Of a DNA stretch of 64,000 nt, positions 1 to 64,000 are shown in pieces; position 1 is the stretch's first letter, and the number at the start of each line of letters is the position of its first letter. A program made the translations under genes and the position numbers. The DNA is from a virus. The notes under the pieces were generated by a model. That model saw nothing but the letters and a program-made list of their open reading frames with translations. It made no database searches and was not told where the DNA came from. The DNA is taken from IMG/VR virus record IMGVR_UViG_3300035682_000004; one strand, 5' to 3'.

Positions 1-774
1 GGTATGAGTAGTGATCAATTTATAGATGAAAACGGTAATCCATTATTATCTAATTGGGGTATTGATAAAGTTGAATTTAATAGGTTATATGAAAAAATCA
101 GAAAAAATGCAAAATCTGCAAAAGAAGCTCAAAGTAAATTAAGAGCTATGTTAGAATTAATAGCTATTGATATTGAAAAGAAATCAGATTATATAGATAC
201 TAATTTAAAATCAGCGGGTAATGGCTCAATATTTTGCAATTTTCCTCAATATAATGAAAAAGGAGAAATACTTAATGATAAAGCAGTACAAATAGATATT
301 AATGTAGGTGATTTAGATTGGTTAAATTTTAGTTACTATTCTAATACTATTAAAGATAATGTAAAAGGTTTACATAGAACTCAATTAATGGTAGCTATGT
401 TTAAAGTATTAGATAAAATTTTTAGTCATGGTGTTGGTGTTAAAGATAAAACAACAAAAGAAATAGTAGCAACTAATCCTCAAGAAGCATTAGCTATATT
501 AAATCAAGGATTTGGACTTAATTTATCTCAAGATGTATTAAATGATTATTTTGAATTAATGGAGGTTTTAAGACAAAGTGTTGAAAATAAAAAATTATCT
601 GAAAAGACATTTAATCAAATATTAGATGTATATTTAAAAATATTAGACTCAACTAATAGAGCTGATATTCCTTTAGATCTTCAAGAATACTGGATTGCTA
701 ATCAAAAGCGTTTAGATCTTAAAGGTAAATTACTACCAAAGGATTCTAACTTAATTAAATATAAAATAGCATAA
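1..774 (+). CDS. Nucleotidyltransferase-like protein, probably 5'-truncated by the window edge
   Basis: Frame is open from base 1; VQIDINVGD resembles VQIDNIVS of the pol-beta-type NTase domain of the next gene; TAATG overlap with the next gene. Confidence 0.45.
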   Translation, partial: GMSSDQFIDENGNPLLSNWGIDKVEFNRLYEKIRKNAKSAKEAQSKLRAMLELIAIDIEKKSDYIDTNLKSAGNGSIFCNFPQYNEKGEILNDKAVQIDINVGDLDWLNFSYYSNTIKDNVKGLHRTQLMVAMFKVLDKIFSHGVGVKDKTTKEIVATNPQEALAILNQGFGLNLSQDVLNDYFELMEVLRQSVENKKLSEKTFNQILDVYLKILDSTNRADIPLDLQEYWIANQKRLDLKGKLLPKDSNLIKYKIA

Positions 775-3248
775 TGTCAGGTTCAGCAGGTGGAAATAGA
801 ATATCTAGGGCGGCGGTAGAAAAAACTGTTCAGGATTATATAGACAATGTATTATCTAAATTCCCTGGATTTAAGGACGCTAAGGCAACTGGTTCTTATA
901 ACACAGGGACTAAACAAGATTTTGGTGATATTGATTTAATTGTTCATTTAGATAGTAAAGATAAAAAATTAGTTAAACAAGATTTAGCTAAATATTTTGC
1001 TTCTTTGCCCGATTCAGTTATTGTACCTTTTAAAAGTGATAAATATAAAGGAAAAAAATCACTTAGTAGTGGTGAATTAGTAACTGTATTATATCCTATA
1101 AGTGGTGTACCTGATGAATTTGTTCAAATAGATAACATTGTTTCTATTAGTGAAGAAGAATCAACATTTAAAAATACATTCTTAGACTACCCAGCTGAAG
1201 TACAAGGTTTACTTTTAGGTTTAGCTAAAGTAATTTGTTTAGAAGAAGATCCTAAAAAAATATTCGCTAGATTAGGTATTACTAATGTACCTGAACTTGA
1301 AGCAAATCAAGAATATGAATTCAATTTATCAAGCGCTGGATTAACATTACGTATAGTAACATTAGATAATTTTAAAGAACTTGATAGAACTGAGGTTTGG
1401 AAATCTTCAAATTGGAGTGTTGTTAAAAAATTATTCGACAATTACAATATAGATGGTGATTTTAAAACATTATTACAAGATTTAAAATCTAAATTAAAAA
1501 ACGAACGTTCTAAAAATAGAATAAAAGGTATATTTAAATCAATGGTATCTATTAAAAGTGGAGAAGTTGATACACCTAAAGGTGATAATAAACAAGCAGC
1601 ATTAGATGCTGTTAGTAGTTTATTAGAAAATAAATTATTTAAAGGATTAGTTAGAGAATTAATCTTGCCTTTAATTGAAGCAGATTCAAAGAAAACAGTA
1701 GCAATTTATCCAGGTGGTTTTAAACCACCTCATAAAGGTCATTTTAAAGCTGTTAAAATAGTATTAGAAAAATTTCCACAAATAAATAAATTTATTATTT
1801 ATGTCGGATCAGGAACAAGAAATGGAATTACTTCACTTGAATCAAAAGATATTTGGGAAATCTATGAAAAATATTTACCTTCAAACATAGAAATACAATT
1901 AACTAGTTCACCAGTTAAAGCAACTTATAAGTATGCTGAGACTCATCCTGATGAACATATAATATGGGTTGAAGGAGTTCGCCCAAACAATAGTAAAGAT
2001 TTAGCAGACATAGCGTCAAAAACAGGAGCTATAAGTGATTATAAAAATATTGAATTAGCTATTATTGATACTCAATTAGATGAAAGTGGAACAGACGCTC
2101 GTCAAGCATTAAAAAAAGGACAAGAAGCATTTTTGCCTTTTATTCCTGAAGAAGTAAAAGAAAAAACAAAAATATTTAATACTTTATCTAAAGTAGTTAC
2201 AGAACTAGTAACAAACACAAAAGTTATTTGTGATAAATGTGGTTGGACCTGGAAAATAGCTGATGGAGGTAAAGATTTATATATATGTCATAACAAATTA
2301 CCAGATGGTAGTATATGTGAACATGATAATAATCCTAATTTAAATGAAGGAACTTGTGATTATGATACAGATGTTAAAACAGGTAAAAAATTAGATACAC
2401 CTGGTGGATTAGAAGAAGGTAAGCAAGTTGGTCCTTTATATCACTACACATCAGCCGATGGATTAAAAGGCATCCTTCAGTCTAATAAAATAAATACCTC
2501 TGAAGAAAATTATTTAGGTAATGAATTATATTATATTTCATTTACTCGTAATAAAAATTTCTATAAAAAAGGATCTAATTTTGGAGTAAAAACAGATTAT
2601 AGAATTACATTAGATGGAGACAAATTATCTGACAAATATAAAATAACACCTTTTGCCTACAGACCGGGATGGAACTATGAAGACAATTGGGAATATAATT
2701 GGTTAGAAGATGAACCTGAAAGTGTAGTAAGAGATTTCTTTAATAATACTGGTGATTATGATGAACAAGAAGAAAGAATATCTTTTAAAGGTCCTGAAGA
2801 TGGAATTGATAACATAAAAAATTATATCTTAGCTGTTAATAAAGTAGAAGATTTAAAAGAAGGTAAAGAAAATAATGACTATAAAAAATATATTCCTGGA
2901 TTAACTAAATATATGATTGATCAAGGAATGAATATTAAACCATTACCTGTTGTTAAATTTATTAACAATGATAAAGCTAATGCTGAAAACGTATTTGGTA
3001 AAACAGCATTTTACAACCCAGAAGAAAAATCAATTACTTTATTTACTATGAATAGACATCCTAAAGATGTTTTACGTTCATTTTCACATGAAATGGTACA
3101 TCATATGCAAAATTTAGAAAATAGATTAAATAATATTAACACTACTAATACAAACGAAGACGGAGATTTACCTGAAATTGAAGAAGAAGCTTACAAATTA
3201 GGAAATATGATGTTACGTACATATGAAGACAGTAAAAAAAATAAATAA
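774..3248 (+). CDS. Multidomain protein: pol-beta-type nucleotidyltransferase + HIGH-motif cytidylyltransferase-like + Zn ribbon + ART-like + zincin metallopeptidase
   Basis: GS..DFGDIDL; GGFKPPHKGH; CDKC..CH; LYHYTS..ISFTR..EQEER; HEMVH. Confidence 0.7.
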   Translation: MSGSAGGNRISRAAVEKTVQDYIDNVLSKFPGFKDAKATGSYNTGTKQDFGDIDLIVHLDSKDKKLVKQDLAKYFASLPDSVIVPFKSDKYKGKKSLSSGELVTVLYPISGVPDEFVQIDNIVSISEEESTFKNTFLDYPAEVQGLLLGLAKVICLEEDPKKIFARLGITNVPELEANQEYEFNLSSAGLTLRIVTLDNFKELDRTEVWKSSNWSVVKKLFDNYNIDGDFKTLLQDLKSKLKNERSKNRIKGIFKSMVSIKSGEVDTPKGDNKQAALDAVSSLLENKLFKGLVRELILPLIEADSKKTVAIYPGGFKPPHKGHFKAVKIVLEKFPQINKFIIYVGSGTRNGITSLESKDIWEIYEKYLPSNIEIQLTSSPVKATYKYAETHPDEHIIWVEGVRPNNSKDLADIASKTGAISDYKNIELAIIDTQLDESGTDARQALKKGQEAFLPFIPEEVKEKTKIFNTLSKVVTELVTNTKVICDKCGWTWKIADGGKDLYICHNKLPDGSICEHDNNPNLNEGTCDYDTDVKTGKKLDTPGGLEEGKQVGPLYHYTSADGLKGILQSNKINTSEENYLGNELYYISFTRNKNFYKKGSNFGVKTDYRITLDGDKLSDKYKITPFAYRPGWNYEDNWEYNWLEDEPESVVRDFFNNTGDYDEQEERISFKGPEDGIDNIKNYILAVNKVEDLKEGKENNDYKKYIPGLTKYMIDQGMNIKPLPVVKFINNDKANAENVFGKTAFYNPEEKSITLFTMNRHPKDVLRSFSHEMVHHMQNLENRLNNINTTNTNEDGDLPEIEEEAYKLGNMMLRTYEDSKKNK

Positions 3249-3267
3249 AACAAAATAAAAAGATAAT

Positions 3268-3663
3268 ATGAAAAAATTAATTGACCTTTTAAGAGAAAAT
3301 TTGGAAGAAAAAACAATGGAAGTAAAAGAAGTTATCACTAAAGACTACGATGTGGTTGATGAAGTAGGTAAATTCTTTGTTGTTATTAAACCAGACACTA
3401 AATCAACTAAAGAAAATATTTTATTTGATGCTGATGCATTCAAATTTGCTGATAAAATTAAAGGCGGATTAAAATTTGAAAATGTATTAGGTATGTTCAA
3501 AAATAAATCAGACGCTAGTAGAACAGCAACTGAAGCTTTAAAAGCTCGTGATACCCAAATTGATGACTTAAAAACATCAATGGATGAATTTAGAACATCT
3601 AGAGAGGATATTAAAACTAAAAAAGAAAAAGCTCAAGAATTAATTAAAAAATTACAGCAGTAA
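3268..3663 (+). CDS. Hypothetical protein, putative internal head protein
   Basis: Leader MKKLIDLLRE; C-terminal coiled coil. Confidence 0.5.
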   Translation: MKKLIDLLRENLEEKTMEVKEVITKDYDVVDEVGKFFVVIKPDTKSTKENILFDADAFKFADKIKGGLKFENVLGMFKNKSDASRTATEALKARDTQIDDLKTSMDEFRTSREDIKTKKEKAQELIKKLQQ

Positions 3664-3664
3664 T

Positions 3665-4621
3665 ATGGCTTACAAATACAAATTAAGAGAAGCAGAAGCA
3701 GAAGCTACACCTTCAAATCGTGAACAAGTAGATTACGATATTATACTTACTCCTAAAGGTGTTTCTGTAGAAGATACAATTAAAGCTTTAGAAAATATAG
3801 ATAATTACGGAATATATATTTCTAATCTGAATAATAATGATCCAAAAATGAGAAAAGCAAAAGAGGCTTATTTTGGAACACCCGCTGAGCGTAGAGTAAA
3901 AGCGAATCAAGGTAAATTTCCTGAATTCACTAATTCATCTAATCTTGCTTTTATTAAAGCATTTAATAGTAAATCTACATTATTAAAATATAAAGCTAAA
4001 GATGATACTATTGTTTTCCCTAAATCAGGAAATCCATCTAAAAATTTAACTAAAAAAATGATTGATGTAGTAATGAAAAATGCTAAAATTGATTATTCAG
4101 TAGCTGATAAGGAAGCAGTAGATGAAGCAATGGTAAATAAAGAAAATTTAAAAATTACAAGTCGTAAAGATAAAAACGACCCAAACGTCTTTTTAATCAA
4201 TATCGAATATCCATCTGGTCCTGGATTTTCAACTGCTTTAGGTTCTAAGACTATGTCAGGTCAAGAAAGCGAAAAAGGTGCTAAATTAGCATTAGAAAAA
4301 GGTAATAAGATTGTTGATAAATTATCAACAAAATACAATATTGAGGATCATGATATAAATGATTTAAAAAATGGTACAGTACAAGTATACATTAGATCAA
4401 ATGATTTTGCTAAAATGTCTTCACCTTCAATTGATGAAACTAAAAATGATGAAATAGATCCAGACTCTGAAGAAGCAAAAGTATATTTTATGCAACAATT
4501 TAAATTAGGTAATATTGAAAAAATACCTGATAATCCTAAAGCAGAATACATGAAAATCAAAATGACTAAAGAAGAATTAAAAGAAGTCATTAGAGAACAA
4601 ATAAAAAGTCTAATAAAATAA
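3665..4621 (+). CDS. Hypothetical modular protein, putative internal head protein
   Basis: xxE-separated segments; C-terminal MTKEELKEVIREQIKSLIK helix. Confidence 0.5.
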   Translation: MAYKYKLREAEAEATPSNREQVDYDIILTPKGVSVEDTIKALENIDNYGIYISNLNNNDPKMRKAKEAYFGTPAERRVKANQGKFPEFTNSSNLAFIKAFNSKSTLLKYKAKDDTIVFPKSGNPSKNLTKKMIDVVMKNAKIDYSVADKEAVDEAMVNKENLKITSRKDKNDPNVFLINIEYPSGPGFSTALGSKTMSGQESEKGAKLALEKGNKIVDKLSTKYNIEDHDINDLKNGTVQVYIRSNDFAKMSSPSIDETKNDEIDPDSEEAKVYFMQQFKLGNIEKIPDNPKAEYMKIKMTKEELKEVIREQIKSLIK

Positions 4622-4624
4622 TAA

Positions 4625-5194
4625 ATGTCAGAATCAGTTTTAAAAAAAGAATTTAAAGAAAAAGATGTACAACGTCTTCGTAATTTAGTTCAAGGTAAAT
4701 ATGGTGAAAAAACTAGTACTAGTATTGGTTTTACCAAACAACAAGAGTTTCATAATGAAGGAGATGTATGGGAAGAAGATGGTCGTAAATGGACCATTAA
4801 AAATGGTATAAAACAAAATGTTACAAAATTGGATAAAGCAAAAGCTCAAATCCATTTACCATTATTTTGCCCTGAATGTTCTCAAGTAATGAAACATCGT
4901 TATGATAAACAGTTTTATATTCAATATAACAGATGCTTTAACTGCCAGATAGAATTTGAAGGTACAATAAAAGCAAAAGGATTATGGGTTGAATATGAAA
5001 AAAATATATTAAATTCTGATATTGATAGTATAATTAAAGATTTTAATATTTGGATTGATGAAAAAATAGATACCAAAATGGAATCTTATATTACAGAGGC
5101 AGGAGATGTGGAATCATGGAATGGCTCAGATAAAGCACAATTATTAAAGAATAAAGAACAAACAATAGAATACCTACAAAGTTTAAAAAAGTAA
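4625..5194 (+). CDS. Hypothetical protein with Zn ribbon
   Basis: CPEC...CFNC. Confidence 0.55.
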   Translation: MSESVLKKEFKEKDVQRLRNLVQGKYGEKTSTSIGFTKQQEFHNEGDVWEEDGRKWTIKNGIKQNVTKLDKAKAQIHLPLFCPECSQVMKHRYDKQFYIQYNRCFNCQIEFEGTIKAKGLWVEYEKNILNSDIDSIIKDFNIWIDEKIDTKMESYITEAGDVESWNGSDKAQLLKNKEQTIEYLQSLKK

Positions 5195-5799
5195 TGGATA
5201 TAATAACGGCAGTGATAGTTGCATTTATAACAGCGGTAATAGGACCAATAGCAATGACATGGGTTAAAAATAAATTAGAGAGAAAAAAGCAAGACCCATT
5301 AGCTGAGGCTATTGAACATAATGCATTAATCGACCATCAAGTTGATAATTTATTTGATCAATTAAATTGTGATCGTGTATGGATATCACAATTCCATAAT
5401 GGTGGGCATTTATATCCTACAGGTAAATCATTACAAAAATTCTCAATATTATATGAAAAAGTAGGTATTGATGTAGCATCTGTTAAAGAAGTATACCAAA
5501 ATATTCCCACATCATTATTTAGTAAAGCATTTTCTACATTATATAAAGAAGGTGAAATTACATTACCTCATTATGATATTGATAAAGCTCAAAATTTATT
5601 CCCAGTAGATAAAACATGTGGTACTAAATCATTTTACGCTCTTGCTATATATGATTTGCATGACCAGTTTATAGGTGTGTTAGTTATTGATTATGTTAAT
5701 CAAGGTCATGTATTAACGCTAGAAGAATGGATATTTATAAGACAGAAGGTAGGTGCTATAGGTACACTACTAAGTAATTATTTAAAAAATAAAAAATAA
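5194..5799 (+). CDS. Membrane-anchored GAF-like protein, possible T4 gpT-type holin
   Basis: N-terminal TM helix (IITAVIVAFITAVIGPIAM) followed by a GAF-like pattern (CDRVWISQFHNG...FIGVLVIDY). Confidence 0.45.
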   Translation: MDIITAVIVAFITAVIGPIAMTWVKNKLERKKQDPLAEAIEHNALIDHQVDNLFDQLNCDRVWISQFHNGGHLYPTGKSLQKFSILYEKVGIDVASVKEVYQNIPTSLFSKAFSTLYKEGEITLPHYDIDKAQNLFPVDKTCGTKSFYALAIYDLHDQFIGVLVIDYVNQGHVLTLEEWIFIRQKVGAIGTLLSNYLKNKK

Positions 5800-6008
5800 T
5801 GAGTACTTTTAATACATATAAATACTTTAACAACCGTCGTTTAGTTGAAAATAATGAGATGATGGAAGAAGATATATTAAATCCTGTAATTAAATTTGAT
5901 GTTAGTGAAAAACTGTACAAAATATTAAAGGATAATCCTGATTTATTAGATAATGATAAATTTTATTCACAATTTCACTACAGAATTAATGATCTATTAA
6001 GCAAATAA
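5799..6008 (+). CDS. Small hypothetical protein
   Basis: TAATG-coupled ORF, 69 aa. Confidence 0.5.
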   Translation: MSTFNTYKYFNNRRLVENNEMMEEDILNPVIKFDVSEKLYKILKDNPDLLDNDKFYSQFHYRINDLLSK

Positions 6009-6009
6009 C

Positions 6010-6396
6010 ATGAGCATAATTAAAGAAGACGCTTTTGAAGATGTAGCGCGTGAAAACTTAAAATTAATTCCAAAACTAATTAATCCTTCTAATCAAGGTA
6101 ATGTTAAGAATTTATTAAAAGGTAAAGATCTTAATTCATTATCTGCGAAAAATGATTTTGTTCTTATTAATAAAATATATAATATTATTAAACCTAAACC
6201 TAAACAAAATAACTTAAAAGAGCGCATTGATAATATATTAAATGAAATATTAACTGAAAAACTTTGCCCTAAAGGCGAAGCATATCGTCAACGTAGACTT
6301 GCAGCTGGCGAAAAATCTTCAGCTTATTTATCAGGACGTGGTATTAAAGTTTGTAAAGGCTTAATGTCAGGTAAGAAAAAGAAAAAGAAAAAATAA
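6010..6396 (+). CDS. Basic hypothetical protein, putative internal head or DNA-binding protein
   Basis: ILNEILTE followed by a basic Cys-containing module and a poly-Lys tail. Confidence 0.5.
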   Translation: MSIIKEDAFEDVARENLKLIPKLINPSNQGNVKNLLKGKDLNSLSAKNDFVLINKIYNIIKPKPKQNNLKERIDNILNEILTEKLCPKGEAYRQRRLAAGEKSSAYLSGRGIKVCKGLMSGKKKKKKK

Positions 6397-6674
6397 TGGA
6401 TAATAATCGCTTAAAAGAATTAGTATCTGAATCATTATACGACTGGTTTAAAAAAGAAAAATGGGTCCGTATAAATACTCAAGGTAAGATCGCAGGTGAC
6501 TGTGGTACAATGCCTAAAGGTAAAGCAACACAACGTTGTTTACCATCAGCTAAAGCTAAAAGCTTAACTAAAGCTGAACGTGCTGCAACAACACGCAAAA
6601 AAATTGAGGGAGATAAAAAAGGTAAACAATTTGTACCTAACACAAAAAAAGCAAAAGTTAAGTTTAACAAATAA
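6396..6674 (+). CDS. Small basic protein, putative internal head or DNA-binding protein
   Basis: Leader MDNNRLKELVSE, then a Lys/Arg-rich module. Confidence 0.5.
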   Translation: MDNNRLKELVSESLYDWFKKEKWVRINTQGKIAGDCGTMPKGKATQRCLPSAKAKSLTKAERAATTRKKIEGDKKGKQFVPNTKKAKVKFNK

Positions 6675-6678
6675 TACA

Positions 6679-6686
6679 TATTTATA
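6679..6686 (+). promoter_or_regulatory. Putative late promoter TATTTATA
   Basis: Intergenic motif recurring before many virion-related genes. Confidence 0.6.
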
Positions 6687-6705
6687 ATATATAACTATAT
6701 AAAAC

Positions 6706-8052
6706 ATGAAACCAACATTAAATGAACAATTAGCTCGCATGCAAAAATTAGCGGGTATTATTAAAGAAAATCAATTAAACAAAGATCCAAAAGTAAGTTT
6801 TGGTAAATTTAAAAATGTTGAATACTATAAAGTAGATAATGAACTTTATTTAGTTGTTACTAACAGTGATAATTTTAAAGAAATAGAAAATTCTATGGAT
6901 TTTGGTGATAGAGATTATTTAAAAGATAAAGAAAAATCATTTTTAAATAATACAGTAGATAAATTAGCAGATGAAATGAGTAATTATTTAACTTCTATTG
7001 GAGTAAAAAATGAAGTAGGTGATAGTCCAATAGGATATGGTCAAGAAATTGATAATTTAATAGTTGTTATTAATCCAAATGATTTATCTAAATTAAATAA
7101 TACACAAATGAGCGAAGGTGAAGGTGCTTACGAATATGAAAAAGGTAAAGCAGCTGGTAAAAAAATTGAAAAAGAAAAGATGACTAAATCTAAACTTAAA
7201 GAGCAAATCAAAGAAATGATTTTAGCTGAATTAAATGAAGATTCTACAGAAGATGTTAATATCAATGACACTAGTAATGCTTACGATTTTAATGAATCAA
7301 AAATAGCTGAAGCAGAAGATGGTAATTACAAACTTTTAGATATAAATGATGTTGATCTTGGATCAATTGATGTAGAAGGTAATATATATGATACTGGTTA
7401 TATTTCTTCAGCTAAATTTAACAATGGTGACGAGCTTTCTCTTAACCAACGTGTAGAATTAGAAGATCTATTAGGTAAAGATGAAATAGCTAAATTAATT
7501 AACCTTAATGAAGCTAAAAAAGATAAAGAAGAAGTTGAAGATGTAACAGTAGATGATACTGAAGTAGTTGATGCTCCTGAATCAGATATGATGGCTGGTG
7601 AATCAGCTGAAGTATCAGGTATTCAAGCTAACTTACAAGCGGCATATGCTGAAGCAAAAGCATTAGGTGATGAAAAATTAATCACTCAAATTGCTAATAC
7701 AATTACTTATTTTACTAAAGCTCATATCTTAGATACAGCTCCAATTAATGAAGCTATAAATGATGATAGTGCTAATGCTATATATGATATTTTATCAAAC
7801 ATGGACAATGAAGACATAATAAATGATATGTTTACAGCAATACAGAAAAATCCAGAAATGAAATTAGAAGATTTCTTAAATCAGTATGATGCTGGAGACA
7901 ATCCAGGTGATGATAATGATGATAATTATGATGACAGTATGGATGTTTATGATGATAGTTATCCTAACATAGCTGAAGCTAAAAAAGCTAAAGGTAAATT
8001 AGATCAAATTAATGAAAATATGTTTCCAATGTTAAAAAGAATTTTAAGATAA
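6706..8052 (+). CDS. Acidic modular protein with RMQKLAG tag, putative internal head polyprotein
   Basis: N-terminus MKPTLNEQLARMQKLAGII matches the scaffold C-terminus; many LNE/IAE/INE sites. Confidence 0.6.
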   Translation: MKPTLNEQLARMQKLAGIIKENQLNKDPKVSFGKFKNVEYYKVDNELYLVVTNSDNFKEIENSMDFGDRDYLKDKEKSFLNNTVDKLADEMSNYLTSIGVKNEVGDSPIGYGQEIDNLIVVINPNDLSKLNNTQMSEGEGAYEYEKGKAAGKKIEKEKMTKSKLKEQIKEMILAELNEDSTEDVNINDTSNAYDFNESKIAEAEDGNYKLLDINDVDLGSIDVEGNIYDTGYISSAKFNNGDELSLNQRVELEDLLGKDEIAKLINLNEAKKDKEEVEDVTVDDTEVVDAPESDMMAGESAEVSGIQANLQAAYAEAKALGDEKLITQIANTITYFTKAHILDTAPINEAINDDSANAIYDILSNMDNEDIINDMFTAIQKNPEMKLEDFLNQYDAGDNPGDDNDDNYDDSMDVYDDSYPNIAEAKKAKGKLDQINENMFPMLKRILR

Positions 8053-9428
8053 TGAAACAAAGCATCACTGAAAGACTATTAACTCCTAAGGAATTAGAAA
8101 AACGTGATCAGGTTATTAAACAACTTAAAACAAAAAAATCATCGTTAGTAAAACGTTATGGTAATATTGCTGAAAAAGTAATGTATGGACGTGCTACTAA
8201 TATAGCTAAAAAAACAGTAGAAAACATGAATAAAGATAAAGTACGTGAAATGATTAAGAAGACTCTTATGGGTCCCGTAGGTGGTGAATTCCCTGACTTA
8301 AGTGGTGATAATGAAGTGACTCGAAAAGATATTCTAATAGGCAGAGGAGTTAAATTTAAAAACGAAGACATTGATTTAGGTCATCAAGATGATGAACCAG
8401 ATATGTTAAAAGCATCTGTTTATCGTATAGCACAATACGCTGCTGGTTTATATAAAATGCTAGACAAGTATGATCAAATGGATCAAGAAGTTGATTTTCC
8501 TGATTGGTGGCAAGAAAAAATTCATTTAGCTGCTGATTATATGGACAAAGCTAAACATTATTTAGAATTTGAAGAAAAACAACCAGCTTTAGATGCTATG
8601 ATTCAAGAAGAATCTAAATTTTTCGCATCAAAAGAAAATGTTAATCTTGAATTAGTACAAAAAGTAGAAGACTTTATTAGAGAAGTAGCTCAAGATTATG
8701 GTTACGGTGTTGATGATGCTTACTTTGCTATTATGCAGGTTCTTAAAGCTGGTTTAGTAAACGAAGGAGTAAATGAAGAAGAAGCAGAAGCTAAAGATGC
8801 AGTAGATACAGTTACTATGGATGTACCTTTATTTATTCGTATGTTAGAATTTGCTCGTGAAGACGCTAAAGCAGATATGGATTTACATGATGTAGCTGAA
8901 AAAGCTATTGAAATTAATAAAAGTAAAGAAACATTATCAATGCAGGATTACGAAGATATTATCCCAGTAATGGATGAACCAATGGATGAGGCTACTGATG
9001 CACAAGAAGAATATAGAGTTAAATCATCTAAACCAACACAATTTAAACAGGATATTGCAGCAGCTAAAAAAATGATTGATGCTGGAAAATCGGAAAAAGA
9101 AGTAGTGTCAAAATATAGTCAAGCAGTTTTCAATGCTGTAAATGCACAGAACATGGATGAAGTTAAATCTTCAACAAACTCAACATTAGCTGAAAAGATA
9201 ATGGCTAAACTTAAAAAACCAATGGTTAAAGAAGAAGCCACAGAAGGTGAAAAGTGGGTAGTATGGATCAATGTAGATAAAACCGGTAAAAAATTAAGAC
9301 ATACTTTAAATTCAAAAGCTGAAGCTCAAAAAATAGGCCAACGAGTAAAAAATAATTATTATGATGATTATGATACTGAAGTAGGTATGATGAGTTTATC
9401 AGACTGGAACAAAGAAAATAAAAACTAA
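8052..9428 (+). CDS. Modular hypothetical protein, putative internal head polyprotein
   Basis: Short modules (EF-hand-like DLSGDNEVTRKD; MDVPLFIRMLE) separated by xxE sites. Confidence 0.55.
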   Translation: MKQSITERLLTPKELEKRDQVIKQLKTKKSSLVKRYGNIAEKVMYGRATNIAKKTVENMNKDKVREMIKKTLMGPVGGEFPDLSGDNEVTRKDILIGRGVKFKNEDIDLGHQDDEPDMLKASVYRIAQYAAGLYKMLDKYDQMDQEVDFPDWWQEKIHLAADYMDKAKHYLEFEEKQPALDAMIQEESKFFASKENVNLELVQKVEDFIREVAQDYGYGVDDAYFAIMQVLKAGLVNEGVNEEEAEAKDAVDTVTMDVPLFIRMLEFAREDAKADMDLHDVAEKAIEINKSKETLSMQDYEDIIPVMDEPMDEATDAQEEYRVKSSKPTQFKQDIAAAKKMIDAGKSEKEVVSKYSQAVFNAVNAQNMDEVKSSTNSTLAEKIMAKLKKPMVKEEATEGEKWVVWINVDKTGKKLRHTLNSKAEAQKIGQRVKNNYYDDYDTEVGMMSLSDWNKENKN

Positions 9429-9907
9429 TGGTAAAAGAAGACTTTAAAAATAGAATACGCGCTATTGTAAAGCAAGTTTACAAAGCCCAATCTAAAATAG
9501 ATTTAGATGTTCCTAAAACAGATATTTCTTTAGATTTGGATAAGTTTCCTATTTTAGCTAAATTCCCTACATTACGTGATTCTATCATTCAATTATTAAC
9601 AACTCAATATAAAGATTTTGTTAGTGAGATACAATGGATAGCACCTAAACCAACAACATTTAAAATATTATTAGCAAACAATCAATTCTTTTACTTACTA
9701 TACGATGACATCACATGGATTTGTAAATCAGAAGGTAAAAAATATTGGTTAAATGATATAAAAGACGAAGGGCGGGCTACAGAGTCTATAGCTAGATTAT
9801 TATCATATGGTGCTTCAAAAGATGCAAACGCATCATTTAAAGATTCAGGTGATGAAGCAGCTACAGAACCAGGCCCAGCAGAAGCATCGGTTCCAGCAGA
9901 AGCATAA
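9428..9907 (+). CDS. Hypothetical protein
   Basis: TAATG-coupled ORF. Confidence 0.55.
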   Translation: MVKEDFKNRIRAIVKQVYKAQSKIDLDVPKTDISLDLDKFPILAKFPTLRDSIIQLLTTQYKDFVSEIQWIAPKPTTFKILLANNQFFYLLYDDITWICKSEGKKYWLNDIKDEGRATESIARLLSYGASKDANASFKDSGDEAATEPGPAEASVPAEA

Positions 9908-9913
9908 TAAACT

Positions 9914-10624
9914 ATGGCTAATTTAGAAACATACGGTGATTTAAAAAAAGCTATTAGAAATATACAGCTAACCAAGAAAACAGGAAGTGTTGGCTCTAAA
10001 GCATTAGATGTAGGAATAGAAGCAGCTATAGATGCTGCTAAAACAATAATACCGGGTATAGGGACAGCAAAATCAGCAGTTGACTTTATTAGAGCATTTG
10101 TTAAAGCCCCAGATACTAAAAAAACAAAAACTTGGTTAGATAAATTACAAGTAGATGATGAAACAAGTGCTATAATTGATGATACTGTTGAAAATGGATT
10201 TATACAATTAATAACTAAAGCTATTGAATCTGAGCCAGATACAAAATCTTTAGAAGATGATTTTAATATGAATGCTAAACTAGTAGATTATCTTAAAAAT
10301 ACATACGCAGGTAGAACAATAACCGGAATACAAGAAAATATTATGAAAAAGTCAGAACTTAAAACATTAATAAAAGAACAAATTTTAGAAATCACTATTG
10401 ACAGTCCAAAACTTCAAGGTCAAATTAAAACAGATGTATGGGACGATTTAAAAATTAAAGATTTTAATCGTTCAAACTTTAATAATACTATTAGTTTAGT
10501 AAAAAATAAAAAAATGTTAAATACAGCTGCTAACACAATATTAGCGAATACTTTTATTGCTTTATTAAACGCTAATGATGAACAATTACGAAATGCATTT
10601 AATAATTTAAAACAATTTAAATAA
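9914..10624 (+). CDS. Hypothetical protein with an internal amphipathic tag
   Basis: IQE-NIMKKSELKTLIKEQILE. Confidence 0.55.
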   Translation: MANLETYGDLKKAIRNIQLTKKTGSVGSKALDVGIEAAIDAAKTIIPGIGTAKSAVDFIRAFVKAPDTKKTKTWLDKLQVDDETSAIIDDTVENGFIQLITKAIESEPDTKSLEDDFNMNAKLVDYLKNTYAGRTITGIQENIMKKSELKTLIKEQILEITIDSPKLQGQIKTDVWDDLKIKDFNRSNFNNTISLVKNKKMLNTAANTILANTFIALLNANDEQLRNAFNNLKQFK

Positions 10625-10651
10625 TAATTTAAAGCAATTTAAAACAAAATA

Positions 10652-11704
10652 ATGGATCCAATCGATAAGTTTTTAAAACAATATTCTTATAAATTTCCTA
10701 AAGGATATCCTGACATGAAGAATGAACAGGATATTTTATTAATGGAATCATTATTAAATAATTTAGGTATTAGTTTAAAAGAAGAAGAAAAAAATTATGA
10801 TGATGAAATTTTAAATCTTTTAACATCTTTATCTGATGATGAATCTAAAAAGAAAGTAGTTAATTTTTTAAATAAAATAAACAGCAAAGAAGATAAAGAA
10901 GACGAAAAGTTAGAAGAAAATATAACAAAGGAACTTAATAAAAAAAATATAACAGGCAATGTAGCAGATCAAATTATATTTTACGCTGACAAAGCAAATC
11001 AATTAGATGAATTATCAACCTATATGTCTAAACCAACAGTTAATCATTCTGATTTATTAAATAATAATAATCTTTTAAAATTATTTTCTCCAATTCCTCT
11101 TTCAGATACATTTAAAGATAAAATAATTGATATGCCTGGAGCAATAAACAATGTTACTTTTGGTAAAGGCGAATTAGCATTAATTACATTTTTAAAAGAC
11201 GCAGTAAAATATAAATCAGGCAAAGATAGTGAAGATACAAGCGGTGATATAGGTATAGATGGTCATGTATTAGAAGTAAAAAGAGGTAAATCTATTATAG
11301 CATCCGCTAATTATATTAGCAGAGCAAAAAAAGTAGATCTTTTTAAAGGAGATAAATCTAAAAAATTTATTGAAGAATATAATATTGACCTTAAACCAGG
11401 AACACCTTGGATAAAATTAGTTCAACAAACTGGAGCAGATAAAACTGAAATAGAAGATATATTAACAGAATTATATCCAGGGTTAAAAATTAACGTAGAT
11501 ATATCAACTCCTAAATCTTTAAATGATTCTATAGGATTGGCATTAGCTGAAGGTTATTTAAAAAATAAAGAGTTATTATTTATAAATGATCAAAATAATT
11601 ATATTTGTATTGAAAGTTTTAATAAATTTAAAGAAGCAATAGAAAATGGTATACTAGTATTCCAACTAGCATCAGATATTAATCCTAGATGTTATTTAGC
11701 TTAA
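10652..11704 (+). CDS. Putative PD-(D/E)xK restriction-endonuclease-fold protein
   Basis: GKGELAL...SGDIGIDGHVLEVK. Confidence 0.45.
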   Translation: MDPIDKFLKQYSYKFPKGYPDMKNEQDILLMESLLNNLGISLKEEEKNYDDEILNLLTSLSDDESKKKVVNFLNKINSKEDKEDEKLEENITKELNKKNITGNVADQIIFYADKANQLDELSTYMSKPTVNHSDLLNNNNLLKLFSPIPLSDTFKDKIIDMPGAINNVTFGKGELALITFLKDAVKYKSGKDSEDTSGDIGIDGHVLEVKRGKSIIASANYISRAKKVDLFKGDKSKKFIEEYNIDLKPGTPWIKLVQQTGADKTEIEDILTELYPGLKINVDISTPKSLNDSIGLALAEGYLKNKELLFINDQNNYICIESFNKFKEAIENGILVFQLASDINPRCYLA

Positions 11705-11706
11705 CA

Positions 11707-11714
11707 TATTTATA
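11707..11714 (+). promoter_or_regulatory. Putative late promoter TATTTATA (very short or absent leader)
   Basis: Motif ends 3 nt before the ATG at 11718. Confidence 0.5.
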
Positions 11715-11717
11715 ATC

Positions 11718-12365
11718 ATGAATAAATTAAAACAACTTATCTCAGAAACTTTGCAAAATTACAAAGTAACCGATTCATGCAAACACTGCAATACACCGCC
11801 TTTACTCGTAGAGTCTAAGCAGTACAATATGGCGATATCTGAGGCGATGCGTTACCATATAGACAGTAAAATACAGCTTACTGAGAATATATACCGCCCA
11901 GGCAGTTTCGCTCATCAAAAATTATTGACTGAAGCGAGAATGTTATGGTCTAAAGGTATTATTGAATTACAAGGTACAGATAAAAAAATATTTGAACGAA
12001 CAGATATTGGTAGATGGGCAAAATATGAAGGTGAATTTGTACCTTTAGATTTACCATTAATGGAAATAATAACTGAAGCTAAATACCAAGGTAAAGAAGT
12101 AGCATTAGGTAAACCAAAACGTGGTGGATCTAAAAAATTCTACGTTTATGTTAAAGACGGTGATAAAGTTAAAAAAATATCATTTGGCATGGCTGGTGGA
12201 GCTTTAAGAGCAAAACTAAACAATCCTAAAGCACGTAAAGCATTTTCAGACAGAATGAATTGCCCACAAGCTAAAGATAAAACAACAGCACGTTACTGGT
12301 CATGTAGATTACCTCGTTATGCTAACTTATTAGGATTTAAAACTACATTTACCGGTTTTTGGTAA
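11718..12365 (+). CDS. Hypothetical protein with a basic C-terminal module, putative head protein
   Basis: Leader MNKLKQLISE; ITE then AKYQGKEV..KKFYVYVK..ARYWSC. Confidence 0.55.
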   Translation: MNKLKQLISETLQNYKVTDSCKHCNTPPLLVESKQYNMAISEAMRYHIDSKIQLTENIYRPGSFAHQKLLTEARMLWSKGIIELQGTDKKIFERTDIGRWAKYEGEFVPLDLPLMEIITEAKYQGKEVALGKPKRGGSKKFYVYVKDGDKVKKISFGMAGGALRAKLNNPKARKAFSDRMNCPQAKDKTTARYWSCRLPRYANLLGFKTTFTGFW

Positions 12366-12376
12366 TACTTACAATT

Positions 12377-12745
12377 ATGAAACTATCAGAAATTAAAAAA
12401 GCAATTAAAGAAGAATATTCATCATCAAAAAAAGTATTAGCTATTGGTGGTGTAATTGTTATCAATCCTAAAGTTGCTAAAATGAAATACATTTTATCTG
12501 ATGTTAGAGCTGTGTTAGGCGTAACTATTGTTAATAATAGAGAATATCAATCAGGTAATCCATCATCACAATATGAATATGCTTATTTAGATATTAAAAT
12601 TGATCCATCACCATTCCCTAAAGGATTAAATGATACAGCTACTATTGTAACTAAAGTAGAAAAAGATATTAAATCAATTCGTGGTGTAGTTACATTTAAA
12701 TTAAAAGAAAAAGCACGTGATGCTAAAACTTGGACTATATCATAA
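12377..12745 (+). CDS. Hypothetical protein (ATG start preferred over the TTG at 12359)
   Basis: Leader MKLSEIKKAIKEE. Confidence 0.55.
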   Translation: MKLSEIKKAIKEEYSSSKKVLAIGGVIVINPKVAKMKYILSDVRAVLGVTIVNNREYQSGNPSSQYEYAYLDIKIDPSPFPKGLNDTATIVTKVEKDIKSIRGVVTFKLKEKARDAKTWTIS

Positions 12746-13797
12746 TGATTAAGTTAATTAATTTATTAAAAGAAGCATTAAATAAACAAGAAATTGTTAA
12801 TATTGCTAATGAATTTATAAAATCTAACAGTTATAATAAATCTCATGATTGTAAACGTTCAACTTTTGAATTTATAAAGTGGGTAAAGAAAAATAAAGGA
12901 TTTGAACCTGACGCTTTATTATTAGCTCCACCTAAAGATATTAAAAAATTTCCAGGTAAATCAGGTGATGGTGATTCACATATATTTTCTATTGTAGATG
13001 GATTTGGCATTGATTTTACAGCTAACCAATTTCCAGGAGTATCTGAACCATTAAAAATTACACCTGAATCTCAAATATCTTCAGAATATAAAAAAATAGG
13101 TGGGTATTATACACTGTTTCCAGATTGGTTTCCTGAAGAAGCTAATGGAGGTAAATCATCTTTAAAAGCTAAATTTAATAGTTTACCACAATGGTTTCGT
13201 GATGGACTTGAAAAAGAAGGATTTAAACCAGAAATAACTGAAGGTGCTTCAGATGAAGCATGGGAGTTAGTAGGGCAAAAAGATCCTAATATATCTAAAA
13301 TAGTAAAAGATGCAGGATATAAGTATGATGAAGAATCGGTTAGTAAACTAACACCTATTATTGAAAAAACACCAATAACTAATATTTCACCGTCTCAAAT
13401 ATTAAAACTTAAAAATTTTAATCATAAACCAGGACAAGAATCTCTTATAAATGATATAGTTAACATAAGTAAGTCTAAAGATCCAAAACAAGGATATATA
13501 GATTTAATGGCTAAGAGAGATAAAAAAGATGATAATAGACAAAGAGGATACGATATTGGAAACTTATATGACCAAGTAGTAAAAGGAAATTATGAATCTC
13601 CTGTGTTAATTGAAATTAAAGGAGTATTATATGTTATTGGTGGAAGAACTAGATTATACGCTGGTTTAGCATCTAATAAAAATATAAATGTAAAAATTAT
13701 AAAGATTTCTCAATTAAAAGAAACTCCAGATCCTCAATCTGGCAAATCAGCTCCATATGGTTCAGGATATGCTCCATTTAAAAAAATAAAAAAATGA
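12745..13797 (+). CDS. Modular protein: transglutaminase/papain-like Cys-His-Asp domain + ParB/Srx-like domain
   Basis: ATG in TAATG overlap; leader MIKLINLLKE; HDCKR..DSHIF..GIDFTANQF; PVLIE..VIGGRTRLYA. Confidence 0.5.
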   Translation: MIKLINLLKEALNKQEIVNIANEFIKSNSYNKSHDCKRSTFEFIKWVKKNKGFEPDALLLAPPKDIKKFPGKSGDGDSHIFSIVDGFGIDFTANQFPGVSEPLKITPESQISSEYKKIGGYYTLFPDWFPEEANGGKSSLKAKFNSLPQWFRDGLEKEGFKPEITEGASDEAWELVGQKDPNISKIVKDAGYKYDEESVSKLTPIIEKTPITNISPSQILKLKNFNHKPGQESLINDIVNISKSKDPKQGYIDLMAKRDKKDDNRQRGYDIGNLYDQVVKGNYESPVLIEIKGVLYVIGGRTRLYAGLASNKNINVKIIKISQLKETPDPQSGKSAPYGSGYAPFKKIKK

Positions 13798-14111
13798 TTA
13801 ATCTTATTCAATTATTAACTGAAGCTAAAGAAAGTTTTGAAACATTTGCTAAAAATCGTTTAGCAGGCGCTGAAAAAATCATAGCAAATGCTAAAGAAAA
13901 AGGCGGCGATGCTTTATTAACTTACACTCACTTTAATGTAAAACCATCTTACTATAAAAAAGCTATAAAAGGTAAATTTGATAAAGAAGCAGCTAAAAAA
14001 GAATTTGATGAAACCTATAAAAAAATATCATTAGATATGACTCAAAATGAATTCCAACGTGAAGTTGGTCGTTTAGAAGTATTAGGTGAATTGTTAATTA
14101 GAGAAAAATAA
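13794..14111 (+). CDS. Hypothetical protein, putative internal head protein
   Basis: Leader MINLIQLLTE. Confidence 0.55.
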   Translation: MINLIQLLTEAKESFETFAKNRLAGAEKIIANAKEKGGDALLTYTHFNVKPSYYKKAIKGKFDKEAAKKEFDETYKKISLDMTQNEFQREVGRLEVLGELLIREK

Positions 14112-14116
14112 ATAAA

Positions 14117-14551
14117 ATGAGTAACTTTGATTTAAGAAAGTATTTAGCTGAAGGTAAATTATATGAGGCTGCTATGGCTTGTCCTTTACCTACTCAAAAT
14201 TTAGAACTTAATACTAAAAATAGAGACTCAGCTATTAAAGCAGATTATATTAAATATGGTCCATTAAATGTTGATGAACCTGGAGACTTTTGGGATGAAT
14301 TAGCAGAACATTGGGACACAACAGTTGAAGCAGCTGAACAATCTTTATGTGGTAATTGTGCGGCTTTTGATATTTCTCCAAGAATGGAAGACTGTATGCC
14401 TGGCCCACTATCAGATGATGATGGTAGATTAGGATACTGTTGGATGCATAGTTTTAAATGTCACTCAGCTCGTACTTGTAGAACATGGGCTAAAGGAGGT
14501 CCTATAGTTAAAGATGTTATATCTTATGACTGGCAAGAACGTAAAGGATAA
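14117..14551 (+). CDS. Cys-rich hypothetical protein, possibly metal- or Fe-S-binding
   Basis: Leader MSNFDLRKYLAE; CGNCAAF..C..YC..KCHS..TC. Confidence 0.55.
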   Translation: MSNFDLRKYLAEGKLYEAAMACPLPTQNLELNTKNRDSAIKADYIKYGPLNVDEPGDFWDELAEHWDTTVEAAEQSLCGNCAAFDISPRMEDCMPGPLSDDDGRLGYCWMHSFKCHSARTCRTWAKGGPIVKDVISYDWQERKG

Positions 14552-15081
14552 TGATCAAACTTATTAATTTATTAACAGAAAGTTATTCATTCACAGGTCC
14601 TAAAAAAACAAGTGATGGTGTACGTTATAATTTTATAAATAAAAAAGGAAACAATATTTTTGTTTCTATAGATAATTCATATGAAGATTACTGGATATCT
14701 TTAGTAAATTCTAAAGCTAAACCTGAAGATATAACTAATGATAATTTAATATTAGATGTTAGTTTTGGTTTAAATAAAGGAAATCCATGGGCTCAAACGG
14801 AATCAGGAGACGGCATAGCAGTATTAAATACTGTTGCTGATATTTTAAAAAAATTTATTGCAATTGACTTTAAAGGCTATGGTGAATTTACATTAGAATG
14901 TCATCCGGCTAATGAGGCGGATGAAGAAACAAGTAGAAACAGTAAACGAGATAGAATATATCAAAATCTAGCTGAAAAAATGATGAAACAATTACCATAT
15001 GTGACTAAAGTTGAATCTTTAGGCGGCGGTTGGGGAGATGATGAATATAAATTATATATATTAATAAATAAAAATATATAA
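14551..15081 (+). CDS. Hypothetical protein, putative internal head protein
   Basis: Leader MIKLINLLTE. Confidence 0.55.
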   Translation: MIKLINLLTESYSFTGPKKTSDGVRYNFINKKGNNIFVSIDNSYEDYWISLVNSKAKPEDITNDNLILDVSFGLNKGNPWAQTESGDGIAVLNTVADILKKFIAIDFKGYGEFTLECHPANEADEETSRNSKRDRIYQNLAEKMMKQLPYVTKVESLGGGWGDDEYKLYILINKNI

Positions 15082-15085
15082 TTAA

Positions 15086-15346
15086 ATGAGACCATACACT
15101 GACATAGAAGTTACAGATGAATATATTATTCGTGAATTTAATGAAAATATAGACCCAATTGAACTAATGTGGCATCGTGATGATGAAGATAGAACAGTTG
15201 AAGTAATAGGTAAAACAGATTGGCAATTACAACTTGAAAACCAATTGCCAACTTCTATAAATCAGCCCATATTTATACCAAGACACGAATGGCATAGAGC
15301 CATTAAAGGAACAGGAAATTTAAAATTAAAGATATATAAAAAATGA
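15086..15346 (+). CDS. Small cupin-like protein
   Basis: WHRD..; IFIPRHEWHR..KGTGNLKL cupin-like pattern. Confidence 0.5.
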   Translation: MRPYTDIEVTDEYIIREFNENIDPIELMWHRDDEDRTVEVIGKTDWQLQLENQLPTSINQPIFIPRHEWHRAIKGTGNLKLKIYKK

Positions 15347-15612
15347 AACCAACATTAAACGAACAATTTATCCGCATGCAAAAAATAGCAGGTGTAATTA
15401 ATGAAAACCAAATTAATGAAGATGATATATTTAATAATCAATATTCAGTTAGTAATGAAGCATATGGAATGATGGATAGTTTAGTTAATGAAAATGACTA
15501 TGATAACTTTATTCAATCCGCTACTAATATAATGACTACATTAACAGATAATGATTTTGAACCAAAAGACGTATTTTACTATCTTTACACTAGATTAACA
15601 GCTGAAGTATAA
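15343..15612 (+). CDS. Small acidic protein with RMQKIAG tag
   Basis: MKPTLNEQFIRMQKIAGVINE. Confidence 0.6.
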   Translation: MKPTLNEQFIRMQKIAGVINENQINEDDIFNNQYSVSNEAYGMMDSLVNENDYDNFIQSATNIMTTLTDNDFEPKDVFYYLYTRLTAEV

Positions 15613-15623
15613 TAATTAAACAT

Positions 15624-16673
15624 ATGAAACAACTATTAAACGAACAATTCCTTAGAATGCAAAAATTGGCAGGAATTATTACGGAAAATCAATATAGAAA
15701 AGTATTATTAACTGAAGTAACTGACCAGATATCAGGAAAAGATGGTGTTATTATTTTAGTATCAGATTATGCTAAAAAACATATTATGGAGCATAATAAA
15801 CCAGGTATGGGTTCAGTATTTAAAACTGGTGTTACTGAGGATGAAATAATAAATATGGTTAAAGAAGTAGCTCCTAAAGTATCAGGAGACGGTGGGGCCT
15901 ATGAATTAAATAAATCAAGTATAGGATATGATCTAGTTTTACCTATGGATAAAGCTAAAGCATTAAAAGACGCTAAAGAAGATGAAGTAGAAAAACAAGA
16001 AGGTCCTAATAAAGTAAAAGTTTCTTCAATTACAACATCACAACCTTTATCTGATTTTTCATCTAATAGAATATCATTAATTATTAGAAAATCTAACCCT
16101 CAGTTCTTACCTGATGATATTAAAACAGACACTGAAATAGCTAAAAAAATTGAAGAAGGTAAATGTTACTCATTATTAACCGCGTTTCCTGGTAATCCTG
16201 ATATTCCAAAAGCATCAGAATGGAATGGAAAATTTGCAATAATTATTCCTAGTGGAATTAAAGAAAACATGGATAATTGGGGAAATGAGACAGATGATCG
16301 TGGTGGAAATGAACAAGATTATAAACCAAAACCTAGCTTAGCTGATTTTGATTATAATAAAGAAGAGTATAAAAAATACATGGAAAAATACTTCCCAGAA
16401 GAACCATTAAATGAAGGAAGGCAATATTTTCATAATGGAGCTGAAATGAATCAAATTATTAATTATGATGATAGTGATATAATAGATGATCTAGAAGCAT
16501 TAGGCCAAGGATCAATGGATGGACAAGACTTTAAACCAGGAGAAACATATGATATTGGTGGAAATGAATACAAAATAGAATCTCAAGGAGATGAATTTAA
16601 ACTTGTATTAGCGGAATCAATTAATTCAATAGTAAATAAAGCTTTAAAATCTTATCGTAAATTAAATAACTAA
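15624..16673 (+). CDS. Modular protein with RMQKLAG tag
   Basis: MKQLLNEQFLRMQKLAGIITE; domains bounded by LTE, IKE, LNE and LAE. Confidence 0.6.
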   Translation: MKQLLNEQFLRMQKLAGIITENQYRKVLLTEVTDQISGKDGVIILVSDYAKKHIMEHNKPGMGSVFKTGVTEDEIINMVKEVAPKVSGDGGAYELNKSSIGYDLVLPMDKAKALKDAKEDEVEKQEGPNKVKVSSITTSQPLSDFSSNRISLIIRKSNPQFLPDDIKTDTEIAKKIEEGKCYSLLTAFPGNPDIPKASEWNGKFAIIIPSGIKENMDNWGNETDDRGGNEQDYKPKPSLADFDYNKEEYKKYMEKYFPEEPLNEGRQYFHNGAEMNQIINYDDSDIIDDLEALGQGSMDGQDFKPGETYDIGGNEYKIESQGDEFKLVLAESINSIVNKALKSYRKLNN

Positions 16674-16679
16674 CATACA

Positions 16680-16750
16680 GACAGATTCATAGCCTGTCAA
16701 TTTTATAAAATATTATGGAGCTGTGGCCCACCCTAAAAAAGGTGGGCCAC
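16680..16750 (+). other. Structured intergenic element: small hairpin, possible pseudoknot, and a GC-rich 10-bp hairpin
   Basis: GACAG/CTGTC stem; GTGGCCCACC/GGTGGGCCAC perfect stem at 16723-16750. Confidence 0.5.
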
Positions 16751-16756
16751 CTTAGT

Positions 16757-16787
16757 TTGGCCTTTAGTTAAAAATTAATTATATTAA
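16757..16787 (+). promoter_or_regulatory. Putative host-sigma-type promoter TTGG-N19-TATATT
   Basis: Same bipartite motif and spacing at 19486, 19790 and 50908, and with N18 at 54103. Confidence 0.6.
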
Positions 16788-16792
16788 AATAT

Positions 16793-18115
16793 ATGAAGAA
16801 AATTGTAATCGTTGGAGCTGGAGTAGCAGGCATTAATGCTGTAACTAAATTAGTAGATAATGGATATGATGGTAGTTTAATTACTATTATTGATATGGGT
16901 AAAGACCCATATAACCGCTTACCTGAAGAGGTAATGACAGGAATGTTAGGCGCTGGTGGATGGAGTGATGGTAAATTAACATATCATACAGCTATTGGTG
17001 GCCAATTAGCTAAATATACAGGCGAGGAAAAAGCAATGGAATTAATGGATCAAGTTATTACTAACTTTAAACGTTTCCACCCTAAACCTGAAGAAGTACA
17101 ATGCTCAAATCCAATTGCTGAACCAGATTTTATTAAACCACATTTCGGTTTACGTTTATTTCCGGTATGGCACGTTGGTACAGATTACCTATCTGAAATT
17201 GCTAAAAATTGGTACAATTATTTAGTGTCTAAAGGTGTTAAATTTATTTGGGAACATAAAGTAGAACAAATTGATTTCGAAAATAATTTAGTTTCATATT
17301 ATTGGAATAATGAAGCTGCTAAAGAAACCAAACATAAATACTATAATGAACTTATATTTGCTGTAGGTAAATCAGGTATTGATTTCGCTCAACAATTAGC
17401 TAATCAATATGAACTACCAGACGAGCCTAAATCAGTACAAATTGGAGTTCGATTTGAAGCCCCACAAGAACACTTTCAGAAATTAATTGATATTAGTTAC
17501 GATTTTAAATTGTATCGTAAATTTGATAATGGTGTTTCATTACGTTCATTTTGTACAAATAATAATGCGGCTTATGTAGCTGTAGAAGAAACATATGGTG
17601 ATGTTACTTACAATGGTCACGCTAAAAAAGATCCTAAATATTTAAATAGAATGACTAATTTTGGTATCATTATGGAAATTAAGGATATTGAAGATCCATT
17701 TAAATGGTGTAGAGAATTAGTAAATAAATTACAAATTAAACCTAACAATACCGGTTTATATTATTCACCTAATGGTACTCGTAATCCATCAACCACATCT
17801 GAAGGAACTCTTATTAATACAGCCCAAGTTGATGAGATTGGATTAAAAGATATAAAACAAGAATTTCAAGGATATTTCCAATACATTGAAGATTTTATTG
17901 AGGATATGAAAAAAGTATTTCCAACATTAGGTGATGATTGGGGAATTTACATACCAGAAGTAAAATATTTATCACCAGAACCATTAGTTAACTATACTAA
18001 TTTATCATTAACTAAATATCCAAATGTACATTTTGTTGGAGACGCATTAAGTGCAAGAGGTATAACAGTTAGTGGTGCACATGGTATTTATGTTGCCGAA
18101 TCATTATTAAAATAA
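16793..18115 (+). CDS. FAD/NAD(P)-dependent oxidoreductase
   Basis: N-terminal IVGAGVAG Rossmann motif; GAGGWSDGKL; C-terminal FVGDA. Confidence 0.85.
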   Translation: MKKIVIVGAGVAGINAVTKLVDNGYDGSLITIIDMGKDPYNRLPEEVMTGMLGAGGWSDGKLTYHTAIGGQLAKYTGEEKAMELMDQVITNFKRFHPKPEEVQCSNPIAEPDFIKPHFGLRLFPVWHVGTDYLSEIAKNWYNYLVSKGVKFIWEHKVEQIDFENNLVSYYWNNEAAKETKHKYYNELIFAVGKSGIDFAQQLANQYELPDEPKSVQIGVRFEAPQEHFQKLIDISYDFKLYRKFDNGVSLRSFCTNNNAAYVAVEETYGDVTYNGHAKKDPKYLNRMTNFGIIMEIKDIEDPFKWCRELVNKLQIKPNNTGLYYSPNGTRNPSTTSEGTLINTAQVDEIGLKDIKQEFQGYFQYIEDFIEDMKKVFPTLGDDWGIYIPEVKYLSPEPLVNYTNLSLTKYPNVHFVGDALSARGITVSGAHGIYVAESLLK

Positions 18116-18116
18116 T

Positions 18117-18818
18117 ATGAAAACATTAGTAATGTCTGACCTACATATAGGTTCTAAAGGCTGTAATACTAAAGCCATCATAAACCTACTTAAAACTGTA
18201 GAATACGACCGCTTAATATTAGTAGGCGATATTATTGATGGGTGGTTATTCCAGCGTTATAAGAAGTTTAGCGCGGAACATAACAAAGTAATACGTAAGT
18301 TGTTTAAAATATCTAAAGAAAAAGAAATTATTTGGATATCAGGTAACCATGATGAATTCTTAAGAAAATACACACCTATGCAATTAGGTAATATTAAAAT
18401 AGTAGACGAATTTATTGAAGGTGGTATTTGGTTTTGTCATGGAGATAAATACGATGGTATTATTAAAATGCATTGGTTAGGTATGTTAGGTTCAATTGGT
18501 TATGATGCTGCTATTGTTATTGATAGACTATTAAAGAAAATTAATAAGAAAACAAGTTTATCTAAGTATTTAAAAGACAATGTTAAAGCTGCTGTTTCAT
18601 TTATGGTTGATTATGAGCATGAAATGATTAGACAAGCTAAAAAACGCAATTGCCATACTGTTATTTGTGGACATATTCACACACCAGCAGACAAAACTAT
18701 AGATAATATTAGGTATATCAATACAGGAGATTGGATTGAAAATCAATCATATGTATTATATGAACTATCTAATTATGAAATAGGTAGTGGAACCTTAAAA
18801 TTATACAATAATAACTAA
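18117..18818 (+). CDS. Calcineurin-like metallophosphoesterase, LpxH-like
   Basis: SDLHIG, GDIID, GNHD, HGD, GHIH, NTGDW. Confidence 0.85.
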   Translation: MKTLVMSDLHIGSKGCNTKAIINLLKTVEYDRLILVGDIIDGWLFQRYKKFSAEHNKVIRKLFKISKEKEIIWISGNHDEFLRKYTPMQLGNIKIVDEFIEGGIWFCHGDKYDGIIKMHWLGMLGSIGYDAAIVIDRLLKKINKKTSLSKYLKDNVKAAVSFMVDYEHEMIRQAKKRNCHTVICGHIHTPADKTIDNIRYINTGDWIENQSYVLYELSNYEIGSGTLKLYNNN

Positions 18819-18819
18819 T

Positions 18820-19149
18820 ATGGATTTATATACCGCAGGACTTCTACCAATGATATTTGGTGTTACTTTATCACTAGTGTTTGTTGGTGGATTAATTTGG
18901 TTTGTTAATTATAAAATTAGCGGACATTTATCACAAAAAGAATGGTTAACTAGATTTGTTGCTTTAATGTTAACAGCATTTTTAGGTTTATTTTTAGTTG
19001 ATAAGTTAGTGTCATTTAAAACACCTTTATTAACTCCGGAAATGAGTAATGGGTTATTTGAATTAATAAAAAATATTGTGTTGATTGTATTTGGATATCA
19101 ATTCCATACAGCCGATAAAGGTAAAGAAAATAAAGAAACTGAAGATTAA
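18820..19149 (+). CDS. Small integral membrane protein (about 3 TM segments)
   Basis: Three hydrophobic segments. Confidence 0.6.
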   Translation: MDLYTAGLLPMIFGVTLSLVFVGGLIWFVNYKISGHLSQKEWLTRFVALMLTAFLGLFLVDKLVSFKTPLLTPEMSNGLFELIKNIVLIVFGYQFHTADKGKENKETED

Positions 19150-19159
19150 TGTTTATATA

Positions 19160-19483
19160 ATGTTAATAACAGATAAAGCTAGAGACAGAATAAAAGCAAT
19201 CAAATTAGAATCTAATTTTGATGAAACATACTTCCTCCGTGTATCAGTACAAGGAGGAGGTTGTTCTGGCTTATCTTATAAATTAGACTTTGACAATACT
19301 ATTAAATCAGGTGACCAGGAATTTGAAGATAACGGAGAAAAATTAGTGTTAGATATGAAATCATTCCTATATCTAGCGGGTACTGAACTTGATTTTTCAG
19401 ATGGGTTAAATGGTAAAGGATTTCAATTCAATAATCCAAATGCAACACGAACATGTGGATGTGGTGAAAGTTTTGCAGTATAA
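19160..19483 (+). CDS. iscA: Fe-S cluster assembly accessory protein, IscA/HesB family
   Basis: GGGCSG and CGCGESF motifs; ATG at 19160 gives typical length. Confidence 0.9.
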   Translation: MLITDKARDRIKAIKLESNFDETYFLRVSVQGGGCSGLSYKLDFDNTIKSGDQEFEDNGEKLVLDMKSFLYLAGTELDFSDGLNGKGFQFNNPNATRTCGCGESFAV

Positions 19484-19485
19484 GT

Positions 19486-19516
19486 TTGGCCTCCTACTAA
19501 TTGGATGTTATATTTA
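19486..19516 (+). promoter_or_regulatory. Putative host-sigma-type promoter TTGG-N19-TATATTTA
   Basis: Bipartite motif with 19-nt spacer. Confidence 0.6.
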
Positions 19517-19521
19517 ATTAT

Positions 19522-19773
19522 ATGGAAAATAAAAAATTTGAACCAACTAAAAAATTAACAAAAGCAGACGGAACAATCGCATATGTTTGGGAAGGTAAGT
19601 ACCATAACTGGGATGGACCAGCATTAATACCTCAAGGTGAAAGAAAAAAACGTGAGTATTATCTATATGGTATTAAATATACTGAAAAGTTATTTAAAGA
19701 ACATTGTAAACAACGTGAAGGTTTACCATGGTTCAAATCATCAACTGGCAATGCAGCTGGTTCTAGAGTTTAA
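19522..19773 (+). CDS. Small hypothetical protein (HxxDGPA motif)
   Basis: ATG at 19522 just after the promoter; YHNWDGPA. Confidence 0.6.
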   Translation: MENKKFEPTKKLTKADGTIAYVWEGKYHNWDGPALIPQGERKKREYYLYGIKYTEKLFKEHCKQREGLPWFKSSTGNAAGSRV

Positions 19774-19789
19774 ACAAATTAATTACAAC

Positions 19790-19820
19790 TTGGTCTCATT
19801 AGAGATTTTACATACATTAT
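19790..19820 (+). promoter_or_regulatory. Putative host-sigma-type promoter TTGG-N19-TACATTAT
   Basis: Bipartite motif with 19-nt spacer. Confidence 0.55.
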
Positions 19821-19825
19821 AATAT

Positions 19826-20356
19826 ATGAAAATAGGTTTTTGTGGAACAATGAGTGTTGGTAAAACAACATTAGTAAAATCATTAGGTGAATTACCTGAA
19901 TTTAAAGACTACTATGTTACAACTGAACGTAGTAAATATTTAAAGGATTTAGGTATTCCATTAAATACTGATAGTACTTTAAATGGTCAAACTATATTTT
20001 TAGCGGAACGTGTTAGTGAATTAATGCGTCCTAAATTAATTACTGATAGAACAGTTATTGATGTTATAGCATTTGCTAAATGTGCTAAATCTATTAATGT
20101 TTTAGATAAAGAAGCGTTTGAAGATTATGCTAAATTATTTGTTAGTCAATATGATTATATATTTTATGTAAATCCTATTGGAACAGTTATGGAAAATAAC
20201 GGAGTACGTGAAACTGATAATGAGTTTAGAAAAACAATTGATTTCTTTATTCAAAGAATTGCTGATAGATATTCACATCGTATGAAAAATTTTGTAGAAA
20301 TTAGCGGAACTAATGAAGAACGTGTTAAAAAAGTTAAAGAGACAATATTTTCATAA
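19826..20356 (+). CDS. P-loop nucleoside/nucleotide kinase-like protein (NadR/AAA_28 type)
   Basis: GTMSVGKTT Walker A; ITDRTVID; ENNGVRE. Confidence 0.75.
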   Translation: MKIGFCGTMSVGKTTLVKSLGELPEFKDYYVTTERSKYLKDLGIPLNTDSTLNGQTIFLAERVSELMRPKLITDRTVIDVIAFAKCAKSINVLDKEAFEDYAKLFVSQYDYIFYVNPIGTVMENNGVRETDNEFRKTIDFFIQRIADRYSHRMKNFVEISGTNEERVKKVKETIFS

Positions 20357-20377
20357 TATTTATCAGAAAAATATAAC

Positions 20378-21448
20378 ATGAAAATCAAAGAATTTAAATC
20401 TTTTATACGTGAAGAAATTATTTCTACATTGTCAGAAAATATAGGAGTTAGAATACAAGGCAAATCAGGTAAAGAAACAGTAACTTCATTTAAAGATTTA
20501 GCAGATGCTAATAAATTTAGACAGGAAAATCCTAATATAACAAAAATTACACCATTAGAAGAAGATAATAATTTAACCCTATTACAACAAGCAGTATACG
20601 AGTTTGAATCAGAAGTATCTCCAAACCCAGATGAATTTATTGAGGATATTAAAAAATTAAATTCAGTTAAAGATGTTTATGATTATTATGCTACTAAAAG
20701 AGGATGGTTACAAGATAAAGATCTTAAATACTCTTTAAAAGAGTTACTTAAATATCTTGTAAAGAAAAAATTAACAACTACAGCTGAATTAAAACAATTA
20801 TTGCTTAATGAAGAAAATAATTTAAATGAAATGGCTGTATCTTATAATTTAAATGTAGATAAAGCTCAAGAGTTAAAAGATATAATTGATAAAGCTAAAG
20901 AAGGTAATACAAAAAAAGTATTAAACTATCTTTTAGATAAAGAAGTAATACCATCTATGAAAACTGTAGCTAATGATTTAGGTTTACCTGATTCAGCTAG
21001 TTTTAATACTCGTGCCTTTAGAGACTTTATGCTTATGTTAAAAGATAAAGGTATAGTATCAATGGGTGGAGCTGCTCCAAAAGCAGCAGCTGTTAAACCA
21101 TCTAAAGAAAAAATAGAAAAAACAGTTAAAGCGATAGAAAAAGATATGGAGACAGGTGAAGAAGAAGCAGACAACTACTATAAAGTAAGCGACGAAGATT
21201 CAGCACCAGATGAAACAGCTATTGATAAACAAGCAACTCAAAAAGCTAATAAATTAACTAAACGTACTTCTGAATTAGATATAAACTTAAAAAAGAAAAT
21301 TAAAATAGAAGCAGAAATTCAAGCATTACTTGATAAATATAAAGAGGCTAAAGGTGACGAAAAATCAAATTTAGCAGCTAAATTAAAAGAAAAAAACAAC
21401 GAAAAGAAAGAAGTAGAAGCTTTAATAAATACATTTGATGTTGTATAA
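20378..21448 (+). CDS. Modular hypothetical protein, putative internal head protein
   Basis: Preceded by TATTTATC; leader MKIKEFKSFIREEIISTLSE; LEE and LNE boundaries. Confidence 0.55.
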   Translation: MKIKEFKSFIREEIISTLSENIGVRIQGKSGKETVTSFKDLADANKFRQENPNITKITPLEEDNNLTLLQQAVYEFESEVSPNPDEFIEDIKKLNSVKDVYDYYATKRGWLQDKDLKYSLKELLKYLVKKKLTTTAELKQLLLNEENNLNEMAVSYNLNVDKAQELKDIIDKAKEGNTKKVLNYLLDKEVIPSMKTVANDLGLPDSASFNTRAFRDFMLMLKDKGIVSMGGAAPKAAAVKPSKEKIEKTVKAIEKDMETGEEEADNYYKVSDEDSAPDETAIDKQATQKANKLTKRTSELDINLKKKIKIEAEIQALLDKYKEAKGDEKSNLAAKLKEKNNEKKEVEALINTFDVV

Positions 21449-21785
21449 AGAAATTCTTAAATTTTTAGGATACATAGGATTAGTGTTATTAATTGTAAAT
21501 ATTCTTAACATTAATCCTAATTTCCGTTTGGCTAAAGAAAACGAAGCATTAAATAATAAAATAGATTCACTACAAGCAAATATTGACTCTACTAAAATTA
21601 AAATTGCCCAATTAGATTCAGTTGCTACTGTTTATAAAAAACAAGTAATTGAAAATAAAACCAAATTATCGGGTTTAAAATATAAAGCCGATTTATATAA
21701 AACTAAATACAATGAAGAACATAATCGTATTAATAACTTGTCTAATGATGCCCTTGTTAGTGAGTTCACAAACGCTTTCAACTGA
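21438..21785 (+). CDS. N-terminal TM + coiled-coil protein, possible spanin-like lysis protein
   Basis: TM helix then heptad coiled coil; overlaps the next gene by 74 nt. Confidence 0.4.
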   Translation: MLYKEILKFLGYIGLVLLIVNILNINPNFRLAKENEALNNKIDSLQANIDSTKIKIAQLDSVATVYKKQVIENKTKLSGLKYKADLYKTKYNEEHNRINNLSNDALVSEFTNAFN

Positions 21786-22122
21786 GGATTTAGTTACAGT
21801 TCCTGCTAAAACATTAAAAAACGCTTTAATTGTAAAAAATGAACGTGATTATCTTAAAAATCAAATCACAGTAGTTAGAGATTCAGTTAATATTTTAGTT
21901 ACAATTACAAATAATCAAGATTCTATTATAAAAAATCAAGACACATCAATTTCATTATATAAAAAAATTGATACAGATCGTCAAAAACAATTAGAATATA
22001 AAGATAATATTATTACTGATAAAGATAATATTATTACTGATTACCAAAACCAAATAAAAAAATTCAAATTAAAGTTTATAGTTAGTTCTATTGCTTTTGT
22101 TGGTATTTTACTAGTTATATGA
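21712..22122 (+). CDS. Signal peptide + coiled coil + C-terminal TM protein, possible spanin-like partner
   Basis: MKNIIVLITCLMMPLLVSSQ; C-terminal FIVSSIAFVGILLVI. Confidence 0.4.
   Translation: MKNIIVLITCLMMPLLVSSQTLSTEDLVTVPAKTLKNALIVKNERDYLKNQITVVRDSVNILVTITNNQDSIIKNQDTSISLYKKIDTDRQKQLEYKDNIITDKDNIITDYQNQIKKFKLKFIVSSIAFVGILLVI
22000..22041 (+). repeat. Perfect 21-bp tandem duplication (KDNIITD x2)
   Basis: aaagataatattattactgat repeated twice. Confidence 0.9.
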
Positions 22123-23696
22123 GTCAAGACTTACGTGAAGTTATAAGACAGGAATATGTAAAATGTGCCTCTGATCCGGCTCATTTTATGAAGAAATACT
22201 GTTATATCCAACATCCTCAAAGAGGAAGAATCATGTTTAATCTATATCCATTCCAGGATAAAGTATTAAATTTATGGAAAGACAATCCATACAGTATAGT
22301 ACTTAAATCAAGACAATTAGGTATTTCAACACTATCTGCTGGTTATTCTTTATGGTTAATGTTATTCCATAAAGATAAAAACGTACTTTGTATTGCTACA
22401 AAGCAAGAAACCGCTAAAAACATGGTAACTAAGGTAAAATTTATGTATGAAAATTTACCATCATGGTTGAAAGTAACAGCGGATGAAAATAATAAACTTA
22501 CATTACGATTAAATAACGGATCTCAAATTAAAGCAGTATCAGCTGCTGGTGATGCAGGTAGATCTGAAGCTGTATCTTTGCTACTAATTGACGAGGCCGC
22601 ATTTATTGAAGGTATTGACACAATTTGGGCTTCTGCTCAACAAACCTTAGCTACAGGTGGTGGTGCTATTGTATTATCTACTCCTTATGGTACAGGTAAT
22701 TGGTTCCATCAAACATGGGTTAAGGCTGAAGCACAACAAAACGATTTCTTACCTATTAAATTACCTTGGTTTGTCCATCCTGAAAGAAATGAAGCATGGA
22801 GAAAAAAACAAGACGAATTATTAGGTGATCCTAGATTAGCATCTCAAGAGTGTGATTGTGATTTTAGTACTTCAGGAGATACAGTATTTTATTCAGAATG
22901 GATTGAATTTATATCTCAAACTACAATAAAAGAACCGCTAGAACGCCGCGGAGTTGACCGTAACTTATGGATATGGGAACCGGCGGACTACACTCAATCA
23001 TATATGGTTATAGCCGATGTAGCACGGGGTGACGGCAAGGATTTTTCCGCAGCTCATGTTATACATGTTGAATCAAATACACAAGTAGCAGAATATAAAG
23101 GTCAATTACCACCTAAAGAATTTGGATTTTTCTTAGTTGGCTTAGCTACAGAATACAATCAAGCTTTATTAGTAGTAGAAAATGCTAATATTGGTTGGTC
23201 AACATTAGACGCAGTTCAAGAACGTGGATATAAGAATTTATATTTTTCGCCTAAAAGTGATGCTGGAAATAATGCTGATGCTTATTTTGACCAATATATG
23301 GATAATTCAAAATTAGTACCTGGTTTTACAACATCACTGAAAACTCGTCCTTTAATAGTTAATAAATTTAGAGAGTATATAGGTGATAAAAGTGTTGTTA
23401 TTCAATCTAAACGTTTACTAGAAGAAATGAAAGTATTCATTTGGAAAAATGGTCGTCCTGAAGCACAATCAGGATACAATGATGACTTAATTATGAGTTT
23501 TGCAATTGGAATGTATTTAAGAGATACATCATTAAGATTTAAATCACAAAACCTAGAAATGTCTAGAGCAACATTAAGTAATATGTCTGTTAACAGAACA
23601 GGATTTACAGGTGCTTATGGTTCTAATGTTCCTAACCCATATAGTATAGAAAATGGTATGGGTGGAAATGAAGACATTAGTTGGTTAATACGATAA
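22119..23696 (+). CDS. terL: Terminase large subunit (T4 gp17-like)
   Basis: KSRQLGIST Walker A; LLLIDEAAF Walker B; STPYG; ADVARG; NDDLIMS. Confidence 0.95.
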   Translation: MSQDLREVIRQEYVKCASDPAHFMKKYCYIQHPQRGRIMFNLYPFQDKVLNLWKDNPYSIVLKSRQLGISTLSAGYSLWLMLFHKDKNVLCIATKQETAKNMVTKVKFMYENLPSWLKVTADENNKLTLRLNNGSQIKAVSAAGDAGRSEAVSLLLIDEAAFIEGIDTIWASAQQTLATGGGAIVLSTPYGTGNWFHQTWVKAEAQQNDFLPIKLPWFVHPERNEAWRKKQDELLGDPRLASQECDCDFSTSGDTVFYSEWIEFISQTTIKEPLERRGVDRNLWIWEPADYTQSYMVIADVARGDGKDFSAAHVIHVESNTQVAEYKGQLPPKEFGFFLVGLATEYNQALLVVENANIGWSTLDAVQERGYKNLYFSPKSDAGNNADAYFDQYMDNSKLVPGFTTSLKTRPLIVNKFREYIGDKSVVIQSKRLLEEMKVFIWKNGRPEAQSGYNDDLIMSFAIGMYLRDTSLRFKSQNLEMSRATLSNMSVNRTGFTGAYGSNVPNPYSIENGMGGNEDISWLIR

Positions 23697-23704
23697 TATT
23701 TATA
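23697..23704 (+). promoter_or_regulatory. Putative late promoter TATTTATA
   Basis: Immediately upstream of the portal gene. Confidence 0.6.
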
Positions 23705-23723
23705 ATTAATAACATATAATAAA

Positions 23724-25601
23724 ATGGCAGACAAAGGCTTATTTTCACGATTACAACGACTATTCTCTACTGATGTAGTGATGAGAAATCAGGGTGGTGA
23801 TCAATTAAAAGTAATGGACGTTAACACCATACAACAAACTGGTGATATCGCTACTAACTCATTAATGGATAGATATAATAGAATCTATTCAACTAATGCA
23901 TCTTCACTTTATGGAGCTCAATTAAATTTAAATTACCAATACTTACGTACCCAATTATATTCAGACTATGATATCATGGATCAGGATGCAATTGTTGGTT
24001 CAGCATTAGATATTGTAGCTGATGAATCTACATTAAAAGATGATATGGGTGAAGTATTATCTATTCGTTCATCAGACGAAAACATTCAAAGAATTTTATA
24101 TAACTTATTTTATGATGTATTAAACATTGAATTTAATTTATGGTCTTGGATTCGTCAAATGTGCAAATATGGTGACTTTTTCTTAAGATTAGAAATTGCT
24201 GAAAAATTTGGTGTATATAATGTTATTCCATACACAGCATATCATATTGAAAGACAAGAAAATTATGACAAAGACAAACCAGCATCTGTTCGTTTCCAAT
24301 TCAGACCTGAAGGATTTTTATCAGGTGATGGTTATTACAACACACCTAATTTAGGTCGTCAAAATGAACCAGGTATTTTCTTTGAAAACTATGAGGTAGC
24401 TCACTTTAGATTAATCACAGATGTTAACTATTTACCATATGGTAGATCTTATCTAGAACCAGCTCGTCGTTTATATAAACAATACGCATTAATGGAAGAT
24501 GCAATGTTAATCCATCGTGTAGTTCGTTCACCAGAAAAACGTACTTTCTTTATTAATGTTGGTTCTATCCCGCCTAATGAAGTTGAAGCATTTATGCAGA
24601 AAACTATTAGTTCAATGAAACGTACTCCATTAATGGATCAAAAGACAGGTGAATATAATGTTAAATATAATATGCAAAACTTACTAGAAGATTTTTATAT
24701 TCCAGTAAGAGGTAATGATCAGGCGACACGTATTGAAAATACTAAAGGTTTAGATTACGATGGTATTCAAGACGTTGCATATTTAAGAGATAAGTTATTC
24801 GCAGCATTAAAGGTACCTAAAGCATTTTTAGGTTACGATAAAGACTTACAAGGTAAAGCAACATTAGCAGCAGAAGATATTCGTTTTGCTCGTACAATCG
24901 ATCGTATTCAACGTATTACATTATCTGAATTATATAAAATTGCATTAGTACATTTATATGTTCAAGGTTATACTAACGATGAATTAACTAACTTTGAGTT
25001 ATCATTAACTACACCGTCTATTATATACGATCAAGAACGTATCATGTTAATGAAGGAAAAAGTTGATTTAGCTAAAAACATCATTGAAACTAAATTAATG
25101 CCTACTGATTGGGTTTATGACAATGTATTCAGATTCTCTGAAGATTCATATGATGAATATAGAGATATGATGATTGAAGATGCAAAACGTGAATTTAGAA
25201 TTGCACAAATTAGAGAAGAAGGTAATGACCCAGTAGAAACAGGTAAATCTTATGGTACACCACATGATTTAGCTAGTTTATATAGCAAAAACGGCGGACC
25301 AGAAGGTGAATTGCCACCAGGATATGACAATGATACACAATTAGGTCGTCCAAAAGAAAGAGTATCTAATATTAATACACAGGATAACGCATTAGGTCGC
25401 GATAGATTAGGTGTTAAAGATATGAAATCTGATGACCAATCAGGATATGGTAAATCAACAGCTAAACCATTTGCTTTAGAAAGTGCTAAATCAGCTTTTG
25501 CAAGAAATAAACGTTTGTTTGAACAAGTTGACAAAAAATTATGTCTTAGTCAAGAAAAACCAGGAGATTCGCTATTAGATGAATCCCAAATTAGAGAATA
25601 A
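23724..25601 (+). CDS. Portal protein (T4 gp20-like)
   Basis: LMEDAMLIHRVVRSPEKRTFFINVG; EDFYIPVR; ALKVPK; EDIRFARTI. Confidence 0.93.
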   Translation: MADKGLFSRLQRLFSTDVVMRNQGGDQLKVMDVNTIQQTGDIATNSLMDRYNRIYSTNASSLYGAQLNLNYQYLRTQLYSDYDIMDQDAIVGSALDIVADESTLKDDMGEVLSIRSSDENIQRILYNLFYDVLNIEFNLWSWIRQMCKYGDFFLRLEIAEKFGVYNVIPYTAYHIERQENYDKDKPASVRFQFRPEGFLSGDGYYNTPNLGRQNEPGIFFENYEVAHFRLITDVNYLPYGRSYLEPARRLYKQYALMEDAMLIHRVVRSPEKRTFFINVGSIPPNEVEAFMQKTISSMKRTPLMDQKTGEYNVKYNMQNLLEDFYIPVRGNDQATRIENTKGLDYDGIQDVAYLRDKLFAALKVPKAFLGYDKDLQGKATLAAEDIRFARTIDRIQRITLSELYKIALVHLYVQGYTNDELTNFELSLTTPSIIYDQERIMLMKEKVDLAKNIIETKLMPTDWVYDNVFRFSEDSYDEYRDMMIEDAKREFRIAQIREEGNDPVETGKSYGTPHDLASLYSKNGGPEGELPPGYDNDTQLGRPKERVSNINTQDNALGRDRLGVKDMKSDDQSGYGKSTAKPFALESAKSAFARNKRLFEQVDKKLCLSQEKPGDSLLDESQIRE

Positions 25602-25612
25602 TAATCCTTATA

Positions 25613-25620
25613 TATTTATA
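25613..25620 (+). promoter_or_regulatory. Putative late promoter TATTTATA
   Basis: Intergenic recurrence. Confidence 0.6.
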
Positions 25621-25636
25621 ATAAAACACTTTAGGA

Positions 25637-26491
25637 ATGATTGTTAAACATTCAAAATACAAGAATACTGGCATTTTATTTGAGCTTTTAGTTAGACAAA
25701 TCACGTCTGATACATTGTCAGGCGTAGACTCAAAAGCGGCAACTATTCTAAAAAAACACTTTGTAAAAACAGAGTTAGGAAAAGAGTATAAGTTATATGA
25801 AACGTTGTTAAACAACATTAGACTAAGCGAAGGCAAAGCAGATATCATTATTAATACTTTATTAGAAAGTGGTAAATATTTAAACAGATCAGCATTACGT
25901 CGTCAAAAATATAATTTAATTAAAGAAATTAAAGCAAATTATAACGTTGATGAATTTTTTAAAACTAAACTCCCTAATTACAAAACACAAGCAGCGTTCT
26001 ATACATTATTAGAAATGTATGATGGTATTAACCAACCAGAAGCTAATCAAGTAATCTCAAATAAATTAATTCTATTAGAACATTTAACTTCAGCACCACT
26101 TACAACAGTTGCTAAAGATACATTAATGGAAGAATTTAAGTCATACGATAAAGATATTCGTATGTTAACTTATAGAGCGTTATTAGAAAAATTTAATTCT
26201 AAATACGCTAATTTAAATGAAGGACAAAAATCAGTATTAAAAGAATTTATCAATAGTGTTGATAATCCATCTAAATTAAAAGATTTTTACAATACTAAAG
26301 TAACAGAAATTAAATCTGACTTAACTAAATTAAATAAAAAAGTTAAAGACAAGACAACTCAAATTAAAATTAATGAGGTGTCTAATATTTTAGTTACATT
26401 AGAAAAAAATGACAAAATTAGTAATGATGATATGACTAATTTACTTCATTACTATGAATTACTAGAAGAATTACATAAAGTAAATGGATAA
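25637..26491 (+). CDS. Hypothetical head-morphogenesis-region protein
   Basis: Lies between portal and protease; helical. Confidence 0.6.
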   Translation: MIVKHSKYKNTGILFELLVRQITSDTLSGVDSKAATILKKHFVKTELGKEYKLYETLLNNIRLSEGKADIIINTLLESGKYLNRSALRRQKYNLIKEIKANYNVDEFFKTKLPNYKTQAAFYTLLEMYDGINQPEANQVISNKLILLEHLTSAPLTTVAKDTLMEEFKSYDKDIRMLTYRALLEKFNSKYANLNEGQKSVLKEFINSVDNPSKLKDFYNTKVTEIKSDLTKLNKKVKDKTTQIKINEVSNILVTLEKNDKISNDDMTNLLHYYELLEELHKVNG

Positions 26492-27029
26492 TTTAAAACG
26501 TATTATTAAAGATACATTAAAAAAGATATCTGAAGAGTCAGGCACAGGAGGTGGAGCATCAGCTGGTGCTTTTAGCCCAGGTGAAGGACCACAAACAGCA
26601 GAAAAAGTAAAAAAAGAAGGAACCGATGCTGCTTATAAAAAAAATACTAATTCTAAAGGTACAACAAATAATATTTATGTTAAAAACTTTAAATATAAGT
26701 TAGTTAACCAAAAAGCATTAAATAAACAGGCAAAGGGAATTGAAGTTAAACAAATGTGGAAAGAAAATGTAAACGAAGCACAATTAGATGTAGACGCTTA
26801 TATTGATTCTTTAAACATAGATAAACCAGAATTAAAAACATTTATCAAATCTAGATTAGAAGGATTTGATACATTAGAACAAAAATTAAACGAATTATTA
26901 CCATTATTACAAAACGCAAAACAAAAAACATTAGATTACTATAAAAATAATCCTAATTTTAATGTATTATATGGTACTGATTTAGCAAACGATTATTTAA
27001 ACGACTTAATAAACTTATTTAAAGACTAA
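26484..27029 (+). CDS. Hypothetical protein, putative internal head protein
   Basis: Leader MDNLKRIIKDTLKKISEE; VNE boundary. Confidence 0.55.
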   Translation: MDNLKRIIKDTLKKISEESGTGGGASAGAFSPGEGPQTAEKVKKEGTDAAYKKNTNSKGTTNNIYVKNFKYKLVNQKALNKQAKGIEVKQMWKENVNEAQLDVDAYIDSLNIDKPELKTFIKSRLEGFDTLEQKLNELLPLLQNAKQKTLDYYKNNPNFNVLYGTDLANDYLNDLINLFKD

Positions 27030-27030
27030 T

Positions 27031-27255
27031 ATGGCAAATATACCTGTTAACACAACCGGAATAGTAACTACAACATCAATCACTGGTTCATACGCTGGCT
27101 TTACAGTAGTATCAGGCTCAGCTACCTTCACTGGTATAAAAGATTTTAATGGAAATTCATTAACAACTCCTTGGGTTGTACCTGCAGGATTTACTGTACC
27201 TATTTATGTAACTAGCGCTTCTTTATCTTCAGGAGCAGTATTATTTTACAATTAA
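27031..27255 (+). CDS. Small beta-rich virion or decoration-like protein
   Basis: Thr/Ser-rich; TGS, SGS and SAS motifs. Confidence 0.5.
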   Translation: MANIPVNTTGIVTTTSITGSYAGFTVVSGSATFTGIKDFNGNSLTTPWVVPAGFTVPIYVTSASLSSGAVLFYN

Positions 27256-27268
27256 TAACTCATTATAA

Positions 27269-28636
27269 ATGAAAACATTACAAGAACAATACATCCTTAT
27301 TAAAGAAGGAAAAGGAAATAAAGATCATTTCTTAAAACAAGCAAAAAATCTATTTCCTGAATATATTAATCAGTATTCTAGCTACGATTCTACAGTAAGT
27401 GTACTTAAATCAAAAAGTATCTTAAGTGAAGGTATTGGTGGTGTGATTAGTCACAAACCATCTCCATCATGGTTAGAAATATTTAGAGAAAATACAAATA
27501 ATGAAGCAGTAGATATGACTTCAGCTCCTTCTGGTCCATTTGGAGATGCTATAGGTTGGATATCACGAAGTAATGAGTATGGTAAAAACTTATTAATGAG
27601 TAACGGTATTACTAAAGCGGATGACGCTATTATTTTATTTAAAGCACTTAAATCCGGAAAAATTACAGAAGAAAATCTTAGTAAGGTTATAATGGCTGGT
27701 GGAAAGAGATTTACTGATACTGAAACATGGATAAAAGATATGAAACCTCTTTTAAAAAAGGCTAATGAACCAAATACAGTGAAAGAAGGTAATAATCTTA
27801 GTGTTAAATTAAGTGATGGTTCTGAAATCCAAAAAGGTAGTAAAGCTAAAATAAATGACGAAGTAGTAACAATTGTAAATATTACTAAAGTTGGTAACCT
27901 TAAGCATATTACAGGTAAAACTAAAGATGGTAGAGAATTATTAGCAAAAGGTAGTGCTTATGTATCTTCATATGACTCTAAAGAAGAAAATCTATCAGAA
28001 GTTATTGGTGTTCCAAATAGAAAAACATACGGTGACTATGATGAGTTTGCAAAACCATCTAAACAAGTTCAAAAAGATTTAGCTGATCAATTTGATAATG
28101 AAGATAAGAAAAATATTGACAATGTTTATGGTACATCTTTCTTAAATGGCTACTATGCTGAAATGAAAGATCCTAAAAACAAAACTAAAACAGTAGACGA
28201 ATTAAAACAAATTGTACTTAAAAACATGGTTAAAGACATAAACTATTATGCTAAAAATGCTATGTTTGGAACTAAAGGAGTAGGATTTAAAACTGAAAAA
28301 TTAACAATTGCACCTAAAGGTAAATATAAGTCAAGCGGATATGGTGATTTACCTAAAACTAAAACTATTAAAGAAAGTATCCATGACCTAGATATATTAT
28401 TAAGACCTCTTTCAAACCCAGATTTTCCACCATTAACGCGATCACCTGAAGAGTTAGGTAAAGAGGCAGATAATAGATCTGAAAACATGTTGTTAATGAA
28501 ATACCAAAAGCAAATTAATGATCGTAATATAACAGATGATGAATTGAGAGATATATTAAGTGGTCAAGGTGTTAAGGGATTTGGAGGAAGAAAAAATGCA
28601 ATTGAAAAAATTATAAGTAATAGAAATACAAATTAA
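27269..28636 (+). CDS. Modular hypothetical protein, putative prohead core or internal protein
   Basis: MKTLQEQYILIKE (resembles the T4 CTS MKTYQEFIAE); LSE, VKE and IKE boundaries. Confidence 0.55.
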   Translation: MKTLQEQYILIKEGKGNKDHFLKQAKNLFPEYINQYSSYDSTVSVLKSKSILSEGIGGVISHKPSPSWLEIFRENTNNEAVDMTSAPSGPFGDAIGWISRSNEYGKNLLMSNGITKADDAIILFKALKSGKITEENLSKVIMAGGKRFTDTETWIKDMKPLLKKANEPNTVKEGNNLSVKLSDGSEIQKGSKAKINDEVVTIVNITKVGNLKHITGKTKDGRELLAKGSAYVSSYDSKEENLSEVIGVPNRKTYGDYDEFAKPSKQVQKDLADQFDNEDKKNIDNVYGTSFLNGYYAEMKDPKNKTKTVDELKQIVLKNMVKDINYYAKNAMFGTKGVGFKTEKLTIAPKGKYKSSGYGDLPKTKTIKESIHDLDILLRPLSNPDFPPLTRSPEELGKEADNRSENMLLMKYQKQINDRNITDDELRDILSGQGVKGFGGRKNAIEKIISNRNTN

Positions 28637-28642
28637 CGTAAT

Positions 28643-29248
28643 ATGAGACAAGTATTAATTGAAACACAATTATTCTCACCCAAAGCTGTTAGCTTAACTG
28701 AAGGAACTAATCCTGGAGGTAACCTATTAGTAAAAGGTGTATTAGCTACTGTCGAAGTAAAAAACGGTAATGGTAGATATTACGCTAAAGAATTATGGGA
28801 ACGTGAAATGGATCGCTACATGGAATCAATTCGTGAGAATAGAGCTTTAGGTGAATTAGACCACCCAGATTCTTCAATTATTAACTTAAAAAATGTTTCA
28901 CATAATATTAAAAAATGCTGGTGGGATGGAAATAATGTAATGGGTATGATTGAAATCTTACCTACTCCATCTGGTAACATTTTAAAAGCATTAATCGATA
29001 GTGGTATTACAGTAGGTGTATCATCAAGAGGAATGGGTTCATTAGAACAAAAAGGTAATGTAATGGAAGTACAAGATGACTTTGAATTACTATGTTGGGA
29101 TTTCGTTTCAACACCTTCTAATCCGGGTTCATGGATGCTACCAACTAGCTTAAATGAATCATATATTCCTAGTATAAATCAATACAGTAAAATTAATTCA
29201 ATTATTACTGATATTTTATGTGCTAATGGATCATGTCCGTTATTCTAA
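28643..29248 (+). CDS. Prohead protease (T4 gp21-like)
   Basis: KNGNGRYY; ALGELDHP; VSH; GVSSRGMGS; WDFVSTPS. Confidence 0.93.
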   Translation: MRQVLIETQLFSPKAVSLTEGTNPGGNLLVKGVLATVEVKNGNGRYYAKELWEREMDRYMESIRENRALGELDHPDSSIINLKNVSHNIKKCWWDGNNVMGMIEILPTPSGNILKALIDSGITVGVSSRGMGSLEQKGNVMEVQDDFELLCWDFVSTPSNPGSWMLPTSLNESYIPSINQYSKINSIITDILCANGSCPLF

Positions 29249-29249
29249 C

Positions 29250-29843
29250 ATGAAAAATTTATTTCTAGTAATATTAATTTGTCTATCAACAGTAGTTTTT
29301 GGACAAACTAAATTAAGAGATAGTGTTAACTATCAAACTCCTAACTTCCGTATTGTTTATTCTGAAATTTTAGAACAACCTAAATGGGTTACCTACACAG
29401 TTAAATGTCCTACAGGTACTGCTTCTAGAGCAAGTATGGAATTCTACACAGACAAAAATATTAAAACATCTGATAACGAAGATTATGTTAATAATGAATG
29501 GGATAAAGGACATATTGCTCCTGCTGCTTCATTTAATTGTACTAAAGAAATGTTATACTCAACATTTACCTATATTAACTCAGCAATGCAACAACAATCA
29601 CTTAATCGTGGTCCTTGGAAAACATTAGAAATATGGGAACGTGAACAAGCTAAAACTACAACAGTATCAGTATATGTTAGATTAGATTATGATAAAGTAC
29701 CTAAACGTGTACCTACAAACGCGGCGATACCTAAAGGATTTTATAAAGAATTAAAAGTAGGTAATACTAAGTATTGTTATTATTTTCCTAACATCGCCCC
29801 TACATCAAAAGACTTAAATACGTTTAAGTGCAATTGTAAATAA
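29250..29843 (+). CDS. DNA/RNA non-specific endonuclease (His-Me finger) with a Sec signal peptide
   Basis: ATG at 29250; MKNLFLVILICLSTVVFG; WDKGHIAPA; QSLNRGPWK; IPKGFYK. Confidence 0.85.
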   Translation: MKNLFLVILICLSTVVFGQTKLRDSVNYQTPNFRIVYSEILEQPKWVTYTVKCPTGTASRASMEFYTDKNIKTSDNEDYVNNEWDKGHIAPAASFNCTKEMLYSTFTYINSAMQQQSLNRGPWKTLEIWEREQAKTTTVSVYVRLDYDKVPKRVPTNAAIPKGFYKELKVGNTKYCYYFPNIAPTSKDLNTFKCNCK

Positions 29844-29848
29844 AACAT

Positions 29849-29877
29849 GGCTCTTCCAAAAGAAGAGCTTTTTCTTT
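29849..29877 (+). terminator. Intrinsic terminator
   Basis: GGCTCTTC-caaaa-GAAGAGCT followed by TTTTCTTT. Confidence 0.7.
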
Positions 29878-30015
29878 GCACTTCTGTGCATTTTTAGAAA
29901 ATCCGGACATATGTATATTAGAATATACTGCCCGCAATCGCATTTGCAGTATCTATAAATAACAATTCTATTACACTTCAAATAAGTGTATTTCCCAAAC
30001 AAAATTTTAGGACAA

Positions 30016-31104
30016 ATGAGTAAAAACAGAGATTTGCTTAAAGAAGCAATCGAAGATGCTAAAGTTGTTAAAGAAACAGCAATAGCAAGCGCAAAAGCTG
30101 CTCTTGAAGAACACTTTACTCCACAATTAAAATCTATGCTATCAGCTAAACTTGCAGAAATGGAAGAAAAGGAAGAGGCAGAAATGGACGATAATATGGA
30201 AGAAATGTATTCTAAAAAAGATGAAAACTTAATGGGCTACAAACCAGTTAAAAAAGAAGAAATTGAGTATGATCACGGTAACATCGACACAGAAGAAGGT
30301 AACCCGTTAGATGAACTTAATCTTGAAGAATTATTAGCTGAATTAGAAGAAGACATGGAAAAAGAATCCGCGTATGAAGCTAAAGAAGACGACAAAATGA
30401 AGAAAGAAGAATTAAACGAAGCAGAAGGTGAAGAAGAAGTTGAAACTGAAGAAGAAATCAACATCGAGGACATGACTGAAGAAGAGTTAAAATCATTCAT
30501 TGAAGACGTAATTAAAGACATGGTTGAAGCTGGTGAATTAGAAGCTGGTGAAGGCATGGAAGACATGAAAGGTGAAGAAGGTGAAGAAATGGAAAGTGAA
30601 GAAGAAGAAATTTCAATTGATGAAATTTTAGCTGAAATCGAATTAGATGAAGCTAAAAGAAAAAAACTAATTAAATCAAAAGACGAAGACAAAAAAGACA
30701 AAGAAGACGAAGAAGACAAAAAAGAAATCAAAAAACTTAAAAATGAGTTAGAAGAAGCTATGTCTACTATTTCTACTATGAGATCTGATATCAATGAAGT
30801 TAATTTGTTAAATGCGAAATTACTTTACACTAACAAAATTTTCAAAGCTAAAAACTTAACCGAGTCACAAAAAGTAAAGGTTTTAAATGCATTTGATAAA
30901 GCATCAACAGTAAAAGAAACTAAATTAGTATTCGAAACATTATCAGAAGGATTAAAAGAAACTTCTAAATCACATGTTAATGAATCATTAAAAACTAGTT
31001 TAGCATCTAAAACAACAGGTATCATGCCAACAGCAAGAAAGCCTATTGTAGAAGTTAATGACACATTCAAAAGAATGCAAAAAATAGCAGGAATTATTAA
31101 ATAA
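30016..31104 (+). CDS. Prohead scaffold/core protein
   Basis: ATG at 30016; very acidic coiled coil directly before the MCP; ends RMQKIAGIIK. Confidence 0.8.
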   Translation: MSKNRDLLKEAIEDAKVVKETAIASAKAALEEHFTPQLKSMLSAKLAEMEEKEEAEMDDNMEEMYSKKDENLMGYKPVKKEEIEYDHGNIDTEEGNPLDELNLEELLAELEEDMEKESAYEAKEDDKMKKEELNEAEGEEEVETEEEINIEDMTEEELKSFIEDVIKDMVEAGELEAGEGMEDMKGEEGEEMESEEEEISIDEILAEIELDEAKRKKLIKSKDEDKKDKEDEEDKKEIKKLKNELEEAMSTISTMRSDINEVNLLNAKLLYTNKIFKAKNLTESQKVKVLNAFDKASTVKETKLVFETLSEGLKETSKSHVNESLKTSLASKTTGIMPTARKPIVEVNDTFKRMQKIAGIIK

Positions 31105-31131
31105 AACAATTTAAAAAAAAATTTTAAAAAA

Positions 31132-32808
31132 ATGAGCACAATTCAATCATTATTAGAATCAGCTAGTCCTTGGAAATCACTCCAAAGTGACGCAGCTAAA
31201 TTGTCTTCTAAATGGAACAAAACGGGTCTATTAGAAGGCTTAACAAATGTAGAGGCAAACAACATGTCTTTATTATTAGAAAACCAAGCTAAGCAATTAG
31301 TTATGGAACAATCAGATACAGGTGGAGGTTCATCAGCAGGTTCATTCTCTGTTGGTCAATCAGAAAACTGGGCTGGTATCGCTTTACCTTTAGTACGTAA
31401 AGTATTTGCTCAAATTGCAGCAAAAGAATTTGTTTCAGTTCAACCAATGTCAATGCCTTCAGGTCTTGTGTTCTTCTTAGATTTCCAATACGGAACAGCT
31501 AAAGATCCATTTGCAGTAGGTAGTTCATTGTATGGTAACAGAAATGCAACAGGTGAATTCCCGTTTGCAACTCCAGCACCATCAGGTGGTTTATACGGAA
31601 CAGGTCGTTTCACTTACTCTACTAACCAATTCTCATCATCTGCAATCACAATTGCAACTGGTTCACTTATCGTTTCAGGTACAGCTGCTACAACTAACTT
31701 TGATTCAAATTATTCAGCTTCAGTTACTGCAGGTCAAATTAAAGCGATCACTTTAATTAGTGCTTCTACAAACATCCCTTCATTTGATATGGATGCTGTT
31801 AGAGGTTTCTTAATTTTATCAGGTTCAGCTATTACTGCTGCTAATAACTTACAACAGTTTACTACATTTGATTACACAAACAACACAATTACATTCTTTG
31901 TAAGTGCTTCTACAGCTGCAATTGCTAACGCAGGTGATTATACAATTTTGTATAACAAAGCTACTCAAATGAGCCCGTATAACGTAGGTGATTTTGAAGA
32001 TTCATCATCATTCGCAGTTCCAAATGCTCAAGATAACAGTAGTATTGTTATTCCTGAAATCAACGTGAAAATGCAATCACAAGCCATCACTGCCAAAACT
32101 AAAAAATTGAAAGCAGTATGGACACCTGAATTCTCACAAGATTTAGCTGCTTACCAAAACATTGATGCTGAAGCGGAAGTAACAAACATCATGTCTGAGT
32201 ATATTTCAATGGAAATTGACCTTGAAATCTTAGATATGTTGATCGAAGACGCAGCAGCAGGTACTGAATACTGGTCAACTATTAACAACAACGTTTATAA
32301 CCCAGGTACAGGTACTTTCTCAACAGCTGGTTCAGCGTTCTACAACACACAAGGCCAATGGTTCCAAACTTTAGGAACTAAAATCCAAAAATTAAGCAAC
32401 AAAATTCACCAATTAACTTTAAGAGGTGGTGCTAACTTCATCGTTACATCTCCAACTGTAGCTACAGTATTAGAATCAATCCCAGGATTTGCTTCTAACA
32501 ACAATGGTGATGCTGCTCAAATGGAATACGCTTTCGGTGTACAAAAAGCAGGTCAATTAAATGGCCGTTACACAGTTTACAAAAACCCTTACATGACTGA
32601 AAACATCATGTTATTAGGTTACAGAGGTTCACAATTCTTAGAAGCTGGTGCTGTATTTGCTCCATACGTTCCATTAATTATGACTCCACTTGTGTACGAT
32701 CCAGATACATTTACTCCACGTAAAGGTTTATTAACTCGTTACGCTAAGAAAATGTTAAGACCAGAATTTTATGGTAAGATCTACATTAACGGATTAAACA
32801 CTATCTAA
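31132..32808 (+). CDS. Major capsid protein (T4 gp23-like)
   Basis: LPLVRKVF; VQPMSMPSGLVFFLD; AKTKKLKAVWTPE; EIDLEIL; FAPYVPL; TPRKGLLTRY. Confidence 0.95.
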   Translation: MSTIQSLLESASPWKSLQSDAAKLSSKWNKTGLLEGLTNVEANNMSLLLENQAKQLVMEQSDTGGGSSAGSFSVGQSENWAGIALPLVRKVFAQIAAKEFVSVQPMSMPSGLVFFLDFQYGTAKDPFAVGSSLYGNRNATGEFPFATPAPSGGLYGTGRFTYSTNQFSSSAITIATGSLIVSGTAATTNFDSNYSASVTAGQIKAITLISASTNIPSFDMDAVRGFLILSGSAITAANNLQQFTTFDYTNNTITFFVSASTAAIANAGDYTILYNKATQMSPYNVGDFEDSSSFAVPNAQDNSSIVIPEINVKMQSQAITAKTKKLKAVWTPEFSQDLAAYQNIDAEAEVTNIMSEYISMEIDLEILDMLIEDAAAGTEYWSTINNNVYNPGTGTFSTAGSAFYNTQGQWFQTLGTKIQKLSNKIHQLTLRGGANFIVTSPTVATVLESIPGFASNNNGDAAQMEYAFGVQKAGQLNGRYTVYKNPYMTENIMLLGYRGSQFLEAGAVFAPYVPLIMTPLVYDPDTFTPRKGLLTRYAKKMLRPEFYGKIYINGLNTI

Positions 32809-32831
32809 TTCTAAATTAATAGAATAAAAAG

Positions 32832-32861
32832 AAGGGACTCGCATTGCGAGTCCTTTTTTTT
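32832..32861 (+). terminator. Intrinsic terminator after the MCP gene
   Basis: GGACTCGC-att-GCGAGTCC followed by a T run. Confidence 0.85.
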
Positions 32862-33030
32862 GTCTATATTTATTGAAAACTAATAAGTTTTATGAGTGGA
32901 AATATTGCAAGAATACCGCTTATTATCAATTTGAATATTAATATACGCAACTATATTATCTCCTATTTACCCACTGTATTAGACGGGTTAATCAACAAAT
33001 CAACAATTTTATTCACTAAACGACTGTATT

Positions 33031-33744
33031 ATGAGTTCAAACCATCATGAGGACGAGATCTTCAAAGAGAAACGCAAACCTAAAACTCCAATTAAATTTA
33101 AAATTCAATTAAACGAAGAACAGAAACAAGCAAAAGAAAAAATTTTAAATAATACAGTTACATTATTAGCTGGTTCAGCTGGTTCAGGTAAAACTTTATT
33201 AGCATGTCAAATAGCATTAGAAAAGCTATTTATGAAAGAAGTAGAAAAAGTAATTATTACTAGACCTACAGTATCAAAAGAAGAAATTGGTTTTTTACCT
33301 GGTGATTTAAGAGAAAAAATGGATCCTTGGGTTCAACCAATTTATCAAAACATGTTTTTACTATATGATAAAGTTGCTATAGAAAAACACATTAATGAAG
33401 GTAATATAGAAATTGTACCTGTATCATTTATGCGTGGTAGAACATTTGTTAACTCAATTGTTATTGTAGATGAGGCTCAAAATGTGACACATGAACAAAT
33501 GGAAATGATTGTTACTCGTATTGGTATTGATTCTAAAATGATAGTATGTGGTGATGATAATCAAGTAGATTTAAAAAATAAACGTGACTCTGGATTTAAA
33601 TTCTTATATACAGCAGCGTCAAAAATTAAAAACTTAATTGGAATTAAATTAACTACTAACCATAGAAATCCAATAGTTGAAGATTTAATTGAATTATATA
33701 ATGATGCTTACGAAAGAGGCATGACCAATGTTAAAGTTAAGTAA
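33031..33744 (+). CDS. phoH: PhoH-family ATPase
   Basis: GSAGSGKT; IGFLPGDL; FMRGRTF; VDEAQN; GDDNQVD; HRNP. Confidence 0.92.
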   Translation: MSSNHHEDEIFKEKRKPKTPIKFKIQLNEEQKQAKEKILNNTVTLLAGSAGSGKTLLACQIALEKLFMKEVEKVIITRPTVSKEEIGFLPGDLREKMDPWVQPIYQNMFLLYDKVAIEKHINEGNIEIVPVSFMRGRTFVNSIVIVDEAQNVTHEQMEMIVTRIGIDSKMIVCGDDNQVDLKNKRDSGFKFLYTAASKIKNLIGIKLTTNHRNPIVEDLIELYNDAYERGMTNVKVK

Positions 33745-33762
33745 GGAACCATATTTTTTTGA

Positions 33763-33770
33763 TATTTATA
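33763..33770 (+). promoter_or_regulatory. Putative late promoter TATTTATA
   Basis: Intergenic recurrence. Confidence 0.6.
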
Positions 33771-33780
33771 ATTAAAAGGC

Positions 33781-34215
33781 ATGGCAACTTTCACTTCCCA
33801 AATATTTGAAATTTTAACTTTAAATGGAGATAACGTAGGATCTTCTGTTACTAACACAATTAATGATATTAATTATGTAGATAACAGAATCCTTAGCATC
33901 CCTACTGGGTCAGTTACTACATTATTTTCGATGGATTCAGTACCAGGTGCTGGAACCTTTGTAACAAGTAGTGTTAAATATATTAGAGTAACTAATAATT
34001 CAACTATTACACCTATTAAATTAATTGTATCTTCTTCAACAGAAGCTATGAGTTATTTAATTTCTGCTGGTAGTTCATATATGATATCTACAAGTAAAAT
34101 GACAGGAAGTGTAAGTGTTGGTACTGGTAGCTTTAATTTTAGTGACATCCAATCAGTTAAAGCACAACCTTCATCAAGCGCTGCTTCAATAGAATATTAT
34201 ATCATAACAACTTAA
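33781..34215 (+). CDS. Beta-rich virion structural protein
   Basis: Ser/Thr-rich; lies in the structural operon. Confidence 0.5.
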   Translation: MATFTSQIFEILTLNGDNVGSSVTNTINDINYVDNRILSIPTGSVTTLFSMDSVPGAGTFVTSSVKYIRVTNNSTITPIKLIVSSSTEAMSYLISAGSSYMISTSKMTGSVSVGTGSFNFSDIQSVKAQPSSSAASIEYYIITT

Positions 34216-34224
34216 TAAAATAAT

Positions 34225-35445
34225 ATGAATATACCTATTTGGCCTGGTTCTAGTTCATTTGCTCAAGTATCAGCTTCTTACTATAATGTTCCTTCATCAG
34301 GAATCCCTCCTACCCCGTTTGGATTTTATGATAATGAAGCCCAATTTAAAACAGACGCTGATAGTGTAGCTATGTTTGTTACTCGTAGATTAGGATATCC
34401 TATTATGGATATTGAATTACAAGATATTAACATATATGCTGCTTTTGAAGAGGCAGTTACTACATACGGTAATGAATTATATGCTTTTTTAACTAGAGAT
34501 AATTATCTTTCGTTTGAAGGAGCTTCAACATCTATTGACGCTGATAATGCTTTAATTACTCCTTCAATGGCTAATATTGTTAGATTATCTGAACAATATG
34601 GAGAAGAAGCAGGCTCAGGAGGTAATGTTACTTGGAGAAAAGGTAGATTAACTTTAATTCCTGGAGTACAAAGATATGATTTAAAAGCTTGGGCTGAGTC
34701 TCAAGGTATTGTAGGTGGAATTGAAATTAAAAGAGTATTTTACCAACCTCCTCCAGCTGTATCTCAAATGTTTGCTCCTTTCTTAGGAACAATGGCAGGA
34801 GGTTTAGGCGGAGTACCAGCAGCTGGTGCTTATGGTTTAGGAATGGGTTATACAAATTATTTAATGATGCCTACAAGTTTTACAGCTCAAACTATTCAAG
34901 CTATTGAGATGCAAAACACTATAACATTATCTAACTATACTTTTGAAATTACAAATAATGTAATCTCAGTATTTCCAGTTCCTGGAACTGGTTTCTTTAA
35001 TGAAGAAATGGATTCTAGTTTAGATTATGGTATTTATTTAAATTTTGACTATATTGTATTACAAGAAAGATTAGATTCAGCATTTGGTGATGGCACAAAT
35101 AAAATTACTAATACATCAAATGTACCTTATACTAATCCAAACTATAATGCTTTAAATTCAGTAGGTAGAAGTTGGATATATGAATACACTTTAGCTTTAA
35201 CTAAAGAAATATTAGGATATGTCAGAGGAAAATACAGTAGTGTTCCTATTCCTAATTCTGAAGTAACTTTAAATCAACAAGATTTATTATCTTCAGCTAC
35301 AGCTACTAAAGACGCGTTAATTTTAAGATTAAGAGAATATTTTGATCAAACTTCACGCCAAGCATTGCTTGAAAGAAGAGCAGCTGAATCAGCAGCCCGT
35401 GTAACAGAAATAAATCAAGTACCAATGGTAATTTATATAGCATAA
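34225..35445 (+). CDS. Neck protein (T4 gp13-like head-tail adaptor)
   Basis: RRLGYPIMDIEL; YTLALTKEILGYVRGKY..IP...VTLN. Confidence 0.75.
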   Translation: MNIPIWPGSSSFAQVSASYYNVPSSGIPPTPFGFYDNEAQFKTDADSVAMFVTRRLGYPIMDIELQDINIYAAFEEAVTTYGNELYAFLTRDNYLSFEGASTSIDADNALITPSMANIVRLSEQYGEEAGSGGNVTWRKGRLTLIPGVQRYDLKAWAESQGIVGGIEIKRVFYQPPPAVSQMFAPFLGTMAGGLGGVPAAGAYGLGMGYTNYLMMPTSFTAQTIQAIEMQNTITLSNYTFEITNNVISVFPVPGTGFFNEEMDSSLDYGIYLNFDYIVLQERLDSAFGDGTNKITNTSNVPYTNPNYNALNSVGRSWIYEYTLALTKEILGYVRGKYSSVPIPNSEVTLNQQDLLSSATATKDALILRLREYFDQTSRQALLERRAAESAARVTEINQVPMVIYIA

Positions 35446-35446
35446 A

Positions 35447-35995
35447 ATGGCATTATTTGGAAGTACAAGAGATGTTTCAGCTTTAAGATTTATTAATAGA
35501 GAATTAATGGGTAATATTATTACCCAACAGGTTGCTTATTATAAATTTAATCTAGGTCAAACTAGAGTTAATATGTATGGTGAAAACGTAGAGGGTAAAT
35601 TTTATATTGGACCAGTTCTATTAAGTTGTTTAATTGAAAGAAATGATCAATTATTTCCTACAAGTGATTTAGGTCCTGATTTAGTATATGGAATAGATGT
35701 AGCATTTTTAAAAGATGATTTATTAAATAAAAATTATGATTTTAATATTGATACTGAGTTTTATGGTGCTAATTTAGTTCCACAAGTAGGAGATATTATA
35801 ATGTTCCAAGAAGGATATTTTGAAGTAGATAATGTTGTAAATAATCAATTATTTGTAGGTAAAGATCCTGAATATCCAAACAGTGTAAATCCTTTAAATC
35901 CAGGATTACAAAACTTTGGTTGGGATATTTCAATACTTTGCAAAACACATTATGTACCACAAGATAGAGTAAATATAACTAAAGCAAGATTATAA
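35447..35995 (+). CDS. Neck/head-closure protein (gp14-like)
   Basis: Synteny; NMYGE; PQVGDII..YFEV. Confidence 0.6.
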   Translation: MALFGSTRDVSALRFINRELMGNIITQQVAYYKFNLGQTRVNMYGENVEGKFYIGPVLLSCLIERNDQLFPTSDLGPDLVYGIDVAFLKDDLLNKNYDFNIDTEFYGANLVPQVGDIIMFQEGYFEVDNVVNNQLFVGKDPEYPNSVNPLNPGLQNFGWDISILCKTHYVPQDRVNITKARL

Positions 35996-36864
35996 TGGCA
36001 GGAAGAATACCTATACCTAAAACACAAAAAGAGATACTTGTAGATCAACAAGTACCTTTTGATGTTGAAAGAGGTAACCCTAATAAGTCTAATAATCCTA
36101 ATAGAGCTACACAAACTTCTTTTAGAAATGATAATACTAAACCATTTAGTATTGGTCTTCAAGATATTGATGGAGCTATTATGTATTACTTTCAAAATGT
36201 TATTAAACCTTTTGTAGTACAAAATGAAGAAAGAATAGAAGTTCCTGTTATATATGGTTCACCTGAAAAATGGAAATCATATCAAAAGGATGGTTACTAT
36301 AGAGATGTAAACGGTGCTATTATGGCTCCGCTTATTATGTTTAAAAGAGATAGTATAGAAAAAAATAGGACTGTAGCTAATAAATTAGATGCTAATAAAC
36401 CTAATAATTATACAGTAACAGAAAAACAATACTCTCAAGGTAATGTATATAGTAATTTTAATGTTTTAACTAACAGAGCACCAACTACTACATATTATGC
36501 TTCAGTAGTACCTGATTATTTAACATTAACTTATAGTTGTGTAGTATTTACTTACTATGTAGCTCAATTAAATAAAATAGTAGAGGCAATTGAATATGCC
36601 TCAGATGCGTATTGGGGTAACCCAGAACAATTTCAATTCCAAACTCGTATTGACACATTTAATACAGTAACAGAATTACAAAATGATGCTGAACGATTAG
36701 TTAGAAGTACATTTAATATTAAAGTATATGGATATATAGTTCCAGAAGTATTACAAAAAGATTTAAACTCTATCAAGAAATTTTCAAGTAAGAGTAAAAT
36801 AATTATAAATTTAGAATCAACAATAACAAACCCAACAAACGAAATACAATATGGCCAGAATTAA
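35995..36864 (+). CDS. Tail completion/terminator protein (gp15-like)
   Basis: Synteny; [11 protein letters not shown]; [16 protein letters not shown]. Confidence 0.6.
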
Positions 36865-39800
36865 TAACTCCATACCTAGAAATAATGTACGATTTTTAGA
36901 TCAAGTATCTATAGCTTCTTTTGAAGTGCCTACTTCAGAAGGTAGTAGTGGTATTGGTACATCTGGACTTTCAGGTTTATCAGGTATTTCAGGCCTAAGT
37001 GGTACTGGTGGTTCAGGTCTTTCAGGCTTAAGTGGCATTGGTAGTTCAGGTATTTCAGGTTTATCAGGAACAGGTACATCAGGTATCTCAGGACTAAGTG
37101 GTACTGGAACATCTGGTTTAAGTGGTTTATCAGGAACAAATGGTACAAATGGTACTTCAGGACTTTCAGGTTTAGAAGGCTTATCAGGTATAAGTGGCTT
37201 ATCAGGTATAAATGGTACTTCAGGACTTTCAGGCTTAGAAGGTTTGTCAGGTTTAAGTGGTACTGGAACTTCAGGCTTATCAGGATTAAGTGGAACTGGC
37301 ACCTCAGGATTAAGCGGTTTATCAGGAATTAATGGTATTTCAGGTTTAAGTGGATTAGAAGGTCTTTCAGGTCTTAGTGGTATTGGCACTTCAGGACTTT
37401 CAGGTTTAAGCGGTATTAGCTCATCTGGTATATCTGGCTTAAGTGGAATAGGTACATCAGGTATCTCAGGATTAAGCGGTTTATCAGGAACTAATGGTAC
37501 CAATGGTACTTCAGGCCTTTCAGGATTAGACGGTGTATCAGGATTAAGTGGTACAGGTATATCTGGTTTATCAGGTTTAAGTGGTGCTTTAGGTATTTCA
37601 GGTTTAAGTGGTTTATCAGGCACAAATGGTAACTCAGGACTTTCAGGTCTTGAAGGTACATCAGGACTTTCAGGACTAAGTGGTACTGGAACATCAGGAT
37701 TGTCAGGTTTAAGTGGAATAGGAACATCAGGTCTTTCTGGTTTATCTGGTACTAATGGAGCATCAGGTCTTTCAGGCCTAGAAGGTACATCAGGTATTTC
37801 AGGACTAAGTGGTACCGGAATCTCAGGACTTTCAGGTCTTAGTGGTATTAGTACTTCAGGCCTTTCAGGTTTATCAGGTATTAATGGTACTTCAGGACTT
37901 TCAGGTCTAGAAGGTACATCAGGTATAAGTGGATTAAGTGGTACTGGTCTATCTGGTCTTTCAGGATTAAGTGGTACAATTGGTACATCCGGCTTATCAG
38001 GTATTAATGGTATTTCAGGAACAAGTGGAACGGATGGTTTAAGTTGTTTAAGTTATACTGTAACCTATCAAGTAGGTGGCGGTGATTTATATTTTGATTA
38101 CAATGATTGCTCGGGTGCTTTAGTAAGTGTGGGGCCTGTAACAAGTGGTTCTTTAACATTTTGTGCGCTTAGTTTCGGGAGTTCTCCCAGCATAGTTATA
38201 ATTTCGGGTAATGCTACGATTTTAAGTAACGGAGTTTGCGTAGGCACAAGTGGTTTATCTGGTTTAAGCGGAACAGGAACATCAGGACTTTCAGGTCTTA
38301 GTGGAATAGGAACATCAGGTCTTTCTGGTTTATCAGGTATTAGTGGTACAAACGGAACTTCAGGTTTATCAGGTTTAGAAGGTACATCAGGTTTATCTGG
38401 TTTAAGCGGAATAGGAACTTCAGGTATTTCAGGTCTAAGTGGAATTAGTACATCAGGCTTATCAGGTATAAGTGGTTTAGAAGGTAATTCAGGCTTAAGT
38501 GGTTTATCAGGTACATCAGGTTTAAGTGGTACATTAGGTATTTCAGGATTAAGTGGTTTATCAGGAACTAGTGGTGATTCAGGTCTTTCAGGTCTATCAG
38601 GTTTAAGTGGTAATTCAGGTCTAAGTGGTACCTCAGGTCTTTTAGGTAATTCAGGTCTTTCAGGTTTAGAAGGTACATCTGGTTTAAGTGGAATAGGAAC
38701 TTCAGGCTTATCAGGTATAAGTGGCTTATCAGGTACATCAGGTATAAATGGTATTTCAGGTTTAGAAGGTACTTCAGGATTAAGTGGAATAGGAACATCA
38801 GGTCTTTCAGGTACTTCAGGTTTAAGTGGTGAAAGTGGTTTATCAGGTATAAATGGCACGTCAGGACTTTCAGGTGTATCAGGCATCTCAGGTCTAAGTG
38901 GTACTAATGGAGAGTCAGGTTTAAGTGGATTAAGTGGTACAGTAGGTACTTCAGGTATAAGTGGTTTATCCGGTCTAGAAGGTATATCAGGTTTAAGTGG
39001 TACATCAGGTTTAAATGGTACTTCAGGTATTTCTGGTTTAAGTGGCACTTTAGGTTTATCAGGTATAAGTGGCTTATCAGGTTTAGATGGCAATTCAGGT
39101 CTTTCAGGACTTTCAGGTTTAAGTGGCTTAAATGGTACATCAGGTTTATCAGGTTTAAGTGGTATTTCAGGTATAAACGGTGACTCAGGTCTTTCAGGTC
39201 TAAGTGGTACATCTGGAATTTCAGGAACATCAGGATTGTCAGGTATATCAGGTATAAACGGTGACTCAGGTCTTTCAGGCTTGTCAGGTACAAGTGGTAT
39301 TTCTGGTTTAAGTGGTACATTAGGTATATCTGGTTTATCAGGTACATCAGGTATTTCAGGATTAAATGGTGACTCAGGTCTTTCAGGTGTAAGTGGTTTA
39401 TCAGGTCTCTTAGGTACATCAGGTATTTCAGGTCTAGAAGGTATATCAGGAATTTCAGGTTTATTAGGAACTTCAGGTATAAGTGGATTAAGTGGTACTT
39501 TAGGTGTAAGTGGTCTATCAGGTATTTCAGGTTTAGAAGGTACATCAGGAATTTCAGGTTTAAGTGGTACAGTAGGTACCTCAGGCCTATCAGGTTTAAG
39601 CGGCACATCAGGTATATCAGGTATAAATGGTGACTCAGGTCTTTCAGGATTATCAGGCATCTCAGGTACAAATGGTATTTCTGGTTTAAATGGCATATCA
39701 GGTTTATCAGGTGAAAGTGGTTTATCCGGCTTATCAGGTACATTAGGACTTTCAGGATTATCAGGTACAAGTGGCATTTCAGGATTATCAGGTGAATTAG

Positions 39801-42800
39801 GTTTATCCGGGTTAAGTGGTACATCAGGTTTATCAGGAACGAGCGGCATTTCAGGTTTATTAGGTACTTCAGGTTTAAGTGGTACATCAGGTCTTTCAGG
39901 TTTATCAGGAACTTTAGGTATAAGTGGATTAAGTGGTGAGTCTGGCTTGTCTGGAACTTCAGGCTTATCAGGTTTAAATGGTACATCAGGACTTTCTGGT
40001 TTATCAGGTACAAGCGGTATCTCAGGTACAAGCGGTATATCAGGCTTAAGTGGTACATCAGGTTTAGGATTCACAGCACAAACTGTTGGTCAATCTTTTG
40101 TAACTAATGGTTCTTTAGTAGGTACAAATATTAATTTTTATGTTGCTGATTACGGAGCATTTGCAGTAGGTAATTTTATTAATTTAGTTGACCAAACTAG
40201 TGGTAGTACATTCTACTATAATGGTAAAATAACATTAATTCAATTTGCTGGAGGATTTGGATGGGCTATCCATATGGATGTGTTAGGTTATGGTGGAACA
40301 CCAATTTCATCTCCATCTAATAGTTGGTTAATGGAATTAACAGGAGCAACGGGTACATCAGGAATTTCAGGCTTAAGTGGCTCATCTGGTCTTTCAGGTG
40401 TATCCGGTTTATCAGGAGAATCAGGTCTTTCAGGTATATCAGGAACTTCAGGACTTTCAGGCTTATCCGGTTTATCTGGTTTAAGTGGTATAGGTACATC
40501 AGGTATATCAGGACTTTCAGGTATGTCAGGTACCTCAGGTTTAAGCGGTTTATCAGGACTTTCTGGTATAGATGGTATATCAGGTCTTTCAGGAATATCA
40601 GGCTTATCAGGATTAAGTGGCACCTCAGGATTGTCAGGTACAAGCGGTATTTCAGGCTTATCAGGTGAATCAGGCATTTCAGGATTATCAGGAACATTAG
40701 GTATAAGTGGTTTAAGTGGCACATCAGGTCTTTCAGGTTTATTAGGTGAAAGTGGTTTATCCGGTCTTAGTGGTACCTTAGGTCTCTCAGGCTTAAGTGG
40801 TGAATCAGGTTTATCAGGTACAAGCGGTATTTCAGGTTTAAGTGGTACTTCAGGCATATCAGGTTTATCAGGTGAATCAGGTTTATCTGGTCTATCAGGT
40901 TTAAGTGGTACTTCAGGTTTATTAGGAACAAGTGGCATTTCAGGCCTATCAGGTGAAAGCGGATTATCTGGTCTATCAGGTACAAGCGGTATTTCAGGTC
41001 TAAGCGGTACATCAGGTTTATCAGGTGATTCAGGACTTTCTGGTTTAAGTGGTTTATCAGGTACAAGTGGAATATCTGGTCTAAGTGGTACTTTAGGTAT
41101 AAGTGGCTTAAGTGGTGACTCAGGTCTTTCAGGATTATCAGGATTATCAGGTACATCAGGATTTTCAGGTTTAAGTGGTATATCAGGACTTTCAGGAATT
41201 GATGGTACATCAGGTCTTTCAGGATTATCAGGTACAAGCGGTATTTCAGGACTTTCAGGTTTATCAGGTGAATTAGGTTTAAGTGGTTTATCCGGCTTAA
41301 GTGGCTCATCAGGTATTTCAGGTATAAATGGTGACTCAGGTCTTTCAGGTTTAAGTGGTACTTCAGGCATATCAGGATTAAGTGGTACTTCAGGTACATC
41401 AGGTTTATCAGGTACAAGCGGTATTTCAGGTCTATCAGGTGAAAGTGGTTTATCAGGATTATTAGGTTTATCAGGTTTATCAGGTATAAACGGTATTTCA
41501 GGTTTATCAGGTATTTCAGGTTTAAGCGGTGAATCCGGCTTATCAGGTACAAGTGGTACTTCAGGACTTTCAGGTTTAAGTGGTACATCTGGTTTATTAG
41601 GAGAGTCAGGATTGTCAGGTACAAGTGGTATTTCAGGCATAAATGGTAATTCAGGTTTGTCCGGGTTAAATGGTACATCAGGCTTAAGTGGTTTATCAGG
41701 TACATCAGGCATCTCAGGATTAAGTGGTGAATCAGGTTTATCCGGAACATTAGGTATATCAGGTTTATCAGGTCTTTCAGGACTTAGTGGTTTAGAAGGT
41801 ACATCAGGTCTTTCAGGACTAAGTGGCACTTCAGGACTTAGTGGTTTAGAAGGTACGTCAGGTCTCTCAGGACTAAGTGGCACTTCAGGACTTAGTGGTT
41901 TAGAAGGTACGTCAGGTCTCTCAGGACTAAGTGGTATATCAGGAACATCAGGTATAAGTGGTCTTAATGGAGAAGCTCAATCTGGAGCATCAGGTACAAG
42001 TGGTATTTCAGGATTAAGTGGTAATGTAGGAACATCAGGACTTTCAGGTCTAAGTGGTACAGTTGGTACTTCAGGCTTATCAGGTCTTTCAGGTACTAAT
42101 GGTACAAACGGAGAATCAGGATTAAGTGGTTTAAGTGGTACAATAGGTACTAGTGGTCTTTCAGGTTTAAGTGGAGCATCAGGAACAGGAGGTGGAAGTG
42201 GTACTTCAGGTCTTTCAGGTTTATCAGGTATAGATGGAACATCAGGTTTAAGTGGTACTTCAGGTATTGAAGGAATATCAGGACTTTCAGGTATAAGCGG
42301 CTTATCAGGTACATCAGGACTTTCAGGTCTTTCAGGTACATCAGGTTTAGATGGTACCGGAGGAACATCAGGTTTAAGTGGTACAAGTGGTCTATCAGGC
42401 TTAAGTGGTATTAGTGGCTTAAGTGGCACAAGTGGTCTTTCAGGAACATCAGGTTTAGATGGTACAGGAGGAACTAGTGGTTTAAGTGGTACATCAGGAT
42501 TATCAGGAATATCAGGTTTATCTGGTCAAAGTGGTCTTTCAGGAACATCAGGACTTTCAGGTGAATCAGGTTTATCAGGTCAATCAGGTATAAATGGAAC
42601 TTCAGGTTTAAGTGGTATTAGTGGTTTAAGTGGTACAAGCGGTTTATCAGGTATAAGTGGTTTAGATGGTACAGGAGGAACTTCAGGATTAAGTGGTACT
42701 AGTGGTTTAAGTGGTACAAGTGGTCTATCAGGAATATCAGGTATTGATGGAACATCAGGACTAAGTGGTTTATCAGGAACTAGTGGCTTAAGTGGTACAA

Positions 42801-43924
42801 GTGGTCTTTTAGGTACATCAGGTTTATCTGGTATCTCAGGATTAAGTGGTGAATCAGGTTTAAGTGGATTAAGTGGTACTATAGGAACTTCAGGCATCTC
42901 AGGATTAAGTGGTACTTCAGGTATAAGTGGTACAAATGGAGAATCAGGATTAAGTGGTTTATCAGGTTTAAGTGGTACAAGTGGCATTTCAGGTTTATCA
43001 GGTATAAGCGGTATTGATGGAACTTCAGGATTAAGTGGTACATCTGGTTTAAGTGGTCTTTCAGGTATAAATGGAACTTCAGGTTTATCAGGTATATCAG
43101 GTTTATCAGGTGAAAGTGGTTTATCAGGTTTAAGTGGTACTTTAGGTTTATCAGGTCTTTCAGGCCAATCAGGTATTTCAGGTTTATCAGGAACTTCAGG
43201 TATAAGTGGTACAAACGGAGAATCAGGATTAAGTGGTACTTCAGGTCTTTCAGGAACAATAGGAACTTCAGGACTTTCAGGACTAAGTGGAATCTCAGGA
43301 ACTAATGGTACAAGTGGAGAGTCAGGTCTATCAGGTTTAAGTGGTACAGTAGGAACAAGCGGTCTGTCAGGATTAAGCGGTATATCAGGCTTATCAGGTA
43401 CATCAGGAATTTCAGGATTAAGTGGTACTTCAGGTACAAATGGTGAATCAGGACTAAGTGGAATTTCAGGTCTTTCAGGAACAATAGGTACAAGTGGTAT
43501 CTCAGGCTTATCAGGTACATCAGGTATTTCAGGTCTAAGTGGTACAGTTGGCACATCAGGACTTTCAGGCACATCAGGCTTATCAGGTATATCAGGTACT
43601 CTAGCTTTAACAGGTACAACAGATAATGGTGTGATTACTTATATAAGTTCTTCAAATTCAGGACAAGTAGAAGCTAATTTTACATTTAATGGTACTAGTT
43701 TATCATTAACAGGAAGTCTTACTTCATCAGGAGACATAACAGCACCTTATATTTCCGCATCAAGTGGTATATATGATAATTCAGGAGCAGCCGCTATACA
43801 ATTTGTATATATATCATCATCTAAATTATTGACATATATAACACCTTTAACAGATGGTGATATACTCCAGTATAGTGGAAGTGTGATGACTGGTTCAAAT
43901 CTTATTGACGGAGGTACATTCTAG
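36851..43924 (+). CDS. Giant (Gly-X-Ser)n repeat fibre protein, 2357 aa
   Basis: Gly at every third residue over about 2000 aa; two non-repeat inserts; ends IDGGTF. Confidence 0.75.
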
Positions 43925-43927
43925 GTA

Positions 43928-43935
43928 TATTTATA
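43928..43935 (+). promoter_or_regulatory. Putative late promoter TATTTATA
   Basis: Intergenic recurrence. Confidence 0.6.
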
Positions 43936-43973
43936 CGAGACCTATATAGGTATCCTTTATATAAACCATAGAT

Positions 43974-46900
43974 ATGGCCCAAAAAATAAAATTACGCAGA
44001 AGTTCTGTAGCAGGGAATGCCCCTACTACAACCCAATTAGAACTGGGAGAGTTAGCTATCAATACAAATGATGGTAAAATATATTTTGAAAAATCATCTT
44101 CAGTAGGAGAATCAATTCAACAAATAGTTGTAACAGATGCTTGGATTACAGGGTCAGTTAATGTATCAGGATCAATTGCTGTATCAGGTAGTGTAACCTT
44201 TCCTAATATTCCTCAAGGTACAACTGAAACTAATATTGTATTAAAAGACTCTAATGGTAATTTAGTTTATAGATCAGATTTAAATATATCAGGTCTATCT
44301 GGTCTTTCAGGTACTTCAGGATTAAGTGGAACAAGTGGACTATCAGGTCAATCAGGACTTTCAGGTGCAAGTGGTTTATCAGGTACATCAGGTATTGATG
44401 GTACAAGTGGATTATCAGGCTTAAGTGGTACTTCAGGACTTTCAGGAACATCAGGTCAAAATGGTGCTTCAGGTCAGGTTGGTACAAGCGGTTTAAGTGG
44501 AACTTCAGGTTTATCAGGTGTATCAGGTACAAGTGGCTTAAGTGGCACTTCAGGTATAGATGGTACTTCAGGTTTAAGTGGTACATCAGGTCTTTCAGGA
44601 ACATCAGGTCAAAATGGTACTTCAGGACAAGTAGGAACAAGTGGCTTAAGTGGTACATCAGGTCTATCAGGAACATCAGGTATAGATGGTACTTCAGGTC
44701 TTTCAGGTACATCAGGTATAAGTGGTAGAAGTGGTATTTCAGGTTTATCAGGTACATCTGGTTTATCCGGTGATTCTGGTTTATCAGGTTTATCAGGTAC
44801 TTCAGGGTTAAGTGGTATTTCAGGAACAAATGCTGGTATAACATCTTATACCAATCCAGGTAATGACCGTGTTATAACATCAGTAAATGCAAGTACAATA
44901 AATTCTGAAGCTAATTTAACATTTAATGGTTCACTTTTAAGAGTATCATCTTCAATACGGATTACTAGTGGTTCTGAAAGTTTTGACATAAATCAAGGAG
45001 CAAATCCTACCCAATCAATAGCTATTGGTGGTACTATATTAACAAATAATACAATAGGACAATTAAATATTGGTATAGGTGATGGAGCTCTTACAAACAA
45101 TACTACAGGTCAAGAAAATACTGCTATTGGTTTATATGCATTACAAGTAAACTCAACTGGCAATTATAATGTAGCTGTAGGTAATTTAGCTTTACAAAAT
45201 ACATCAGGTAGTAATAATACAGCACTTGGATATTCAGCAGGAGGTGGTGGAGGTGTTGATTCATCAACATCAGCTTCAGTATTTATAGGTTATAATACTA
45301 CTCCTAATAGTAATAATCAAGTTAACCAAATTGTTATAGGAGCAGATGCTGGAGGTAATGGTTCTAACACAACAGTAATAGGTAATTCAAATACTGTTAG
45401 TACACAATTACGAGGAACTATAACAGGTTCAGGAGTAAAATTAACAGCTATACCAGTAGGTACAACTGAAGATAGAATATTAGTATCAAATAATTCAGGA
45501 AATATATTCTATAGAACTAATTTAAGTCTATCAGGTTCATCTGGTTTATCAGGAACTTCAGGATTAAGTGGTACTTCAGGTTTATCAGGACAATCAGGAA
45601 TCTCAGGTTTAGAAGGTATATCAGGTTTAAGTGGTCGTTCAGGTTTATCCGGTCTCTCAGGTTTATCCGGTGTTGATGGAATTTCTGGTATATCAGGTTT
45701 AAGTGGTCAAGTTGGAACTTCAGGTCAAGTTGGAACAAGTGGTATTTCAGGTTTAAGTGGTGCAGTAGGCACATCGGGTATCTCAGGTCTAAGTGGTCAA
45801 ATAGGCGCTTCAGGACAAATTGGAACTTCAGGCTTAAGTGGATTAAGCGGTCAAGTAGGAGCATCAGGACAAATTGGTACTTCAGGATTAAGTGGTACTT
45901 CAGGTCTATCAGGAACATCAGGACAAGTAGGTGCTTCAGGCCAAGTAGGAACTTCAGGCTTAAGCGGTACGTCAGGATTAAGTGGCACAAGTGGTCTTTC
46001 AGGAACATCAGGTCAAAATGGGGCTTCAGGTCAAGTAGGAACATCAGGTCTTTCAGGCCAATCAGGTATAAATGGTACAAGTGGTTTAAGTGGAACTTCA
46101 GGCTTATCAGGCACAAGTGGTTTATCAGGAACTTCAGGACAAAATGGTGCCTCAGGTCAAGTCGGAACTTCAGGTCTTTCAGGCACAAGTGGTATTTCAG
46201 GTACATCGGGTATCTCAGGTCAATCAGGACAAGTTGGAGCATCAGGCCAAATAGGAACAAGTGGTTTAAGTGGTACATCAGGTTTATCAGGTACAAGTGG
46301 TCTTTCAGGTCAATCAGGCCAAGTAGGAGCCTCAGGACAAGTTGGTACTTCAGGTTTAAGTGGTACAAGTGGTTTAAGCGGTACTTCAGGACTTTCAGGC
46401 ACAAGTGGTATATCAGGAGCTTCAGGCCAAGTTGGAGCATCAGGCCAAATTGGAACATCAGGACTTTCAGGAACTTCAGGTTTATCAGGTCAATCAGGTA
46501 TTAATGGTGCCTCAGGCCAAGTTGGTACTTCAGGCTTAAGTGGTACTAGTGGCTTAAGTGGTACTTCTGGTTTAAGTGGTACAAGCGGTTTATCAGGAAC
46601 ATCAGGTCAAAATGGAGCTTCGGGTCAAGTTGGTACAAGCGGTTTATCAGGAACATCAGGACTTTCAGGTACATCAGGTCAAGTAGGTGCATCAGGTCAA
46701 GTAGGAACAAGTGGTATTTCAGGTCTAAGTGGCCAAGTTGGTGCCTCAGGACAAGTAGGAGCATCAGGTCAAGTAGGAACAAGCGGTATATCAGGACTTT
46801 CAGGCCAATCAGGTCAAATTGGCGCTTCAGGCCAAATAGGTACAAGTGGTATTTCAGGACTAAGTGGTACAAGTGGCATATCAGGTTTAAGTGGCACATC

Positions 46901-49900
46901 AGGTATATCAGGACTTTCAGGCCAATCAGGTCAAGTAGGCGCTTCAGGACAAGTAGGAACAAGTGGTATTTCAGGCCTAAGTGGCCAAGTAGGCGCTTCA
47001 GGCCAAGTAGGTACATCAGGTATAAGTGGTTTAAGTGGTCAAGTTGGCGCATCGGGTCAAGTAGGTGCTTCAGGCCAAGTTGGAACTAGTGGCATTTCAG
47101 GTTTATCAGGACAATCAGGTCAAGTTGGTACATCAGGCCAAATAGGAACATCAGGTATAAGTGGTCTTTCAGGTCAAGTCGGCGCTTCAGGACAAGTCGG
47201 AGCATCAGGACAAGTTGGAACATCAGGACTTTCAGGTCAAGTAGGTGCTTCAGGACAAGTCGGAGCCTCAGGACAGGTGGGTACAAGTGGTCTTTCAGGC
47301 CAAGTTGGCGCCTCAGGTCAAGTAGGTGCATCAGGTCAAGTTGGTACAAGTGGTATTTCAGGTTTAAGTGGCCAAGTAGGAGCATCAGGTCAAGTAGGAA
47401 CAAGCGGTATATCAGGACTTTCAGGCCAATCAGGTCAAGTCGGTGCTTCAGGTCAAGTTGGAACTAGTGGCATAAGTGGATTAAGCGGTCAAGTCGGTGC
47501 TTCAGGCCAAGTTGGAGCATCAGGACAAGTAGGTACTTCAGGACTTTCAGGCCAAGTTGGTGCTTCAGGCCAAGTCGGCGCTTCAGGCGCAGTAGGTGCT
47601 TCAGGTGCTGTAGGTATTTCAGGACTTTCAGGCCAAGTAGGAGCATCAGGACAGGTAGGTACAAGTGGCCTTTCAGGTCAAGTAGGTGCTTCAGGTCAAG
47701 TAGGTGCTTCAGGTCAAGTTGGAACAAGTGGTCTTTCAGGCTTAAGCGGTCAAGTTGGTGCGTCAGGACAAGTTGGAGCATCAGGCCAAGTTGGAACTAG
47801 TGGCATAAGTGGATTAAGCGGTCAAGTCGGTGCTTCAGGCCAAGTTGGTGCTTCAGGACAAGTCGGAGCTTCAGGAGCAGTAGGTGCTTCAGGACAAGTA
47901 GGAGCGTCAGGTCAAGTTGGAACAAGTGGTCTCTCAGGACAAGTTGGTGCTTCAGGACAGGTAGGAGCATCAGGTCAAGTTGGTACATCAGGTTTATCAG
48001 GAACATCAGGTCTTTCGGGTTTAGTAGGTCCTGTAGCAGGATCAGCAAACCAAGTGGTTTATAAAAATGGATCTAATGTAGCTGCAGGTTCAAATAACTT
48101 TAGTTTTGAGGACGTAACTCAAGTTTTATTTGTAAGTGGAAGTATTGCATCAGCAACTAAGATGACTACTCCAAATATTAGATTAAATAATGTAGGAGCA
48201 GGAAGTACTGAAAATAAAATTTTATTATTAGATGCATCAAATGATATAGTATATAGAACTGATTTATCTTTATCTGGTTTATCAGGTACATCAGGTTTAT
48301 CAGGTCAATCAGGCCAAGTTGGTGCTTCAGGACAGGTAGGAGCATCAGGTCAAGTAGGTGCCTCAGGCCAAGTTGGAACATCTGGTTTAAGTGGTCAAGT
48401 CGGAGCTTCAGGTCAAGTCGGAGCTTCAGGACAGGTAGGTACTTCAGGTCTCTCAGGACAAGTTGGTGCTTCAGGCCAAGTAGGCGCCTCAGGACAAGTA
48501 GGAGCTTCAGGACAAGTAGGAACAAGTGGTCTCTCAGGACAAGTTGGTGCTTCAGGTCAAGTTGGAGCTTCAGGCCAAGTTGGTACTTCAGGTCTAAGTG
48601 GTCAAGTTGGAGCTTCAGGTCAAGTCGGTGCTTCAGGACAGGTAGGTACTTCAGGTCTCTCAGGACAAGTAGGAGCATCAGGTCAAGTAGGCGCTTCAGG
48701 CCAAGTAGGCGCCTCAGGACAAGTCGGTGCTTCAGGACAGGTAGGTACTTCAGGTCTCTCAGGCCAAGTTGGAGCTTCAGGTCAAGTTGGTGCTTCAGGT
48801 CAAGTTGGAACAAGTGGTCTTTCAGGTCAAGTTGGAGCTTCAGGACAAGTAGGAGCGTCAGGTCAAGTAGGTGCTTCAGGCCAAGTTGGTACAAGTGGTC
48901 TGTCAGGCCAAGTTGGAGCTTCAGGTCAAGTTGGAGCTTCAGGACAGGTAGGTACAAGTGGTCTTTCAGGCCAAGTCGGTGCTTCAGGACAAGTTGGTGC
49001 TTCAGGACAGGTAGGCGCATCAGGTCAAGTTGGCGCCTCAGGTGCAGTAGGTATTTCAGGTCTAAGTGGTCAAGTAGGTGCTTCAGGTCAAGTCGGAGCC
49101 TCAGGTGCAGTAGGAGCGTCAGGTGCAGTAGGTGCTTCAGGTGCTGTAGGTATTTCAGGACTTTCAGGTCAAGTAGGTGCTTCAGGTGCCTCAGGTGCTT
49201 CAGGTGCGGTAGGTATATCAGGTATATCAGGTCTAGTAGGTCCGGTAGCCGGATCAGCAAATGAAGTAGTTTACAAAGATGGATCTAACAATCCAGCAGG
49301 CTCAGCTAATTTAGAATTTAATGGAACAAATTTATCAATAGCAGGAGCAGCAGAATTATTGCGTTTAAAAAATGATAGTGCTTATATAGCATTCTTTAAC
49401 ACAGCTAATAATACTCGTACTGGATACCTGCAATATAATGCTGGCGGTGGAGGTGATTTAAGAATAATGGGTGAAGTTGTTGCTAATTTAGCATTAGGAA
49501 CTGGTGGTGTAGATAGATTAAAAATTTCTAGTGCAGGTAATGTAGGTATTGGAACTACACCATCTGCTAAATTAACAGTTTCCGGAGATATTACAGCAAC
49601 TGGAAACATCACAGCATATTTCTCAGATGAAAGACTTAAAAAAGGATTAGAACCAATTAAAAGTGCTTTAAATAAAATTAAATCATTAAGAGCGGTAACT
49701 TATTACCAAAATGAATTAGCAGATACTTATTTTGAACCTAATACAGAAAGACAAGTCGGAGTTATAGCTCAAGATATACAAAAAATATTACCAGAAGCAG
49801 TAAAACCAGCACCTTTTGATGTTATTAGAGATGAAAATGATAAAATAGTTAGTAAATCAGGTAAAAATTACTTAACAGTACAATACGAAAAAGTAGTACC

Positions 49901-49973
49901 ATTATTAATTGCTGGTATTCAAGAATTAAATGATAAGGTAAATAATTTAGAAGAACAACTTAAAAATAAATAG
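43974..49973 (+). CDS. Tail fibre with (Gly-X-Ser)n repeats, adhesin-like beta repeats and a C-terminal peptidase S74 chaperone
   Basis: N-terminal [18 protein letters not shown] anchor; NTAIG/NVAVG repeats; [32 protein letters not shown]. Confidence 0.85.
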
Positions 49974-49975
49974 TT

Positions 49976-50560
49976 ATGACTATAACAGGTTCAGGTAATC
50001 CACTTTCATTAAATGATTTAAATGTAGAATTTAATAGAGGAGCCACTTCTCAACTTTCACTTTCTCAATCATTTGCTGGTACTTATGCTCAATATGGTGC
50101 TATAAATAGAAATACTAGCCCCGGTCAAAATGTAACTAATGTATTTAATGTAGGTACTGATTTTGATATATATTGGTTTTATGATTATAATGACACAGAA
50201 AATAATTATTGGGATTATACATTTACTAATGACTCTGTAAATGATGTTGGACAAATACAAATTTCAATTGGAGGAACAGATATCTATTTGTACAATACTT
50301 TTCCTTGTTGTAATTTCCAAGACGCTACATCAGGATTTATTGATACTACAACATCAGCAACTACAGGAGCTAATTTAGATCTAGCTATAAAAAACACCTA
50401 TGGTATCGCGTATGTAGATATATTAGTTATTGATCCTGACACATCAGCTACTATATACACTGTAACTGGTGATGATCCAAATAACTATGGTTCTTTTCCT
50501 ACTTTAGCTACATTATACGGATATCAAAGAATGCAATGGACTATGACTTTTTATGATTAA
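49976..50560 (+). CDS. Putative distal fibre or adhesin protein
   Basis: MTITGSGNPLSLNDLNVEF N-terminus; lies directly after the S74 fibre gene. Confidence 0.5.
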   Translation: MTITGSGNPLSLNDLNVEFNRGATSQLSLSQSFAGTYAQYGAINRNTSPGQNVTNVFNVGTDFDIYWFYDYNDTENNYWDYTFTNDSVNDVGQIQISIGGTDIYLYNTFPCCNFQDATSGFIDTTTSATTGANLDLAIKNTYGIAYVDILVIDPDTSATIYTVTGDDPNNYGSFPTLATLYGYQRMQWTMTFYD

Positions 50561-50563
50561 TAA

Positions 50564-50571
50564 TATTTATA
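50564..50571 (+). promoter_or_regulatory. Putative late promoter TATTTATA
   Basis: Intergenic recurrence. Confidence 0.6.
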
Positions 50572-50581
50572 ATAAAACAAA

Positions 50582-50905
50582 ATGGCAATACAAGTAACAA
50601 ATTTCAACCCCGTATGGAAATACGAAAATGTAAGAAATGAAAATCTAGCTCAAGTTGAGTACACAGATGGCTCTTATATCTTTATTAACTGCGAAACAAT
50701 TAATAGAACCTCAGTAACTATTAATACAATAGTTTATGATAAAAATTCTTCTATAACAGATGCAAAATTAAGAGGACGTATAACATATGAATTTGTTCCT
50801 ATGAATGTTGAAGGAAACTTATTAGGATTAGCTCATGATTATGTTATAGCTCAATTAACAACTCTTAATCCTGGAGTAACATTTACTAAAGTAAGTTTAA
50901 TTTAA
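50582..50905 (+). CDS. Hypothetical protein, possibly fibre-associated
   Basis: ORF following the late promoter. Confidence 0.5.
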   Translation: MAIQVTNFNPVWKYENVRNENLAQVEYTDGSYIFINCETINRTSVTINTIVYDKNSSITDAKLRGRITYEFVPMNVEGNLLGLAHDYVIAQLTTLNPGVTFTKVSLI

Positions 50906-50907
50906 AC

Positions 50908-50938
50908 TTGGATATCTAAAACCAAGTTATTATATTTA
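50908..50938 (+). promoter_or_regulatory. Putative host-sigma-type promoter TTGG-N19-TATATTTA
   Basis: Bipartite motif; overlaps the AACTTGG/CCAAGTT inverted repeat. Confidence 0.55.
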
Positions 50939-50958
50939 TTAGTAAATACAATTAAGTT

Positions 50959-52272
50959 ATGACCCAAAATGATAAAATAACTGTTATCATTCACACGGAG
51001 AATGAAACTAAGTTATCAACTTTATTAGATCAATTACATCAACATCCCTTAAAATCTCAATTTCAAACTTTACAAGTTAATTGTAAAGGCATCACTCCTT
51101 GGTTAGAACCAAATATGTTAAACAAGTTAACAACACTTGCTTATCAAAATTATGTTATTACACCTACTCAAAGTCAACCTGTATCTTCAATTGTAGAACT
51201 TATATCTAAAACTAAAACTGAATATAGTTTAATTATAGATGAGTCTAATACACACTTTGACGTTAAAGAATGGAATACACTGTATAATACCATTTTATTA
51301 GCACAAACAAATGACTTATTACGCCTTAATTGGGATACTAATTATCAATCTATAACATGGTTTATAGCGGATTTAATTAGTCAAAAAACAAGACATAAAT
51401 TTAACCTAGATGACACTTCAGACTCAGAACGATATTTTAAAAAAATAGACCATCCATTATTTTATGAACGTATTATTTATGTTGATGGTGGATTAGGTGA
51501 CCATGTTATGGCATATCCATTACTAGAAAAAATAGGAAGTGATTGTTATGTTTGTTCTATTTATCCTTTTTCTATAAATCACATTAATATTAAAGGATTT
51601 ATTAATTGGACTGATGAATTATTTGGTGGATATAAACGATTTGTTTACACTTACGGTTCATCAAATAACTCTCCTACAATTATAGACGCATTTTTTGAAA
51701 TGTATGGAGAAAAAAGACATACAACTAATATTTTAAAATATACAGGAGTTAAAACTAAATTTGAAAATCCAACAGGTAAACCATTAGCTTTAATAAGTAC
51801 AACAGCAGCTAAAATCCAGAATCAAGATTCAAATAAAGACTGGGTTGATGTTAGATGGTTTAAATTAATATTTGAATTAAAAAAATTAGGTTTTCATGTT
51901 ATTCAAGTAGGTTCTCATAAAGATGATCAAATTCCTCTTTCACCAGCTCCAGCCGGAGTTGATGGTAAATTTTTAGATAAATCTATTCCTGAATTAGCAG
52001 GATTAATTGATGAAGCTAAATTGTGGTTAAGTGTGGATACATTTGTTCATCACTTTGCAGCTTCTGTAAACCCACATTCTGGAATTTGTTTAACTCCATT
52101 TTATAACAATCATGCTAAACATCCAGGTGTAAAGTATATTGAAAAAGATTGTGGTAAAAATTACTATGATAGAAGATGGTGGTTAGATTTACAACAACCA
52201 GAAAGAAAAGAATGTATGAATCTAATTAAATTAGATGATGTATTAAATGTTATTAAAAGTAAAATAAAATAA
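50959..52272 (+). CDS. Glycosyltransferase, GT9 (heptosyltransferase)-like
   Basis: GGLGDHVM; VIQVG; LSVDTFVHHFAA. Confidence 0.75.
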   Translation: MTQNDKITVIIHTENETKLSTLLDQLHQHPLKSQFQTLQVNCKGITPWLEPNMLNKLTTLAYQNYVITPTQSQPVSSIVELISKTKTEYSLIIDESNTHFDVKEWNTLYNTILLAQTNDLLRLNWDTNYQSITWFIADLISQKTRHKFNLDDTSDSERYFKKIDHPLFYERIIYVDGGLGDHVMAYPLLEKIGSDCYVCSIYPFSINHINIKGFINWTDELFGGYKRFVYTYGSSNNSPTIIDAFFEMYGEKRHTTNILKYTGVKTKFENPTGKPLALISTTAAKIQNQDSNKDWVDVRWFKLIFELKKLGFHVIQVGSHKDDQIPLSPAPAGVDGKFLDKSIPELAGLIDEAKLWLSVDTFVHHFAASVNPHSGICLTPFYNNHAKHPGVKYIEKDCGKNYYDRRWWLDLQQPERKECMNLIKLDDVLNVIKSKIK

Positions 52273-54101
52273 TGAAACCATTATCATTAACAACACCTAT
52301 TTACAATAATGTAAATAATAATAAAACAGCTAAATTAACTTGGTTAGCTAAATATGATGATTATGCATCAATGGGAATTTTGTCTCAACGTTTATTAGAA
52401 CAATTAAATGATACTATAGATTTATCTTGTGAAGCTATAATTGGAAAAACAGAAACTAAAAACCCATTAATTCATACTTTATTAGATAAACCATTAAATA
52501 CTGATTTAGGTATTATGTTCTCTTATCCTGATATGGTACGATATTTAGATAATTTTAAAACTAAAGTAATTTACACTGGAGTTGATACAACAGGTGAAGC
52601 TGGTAATTTTGTAGCTAATGGGAACTCAGCAGATTTTTTATTAACACCTTCTAACATATCAAAAAATAGAATAAAAAATATGGGTATCACTAAACCTATA
52701 TTTGTATTACCACATGGAATTGATCCTAAAATATTTAAATATACACCTAGAATTAAAGGAGATAAATTTAAATTTTTATATGTTGGAGAATGTTCAGATA
52801 GAAAAGGTATATTTCATACTTTAAACGCTTTTATTAATTTATTTGGAAATAGTGATAGTGTAGAATTACATATTAAATCAAATGATGCTATGTTGTTTTA
52901 CAACAGTAAAGAAGTAAAAGACATTATAAAAGATTACACTAATATATTTTGGCATATAAGTGATGAAGGACATGATAGAGTAATTGAATTATATAAAGAA
53001 TGTCATGCTTATGTTTATCCATCTAGAGGTGATTCGTTTGGAATGACTCTATTAGAAGCAATAGCTTGTGGTTTACCAACAATAGCAACTTCAGAACCAG
53101 GTGCAACAGAATTAATTAAAGGTAGATACTATAATGTTTCTACTAAATCAGTACCTGTTAAAAATCATCCTTGGTTTATTGGTAATTGGGGTGAACCAAA
53201 TCTTAAAGATTTAATAAAACATATGAAATATGTTTATGACTATTATGATTTAATTATTGAAAGTAAAGAGTTAAAAGAAAACTCAGACTATGTCAGAGAA
53301 AATTATTCTTGGGAAAAAATAGCTAATATGTTTAAAAATGATATTTTACCTAAATTAATTAAACCAACTAAAGTACTTACATTATTAACATCATATGATA
53401 GACCTCATCATATTAAAAATGTTATTAATTCATTAAAAAATATTCAAGAACCAGGAATTATAAATGATATTTATATTGTTGAAAATTCACATCCTGAATA
53501 TAAAAATGAAGCACTAAAAACTATTAAAGAAAACATTAATGAACGATTTAAAGTTCATAACTCAGAATTTAATATGGGTCAAAGAGCAGCAATGCTTCAA
53601 ATGTTTGATGATATGAATATTGATGATTATGATTTTATTCAATTTACAGACCAAGATAATTTATTTGTTGAACCTATAAGTACGTATTGTAATATATTAA
53701 ATCAATTCCCAGACAAATATGTTACTACAGGTTATATGAGTAAAGAACATGGTGAATTAGGATGGATAAAAACTCAATTTGGAAACTTATGTGAAAAAAC
53801 AGCTTGCAGAGCCGGACATATGGTTATGCGAGTTAAAGATATTAAAAATATGATGCCTATTCATTTAGATAGAATGCATAATAATTCATATGTAAATTCA
53901 TCATGGAATGCTGGTTTAGATTGGGAATTAACTCATTGGAATCCAAAATCACCAGGAGCACAAGGTAAACAAAATTTTATATTATGTGTTCCTGGAGGAG
54001 TACTACATAAAGGTACAGATAGTACAATGTATGACTGGCCAGTAGAAGAAAATGAGTATAAATTAGAAGAGTTAATAGAATTAAGAAAAAATAAACTTTA
54101 A
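52272..54101 (+). CDS. Two-domain glycosyltransferase (GT-B/GT4-like + GT-A/GT2-like)
   Basis: PHGID; RKG; VYPSRGDSFGMTLLEAIACGLP; C-terminal LTSYDRP..FTDQD. Confidence 0.8.
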   Translation: MKPLSLTTPIYNNVNNNKTAKLTWLAKYDDYASMGILSQRLLEQLNDTIDLSCEAIIGKTETKNPLIHTLLDKPLNTDLGIMFSYPDMVRYLDNFKTKVIYTGVDTTGEAGNFVANGNSADFLLTPSNISKNRIKNMGITKPIFVLPHGIDPKIFKYTPRIKGDKFKFLYVGECSDRKGIFHTLNAFINLFGNSDSVELHIKSNDAMLFYNSKEVKDIIKDYTNIFWHISDEGHDRVIELYKECHAYVYPSRGDSFGMTLLEAIACGLPTIATSEPGATELIKGRYYNVSTKSVPVKNHPWFIGNWGEPNLKDLIKHMKYVYDYYDLIIESKELKENSDYVRENYSWEKIANMFKNDILPKLIKPTKVLTLLTSYDRPHHIKNVINSLKNIQEPGIINDIYIVENSHPEYKNEALKTIKENINERFKVHNSEFNMGQRAAMLQMFDDMNIDDYDFIQFTDQDNLFVEPISTYCNILNQFPDKYVTTGYMSKEHGELGWIKTQFGNLCEKTACRAGHMVMRVKDIKNMMPIHLDRMHNNSYVNSSWNAGLDWELTHWNPKSPGAQGKQNFILCVPGGVLHKGTDSTMYDWPVEENEYKLEELIELRKNKL

Positions 54102-54102
54102 T

Positions 54103-54134
54103 TTGGATCTTTAAAATATCTTTGTATATTTATA
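54103..54134 (+). promoter_or_regulatory. TTGG-N18-TATATTTA overlapping TATTTATA, possible dual promoter
   Basis: Both motifs present. Confidence 0.45.
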
Positions 54135-54170
54135 TATATAAACTTAACCCATAAACCCCATTAAAAAATT

Positions 54171-54428
54171 ATGTCAACACTTTTAATTTTTATTATAATT
54201 ACGGTATTAGTATTAACTGGTATCTTATTTGTAATCGTAGGAAAAGAAAATACACCTACAAACAAAAAACCTAATTCTTTATTCCCAGTTGAGGACTTTC
54301 CATCATTTGAAGATGCTCCTGTAGTTGAAGAAAAACCATTTACTGAACATACTCAATCAGCTAAAAAGAAAAAACATTACTATAGTAATAAAACAAAAAA
54401 ACCAAAACAAGTTAAAGCTAATCAATAA
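54171..54428 (+). CDS. Small membrane-anchored protein with a basic tail
   Basis: N-terminal TM helix. Confidence 0.55.
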   Translation: MSTLLIFIIITVLVLTGILFVIVGKENTPTNKKPNSLFPVEDFPSFEDAPVVEEKPFTEHTQSAKKKKHYYSNKTKKPKQVKANQ

Positions 54429-54862
54429 TGGCTCATATCCATTTATCATTACAAGAAATCTATAAACTTGATTCAGAGCTTAATGGTTTTGTAAATCAAG
54501 AAACAGGTGAAATTTTATCATTAGGATTATTAAGTGAAAATTTAAGTTTACCTACTAAATATTGGTTAACTAATTTAGCTAAAAGAACATCATCTGAAAA
54601 ATCTATTATTAATCAATTAAAAGAAGATTTAATTGTAAAATATGGTACTAAAGATAAAAATGATAATTTTGAAATTCCTGTATGGACTGATGAAACTAAA
54701 ACAAATTTTAATCCATTATATATACAATTTCAAGAAGAATTCAATGGTTTATTACAAGAAGTAAAAGAAATTGAATATCATGAATTTAAATTAGAAGAAT
54801 TTAATGATGTTAAAACATCAGATAATTATATTATATTTTATAAATTAATCCAAATAGATTAA
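54428..54862 (+). CDS. Hypothetical helical protein, possible fibre assembly factor
   Basis: TAATG-coupled; located among the fibre genes. Confidence 0.5.
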   Translation: MAHIHLSLQEIYKLDSELNGFVNQETGEILSLGLLSENLSLPTKYWLTNLAKRTSSEKSIINQLKEDLIVKYGTKDKNDNFEIPVWTDETKTNFNPLYIQFQEEFNGLLQEVKEIEYHEFKLEEFNDVKTSDNYIIFYKLIQID

Positions 54863-54884
54863 TATATTATTATGTGATATTTAT

Positions 54885-54910
54885 AAACCGCTAGCAGTAG
54901 CGGTTTTTCT
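54885..54910 (+). terminator. Intrinsic terminator
   Basis: AAACCGCTA-gcag-TAGCGGTTT followed by TTCT. Confidence 0.75.
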
Positions 54911-54922
54911 CTTATCTTTCCA

Positions 54923-54930
54923 TATTTATA
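54923..54930 (+). promoter_or_regulatory. Putative late promoter TATTTATA
   Basis: Intergenic recurrence. Confidence 0.6.
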
Positions 54931-54943
54931 ATAAAACTATTAA

Positions 54944-57900
54944 ATGGCATTAACTTTATCTAGCGCAAGTATATCTACTGGACAAACAGTACAAGCATCC
55001 CAAATAACTCAATCTATTGATGCTTTAACAGGTACAGTAGCTTATGATATAACAATAAGCGGTTCATTAACTGTTACAGGATCATTAGGTGTAAATGGTA
55101 CATTAAATGCGACAGCTTCTAACGCAGTTTCATCTTCTTATGCTTTAACAGCATCATTTGCTTTAAATGGCGGTGGAGGAAGTGGTACATCAGGTATTTC
55201 AGGTTTAAGTGGTCTTTCAGGTACAAGCGGTCTTTCAGGTTTAAGTGGCACTGGTACTTCAGGTTTATCTGGTACAAGCGGTCTTTCAGGTTTAAGTGGA
55301 GCTGGTACTTCAGGTTTATCAGGAACTTCAGGCTTAAGTGGCCTTTCAGGAGCTACAGGTACAGGTACAAGTGGTTTAAGTGGAACTTCAGGTTTATCAG
55401 GTACAAGTGGTACAAATGGTAACTCAGGTTTATCTGGTATATCAGGTTTAAGTGGTCAATCAGGTCAATCAGGTATAAGTGGTCAAAGTGGTATTGATGG
55501 AAATGGCCAATCAGGTATTTCAGGAACAAGTGGTTTATCTGGTTTATCTGGAGCTACAGGTTCTGGTACAAGTGGTTTATCAGGCACAAGTGGTCTTTCA
55601 GGATTAAATGGTCAAAGTGGTACAAACGGAGACTCAGGTCTCTCAGGTACAAGCGGTCTTTCAGGATTAAATGGTCAAAGTGGTACAAACGGAGACTCAG
55701 GTCTCTCAGGTACAAGCGGTCTTTCAGGATTAAGTGGCCAAAGTGGTACTAATGGAAGTGGTACATCAGGTATAAGTGGAACTTCAGGTTTATCAGGTCA
55801 AAGTGGTCAAAATGGTACTAATGGAGATTCAGGCTTATCTGGTATCTCAGGTTTATCAGGCTTAAGTGGTACATCAGGTATAAATGGTAACTCAGGTCTA
55901 TCAGGAACATCAGGTATTTCAGGAACATCAGGTATAAGTGGTATTAATGGTGATGGCCAATCAGGAGCATCAGGATTAAGTGGCACATCAGGCTTGTCAG
56001 GTACATCAGGACTTTCAGGCTTAAGTGGTACATCAGGTACTAATGGTAATTCAGGATTAAGTGGAACTTCAGGTTTAAGTGGTTTATCAGGTATATCAGG
56101 TTTAAACGGTACTAATGGAGACTCAGGTCTTTCAGGTACAAGTGGTCTTTCAGGCTTATCAGGAGCTACAGGTTCTGGTACAAGCGGTTTATCAGGTACA
56201 AGTGGCTTATCAGGTACAAGTGGTACTAATGGAAACTCAGGCTTAAGTGGTACATCAGGTTTATCCGGATTATCAGGTCAAAGTGGTACAAATGGTAATA
56301 ACGGAGACTCAGGTCTTTCAGGTACAAGTGGTCTTTCAGGATTAAGTGGAACTTCAGGTTTATCAGGTACATTAGGTATTTCAGGAATTTCAGGTACAAG
56401 TGGTACTAATGGAAACTCAGGTCTTTCAGGTACAATTGGTCAATCAGGATTAAGTGGTACATCTGGTATTTCAGGTACATCAGGTATAAGTGGTATTAAT
56501 GGTGATGGTCAATCAGGTATTTCAGGAACATCAGGTTTATCCGGTTTATCAGGTACATCAGGTTTATCAGGTCTAAGTGGTACTTTAGGTTTATCAGGTA
56601 TTTCAGGTACAAGTGGTCAAAATGGCACAAACGGAGATTCAGGTATTTCAGGTACAAGCGGTTTATCTGGTCTTTCAGGAACTTCAGGTTTATCAGGAAC
56701 ATCAGGTTTAAGCGGTACATTAGGTCTTTCAGGTATAAGTGGTCAAAATGGTACAAACGGAGACTCAGGTATATCAGGAACAAGTGGCTTATCAGGTACA
56801 TCAGGTTTATCAGGTTTAAGTGGTATATCAGGTACATCAGGTACAAATGGAGACTCAGGACTTTCAGGTACATCAGGTCTTTCTGGTTTAAGTGGTACTT
56901 TAGGTTTATCAGGTATTTCAGGAACATCAGGTATAAGTGGTATTAATGGTGATGGCCAATCAGGTCTTTCAGGAACTTCAGGTTTATCCGGTTTATCAGG
57001 TACATCAGGTATTTCAGGCTTAAGTGGTACAAGTGGTATTTCAGGTCAATCAGGTATTTCAGGTCAAAATGGTACTAATGGAGATTCAGGTATCTCAGGT
57101 ATAAATGGTCTCTCAGGTATTTCAGGTCAAAATGGTACTAATGGAGACTCAGGTATTTCAGGCTTAAGTGGTACAAGTGGTATTTTAGGACTTTCAGGTT
57201 TAAGTGGTACTTCAGGTTTGAGTGGTACTAATGGAGACTCAGGTTTATCAGGTCAATCAGGTTTATCAGGAACAAGTGGTCTTTCAGGTCAATCAGGTAT
57301 ATCAGGTGAATCAGGCTTATCAGGAACAAGTGGTCTTTCAGGCCAATCAGGTATATCAGGTATTTCAGGTGAATCAGGCTTATCAGGAACAAGTGGTCTT
57401 TCAGGCCAATCAGGTATATCAGGACAATCAGGTCTTTCAGGTGAGTCTGGTCTATCAGGTTTAAGCGGTACTTCAGGCTTATCAGGAACAAGTGGTCTTT
57501 CAGGCCAATCAGGCTTAAGTGGTACTTCAGGCTTATCAGGCCAATCAGGTATTTCAGGTGAGTCTGGTCTATCAGGCTTATCAGGAACAAGTGGTTTAAG
57601 TGGTACCTCAGGCTTAAGTGGCACTTCAGGCTTATCAGGTACATCAGGACTTTCAGGTTTAAGCGGCACTTCAGGCTTATCAGGAACAAGTGGTTTAAGT
57701 GGTACCTCAGGCTTATCAGGTCTCTCAGGTACATCAGGTTTATCAGGAATATCAGGTCTTTCAGGTACATCAGGTTTAAGTGGTACTTCAGGTATATCAG
57801 GAGCAACAGGTCCTGTAGCAGGTTCAGCTAATCAAGTAGTTTGGAAAAACGCTTCTAATATAGCTACTGGCTCAGTAGGATTAACATTTGATGGTACTGT

Positions 57901-58879
57901 TTTAAATGTTACCGGTCGAATAACAAGTAGTGGAGATATATTAGTTAATGGTATAACAGTAGGTAATGGAGCTAATTCTACAGATTCTAATACTGCTGTA
58001 GGTCAAGCTGCTTTAGGTGCTAATTCAACAGGAACAGCTAATACCGCTATAGGAGGAAATGCATTATATCTTTCAAGTGGAGGAAGTGCTAATACAGCAG
58101 TAGGATTTGCTGCAGGGCAAGATATAGAAGGTGAGGGTAATACAGCTCTAGGTAGAGCAACTTTATCCGCAACTAATTTAGCAGGAAGTTACAATATAGG
58201 AATAGGATATTATGCCGGATTAGCAGTCACCGCAGGAAGTGGTAACATATTAATAGGCTCAGGTTCAGGTAAACTTATAACTAATGGTAGTGATAATGTT
58301 ATTATAGGTGGACATCCAGGTTCTGCTTCTTTAACTAAAGTTGTAGCTTTAACTGATGCTTCAGGTAGTGTTATTTTATGGGGTACAGGAAGTAAAGTAA
58401 CTATAGGAGCAGCAGCTACACCAAATGCTACCTTAGATGTTAGAGGTGATACTATAATCACAGGTTCATTAACTGTAACAGGACCTATAAGAAATATTGT
58501 GAATGATGGATTTGTAAGTTGTAGTCTATCAGTAACAGGAACAGCACAAGGACGAACCATATTAGCCGAATTTGAGGAAGTAGATGGTACACCTTTAAGT
58601 AATCCTCGCCAGCTAATACATTGGTGGACATCAACTACTCAATATGGAGCTGCTTCTATACCAGCAATATCATCACCTACATATTCAATAATCTCAGGAA
58701 GTCAAGTTGTAGCTAATACAACAGGCTCAATAAATCACGCTGTAACAAATACATCAGGTGCATTTGCTGTACGAATATCAACCCCAGCTGATTTAGGAAC
58801 AACAACAGTATGGTTTAATACAGAAGTACAAGGTATAATATACTCAATAAGTACTACGTTAGCTACATCAGTATCGTAA
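54944..58879 (+). CDS. (Gly-X-Ser)n repeat fibre protein with adhesin-like C-terminal repeats
   Basis: About 900 aa of G-X-S repeat; [13 protein letters not shown]; NTAVG/NTAIG repeats. Confidence 0.75.
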
Positions 58880-58899
58880 TTAACAATAATATAAAAGTC

Positions 58900-59151
58900 A
58901 TGAAAGTAGAAAAATTAACAGAACAAGAAATTTCATCAGTAAAAGAAATTCAAAAATTAAGAGCTGAATTAATTGATAAATATGGATTAATTGAAATGTC
59001 AATCCAAGATTTAAAATTACAAAAGCAAGAAGTAACTGAAGAACTTAAAGAAATTAAAATAACAGAATTAAAATTAAGTCAAGAACTTCAATCAAAATAC
59101 GGTGTAGGAACCATTAATATAGATAGTGGAGAATTCATCGGAAACGAATGA
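58900..59151 (+). CDS. Small coiled-coil protein
   Basis: Heptad pattern; ends KYGVGTINIDSGEF. Confidence 0.6.
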   Translation: MKVEKLTEQEISSVKEIQKLRAELIDKYGLIEMSIQDLKLQKQEVTEELKEIKITELKLSQELQSKYGVGTINIDSGEFIGNE

Positions 59152-59169
59152 TTTTAAGATTCCTTAATA

Positions 59170-59177
59170 TATTTATA
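59170..59177 (+). promoter_or_regulatory. Putative late promoter TATTTATA
   Basis: Upstream of the sheath gene. Confidence 0.6.
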
Positions 59178-59205
59178 ATAAACATTAAACTTATTAACAA
59201 ATAAC

Positions 59206-61269
59206 ATGGCAGAAACATTAATTTCCCCTGGTGTATTAGCAAGAGAAAACGATTCATCGTTTATCAGACAACAACCAGTTAACGTAGGTGCAGCAATTAT
59301 CGGTCCTACAGTTTTAGGTCCCGTTGAAATTCCAACTGTTGTTACCTCATACAGCGATTACGTAAATAAATTTGGCGCAGGATTCCAAAGTGGTAGTGAT
59401 AATGTATCATTCTTCACTTCAATTGCTGCTTATAATTATTTTAATAATGGTGGTACATCATTATTAGTAGCTAGAGTTGTAAGTGCAAGTAATACTTGGA
59501 CACCAGCAACTAGTACAAATATTGAAAATAATACATTTGCAACTACAGCTTCATTCACATTTGATAGTGCTAGTATTGCTAATTTTATTCAACCAACTGG
59601 TTCATTTAATGTAAATGGTGTTATTATAGCAGTAACTGGTAGCCCAGCACCTGCAAACACAACAAATACAATTTTTGTAGCTTCAGGTTCAACACCAGCA
59701 AATACTATCACAGCAATTGTAGCAGCATTTAATGTTAGTAAATCTATTGCTCCATATAGTGCTTCATTACAGTATATAACTTCAAGTGTATCAGCATCAA
59801 CAGGTATATTCTTTAATACAGTTAGTCCAGTTGGACCAGCTGGAGATTTATACTATGTAACTTCAGGAAGTACTACATCATACTTTACAGGTGGTTCAGG
59901 TGCTACAGCATTTGTTTTAACTACATTATCTGAAGGTATTATTATGAACAGTTCTTCATCAATAGATATAAGTGGTTCATTAGCTTCAGGTTCAGCAGAT
60001 AATATTAGATATCAAATTTTAAATTCTGATACAGCTTCTGGAACATTTAGTTTATTAATTCGTCAAGGTAATGATAATACAAATAATCCAATTGTATTAG
60101 AAACTTGGACTGGATTATCATTAGATCCATTTGCTGCTAATTTTATTTCAAGAGTACTTGGAGATCAAGATCAAAATTATAACCCAACAACAAATCAAAT
60201 TGAAGTATCTGGTTCTTACTTTAACGCTTCACGTTATGTAAGAGTTTCAGCAGTTAATACTCCAACTCCATATTATTTTGATAATACAGGGGTAGCTAAA
60301 TCACAATACACATCATCAATTCCATTTAACTCAAGTGGTTCATTTACAGGTGGTGTAGGACAAGTAGCAGCAGGAGCTAATTTTTACGAAACTATTAATG
60401 GTACAAATACACAAGGTTTAGTAGGTGCAGATTATAATAATATGATCAACTTATTAGCTAACCAAGATGAATACAAATTTAACATCTTATTTGCTCCAGG
60501 ATTATATAACTCAGGATATACATCACAATGTACATCAATGATTAATAATACTCAAACAAGAGGAGATAGTTTATTTGTATTAGACTTAGTACCTTATAAC
60601 ACTACTATTTCAACAGTAACATCTCAAGCTAATTCAAGAAATACTTCATACGCGGCTTCATACTGGCCTTGGGTTCAAATGATTGATCCTGCTACAGGAA
60701 AGAATGTTTGGGTTCCAGCATCAACAGTAATGGCAGGTGTGTTTGCATTTAATGATACAGTAGCTGAGCCTTGGTTTGCACCAGCAGGTATTAACAGAGG
60801 TGGATTACAAGTAATTAGAGCAGAACAAAAATTACCACAAACAAGTAGAGATACTTTATATACAAACAAAGTAAATCCTATTGCTACATTCCCTGGAACA
60901 GGTACAGTAGTATATGGTCAGAAAACATTACAAACTCAAGCATCAGCTTTAGATAGAGTAAATGTTAGAAGATTGTTAATTGCTCTTAAGAACTATATTT
61001 CACAAATTGCTAATACATTAGTATTTGAACAAAATTCAACAGCAACAAGAAACGTATTCTTATCACAAGTAAATCCATACTTAGAATCAGTTCAACAAAA
61101 ACAAGGTTTATACGCGTTTAGAGTAATTATGAATGAAACAAATAATACAGCAGACGTAATTGATAGAAATGAGTTAATCGGACAAATTTATATCCAACCT
61201 ACAAGAACAGCTGAATTTATTTACTTAGATTTCAACATCTTACCTACAGGAGCAACATTCCCAGCGTAA
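59206..61269 (+). CDS. Tail sheath protein
   Basis: ISPGVLAREND; YWPW; PWFAPAGINRG; VNPIATFPG; GQKTL; DRVNVRRLL; AEFIYLDF. Confidence 0.95.
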   Translation: MAETLISPGVLARENDSSFIRQQPVNVGAAIIGPTVLGPVEIPTVVTSYSDYVNKFGAGFQSGSDNVSFFTSIAAYNYFNNGGTSLLVARVVSASNTWTPATSTNIENNTFATTASFTFDSASIANFIQPTGSFNVNGVIIAVTGSPAPANTTNTIFVASGSTPANTITAIVAAFNVSKSIAPYSASLQYITSSVSASTGIFFNTVSPVGPAGDLYYVTSGSTTSYFTGGSGATAFVLTTLSEGIIMNSSSSIDISGSLASGSADNIRYQILNSDTASGTFSLLIRQGNDNTNNPIVLETWTGLSLDPFAANFISRVLGDQDQNYNPTTNQIEVSGSYFNASRYVRVSAVNTPTPYYFDNTGVAKSQYTSSIPFNSSGSFTGGVGQVAAGANFYETINGTNTQGLVGADYNNMINLLANQDEYKFNILFAPGLYNSGYTSQCTSMINNTQTRGDSLFVLDLVPYNTTISTVTSQANSRNTSYAASYWPWVQMIDPATGKNVWVPASTVMAGVFAFNDTVAEPWFAPAGINRGGLQVIRAEQKLPQTSRDTLYTNKVNPIATFPGTGTVVYGQKTLQTQASALDRVNVRRLLIALKNYISQIANTLVFEQNSTATRNVFLSQVNPYLESVQQKQGLYAFRVIMNETNNTADVIDRNELIGQIYIQPTRTAEFIYLDFNILPTGATFPA

Positions 61270-61285
61270 GGATTAAATTAAATAA

Positions 61286-61293
61286 TATTTATA
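61286..61293 (+). promoter_or_regulatory. Putative late promoter TATTTATA
   Basis: Upstream of the tube gene. Confidence 0.6.
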
Positions 61294-61320
61294 ATAAAGA
61301 ATAAATAACAAAAAATAAAC

Positions 61321-61809
61321 ATGGCAGTATTAGATCCAAACGAAATATTTTTCACAGCGTTCGAACCGAAACAACAGAACCGTTTCATTTTATACATGGA
61401 TGGTATTCCAGCGTATATTATCAAAGGAGTAAATGCGGTAACGTTAACACAAGATACAGTAGTATTAAACCACATTAACGTTCAACGCTTTGTAAAAGGT
61501 AAAAGTAAATGGGGTGAAATTCAAATGACATTATTTGACCCTATCACTCCTTCAGGAGCTCAGGCAGTAATGGAATGGGTGCGTTTACATCACGAATCAG
61601 TAACTGGTAGAGATGGTTATAGTGATTTCTATAAGAAAGACTTAACATTAGACGTATTAGGACCAGTAGGTGATATCGTTTCAGAATGGATTATTAAAGG
61701 TGCTATTATTACAAATGCAAACTTTGGAGATTACAGTTGGGATAACGAGTCAGCGGCTCAAAATATCCAATTAACTGTACAACCAGATTATTGTATCTTA
61801 AATTTCTAA
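61321..61809 (+). CDS. Tail tube protein (gp19-like)
   Basis: Follows the sheath gene; NRF..; YKKD..L..LGPVG..EW.IKGA. Confidence 0.85.
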   Translation: MAVLDPNEIFFTAFEPKQQNRFILYMDGIPAYIIKGVNAVTLTQDTVVLNHINVQRFVKGKSKWGEIQMTLFDPITPSGAQAVMEWVRLHHESVTGRDGYSDFYKKDLTLDVLGPVGDIVSEWIIKGAIITNANFGDYSWDNESAAQNIQLTVQPDYCILNF

Positions 61810-61835
61810 ACCTCCCCCTCCCGAAATACAGGATT

Positions 61836-61868
61836 AAGATGGCTCGCCTTTTGGTGAGCTTCTTTTTT
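61836..61868 (+). terminator. Intrinsic terminator
   Basis: GGCTCGCC-tttt-GGTGAGCT followed by TCTTTTTT. Confidence 0.75.
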
Positions 61869-61875
61869 CTTCATA

Positions 61876-61883
61876 TATTTATA
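61876..61883 (+). promoter_or_regulatory. Putative late promoter TATTTATA
   Basis: Intergenic recurrence. Confidence 0.6.
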
Positions 61884-61915
61884 TATATAAACATAGTTAT
61901 AAACAAATCAAATTT

Positions 61916-62668
61916 ATGGAAGAAAACAAATTTAAGGTCCCAACCGAAACTATAGAACTACCGTCACAAGGACTTCTATATCCCGAATCACACCCGTTAT
62001 CAAGCGGTAAACTTGAAATGAAATATATGACAGCGAGAGAAGAAGATATTCTAACTAACTCGGCTTATATCAAACAAGGTACAGTAATTGATAAATTATT
62101 ACAATCATTAATTGTTACTAAATTTGATTATAATGATTTGTTAGTAGGTGATAAAAACTCATTAATGATTGCTGCTCGTGTATTAGCATATGGTAAAGAT
62201 TATGAATTTAATTATGATGGAACAGAACAAAAAGTTGATTTATCATTATTAAACCCAAAACCAGTATCACCAGAAGTAAAAGCAAGTAAAGGAGCTAATA
62301 TGTTTAATTATACTTTACCTGATTCAGGTAATGTAATTACATTTAAATTATTAACTCACGGTGACGAACAAAAAATTGATGCTGAAGTAAAAGGTTTAAA
62401 AAAATTAAACAAAGACGCATCAAATGAAGGTATAGTAAGACTATGTCATATGATTACAGCTGTTAATGGTGACTCAGAAACTAAATCAATTCGTGATTTT
62501 ATTAATAATTACTTATTAGCTAAAGAAGCTAGAGCATTTAGACAACATTACGCATCTATATCACCAGACATTGATTTAACTACATCAGTTACTAATTCTA
62601 GAGGTGCAGAGGAGGACATCGAAGTTCCTATTACTATTAACTTTTTTTGGCCTGACGCCCGAGTATAG
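61916..62668 (+). CDS. T4 gp26-like baseplate-hub/tail assembly chaperone
   Basis: IELPSQG; MTAREEDIL; ends INFFWPDARV; lies between tube and tape measure. Confidence 0.75.
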   Translation: MEENKFKVPTETIELPSQGLLYPESHPLSSGKLEMKYMTAREEDILTNSAYIKQGTVIDKLLQSLIVTKFDYNDLLVGDKNSLMIAARVLAYGKDYEFNYDGTEQKVDLSLLNPKPVSPEVKASKGANMFNYTLPDSGNVITFKLLTHGDEQKIDAEVKGLKKLNKDASNEGIVRLCHMITAVNGDSETKSIRDFINNYLLAKEARAFRQHYASISPDIDLTTSVTNSRGAEEDIEVPITINFFWPDARV

Positions 62669-62903
62669 ATTCTCTTTATTCACAGAAATACATGAAATAG
62701 TATTTCATGGTAATGGTGGATATGATTGGCATACAATATATAATATGCCTATATGGTTAAGAAAATTTACATTTAATAAACTTAAAGACCATTATTCTCC
62801 TAAAAAAGATGATGTTGTTGATGAGTCAATTAAAAATATGAAATTAGCATCTAAAATTCCAATACAAACACCAACATACAGTACAAGGGCATCTAAAAAA
62901 TAG
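62643..62903 (+). CDS. gp51-like/gpGT-like chaperone segment, probably reached by +1 frameshift
   Basis: No good ATG start; EIHEIVFHG..YDWHTIYNMPIWLRKF; +1 frame relative to the upstream gene at the T7 run. Confidence 0.6.
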   Translation, partial: FFGLTPEYRFSLFTEIHEIVFHGNGGYDWHTIYNMPIWLRKFTFNKLKDHYSPKKDDVVDESIKNMKLASKIPIQTPTYSTRASKK

Positions 62904-62911
62904 ATGCCTTT
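62885..62911 (+). terminator. Hairpin, possible terminator
   Basis: AAGGGCATCTA-aaaaa-TAGATGCCTTT. Confidence 0.5.
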
Positions 62912-62913
62912 GA

Positions 62914-62921
62914 TATTTATA
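62914..62921 (+). promoter_or_regulatory. Putative late promoter TATTTATA
   Basis: Upstream of the ATG at 62938. Confidence 0.6.
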
Positions 62922-62937
62922 ACAAAATAACCTAATA

Positions 62938-64000
62938 ATGGCAGATAAGTTTAAAGGTTTAGATAAAGAAACATTAGCTTCAGCATTGGATATAAAAAAT
63001 TCAATGAAGGATATTGGAATAGCTACCCAAGATCTAAACAAAAGACTTCAACGTACAAATAGTATATTAGTTGATGTTGGTTCTGAATTTAATAAAATAT
63101 CAAAAGCAGCAAATAATGTAGCTGATTTACAAGAAAAAGCTAAAAAATCATCTACAGCAACTAAAGATGCGTTTACTGAGCAAATTAAACAATTAAATAT
63201 TGTTAAAACTCTTAATATTCAAATTGATAATTTATATAGAGCATCAAAAACTACATTAAAAGGTGAAATTAAAGCTAATTTAGAATTACAAGCAAAAAAT
63301 CTATCAGCCGCTAGAGATAACGCTCAAGCATTAGCTAATGATTTTAAATCAATAGCAGAAAGTTCAGCTGAATTATCTAATTCAACTCTTATATTTAGTA
63401 CTTTAGCAGAAGTCGCATCAAGTGCTAAAGGATTAAAAACATTTGCCGCTCCTTTTGAAGCAGCAGCTGAAGCATCACGAAAACAAGTACTAGAAAATGC
63501 TAAAAGCTTAAGTATTAAAGAAAGATTAAAAGAATTAACAGAAGAAGAATTAGCAACTGGTAAAGGTTTAACTAAACAAAGAATACAAGATCTAGGTTTA
63601 CAAGATATAGTAGGTAAGAGAGCAGGACCTGCAGCCGCTAACTTACTTAAGACAGCGCAAGCAACAGCTAAAACTCAGTCAGTTGGTATAGCTGGTCTAT
63701 CAGCTGGTTTTAAAGCCTTAGGTCCAATAATATCAAAAGTATTAGGTCCTGTAGGTGCAATTTTAAAACTTGTAGAAATTTTTAATTTCTTTAAAGATGC
63801 TATGTTTGAAGCTGATAAACGTGTAACAGGTATAGCTAAAAATTTAAGTGTAAGTAAAGATGTATCTCGAGCTATATATAGAAGTTTTATAGACTCAAAG
63901 TCAGTATTAACTACCCAATTATCTACTACTAAAAATATAGTTGAAGCTTTTAATGAATTATCAGACTTATCTAATTTTGTTACTTTAGCAAATACTAAAC
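62938..64000 (+). CDS. Probable tape measure protein, 3'-truncated by the window edge and absent from the ORF track
   Basis: ATG at 62938 (MADKFKGLDKETLAS...); Ala/Lys-rich helical sequence running off the end; synteny after tube and chaperones. Confidence 0.75.
   Translation, partial: MADKFKGLDKETLASALDIKNSMKDIGIATQDLNKRLQRTNSILVDVGSEFNKISKAANNVADLQEKAKKSSTATKDAFTEQIKQLNIVKTLNIQIDNLYRASKTTLKGEIKANLELQAKNLSAARDNAQALANDFKSIAESSAELSNSTLIFSTLAEVASSAKGLKTFAAPFEAAAEASRKQVLENAKSLSIKERLKELTEEELATGKGLTKQRIQDLGLQDIVGKRAGPAAANLLKTAQATAKTQSVGIAGLSAGFKALGPIISKVLGPVGAILKLVEIFNFFKDAMFEADKRVTGIAKNLSVSKDVSRAIYRSFIDSKSVLTTQLSTTKNIVEAFNELSDLSNFVTLANTK

Follow-up and report, generated by a model that had tools for sequence, protein, structure and literature searches.

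The head module and the scaffold tail

The window, by which we mean the whole 64,000-nt stretch analysed here (IMG/VR record IMGVR_UViG_3300035682_000004), comes from a T4-type phage that encodes gp20, gp21 (S77), scaffold and gp23 counterparts. Among named phages, Flavobacterium phage immuto is its nearest relative, and the source is a T4-like phage of aquatic Flavobacteria. Portal, protease and capsid genes were each identified by Pfam and PHROG, and the scaffold by synteny and a weak profile match, which together make up a T4-type head module (Table 1). Terminase, sheath and tube are also encoded (Pfam/PHROG, element survey). The N-terminal ~60 residues of the gp23-type capsid protein are nearly invariant in 48 relatives.

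The scaffold gene is placed between the S77 protease and gp23 genes and its product is acidic. We assigned its start to the ATG at 30016; an upstream GTG at 29986 was also in the ORF-finder list. The scaffold drew no match in Pfam or PHROG, and when a profile of scaffolds of this kind was aligned to T4 gp22, the likeness was local and weak (hhalign E 7e-4, probability 26%, 33 columns). The window scaffold begins with MSKNRDLLKEAIEDA; scaffolds of its relatives instead carry Q-x-IAEA, in common with T4 gp22. At the other end, it terminates in ...NDTFKRMQKIAGIIK, followed by the stop codon at 31102-31104.

The tail is a conserved peptide at the extreme C-terminus, as in the scaffolds of P22, herpesviruses and 80alpha. 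R, M, Q, K, A, G, I and I were invariant in 87 aligned scaffold tails, retrieved by a DNA pattern that itself encodes the motif. In the 106 scaffold-type copies of this motif-pattern set, the motif ends 0-3 residues from the C-terminus, and 83 have (L/I/V)-x-E at exactly the spacing of I-V-E in the window. Such sites are common in these proteins, so single ones mean little except at a fixed position. A variant of the tail persists in a 484-kb phage, jumbo phages and Microcystis phage Mel-JY01, more distant relatives that were identified from the likeness of their scaffolds; T4 gp22 ends in ...VYAKVASRF, without an RMQK-type motif.

Table 1. Coordinates of the tagged genes and of the head module in the window.
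Feature	Position	Strand	Basis or remark
Promoter-like element ATATTTATAAT	6678..6688	+	Precedes tagged ORF 6706 by 18 nt
Cargo 1, 448 aa, acidic, pI 4.2 without tag, mosaic	6706..8052	+	In no known family
N-terminal tag of cargo 1, 21 residues, ends I-K-E	6706..6768	+	Translation, motif scan
Cargo 2, 89 aa, acidic	15343..15612	+	In no known family
N-terminal tag of cargo 2, 21 residues, ends I-N-E	15343..15405	+	Translation, motif scan
Cargo 3, 349 aa	15624..16673	+	Well-folded domain at residues 30-213
N-terminal tag of cargo 3, 21 residues, ends I-T-E	15624..15686	+	Translation, motif scan
Portal protein (T4 gp20 type)	23724..25601	+	Pfam Portal_T4 1.5e-64
Prohead core serine protease (T4 gp21, Peptidase_S77)	28643..29248	+	Pfam 4.9e-30, PHROG 207 1e-56
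gp22-like scaffold	30016..31104	+	Synteny, composition, 21 (L/I/V)-x-E sites, weak profile match to T4 gp22
Candidate protease site I-V-E, 6 residues upstream of tail motif	31045..31053	+	(L/I/V)-x-E spacing in relatives
Scaffold tail module, 15 residues with RMQKIAGII	31057..31101	+	Alignment of relatives' tails
Major capsid protein (T4 gp23 type)	31132..32808	+	Pfam Gp23 6e-74

The tail peptide recurs at the N-terminus of three unrelated genes

An earlier note, made from the sequence alone, had placed RMQK(I/L)AG(I/V)I at the scaffold end and near the start of ORFs 6706, 15343 and 15624, and translation confirmed the motif at all four places. A six-frame regex scan of the window found exactly these four copies, against a chance expectation from amino-acid frequencies of ~5e-5 matches and none in 200 shuffles. 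In all three ORFs the motif starts 10 residues in, at residue 11 of the leader. The likeness is wider than the 9-mer of the earlier note and spans 14 residues, N-(D/E)-x-(F/L)-x-RMQK(I/L)AG(I/V)I. Over this module, the copies differ at 1-5 synonymous codons (nucleotide identity 30-33/42) and keep the peptide, which argues that the peptide is conserved and not only the DNA. The first 17 nt are identical between ORFs 6706 and 15343, and the downstream payloads are unrelated, both as previously described: comparison of the three tag-free cargos and the scaffold body by BLASTP gave best E-values of 0.5-1.3, none significant.

Directly after every N-terminal copy lies I-x-E, which fits the T4 gp21 cleavage consensus, L/I-x-E (PMC9026906), and was overlooked in the earlier note. 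This adjoining candidate cut site is the strongest single clue to the role of the leaders. In the AF2 model of cargo 3, tag residues 2-15 are helical (pLDDT 57-72). The hydrophobic moment of the module showed no clear excess over shuffles, and we therefore make no claim of an amphipathic helix.

The cargos have pI values of 4.1-4.8, unlike the basic internal proteins of T4. Neither the three cargos nor 26 tagged ORFs gave a meaningful match in Pfam or PHROG, and protein-atlas look-ups returned unnamed viral clusters only. The AF2 model of cargo 1 (pLDDT 43) was too poor for a structure search; homologues of this protein are mosaic, one leader being followed by nine or more different sequences. 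Cargo 3 gave a better model (pLDDT 81), whose domain at residues 30-213 possibly adopts a BECR-type RNase fold: the best structural matches were CdiA-CT and RelE/ParE-type toxins, at low Z-scores (4-6.5), and a Foldseek search of the model against the PDB returned nothing at E <= 0.001. No match to this domain was found by tblastn against named phages.

The promoter-like element ATATTTATAAT upstream of ORF 6706 occurs in the window nine times without change, each time on the + strand and just 5' of a gene. The genes so preceded include those for the portal (23696), a tail fibre (54922), sheath (59169) and tube (61285), which suggests that ORF 6706 may be co-expressed with structural genes.

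Tags and tails in other phages and metagenomes

A degenerate DNA pattern encoding the motif, run on IMG/VR, returned at least 119 loci. Of the copies, about 100 close scaffold ORFs of 320-500 aa that adjoin gp23 genes, and 26 distinct ones are N-terminal on unrelated ORFs. Furthermore, a profile of the tag matched 1,303 representatives of 50%-identity clusters among 1.84 billion proteins, so that the same N-terminal peptide is carried by unrelated proteins in the window (three ORFs), in viral contigs (26) and among these cluster representatives. A putative gp21-type site ends the tag at a fixed position: all 26 N-terminal tags in viral contigs have I or L at P3 and E at P1 directly after the motif, and among the best 150 of the 1,303 profile matches, 142 carry the tag at the N-terminus, with the site after it in 139.

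The leaders of the 263 cargo 3 homologues are interchangeable: RMQK-type variants, a 10-mer resembling the capsid targeting sequence (CTS) of T4, and two other classes, all ending in (L/I)-x-E. In one 160.8-kb contig, the tagged homologue is encoded between the protease and scaffold genes. Non-scaffold proteins also bear the module at their C-terminus, there preceded by the site, and within polyproteins it is bracketed by two sites. When we looked for scaffolds with the W-Q-K-L-A-N-I-L variant at their end, N-terminal tags alone came up. Some genomes, such as G001 and Mel-JY01, have the scaffold motif and no N-terminal tag, which points to a primary role of the motif in the scaffold itself.

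Tags also vary with the scaffold tail. In six genomes, tags were nearer to their own scaffold tail than to the tails of other genomes (6.0 vs 4.7 of 9 residues), and only 2 of 720 label permutations gave a likeness as high. Tail and tags alike read K-D-L-M-G or K-x-M-M-G in a jumbo-phage lineage and Q-K-L-A-G in the lineage of the window. The co-variation is loose: immuto, a cultured phage of Flavobacterium sp. LMO8 that has one tagged protein (154 aa, candidate site I-I-T-E), combines RWQK in the scaffold with RMQK in the tag, and the scaffold of one complete genome (G002) ends in RMKKLAGL and its tags read RMQKLAGII. Likeness within a genome could alternatively stem from gene conversion or shared descent.

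Proposed function of the leaders

We consider it likely, from the sequence comparisons above, that the 21-residue leaders of ORFs 6706, 15343 and 15624 are prohead-targeting propeptides of the T4 CTS type that copy the C-terminal tail of the scaffold. From this we infer that the cargo is bound, packaged, cleaved from its tag and ejected. As the head assembles, the tag would take the usual site of the scaffold tail, and the cargo would thereby be built into the prohead interior together with the scaffold. The docking site may be the inner face of the gp23-type capsid protein, which is one candidate partner, or the scaffold core, with roughly even chances. The S77 protease, presumed to be the enzyme that removes the tags, would cut I-x-E directly after the tag and free the cargo within the head; a second cut at L-N-E before the tag is probable, and cutting at I-V-E, shortly before the scaffold tail, would detach the scaffold likewise. 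The freed cargo would stay in the head and probably be ejected together with the DNA into the host.

The earlier note had proposed a coat-binding scaffold peptide co-opted as a portable capsid-loading tag. Comparison strongly supports a portable tag copied from the scaffold tail: it is found on many unrelated proteins, at either end, beside a protease site, and it varies with the scaffold tail. As to coat binding, a complex prediction with the capsid protein and the last 45 scaffold residues, run without controls, scored 0.00 and speaks neither for nor against it.

The motif always lies beside a protease-type site, upstream of it in tags and downstream in scaffolds, and the localisation of T4 gp21 itself is unexplained according to T4 reviews (PMC9026906). 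Both facts would suit a peptide that binds an exosite of the gp21-type protease, with the tail bringing the protease into the core and the tags marking substrates for processing or activation wherever they are located. We regard this as improbable: in a T4 head, scaffold and internal proteins number in the hundreds and the protease only ~55-72 (PMC9026906, PMC9958956), so that the protease would be a poor stoichiometric anchor, and processing ~1,300 unrelated small proteins outside the prohead has no obvious purpose. The helix might also direct proteins to another address, such as the portal, a membrane assembly site or a chaperonin, instead of the prohead interior; a GroEL-targeting role is cited for the N-terminus of the T4 head protein gp23 (PMC10052503). 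However, a peptide common to the extreme C-terminus of a scaffold, with head-protease sites flanking it, points to the prohead, and the translations of the three leaders have no signal-peptide or membrane features, so that we give this reading little credence.

The mosaic homologues of cargo 1 and the 17 nt common to ORFs 6706 and 15343 would fit a 5' sequence that serves mainly as a homology patch for swaps of accessory genes, its peptide having no targeting role. Against this stand the synonymous differences between copies that keep the peptide and its conservation over lineages with different codons; moreover, a role at the DNA level accounts neither for the I-x-E site at its fixed place nor for the identity with the scaffold C-terminus. 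Such a cassette boundary is thus very improbable as the main role of the leaders.

Comparison with known systems

The herpesvirus scaffold UL26.5 and protease UL26 have one common C-terminal tail that binds the capsid protein and is released by M-site cleavage. As proposed here for the cargos, a second protein thus enters the procapsid via the scaffold tail and is freed by an adjoining protease cut. The herpesvirus genes, however, are nested in frame and the tail stays C-terminal, whereas here it is transplanted to the N-terminus of unrelated genes. Similarly, the scaffold of staphylococcal phage 80alpha and the SaPI1 protein CpmB have a common C-terminal capsid-binding motif, another case of a scaffold peptide reused by a second protein, but CpmB redirects capsid size and loads no cargo, and the motif is only C-terminal and lacks a protease site.

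Encapsulin cargo-loading peptides, to which the earlier note had likened the tag, are likewise short and terminal and direct a variety of cargo into a shell of the HK97 fold. An encapsulin, however, has neither scaffold nor portal nor maturation protease, and its peptide is retained and unrelated in sequence to the tag. An encapsulin shell was ruled out for the window itself, which encodes terminase, portal, protease, sheath and tube.

The T4 CTS is the closest precedent. It is an N-terminal propeptide on the internal proteins IPII and IPIII (MKTYQEFIAE), IPI and Alt that is removed by gp21 (PMC9026906, PMC3012670). Both systems combine a short N-terminal propeptide ending in L/I-x-E, unrelated hypervariable cargo and a gp20/21/22/23 head module (PMC9026906, PMC3012670). 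In contrast to the CTS, the RMQK-type tag has 21 residues rather than 10, bears no sequence resemblance to MKTYQEFIAE and is an evident copy of the scaffold C-terminal tail, and its cargos here are acidic. Other 10-residue leaders in the window are nearer to the T4 CTS than the RMQK-type tag is. Phage P1 offers another N-terminal capsid targeting signal, as the first 30 residues of DarB suffice to load a reporter into the capsid (PMC9024508); neither a consensus among the Dar proteins nor a tie to a scaffold terminus is reported.

T4 reviews describe how proteins are localised to the scaffolding core as still a mystery; conservation of the CTS reportedly does not extend to other core proteins, and how it docks is termed mysterious (PMC9958956). 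T4 holds two exact copies of the CTS, and Q-x-IAEA is common to the CTS, T4 gp22 and the scaffolds of relatives of the window phage. It is conceivable, albeit doubtful, that the cargo tags of T4-like phages generally copy one end of their scaffold: the gp22 N-terminus in the classic 10-residue CTS, the C-terminal tail in the RMQK-type tag. If so, core-assembling or core-to-shell contacts would double as cargo-loading sites, and the long-sought docking partner of the CTS would be named and could be tested directly with peptides.

A full-text literature search for the motif string returned no paper, and we found none that describes such a tag or the virion proteomics of immuto. The tag is recognisably the tail of the scaffold and so provides a concrete, testable docking hypothesis. 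Judging from the ~1,300 distinct tagged clusters, protein cargo loading may be widespread in uncultured aquatic T4-like phages; most of these clusters are small proteins in no known family, which may reach the host with the DNA. Furthermore, the leader offers a defined, putatively self-removing loading tag of 21 residues for a cultured Flavobacterium phage system.

A putatively cleavable leader shared with the scaffold

Translation confirmed the four peptides of the RMQK(I/L)AG(I/V)I motif reported in the earlier note, one ending the scaffold (the tail) and three in the N-terminal leaders, or tags, of cargo 1 (ORF 6706, 448 aa), cargo 2 (ORF 15343, 89 aa) and cargo 3 (ORF 15624, 349 aa), whose downstream payloads are unrelated by sequence comparison. 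A six-frame scan found exactly these four matches in the window (about 5e-5 expected by chance, 0 in 200 shuffles). The observation stands, and its extent was corrected from 9 to 14 shared residues. Because the copies differ at synonymous codons, the peptide itself is under selection.

Directly after each N-terminal copy in the window lies I-K-E, I-N-E or I-T-E, overlooked at first reading, and the scaffold carries I-V-E six residues upstream of its motif. In T4, gp21 cuts after L/I-x-E; the capsid targeting sequence (CTS) of that phage is a propeptide at the N-terminus, with a gp21 site as its last residues (PMC9026906). If the protease cut between tag and cargo, and between scaffold body and tail, both proteins would come free of one anchor. 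The portable tag proposed earlier is supported, with its kind revised to a CTS-type propeptide that would be removed by the protease. We infer that tagged cargos would be cleaved, packaged and ejected; the coat protein is one candidate docking partner of tag and tail.

Distribution of the motif

Searching IMG/VR with a degenerate DNA pattern encoding the motif returned at least 119 loci. Among the matches listed, about 100 copies end scaffold ORFs of 320-500 aa, 50 of which are followed next by a complete gp23-type gene, and unrelated ORFs of 50-518 aa (a range that includes some truncated at contig ends) carry another 26 distinct copies at the N-terminus. In every one of the 26, the motif is immediately followed by a site with I/L at P3 and E at P1, and (L/I/V)-x-E lies six residues upstream in 83 of 106 scaffold-type copies.

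A tag profile run against 1.84 billion metagenome proteins matched 1,303 proteins, each representing one cluster at 50% identity. The best 150 of these include 142 with the tag at the N-terminus (median length 126 aa), and in 139 of the 142 a cleavage-type site comes directly after it. Non-scaffold proteins ending in the module have the site just upstream, and the module also occurs inside polyproteins, flanked by two sites. In three other viral loci (L018, L030, L090), an internal tag precedes a conserved 39-residue C-terminal piece; the occurrence of this same piece as a separate 60-aa tagged ORF suggests fused genes, or polyproteins that carry the address label internally.

Resemblance of tags to their own scaffold

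Six genomes provided pairs of scaffold tail and N-terminal tags. Tail and tags both read Q-K-L-A-G in the Flavobacterium-phage lineage, and a 290-kb jumbo phage pairs the tail R-M-K-D-L-M-G with the tags R-I-K-x-M-M-G and R-M-R-D-L-M-G; tail and tag share W at position 2 in one genome and L at position 8 in another. Tags matched their own tail at 6.0 of 9 residues versus 4.7 of 9 for other scaffolds, a match reached by only 2 of 720 label permutations. Coupling is loose in Flavobacterium phage immuto and in G002, a complete genome with RMQKLAGII tags and a scaffold ending RMKKLAGL. Such resemblance within a genome could also stem from shared descent or gene conversion.

Jumbo phage contigs of 110-290 kb (L153-L160, L174-L188) carry a sister tag family, MNLQENIxRIKQMMGLLTE, at the start of many unrelated ORFs, and their scaffolds end ...FMRMKDLMGKIK.

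T4 has two exact copies of MKTYQEFIAE. Its gp22 starts MLKEQLIAEA and ends ...VYAKVASRF, so a tail-type tag is absent from T4. According to reviews, conservation of the CTS does not extend to other core proteins, and protein localisation to the core is still mysterious (PMC9958956). A literature search found no paper with the motif string.

Interchangeable leaders

Across 263 homologues of the cargo 3 folded domain, leaders are swapped: some are RMQK-type variants, others are a T4 CTS-like 10-mer, of an N-F-D-L-R-K-Y-L type or of further types, and all end in (L/I)-x-E. Among cargo 1 homologues, one leader is joined to at least 9 different downstream sequences. In one 160.8-kb contig, the gene of a tagged cargo 3 homologue is located between those of the protease and the scaffold. 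The cargo 3 domain (residues 30-213) best matches the BECR-fold RNase toxins CdiA-CT, RelE, ParE and T4 RegB, at middling scores (Z 3.7-6.5 overall, 4-6.5 for CdiA-CT and RelE/ParE-type toxins), and has an invariant His within H-I-M-E-H-N-K-P-G; this weak structural evidence suggests that cargo 3 may be a packaged RNase.

The window holds a second leader class of the T4 CTS kind, 10-residue N-termini ending L-x-E (e.g. MIKLINLLKE, MINLIQLLTE), which resemble the N-termini of its scaffold (MSKNRDLLKE) and capsid protein (MSTIQSLLE). A third class, MSNFDLRKYLAEGKLYE, replaces the RMQK-type tag on cargo 1 and cargo 3 homologues in other phages.

Head module and upstream element

Pfam and PHROG searches identified a T4-type head module in the window (32% GC). 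The nearest named phage is immuto, with ~71% nucleotide identity across head genes. The scaffold ORF had no Pfam or PHROG family match; it is the scaffold as judged by position and composition, and contains 21 (L/I/V)-x-E sites. T4 gp22 and the scaffolds of relatives have Q-x-IAEA in common at the N-terminus, and a profile of these relatives' scaffolds gave a weak local match to T4 gp22 (E 7e-4, probability 26%).

The endonuclease (Pfam Endonuclease_NS, 3.6e-23) has a signal-peptide-like N-terminus, and a tagged cargo gene occupies its slot in one relative. The 455-aa ORF begins MKTLQEQYILIKE, close to the T4 CTS start MKTYQE..., which makes it a possible occupant of the gp67/gp68 slot, as core protein or as cargo.

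Nine exact copies of ATATTTATAAT, a late-promoter candidate for this group of phages, lie directly upstream of mostly structural genes; its presence before tagged ORF 6706 as well hints that this ORF may be co-expressed with structural genes.

Positions of features in the window
Feature	Position	Strand	Remark
Large terminase	22119-23696
gp20 portal	23724-25601
455-aa ORF	27269-28636		just 5' of protease gene
gp21/S77 prohead protease	28643-29248
DNA/RNA non-specific endonuclease	29226-29843		between protease and scaffold genes
Scaffold ORF	30016-31104		362 aa, acidic; between protease and capsid gene
gp23 capsid protein	31132-32808
Second-class leaders (ORF starts)	3268, 11718, 12745, 13794, 14551	+
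Third-class leader	14117-14551
ATATTTATAAT copies	6678, 11706, 23696, 25612, 33762, 50563, 54922, 59169, 61285	+	before, in turn, ORF 6706, ORF 11718, portal, function-unassigned 25637, 33781 and 50582, tail fibre gene, sheath, tube
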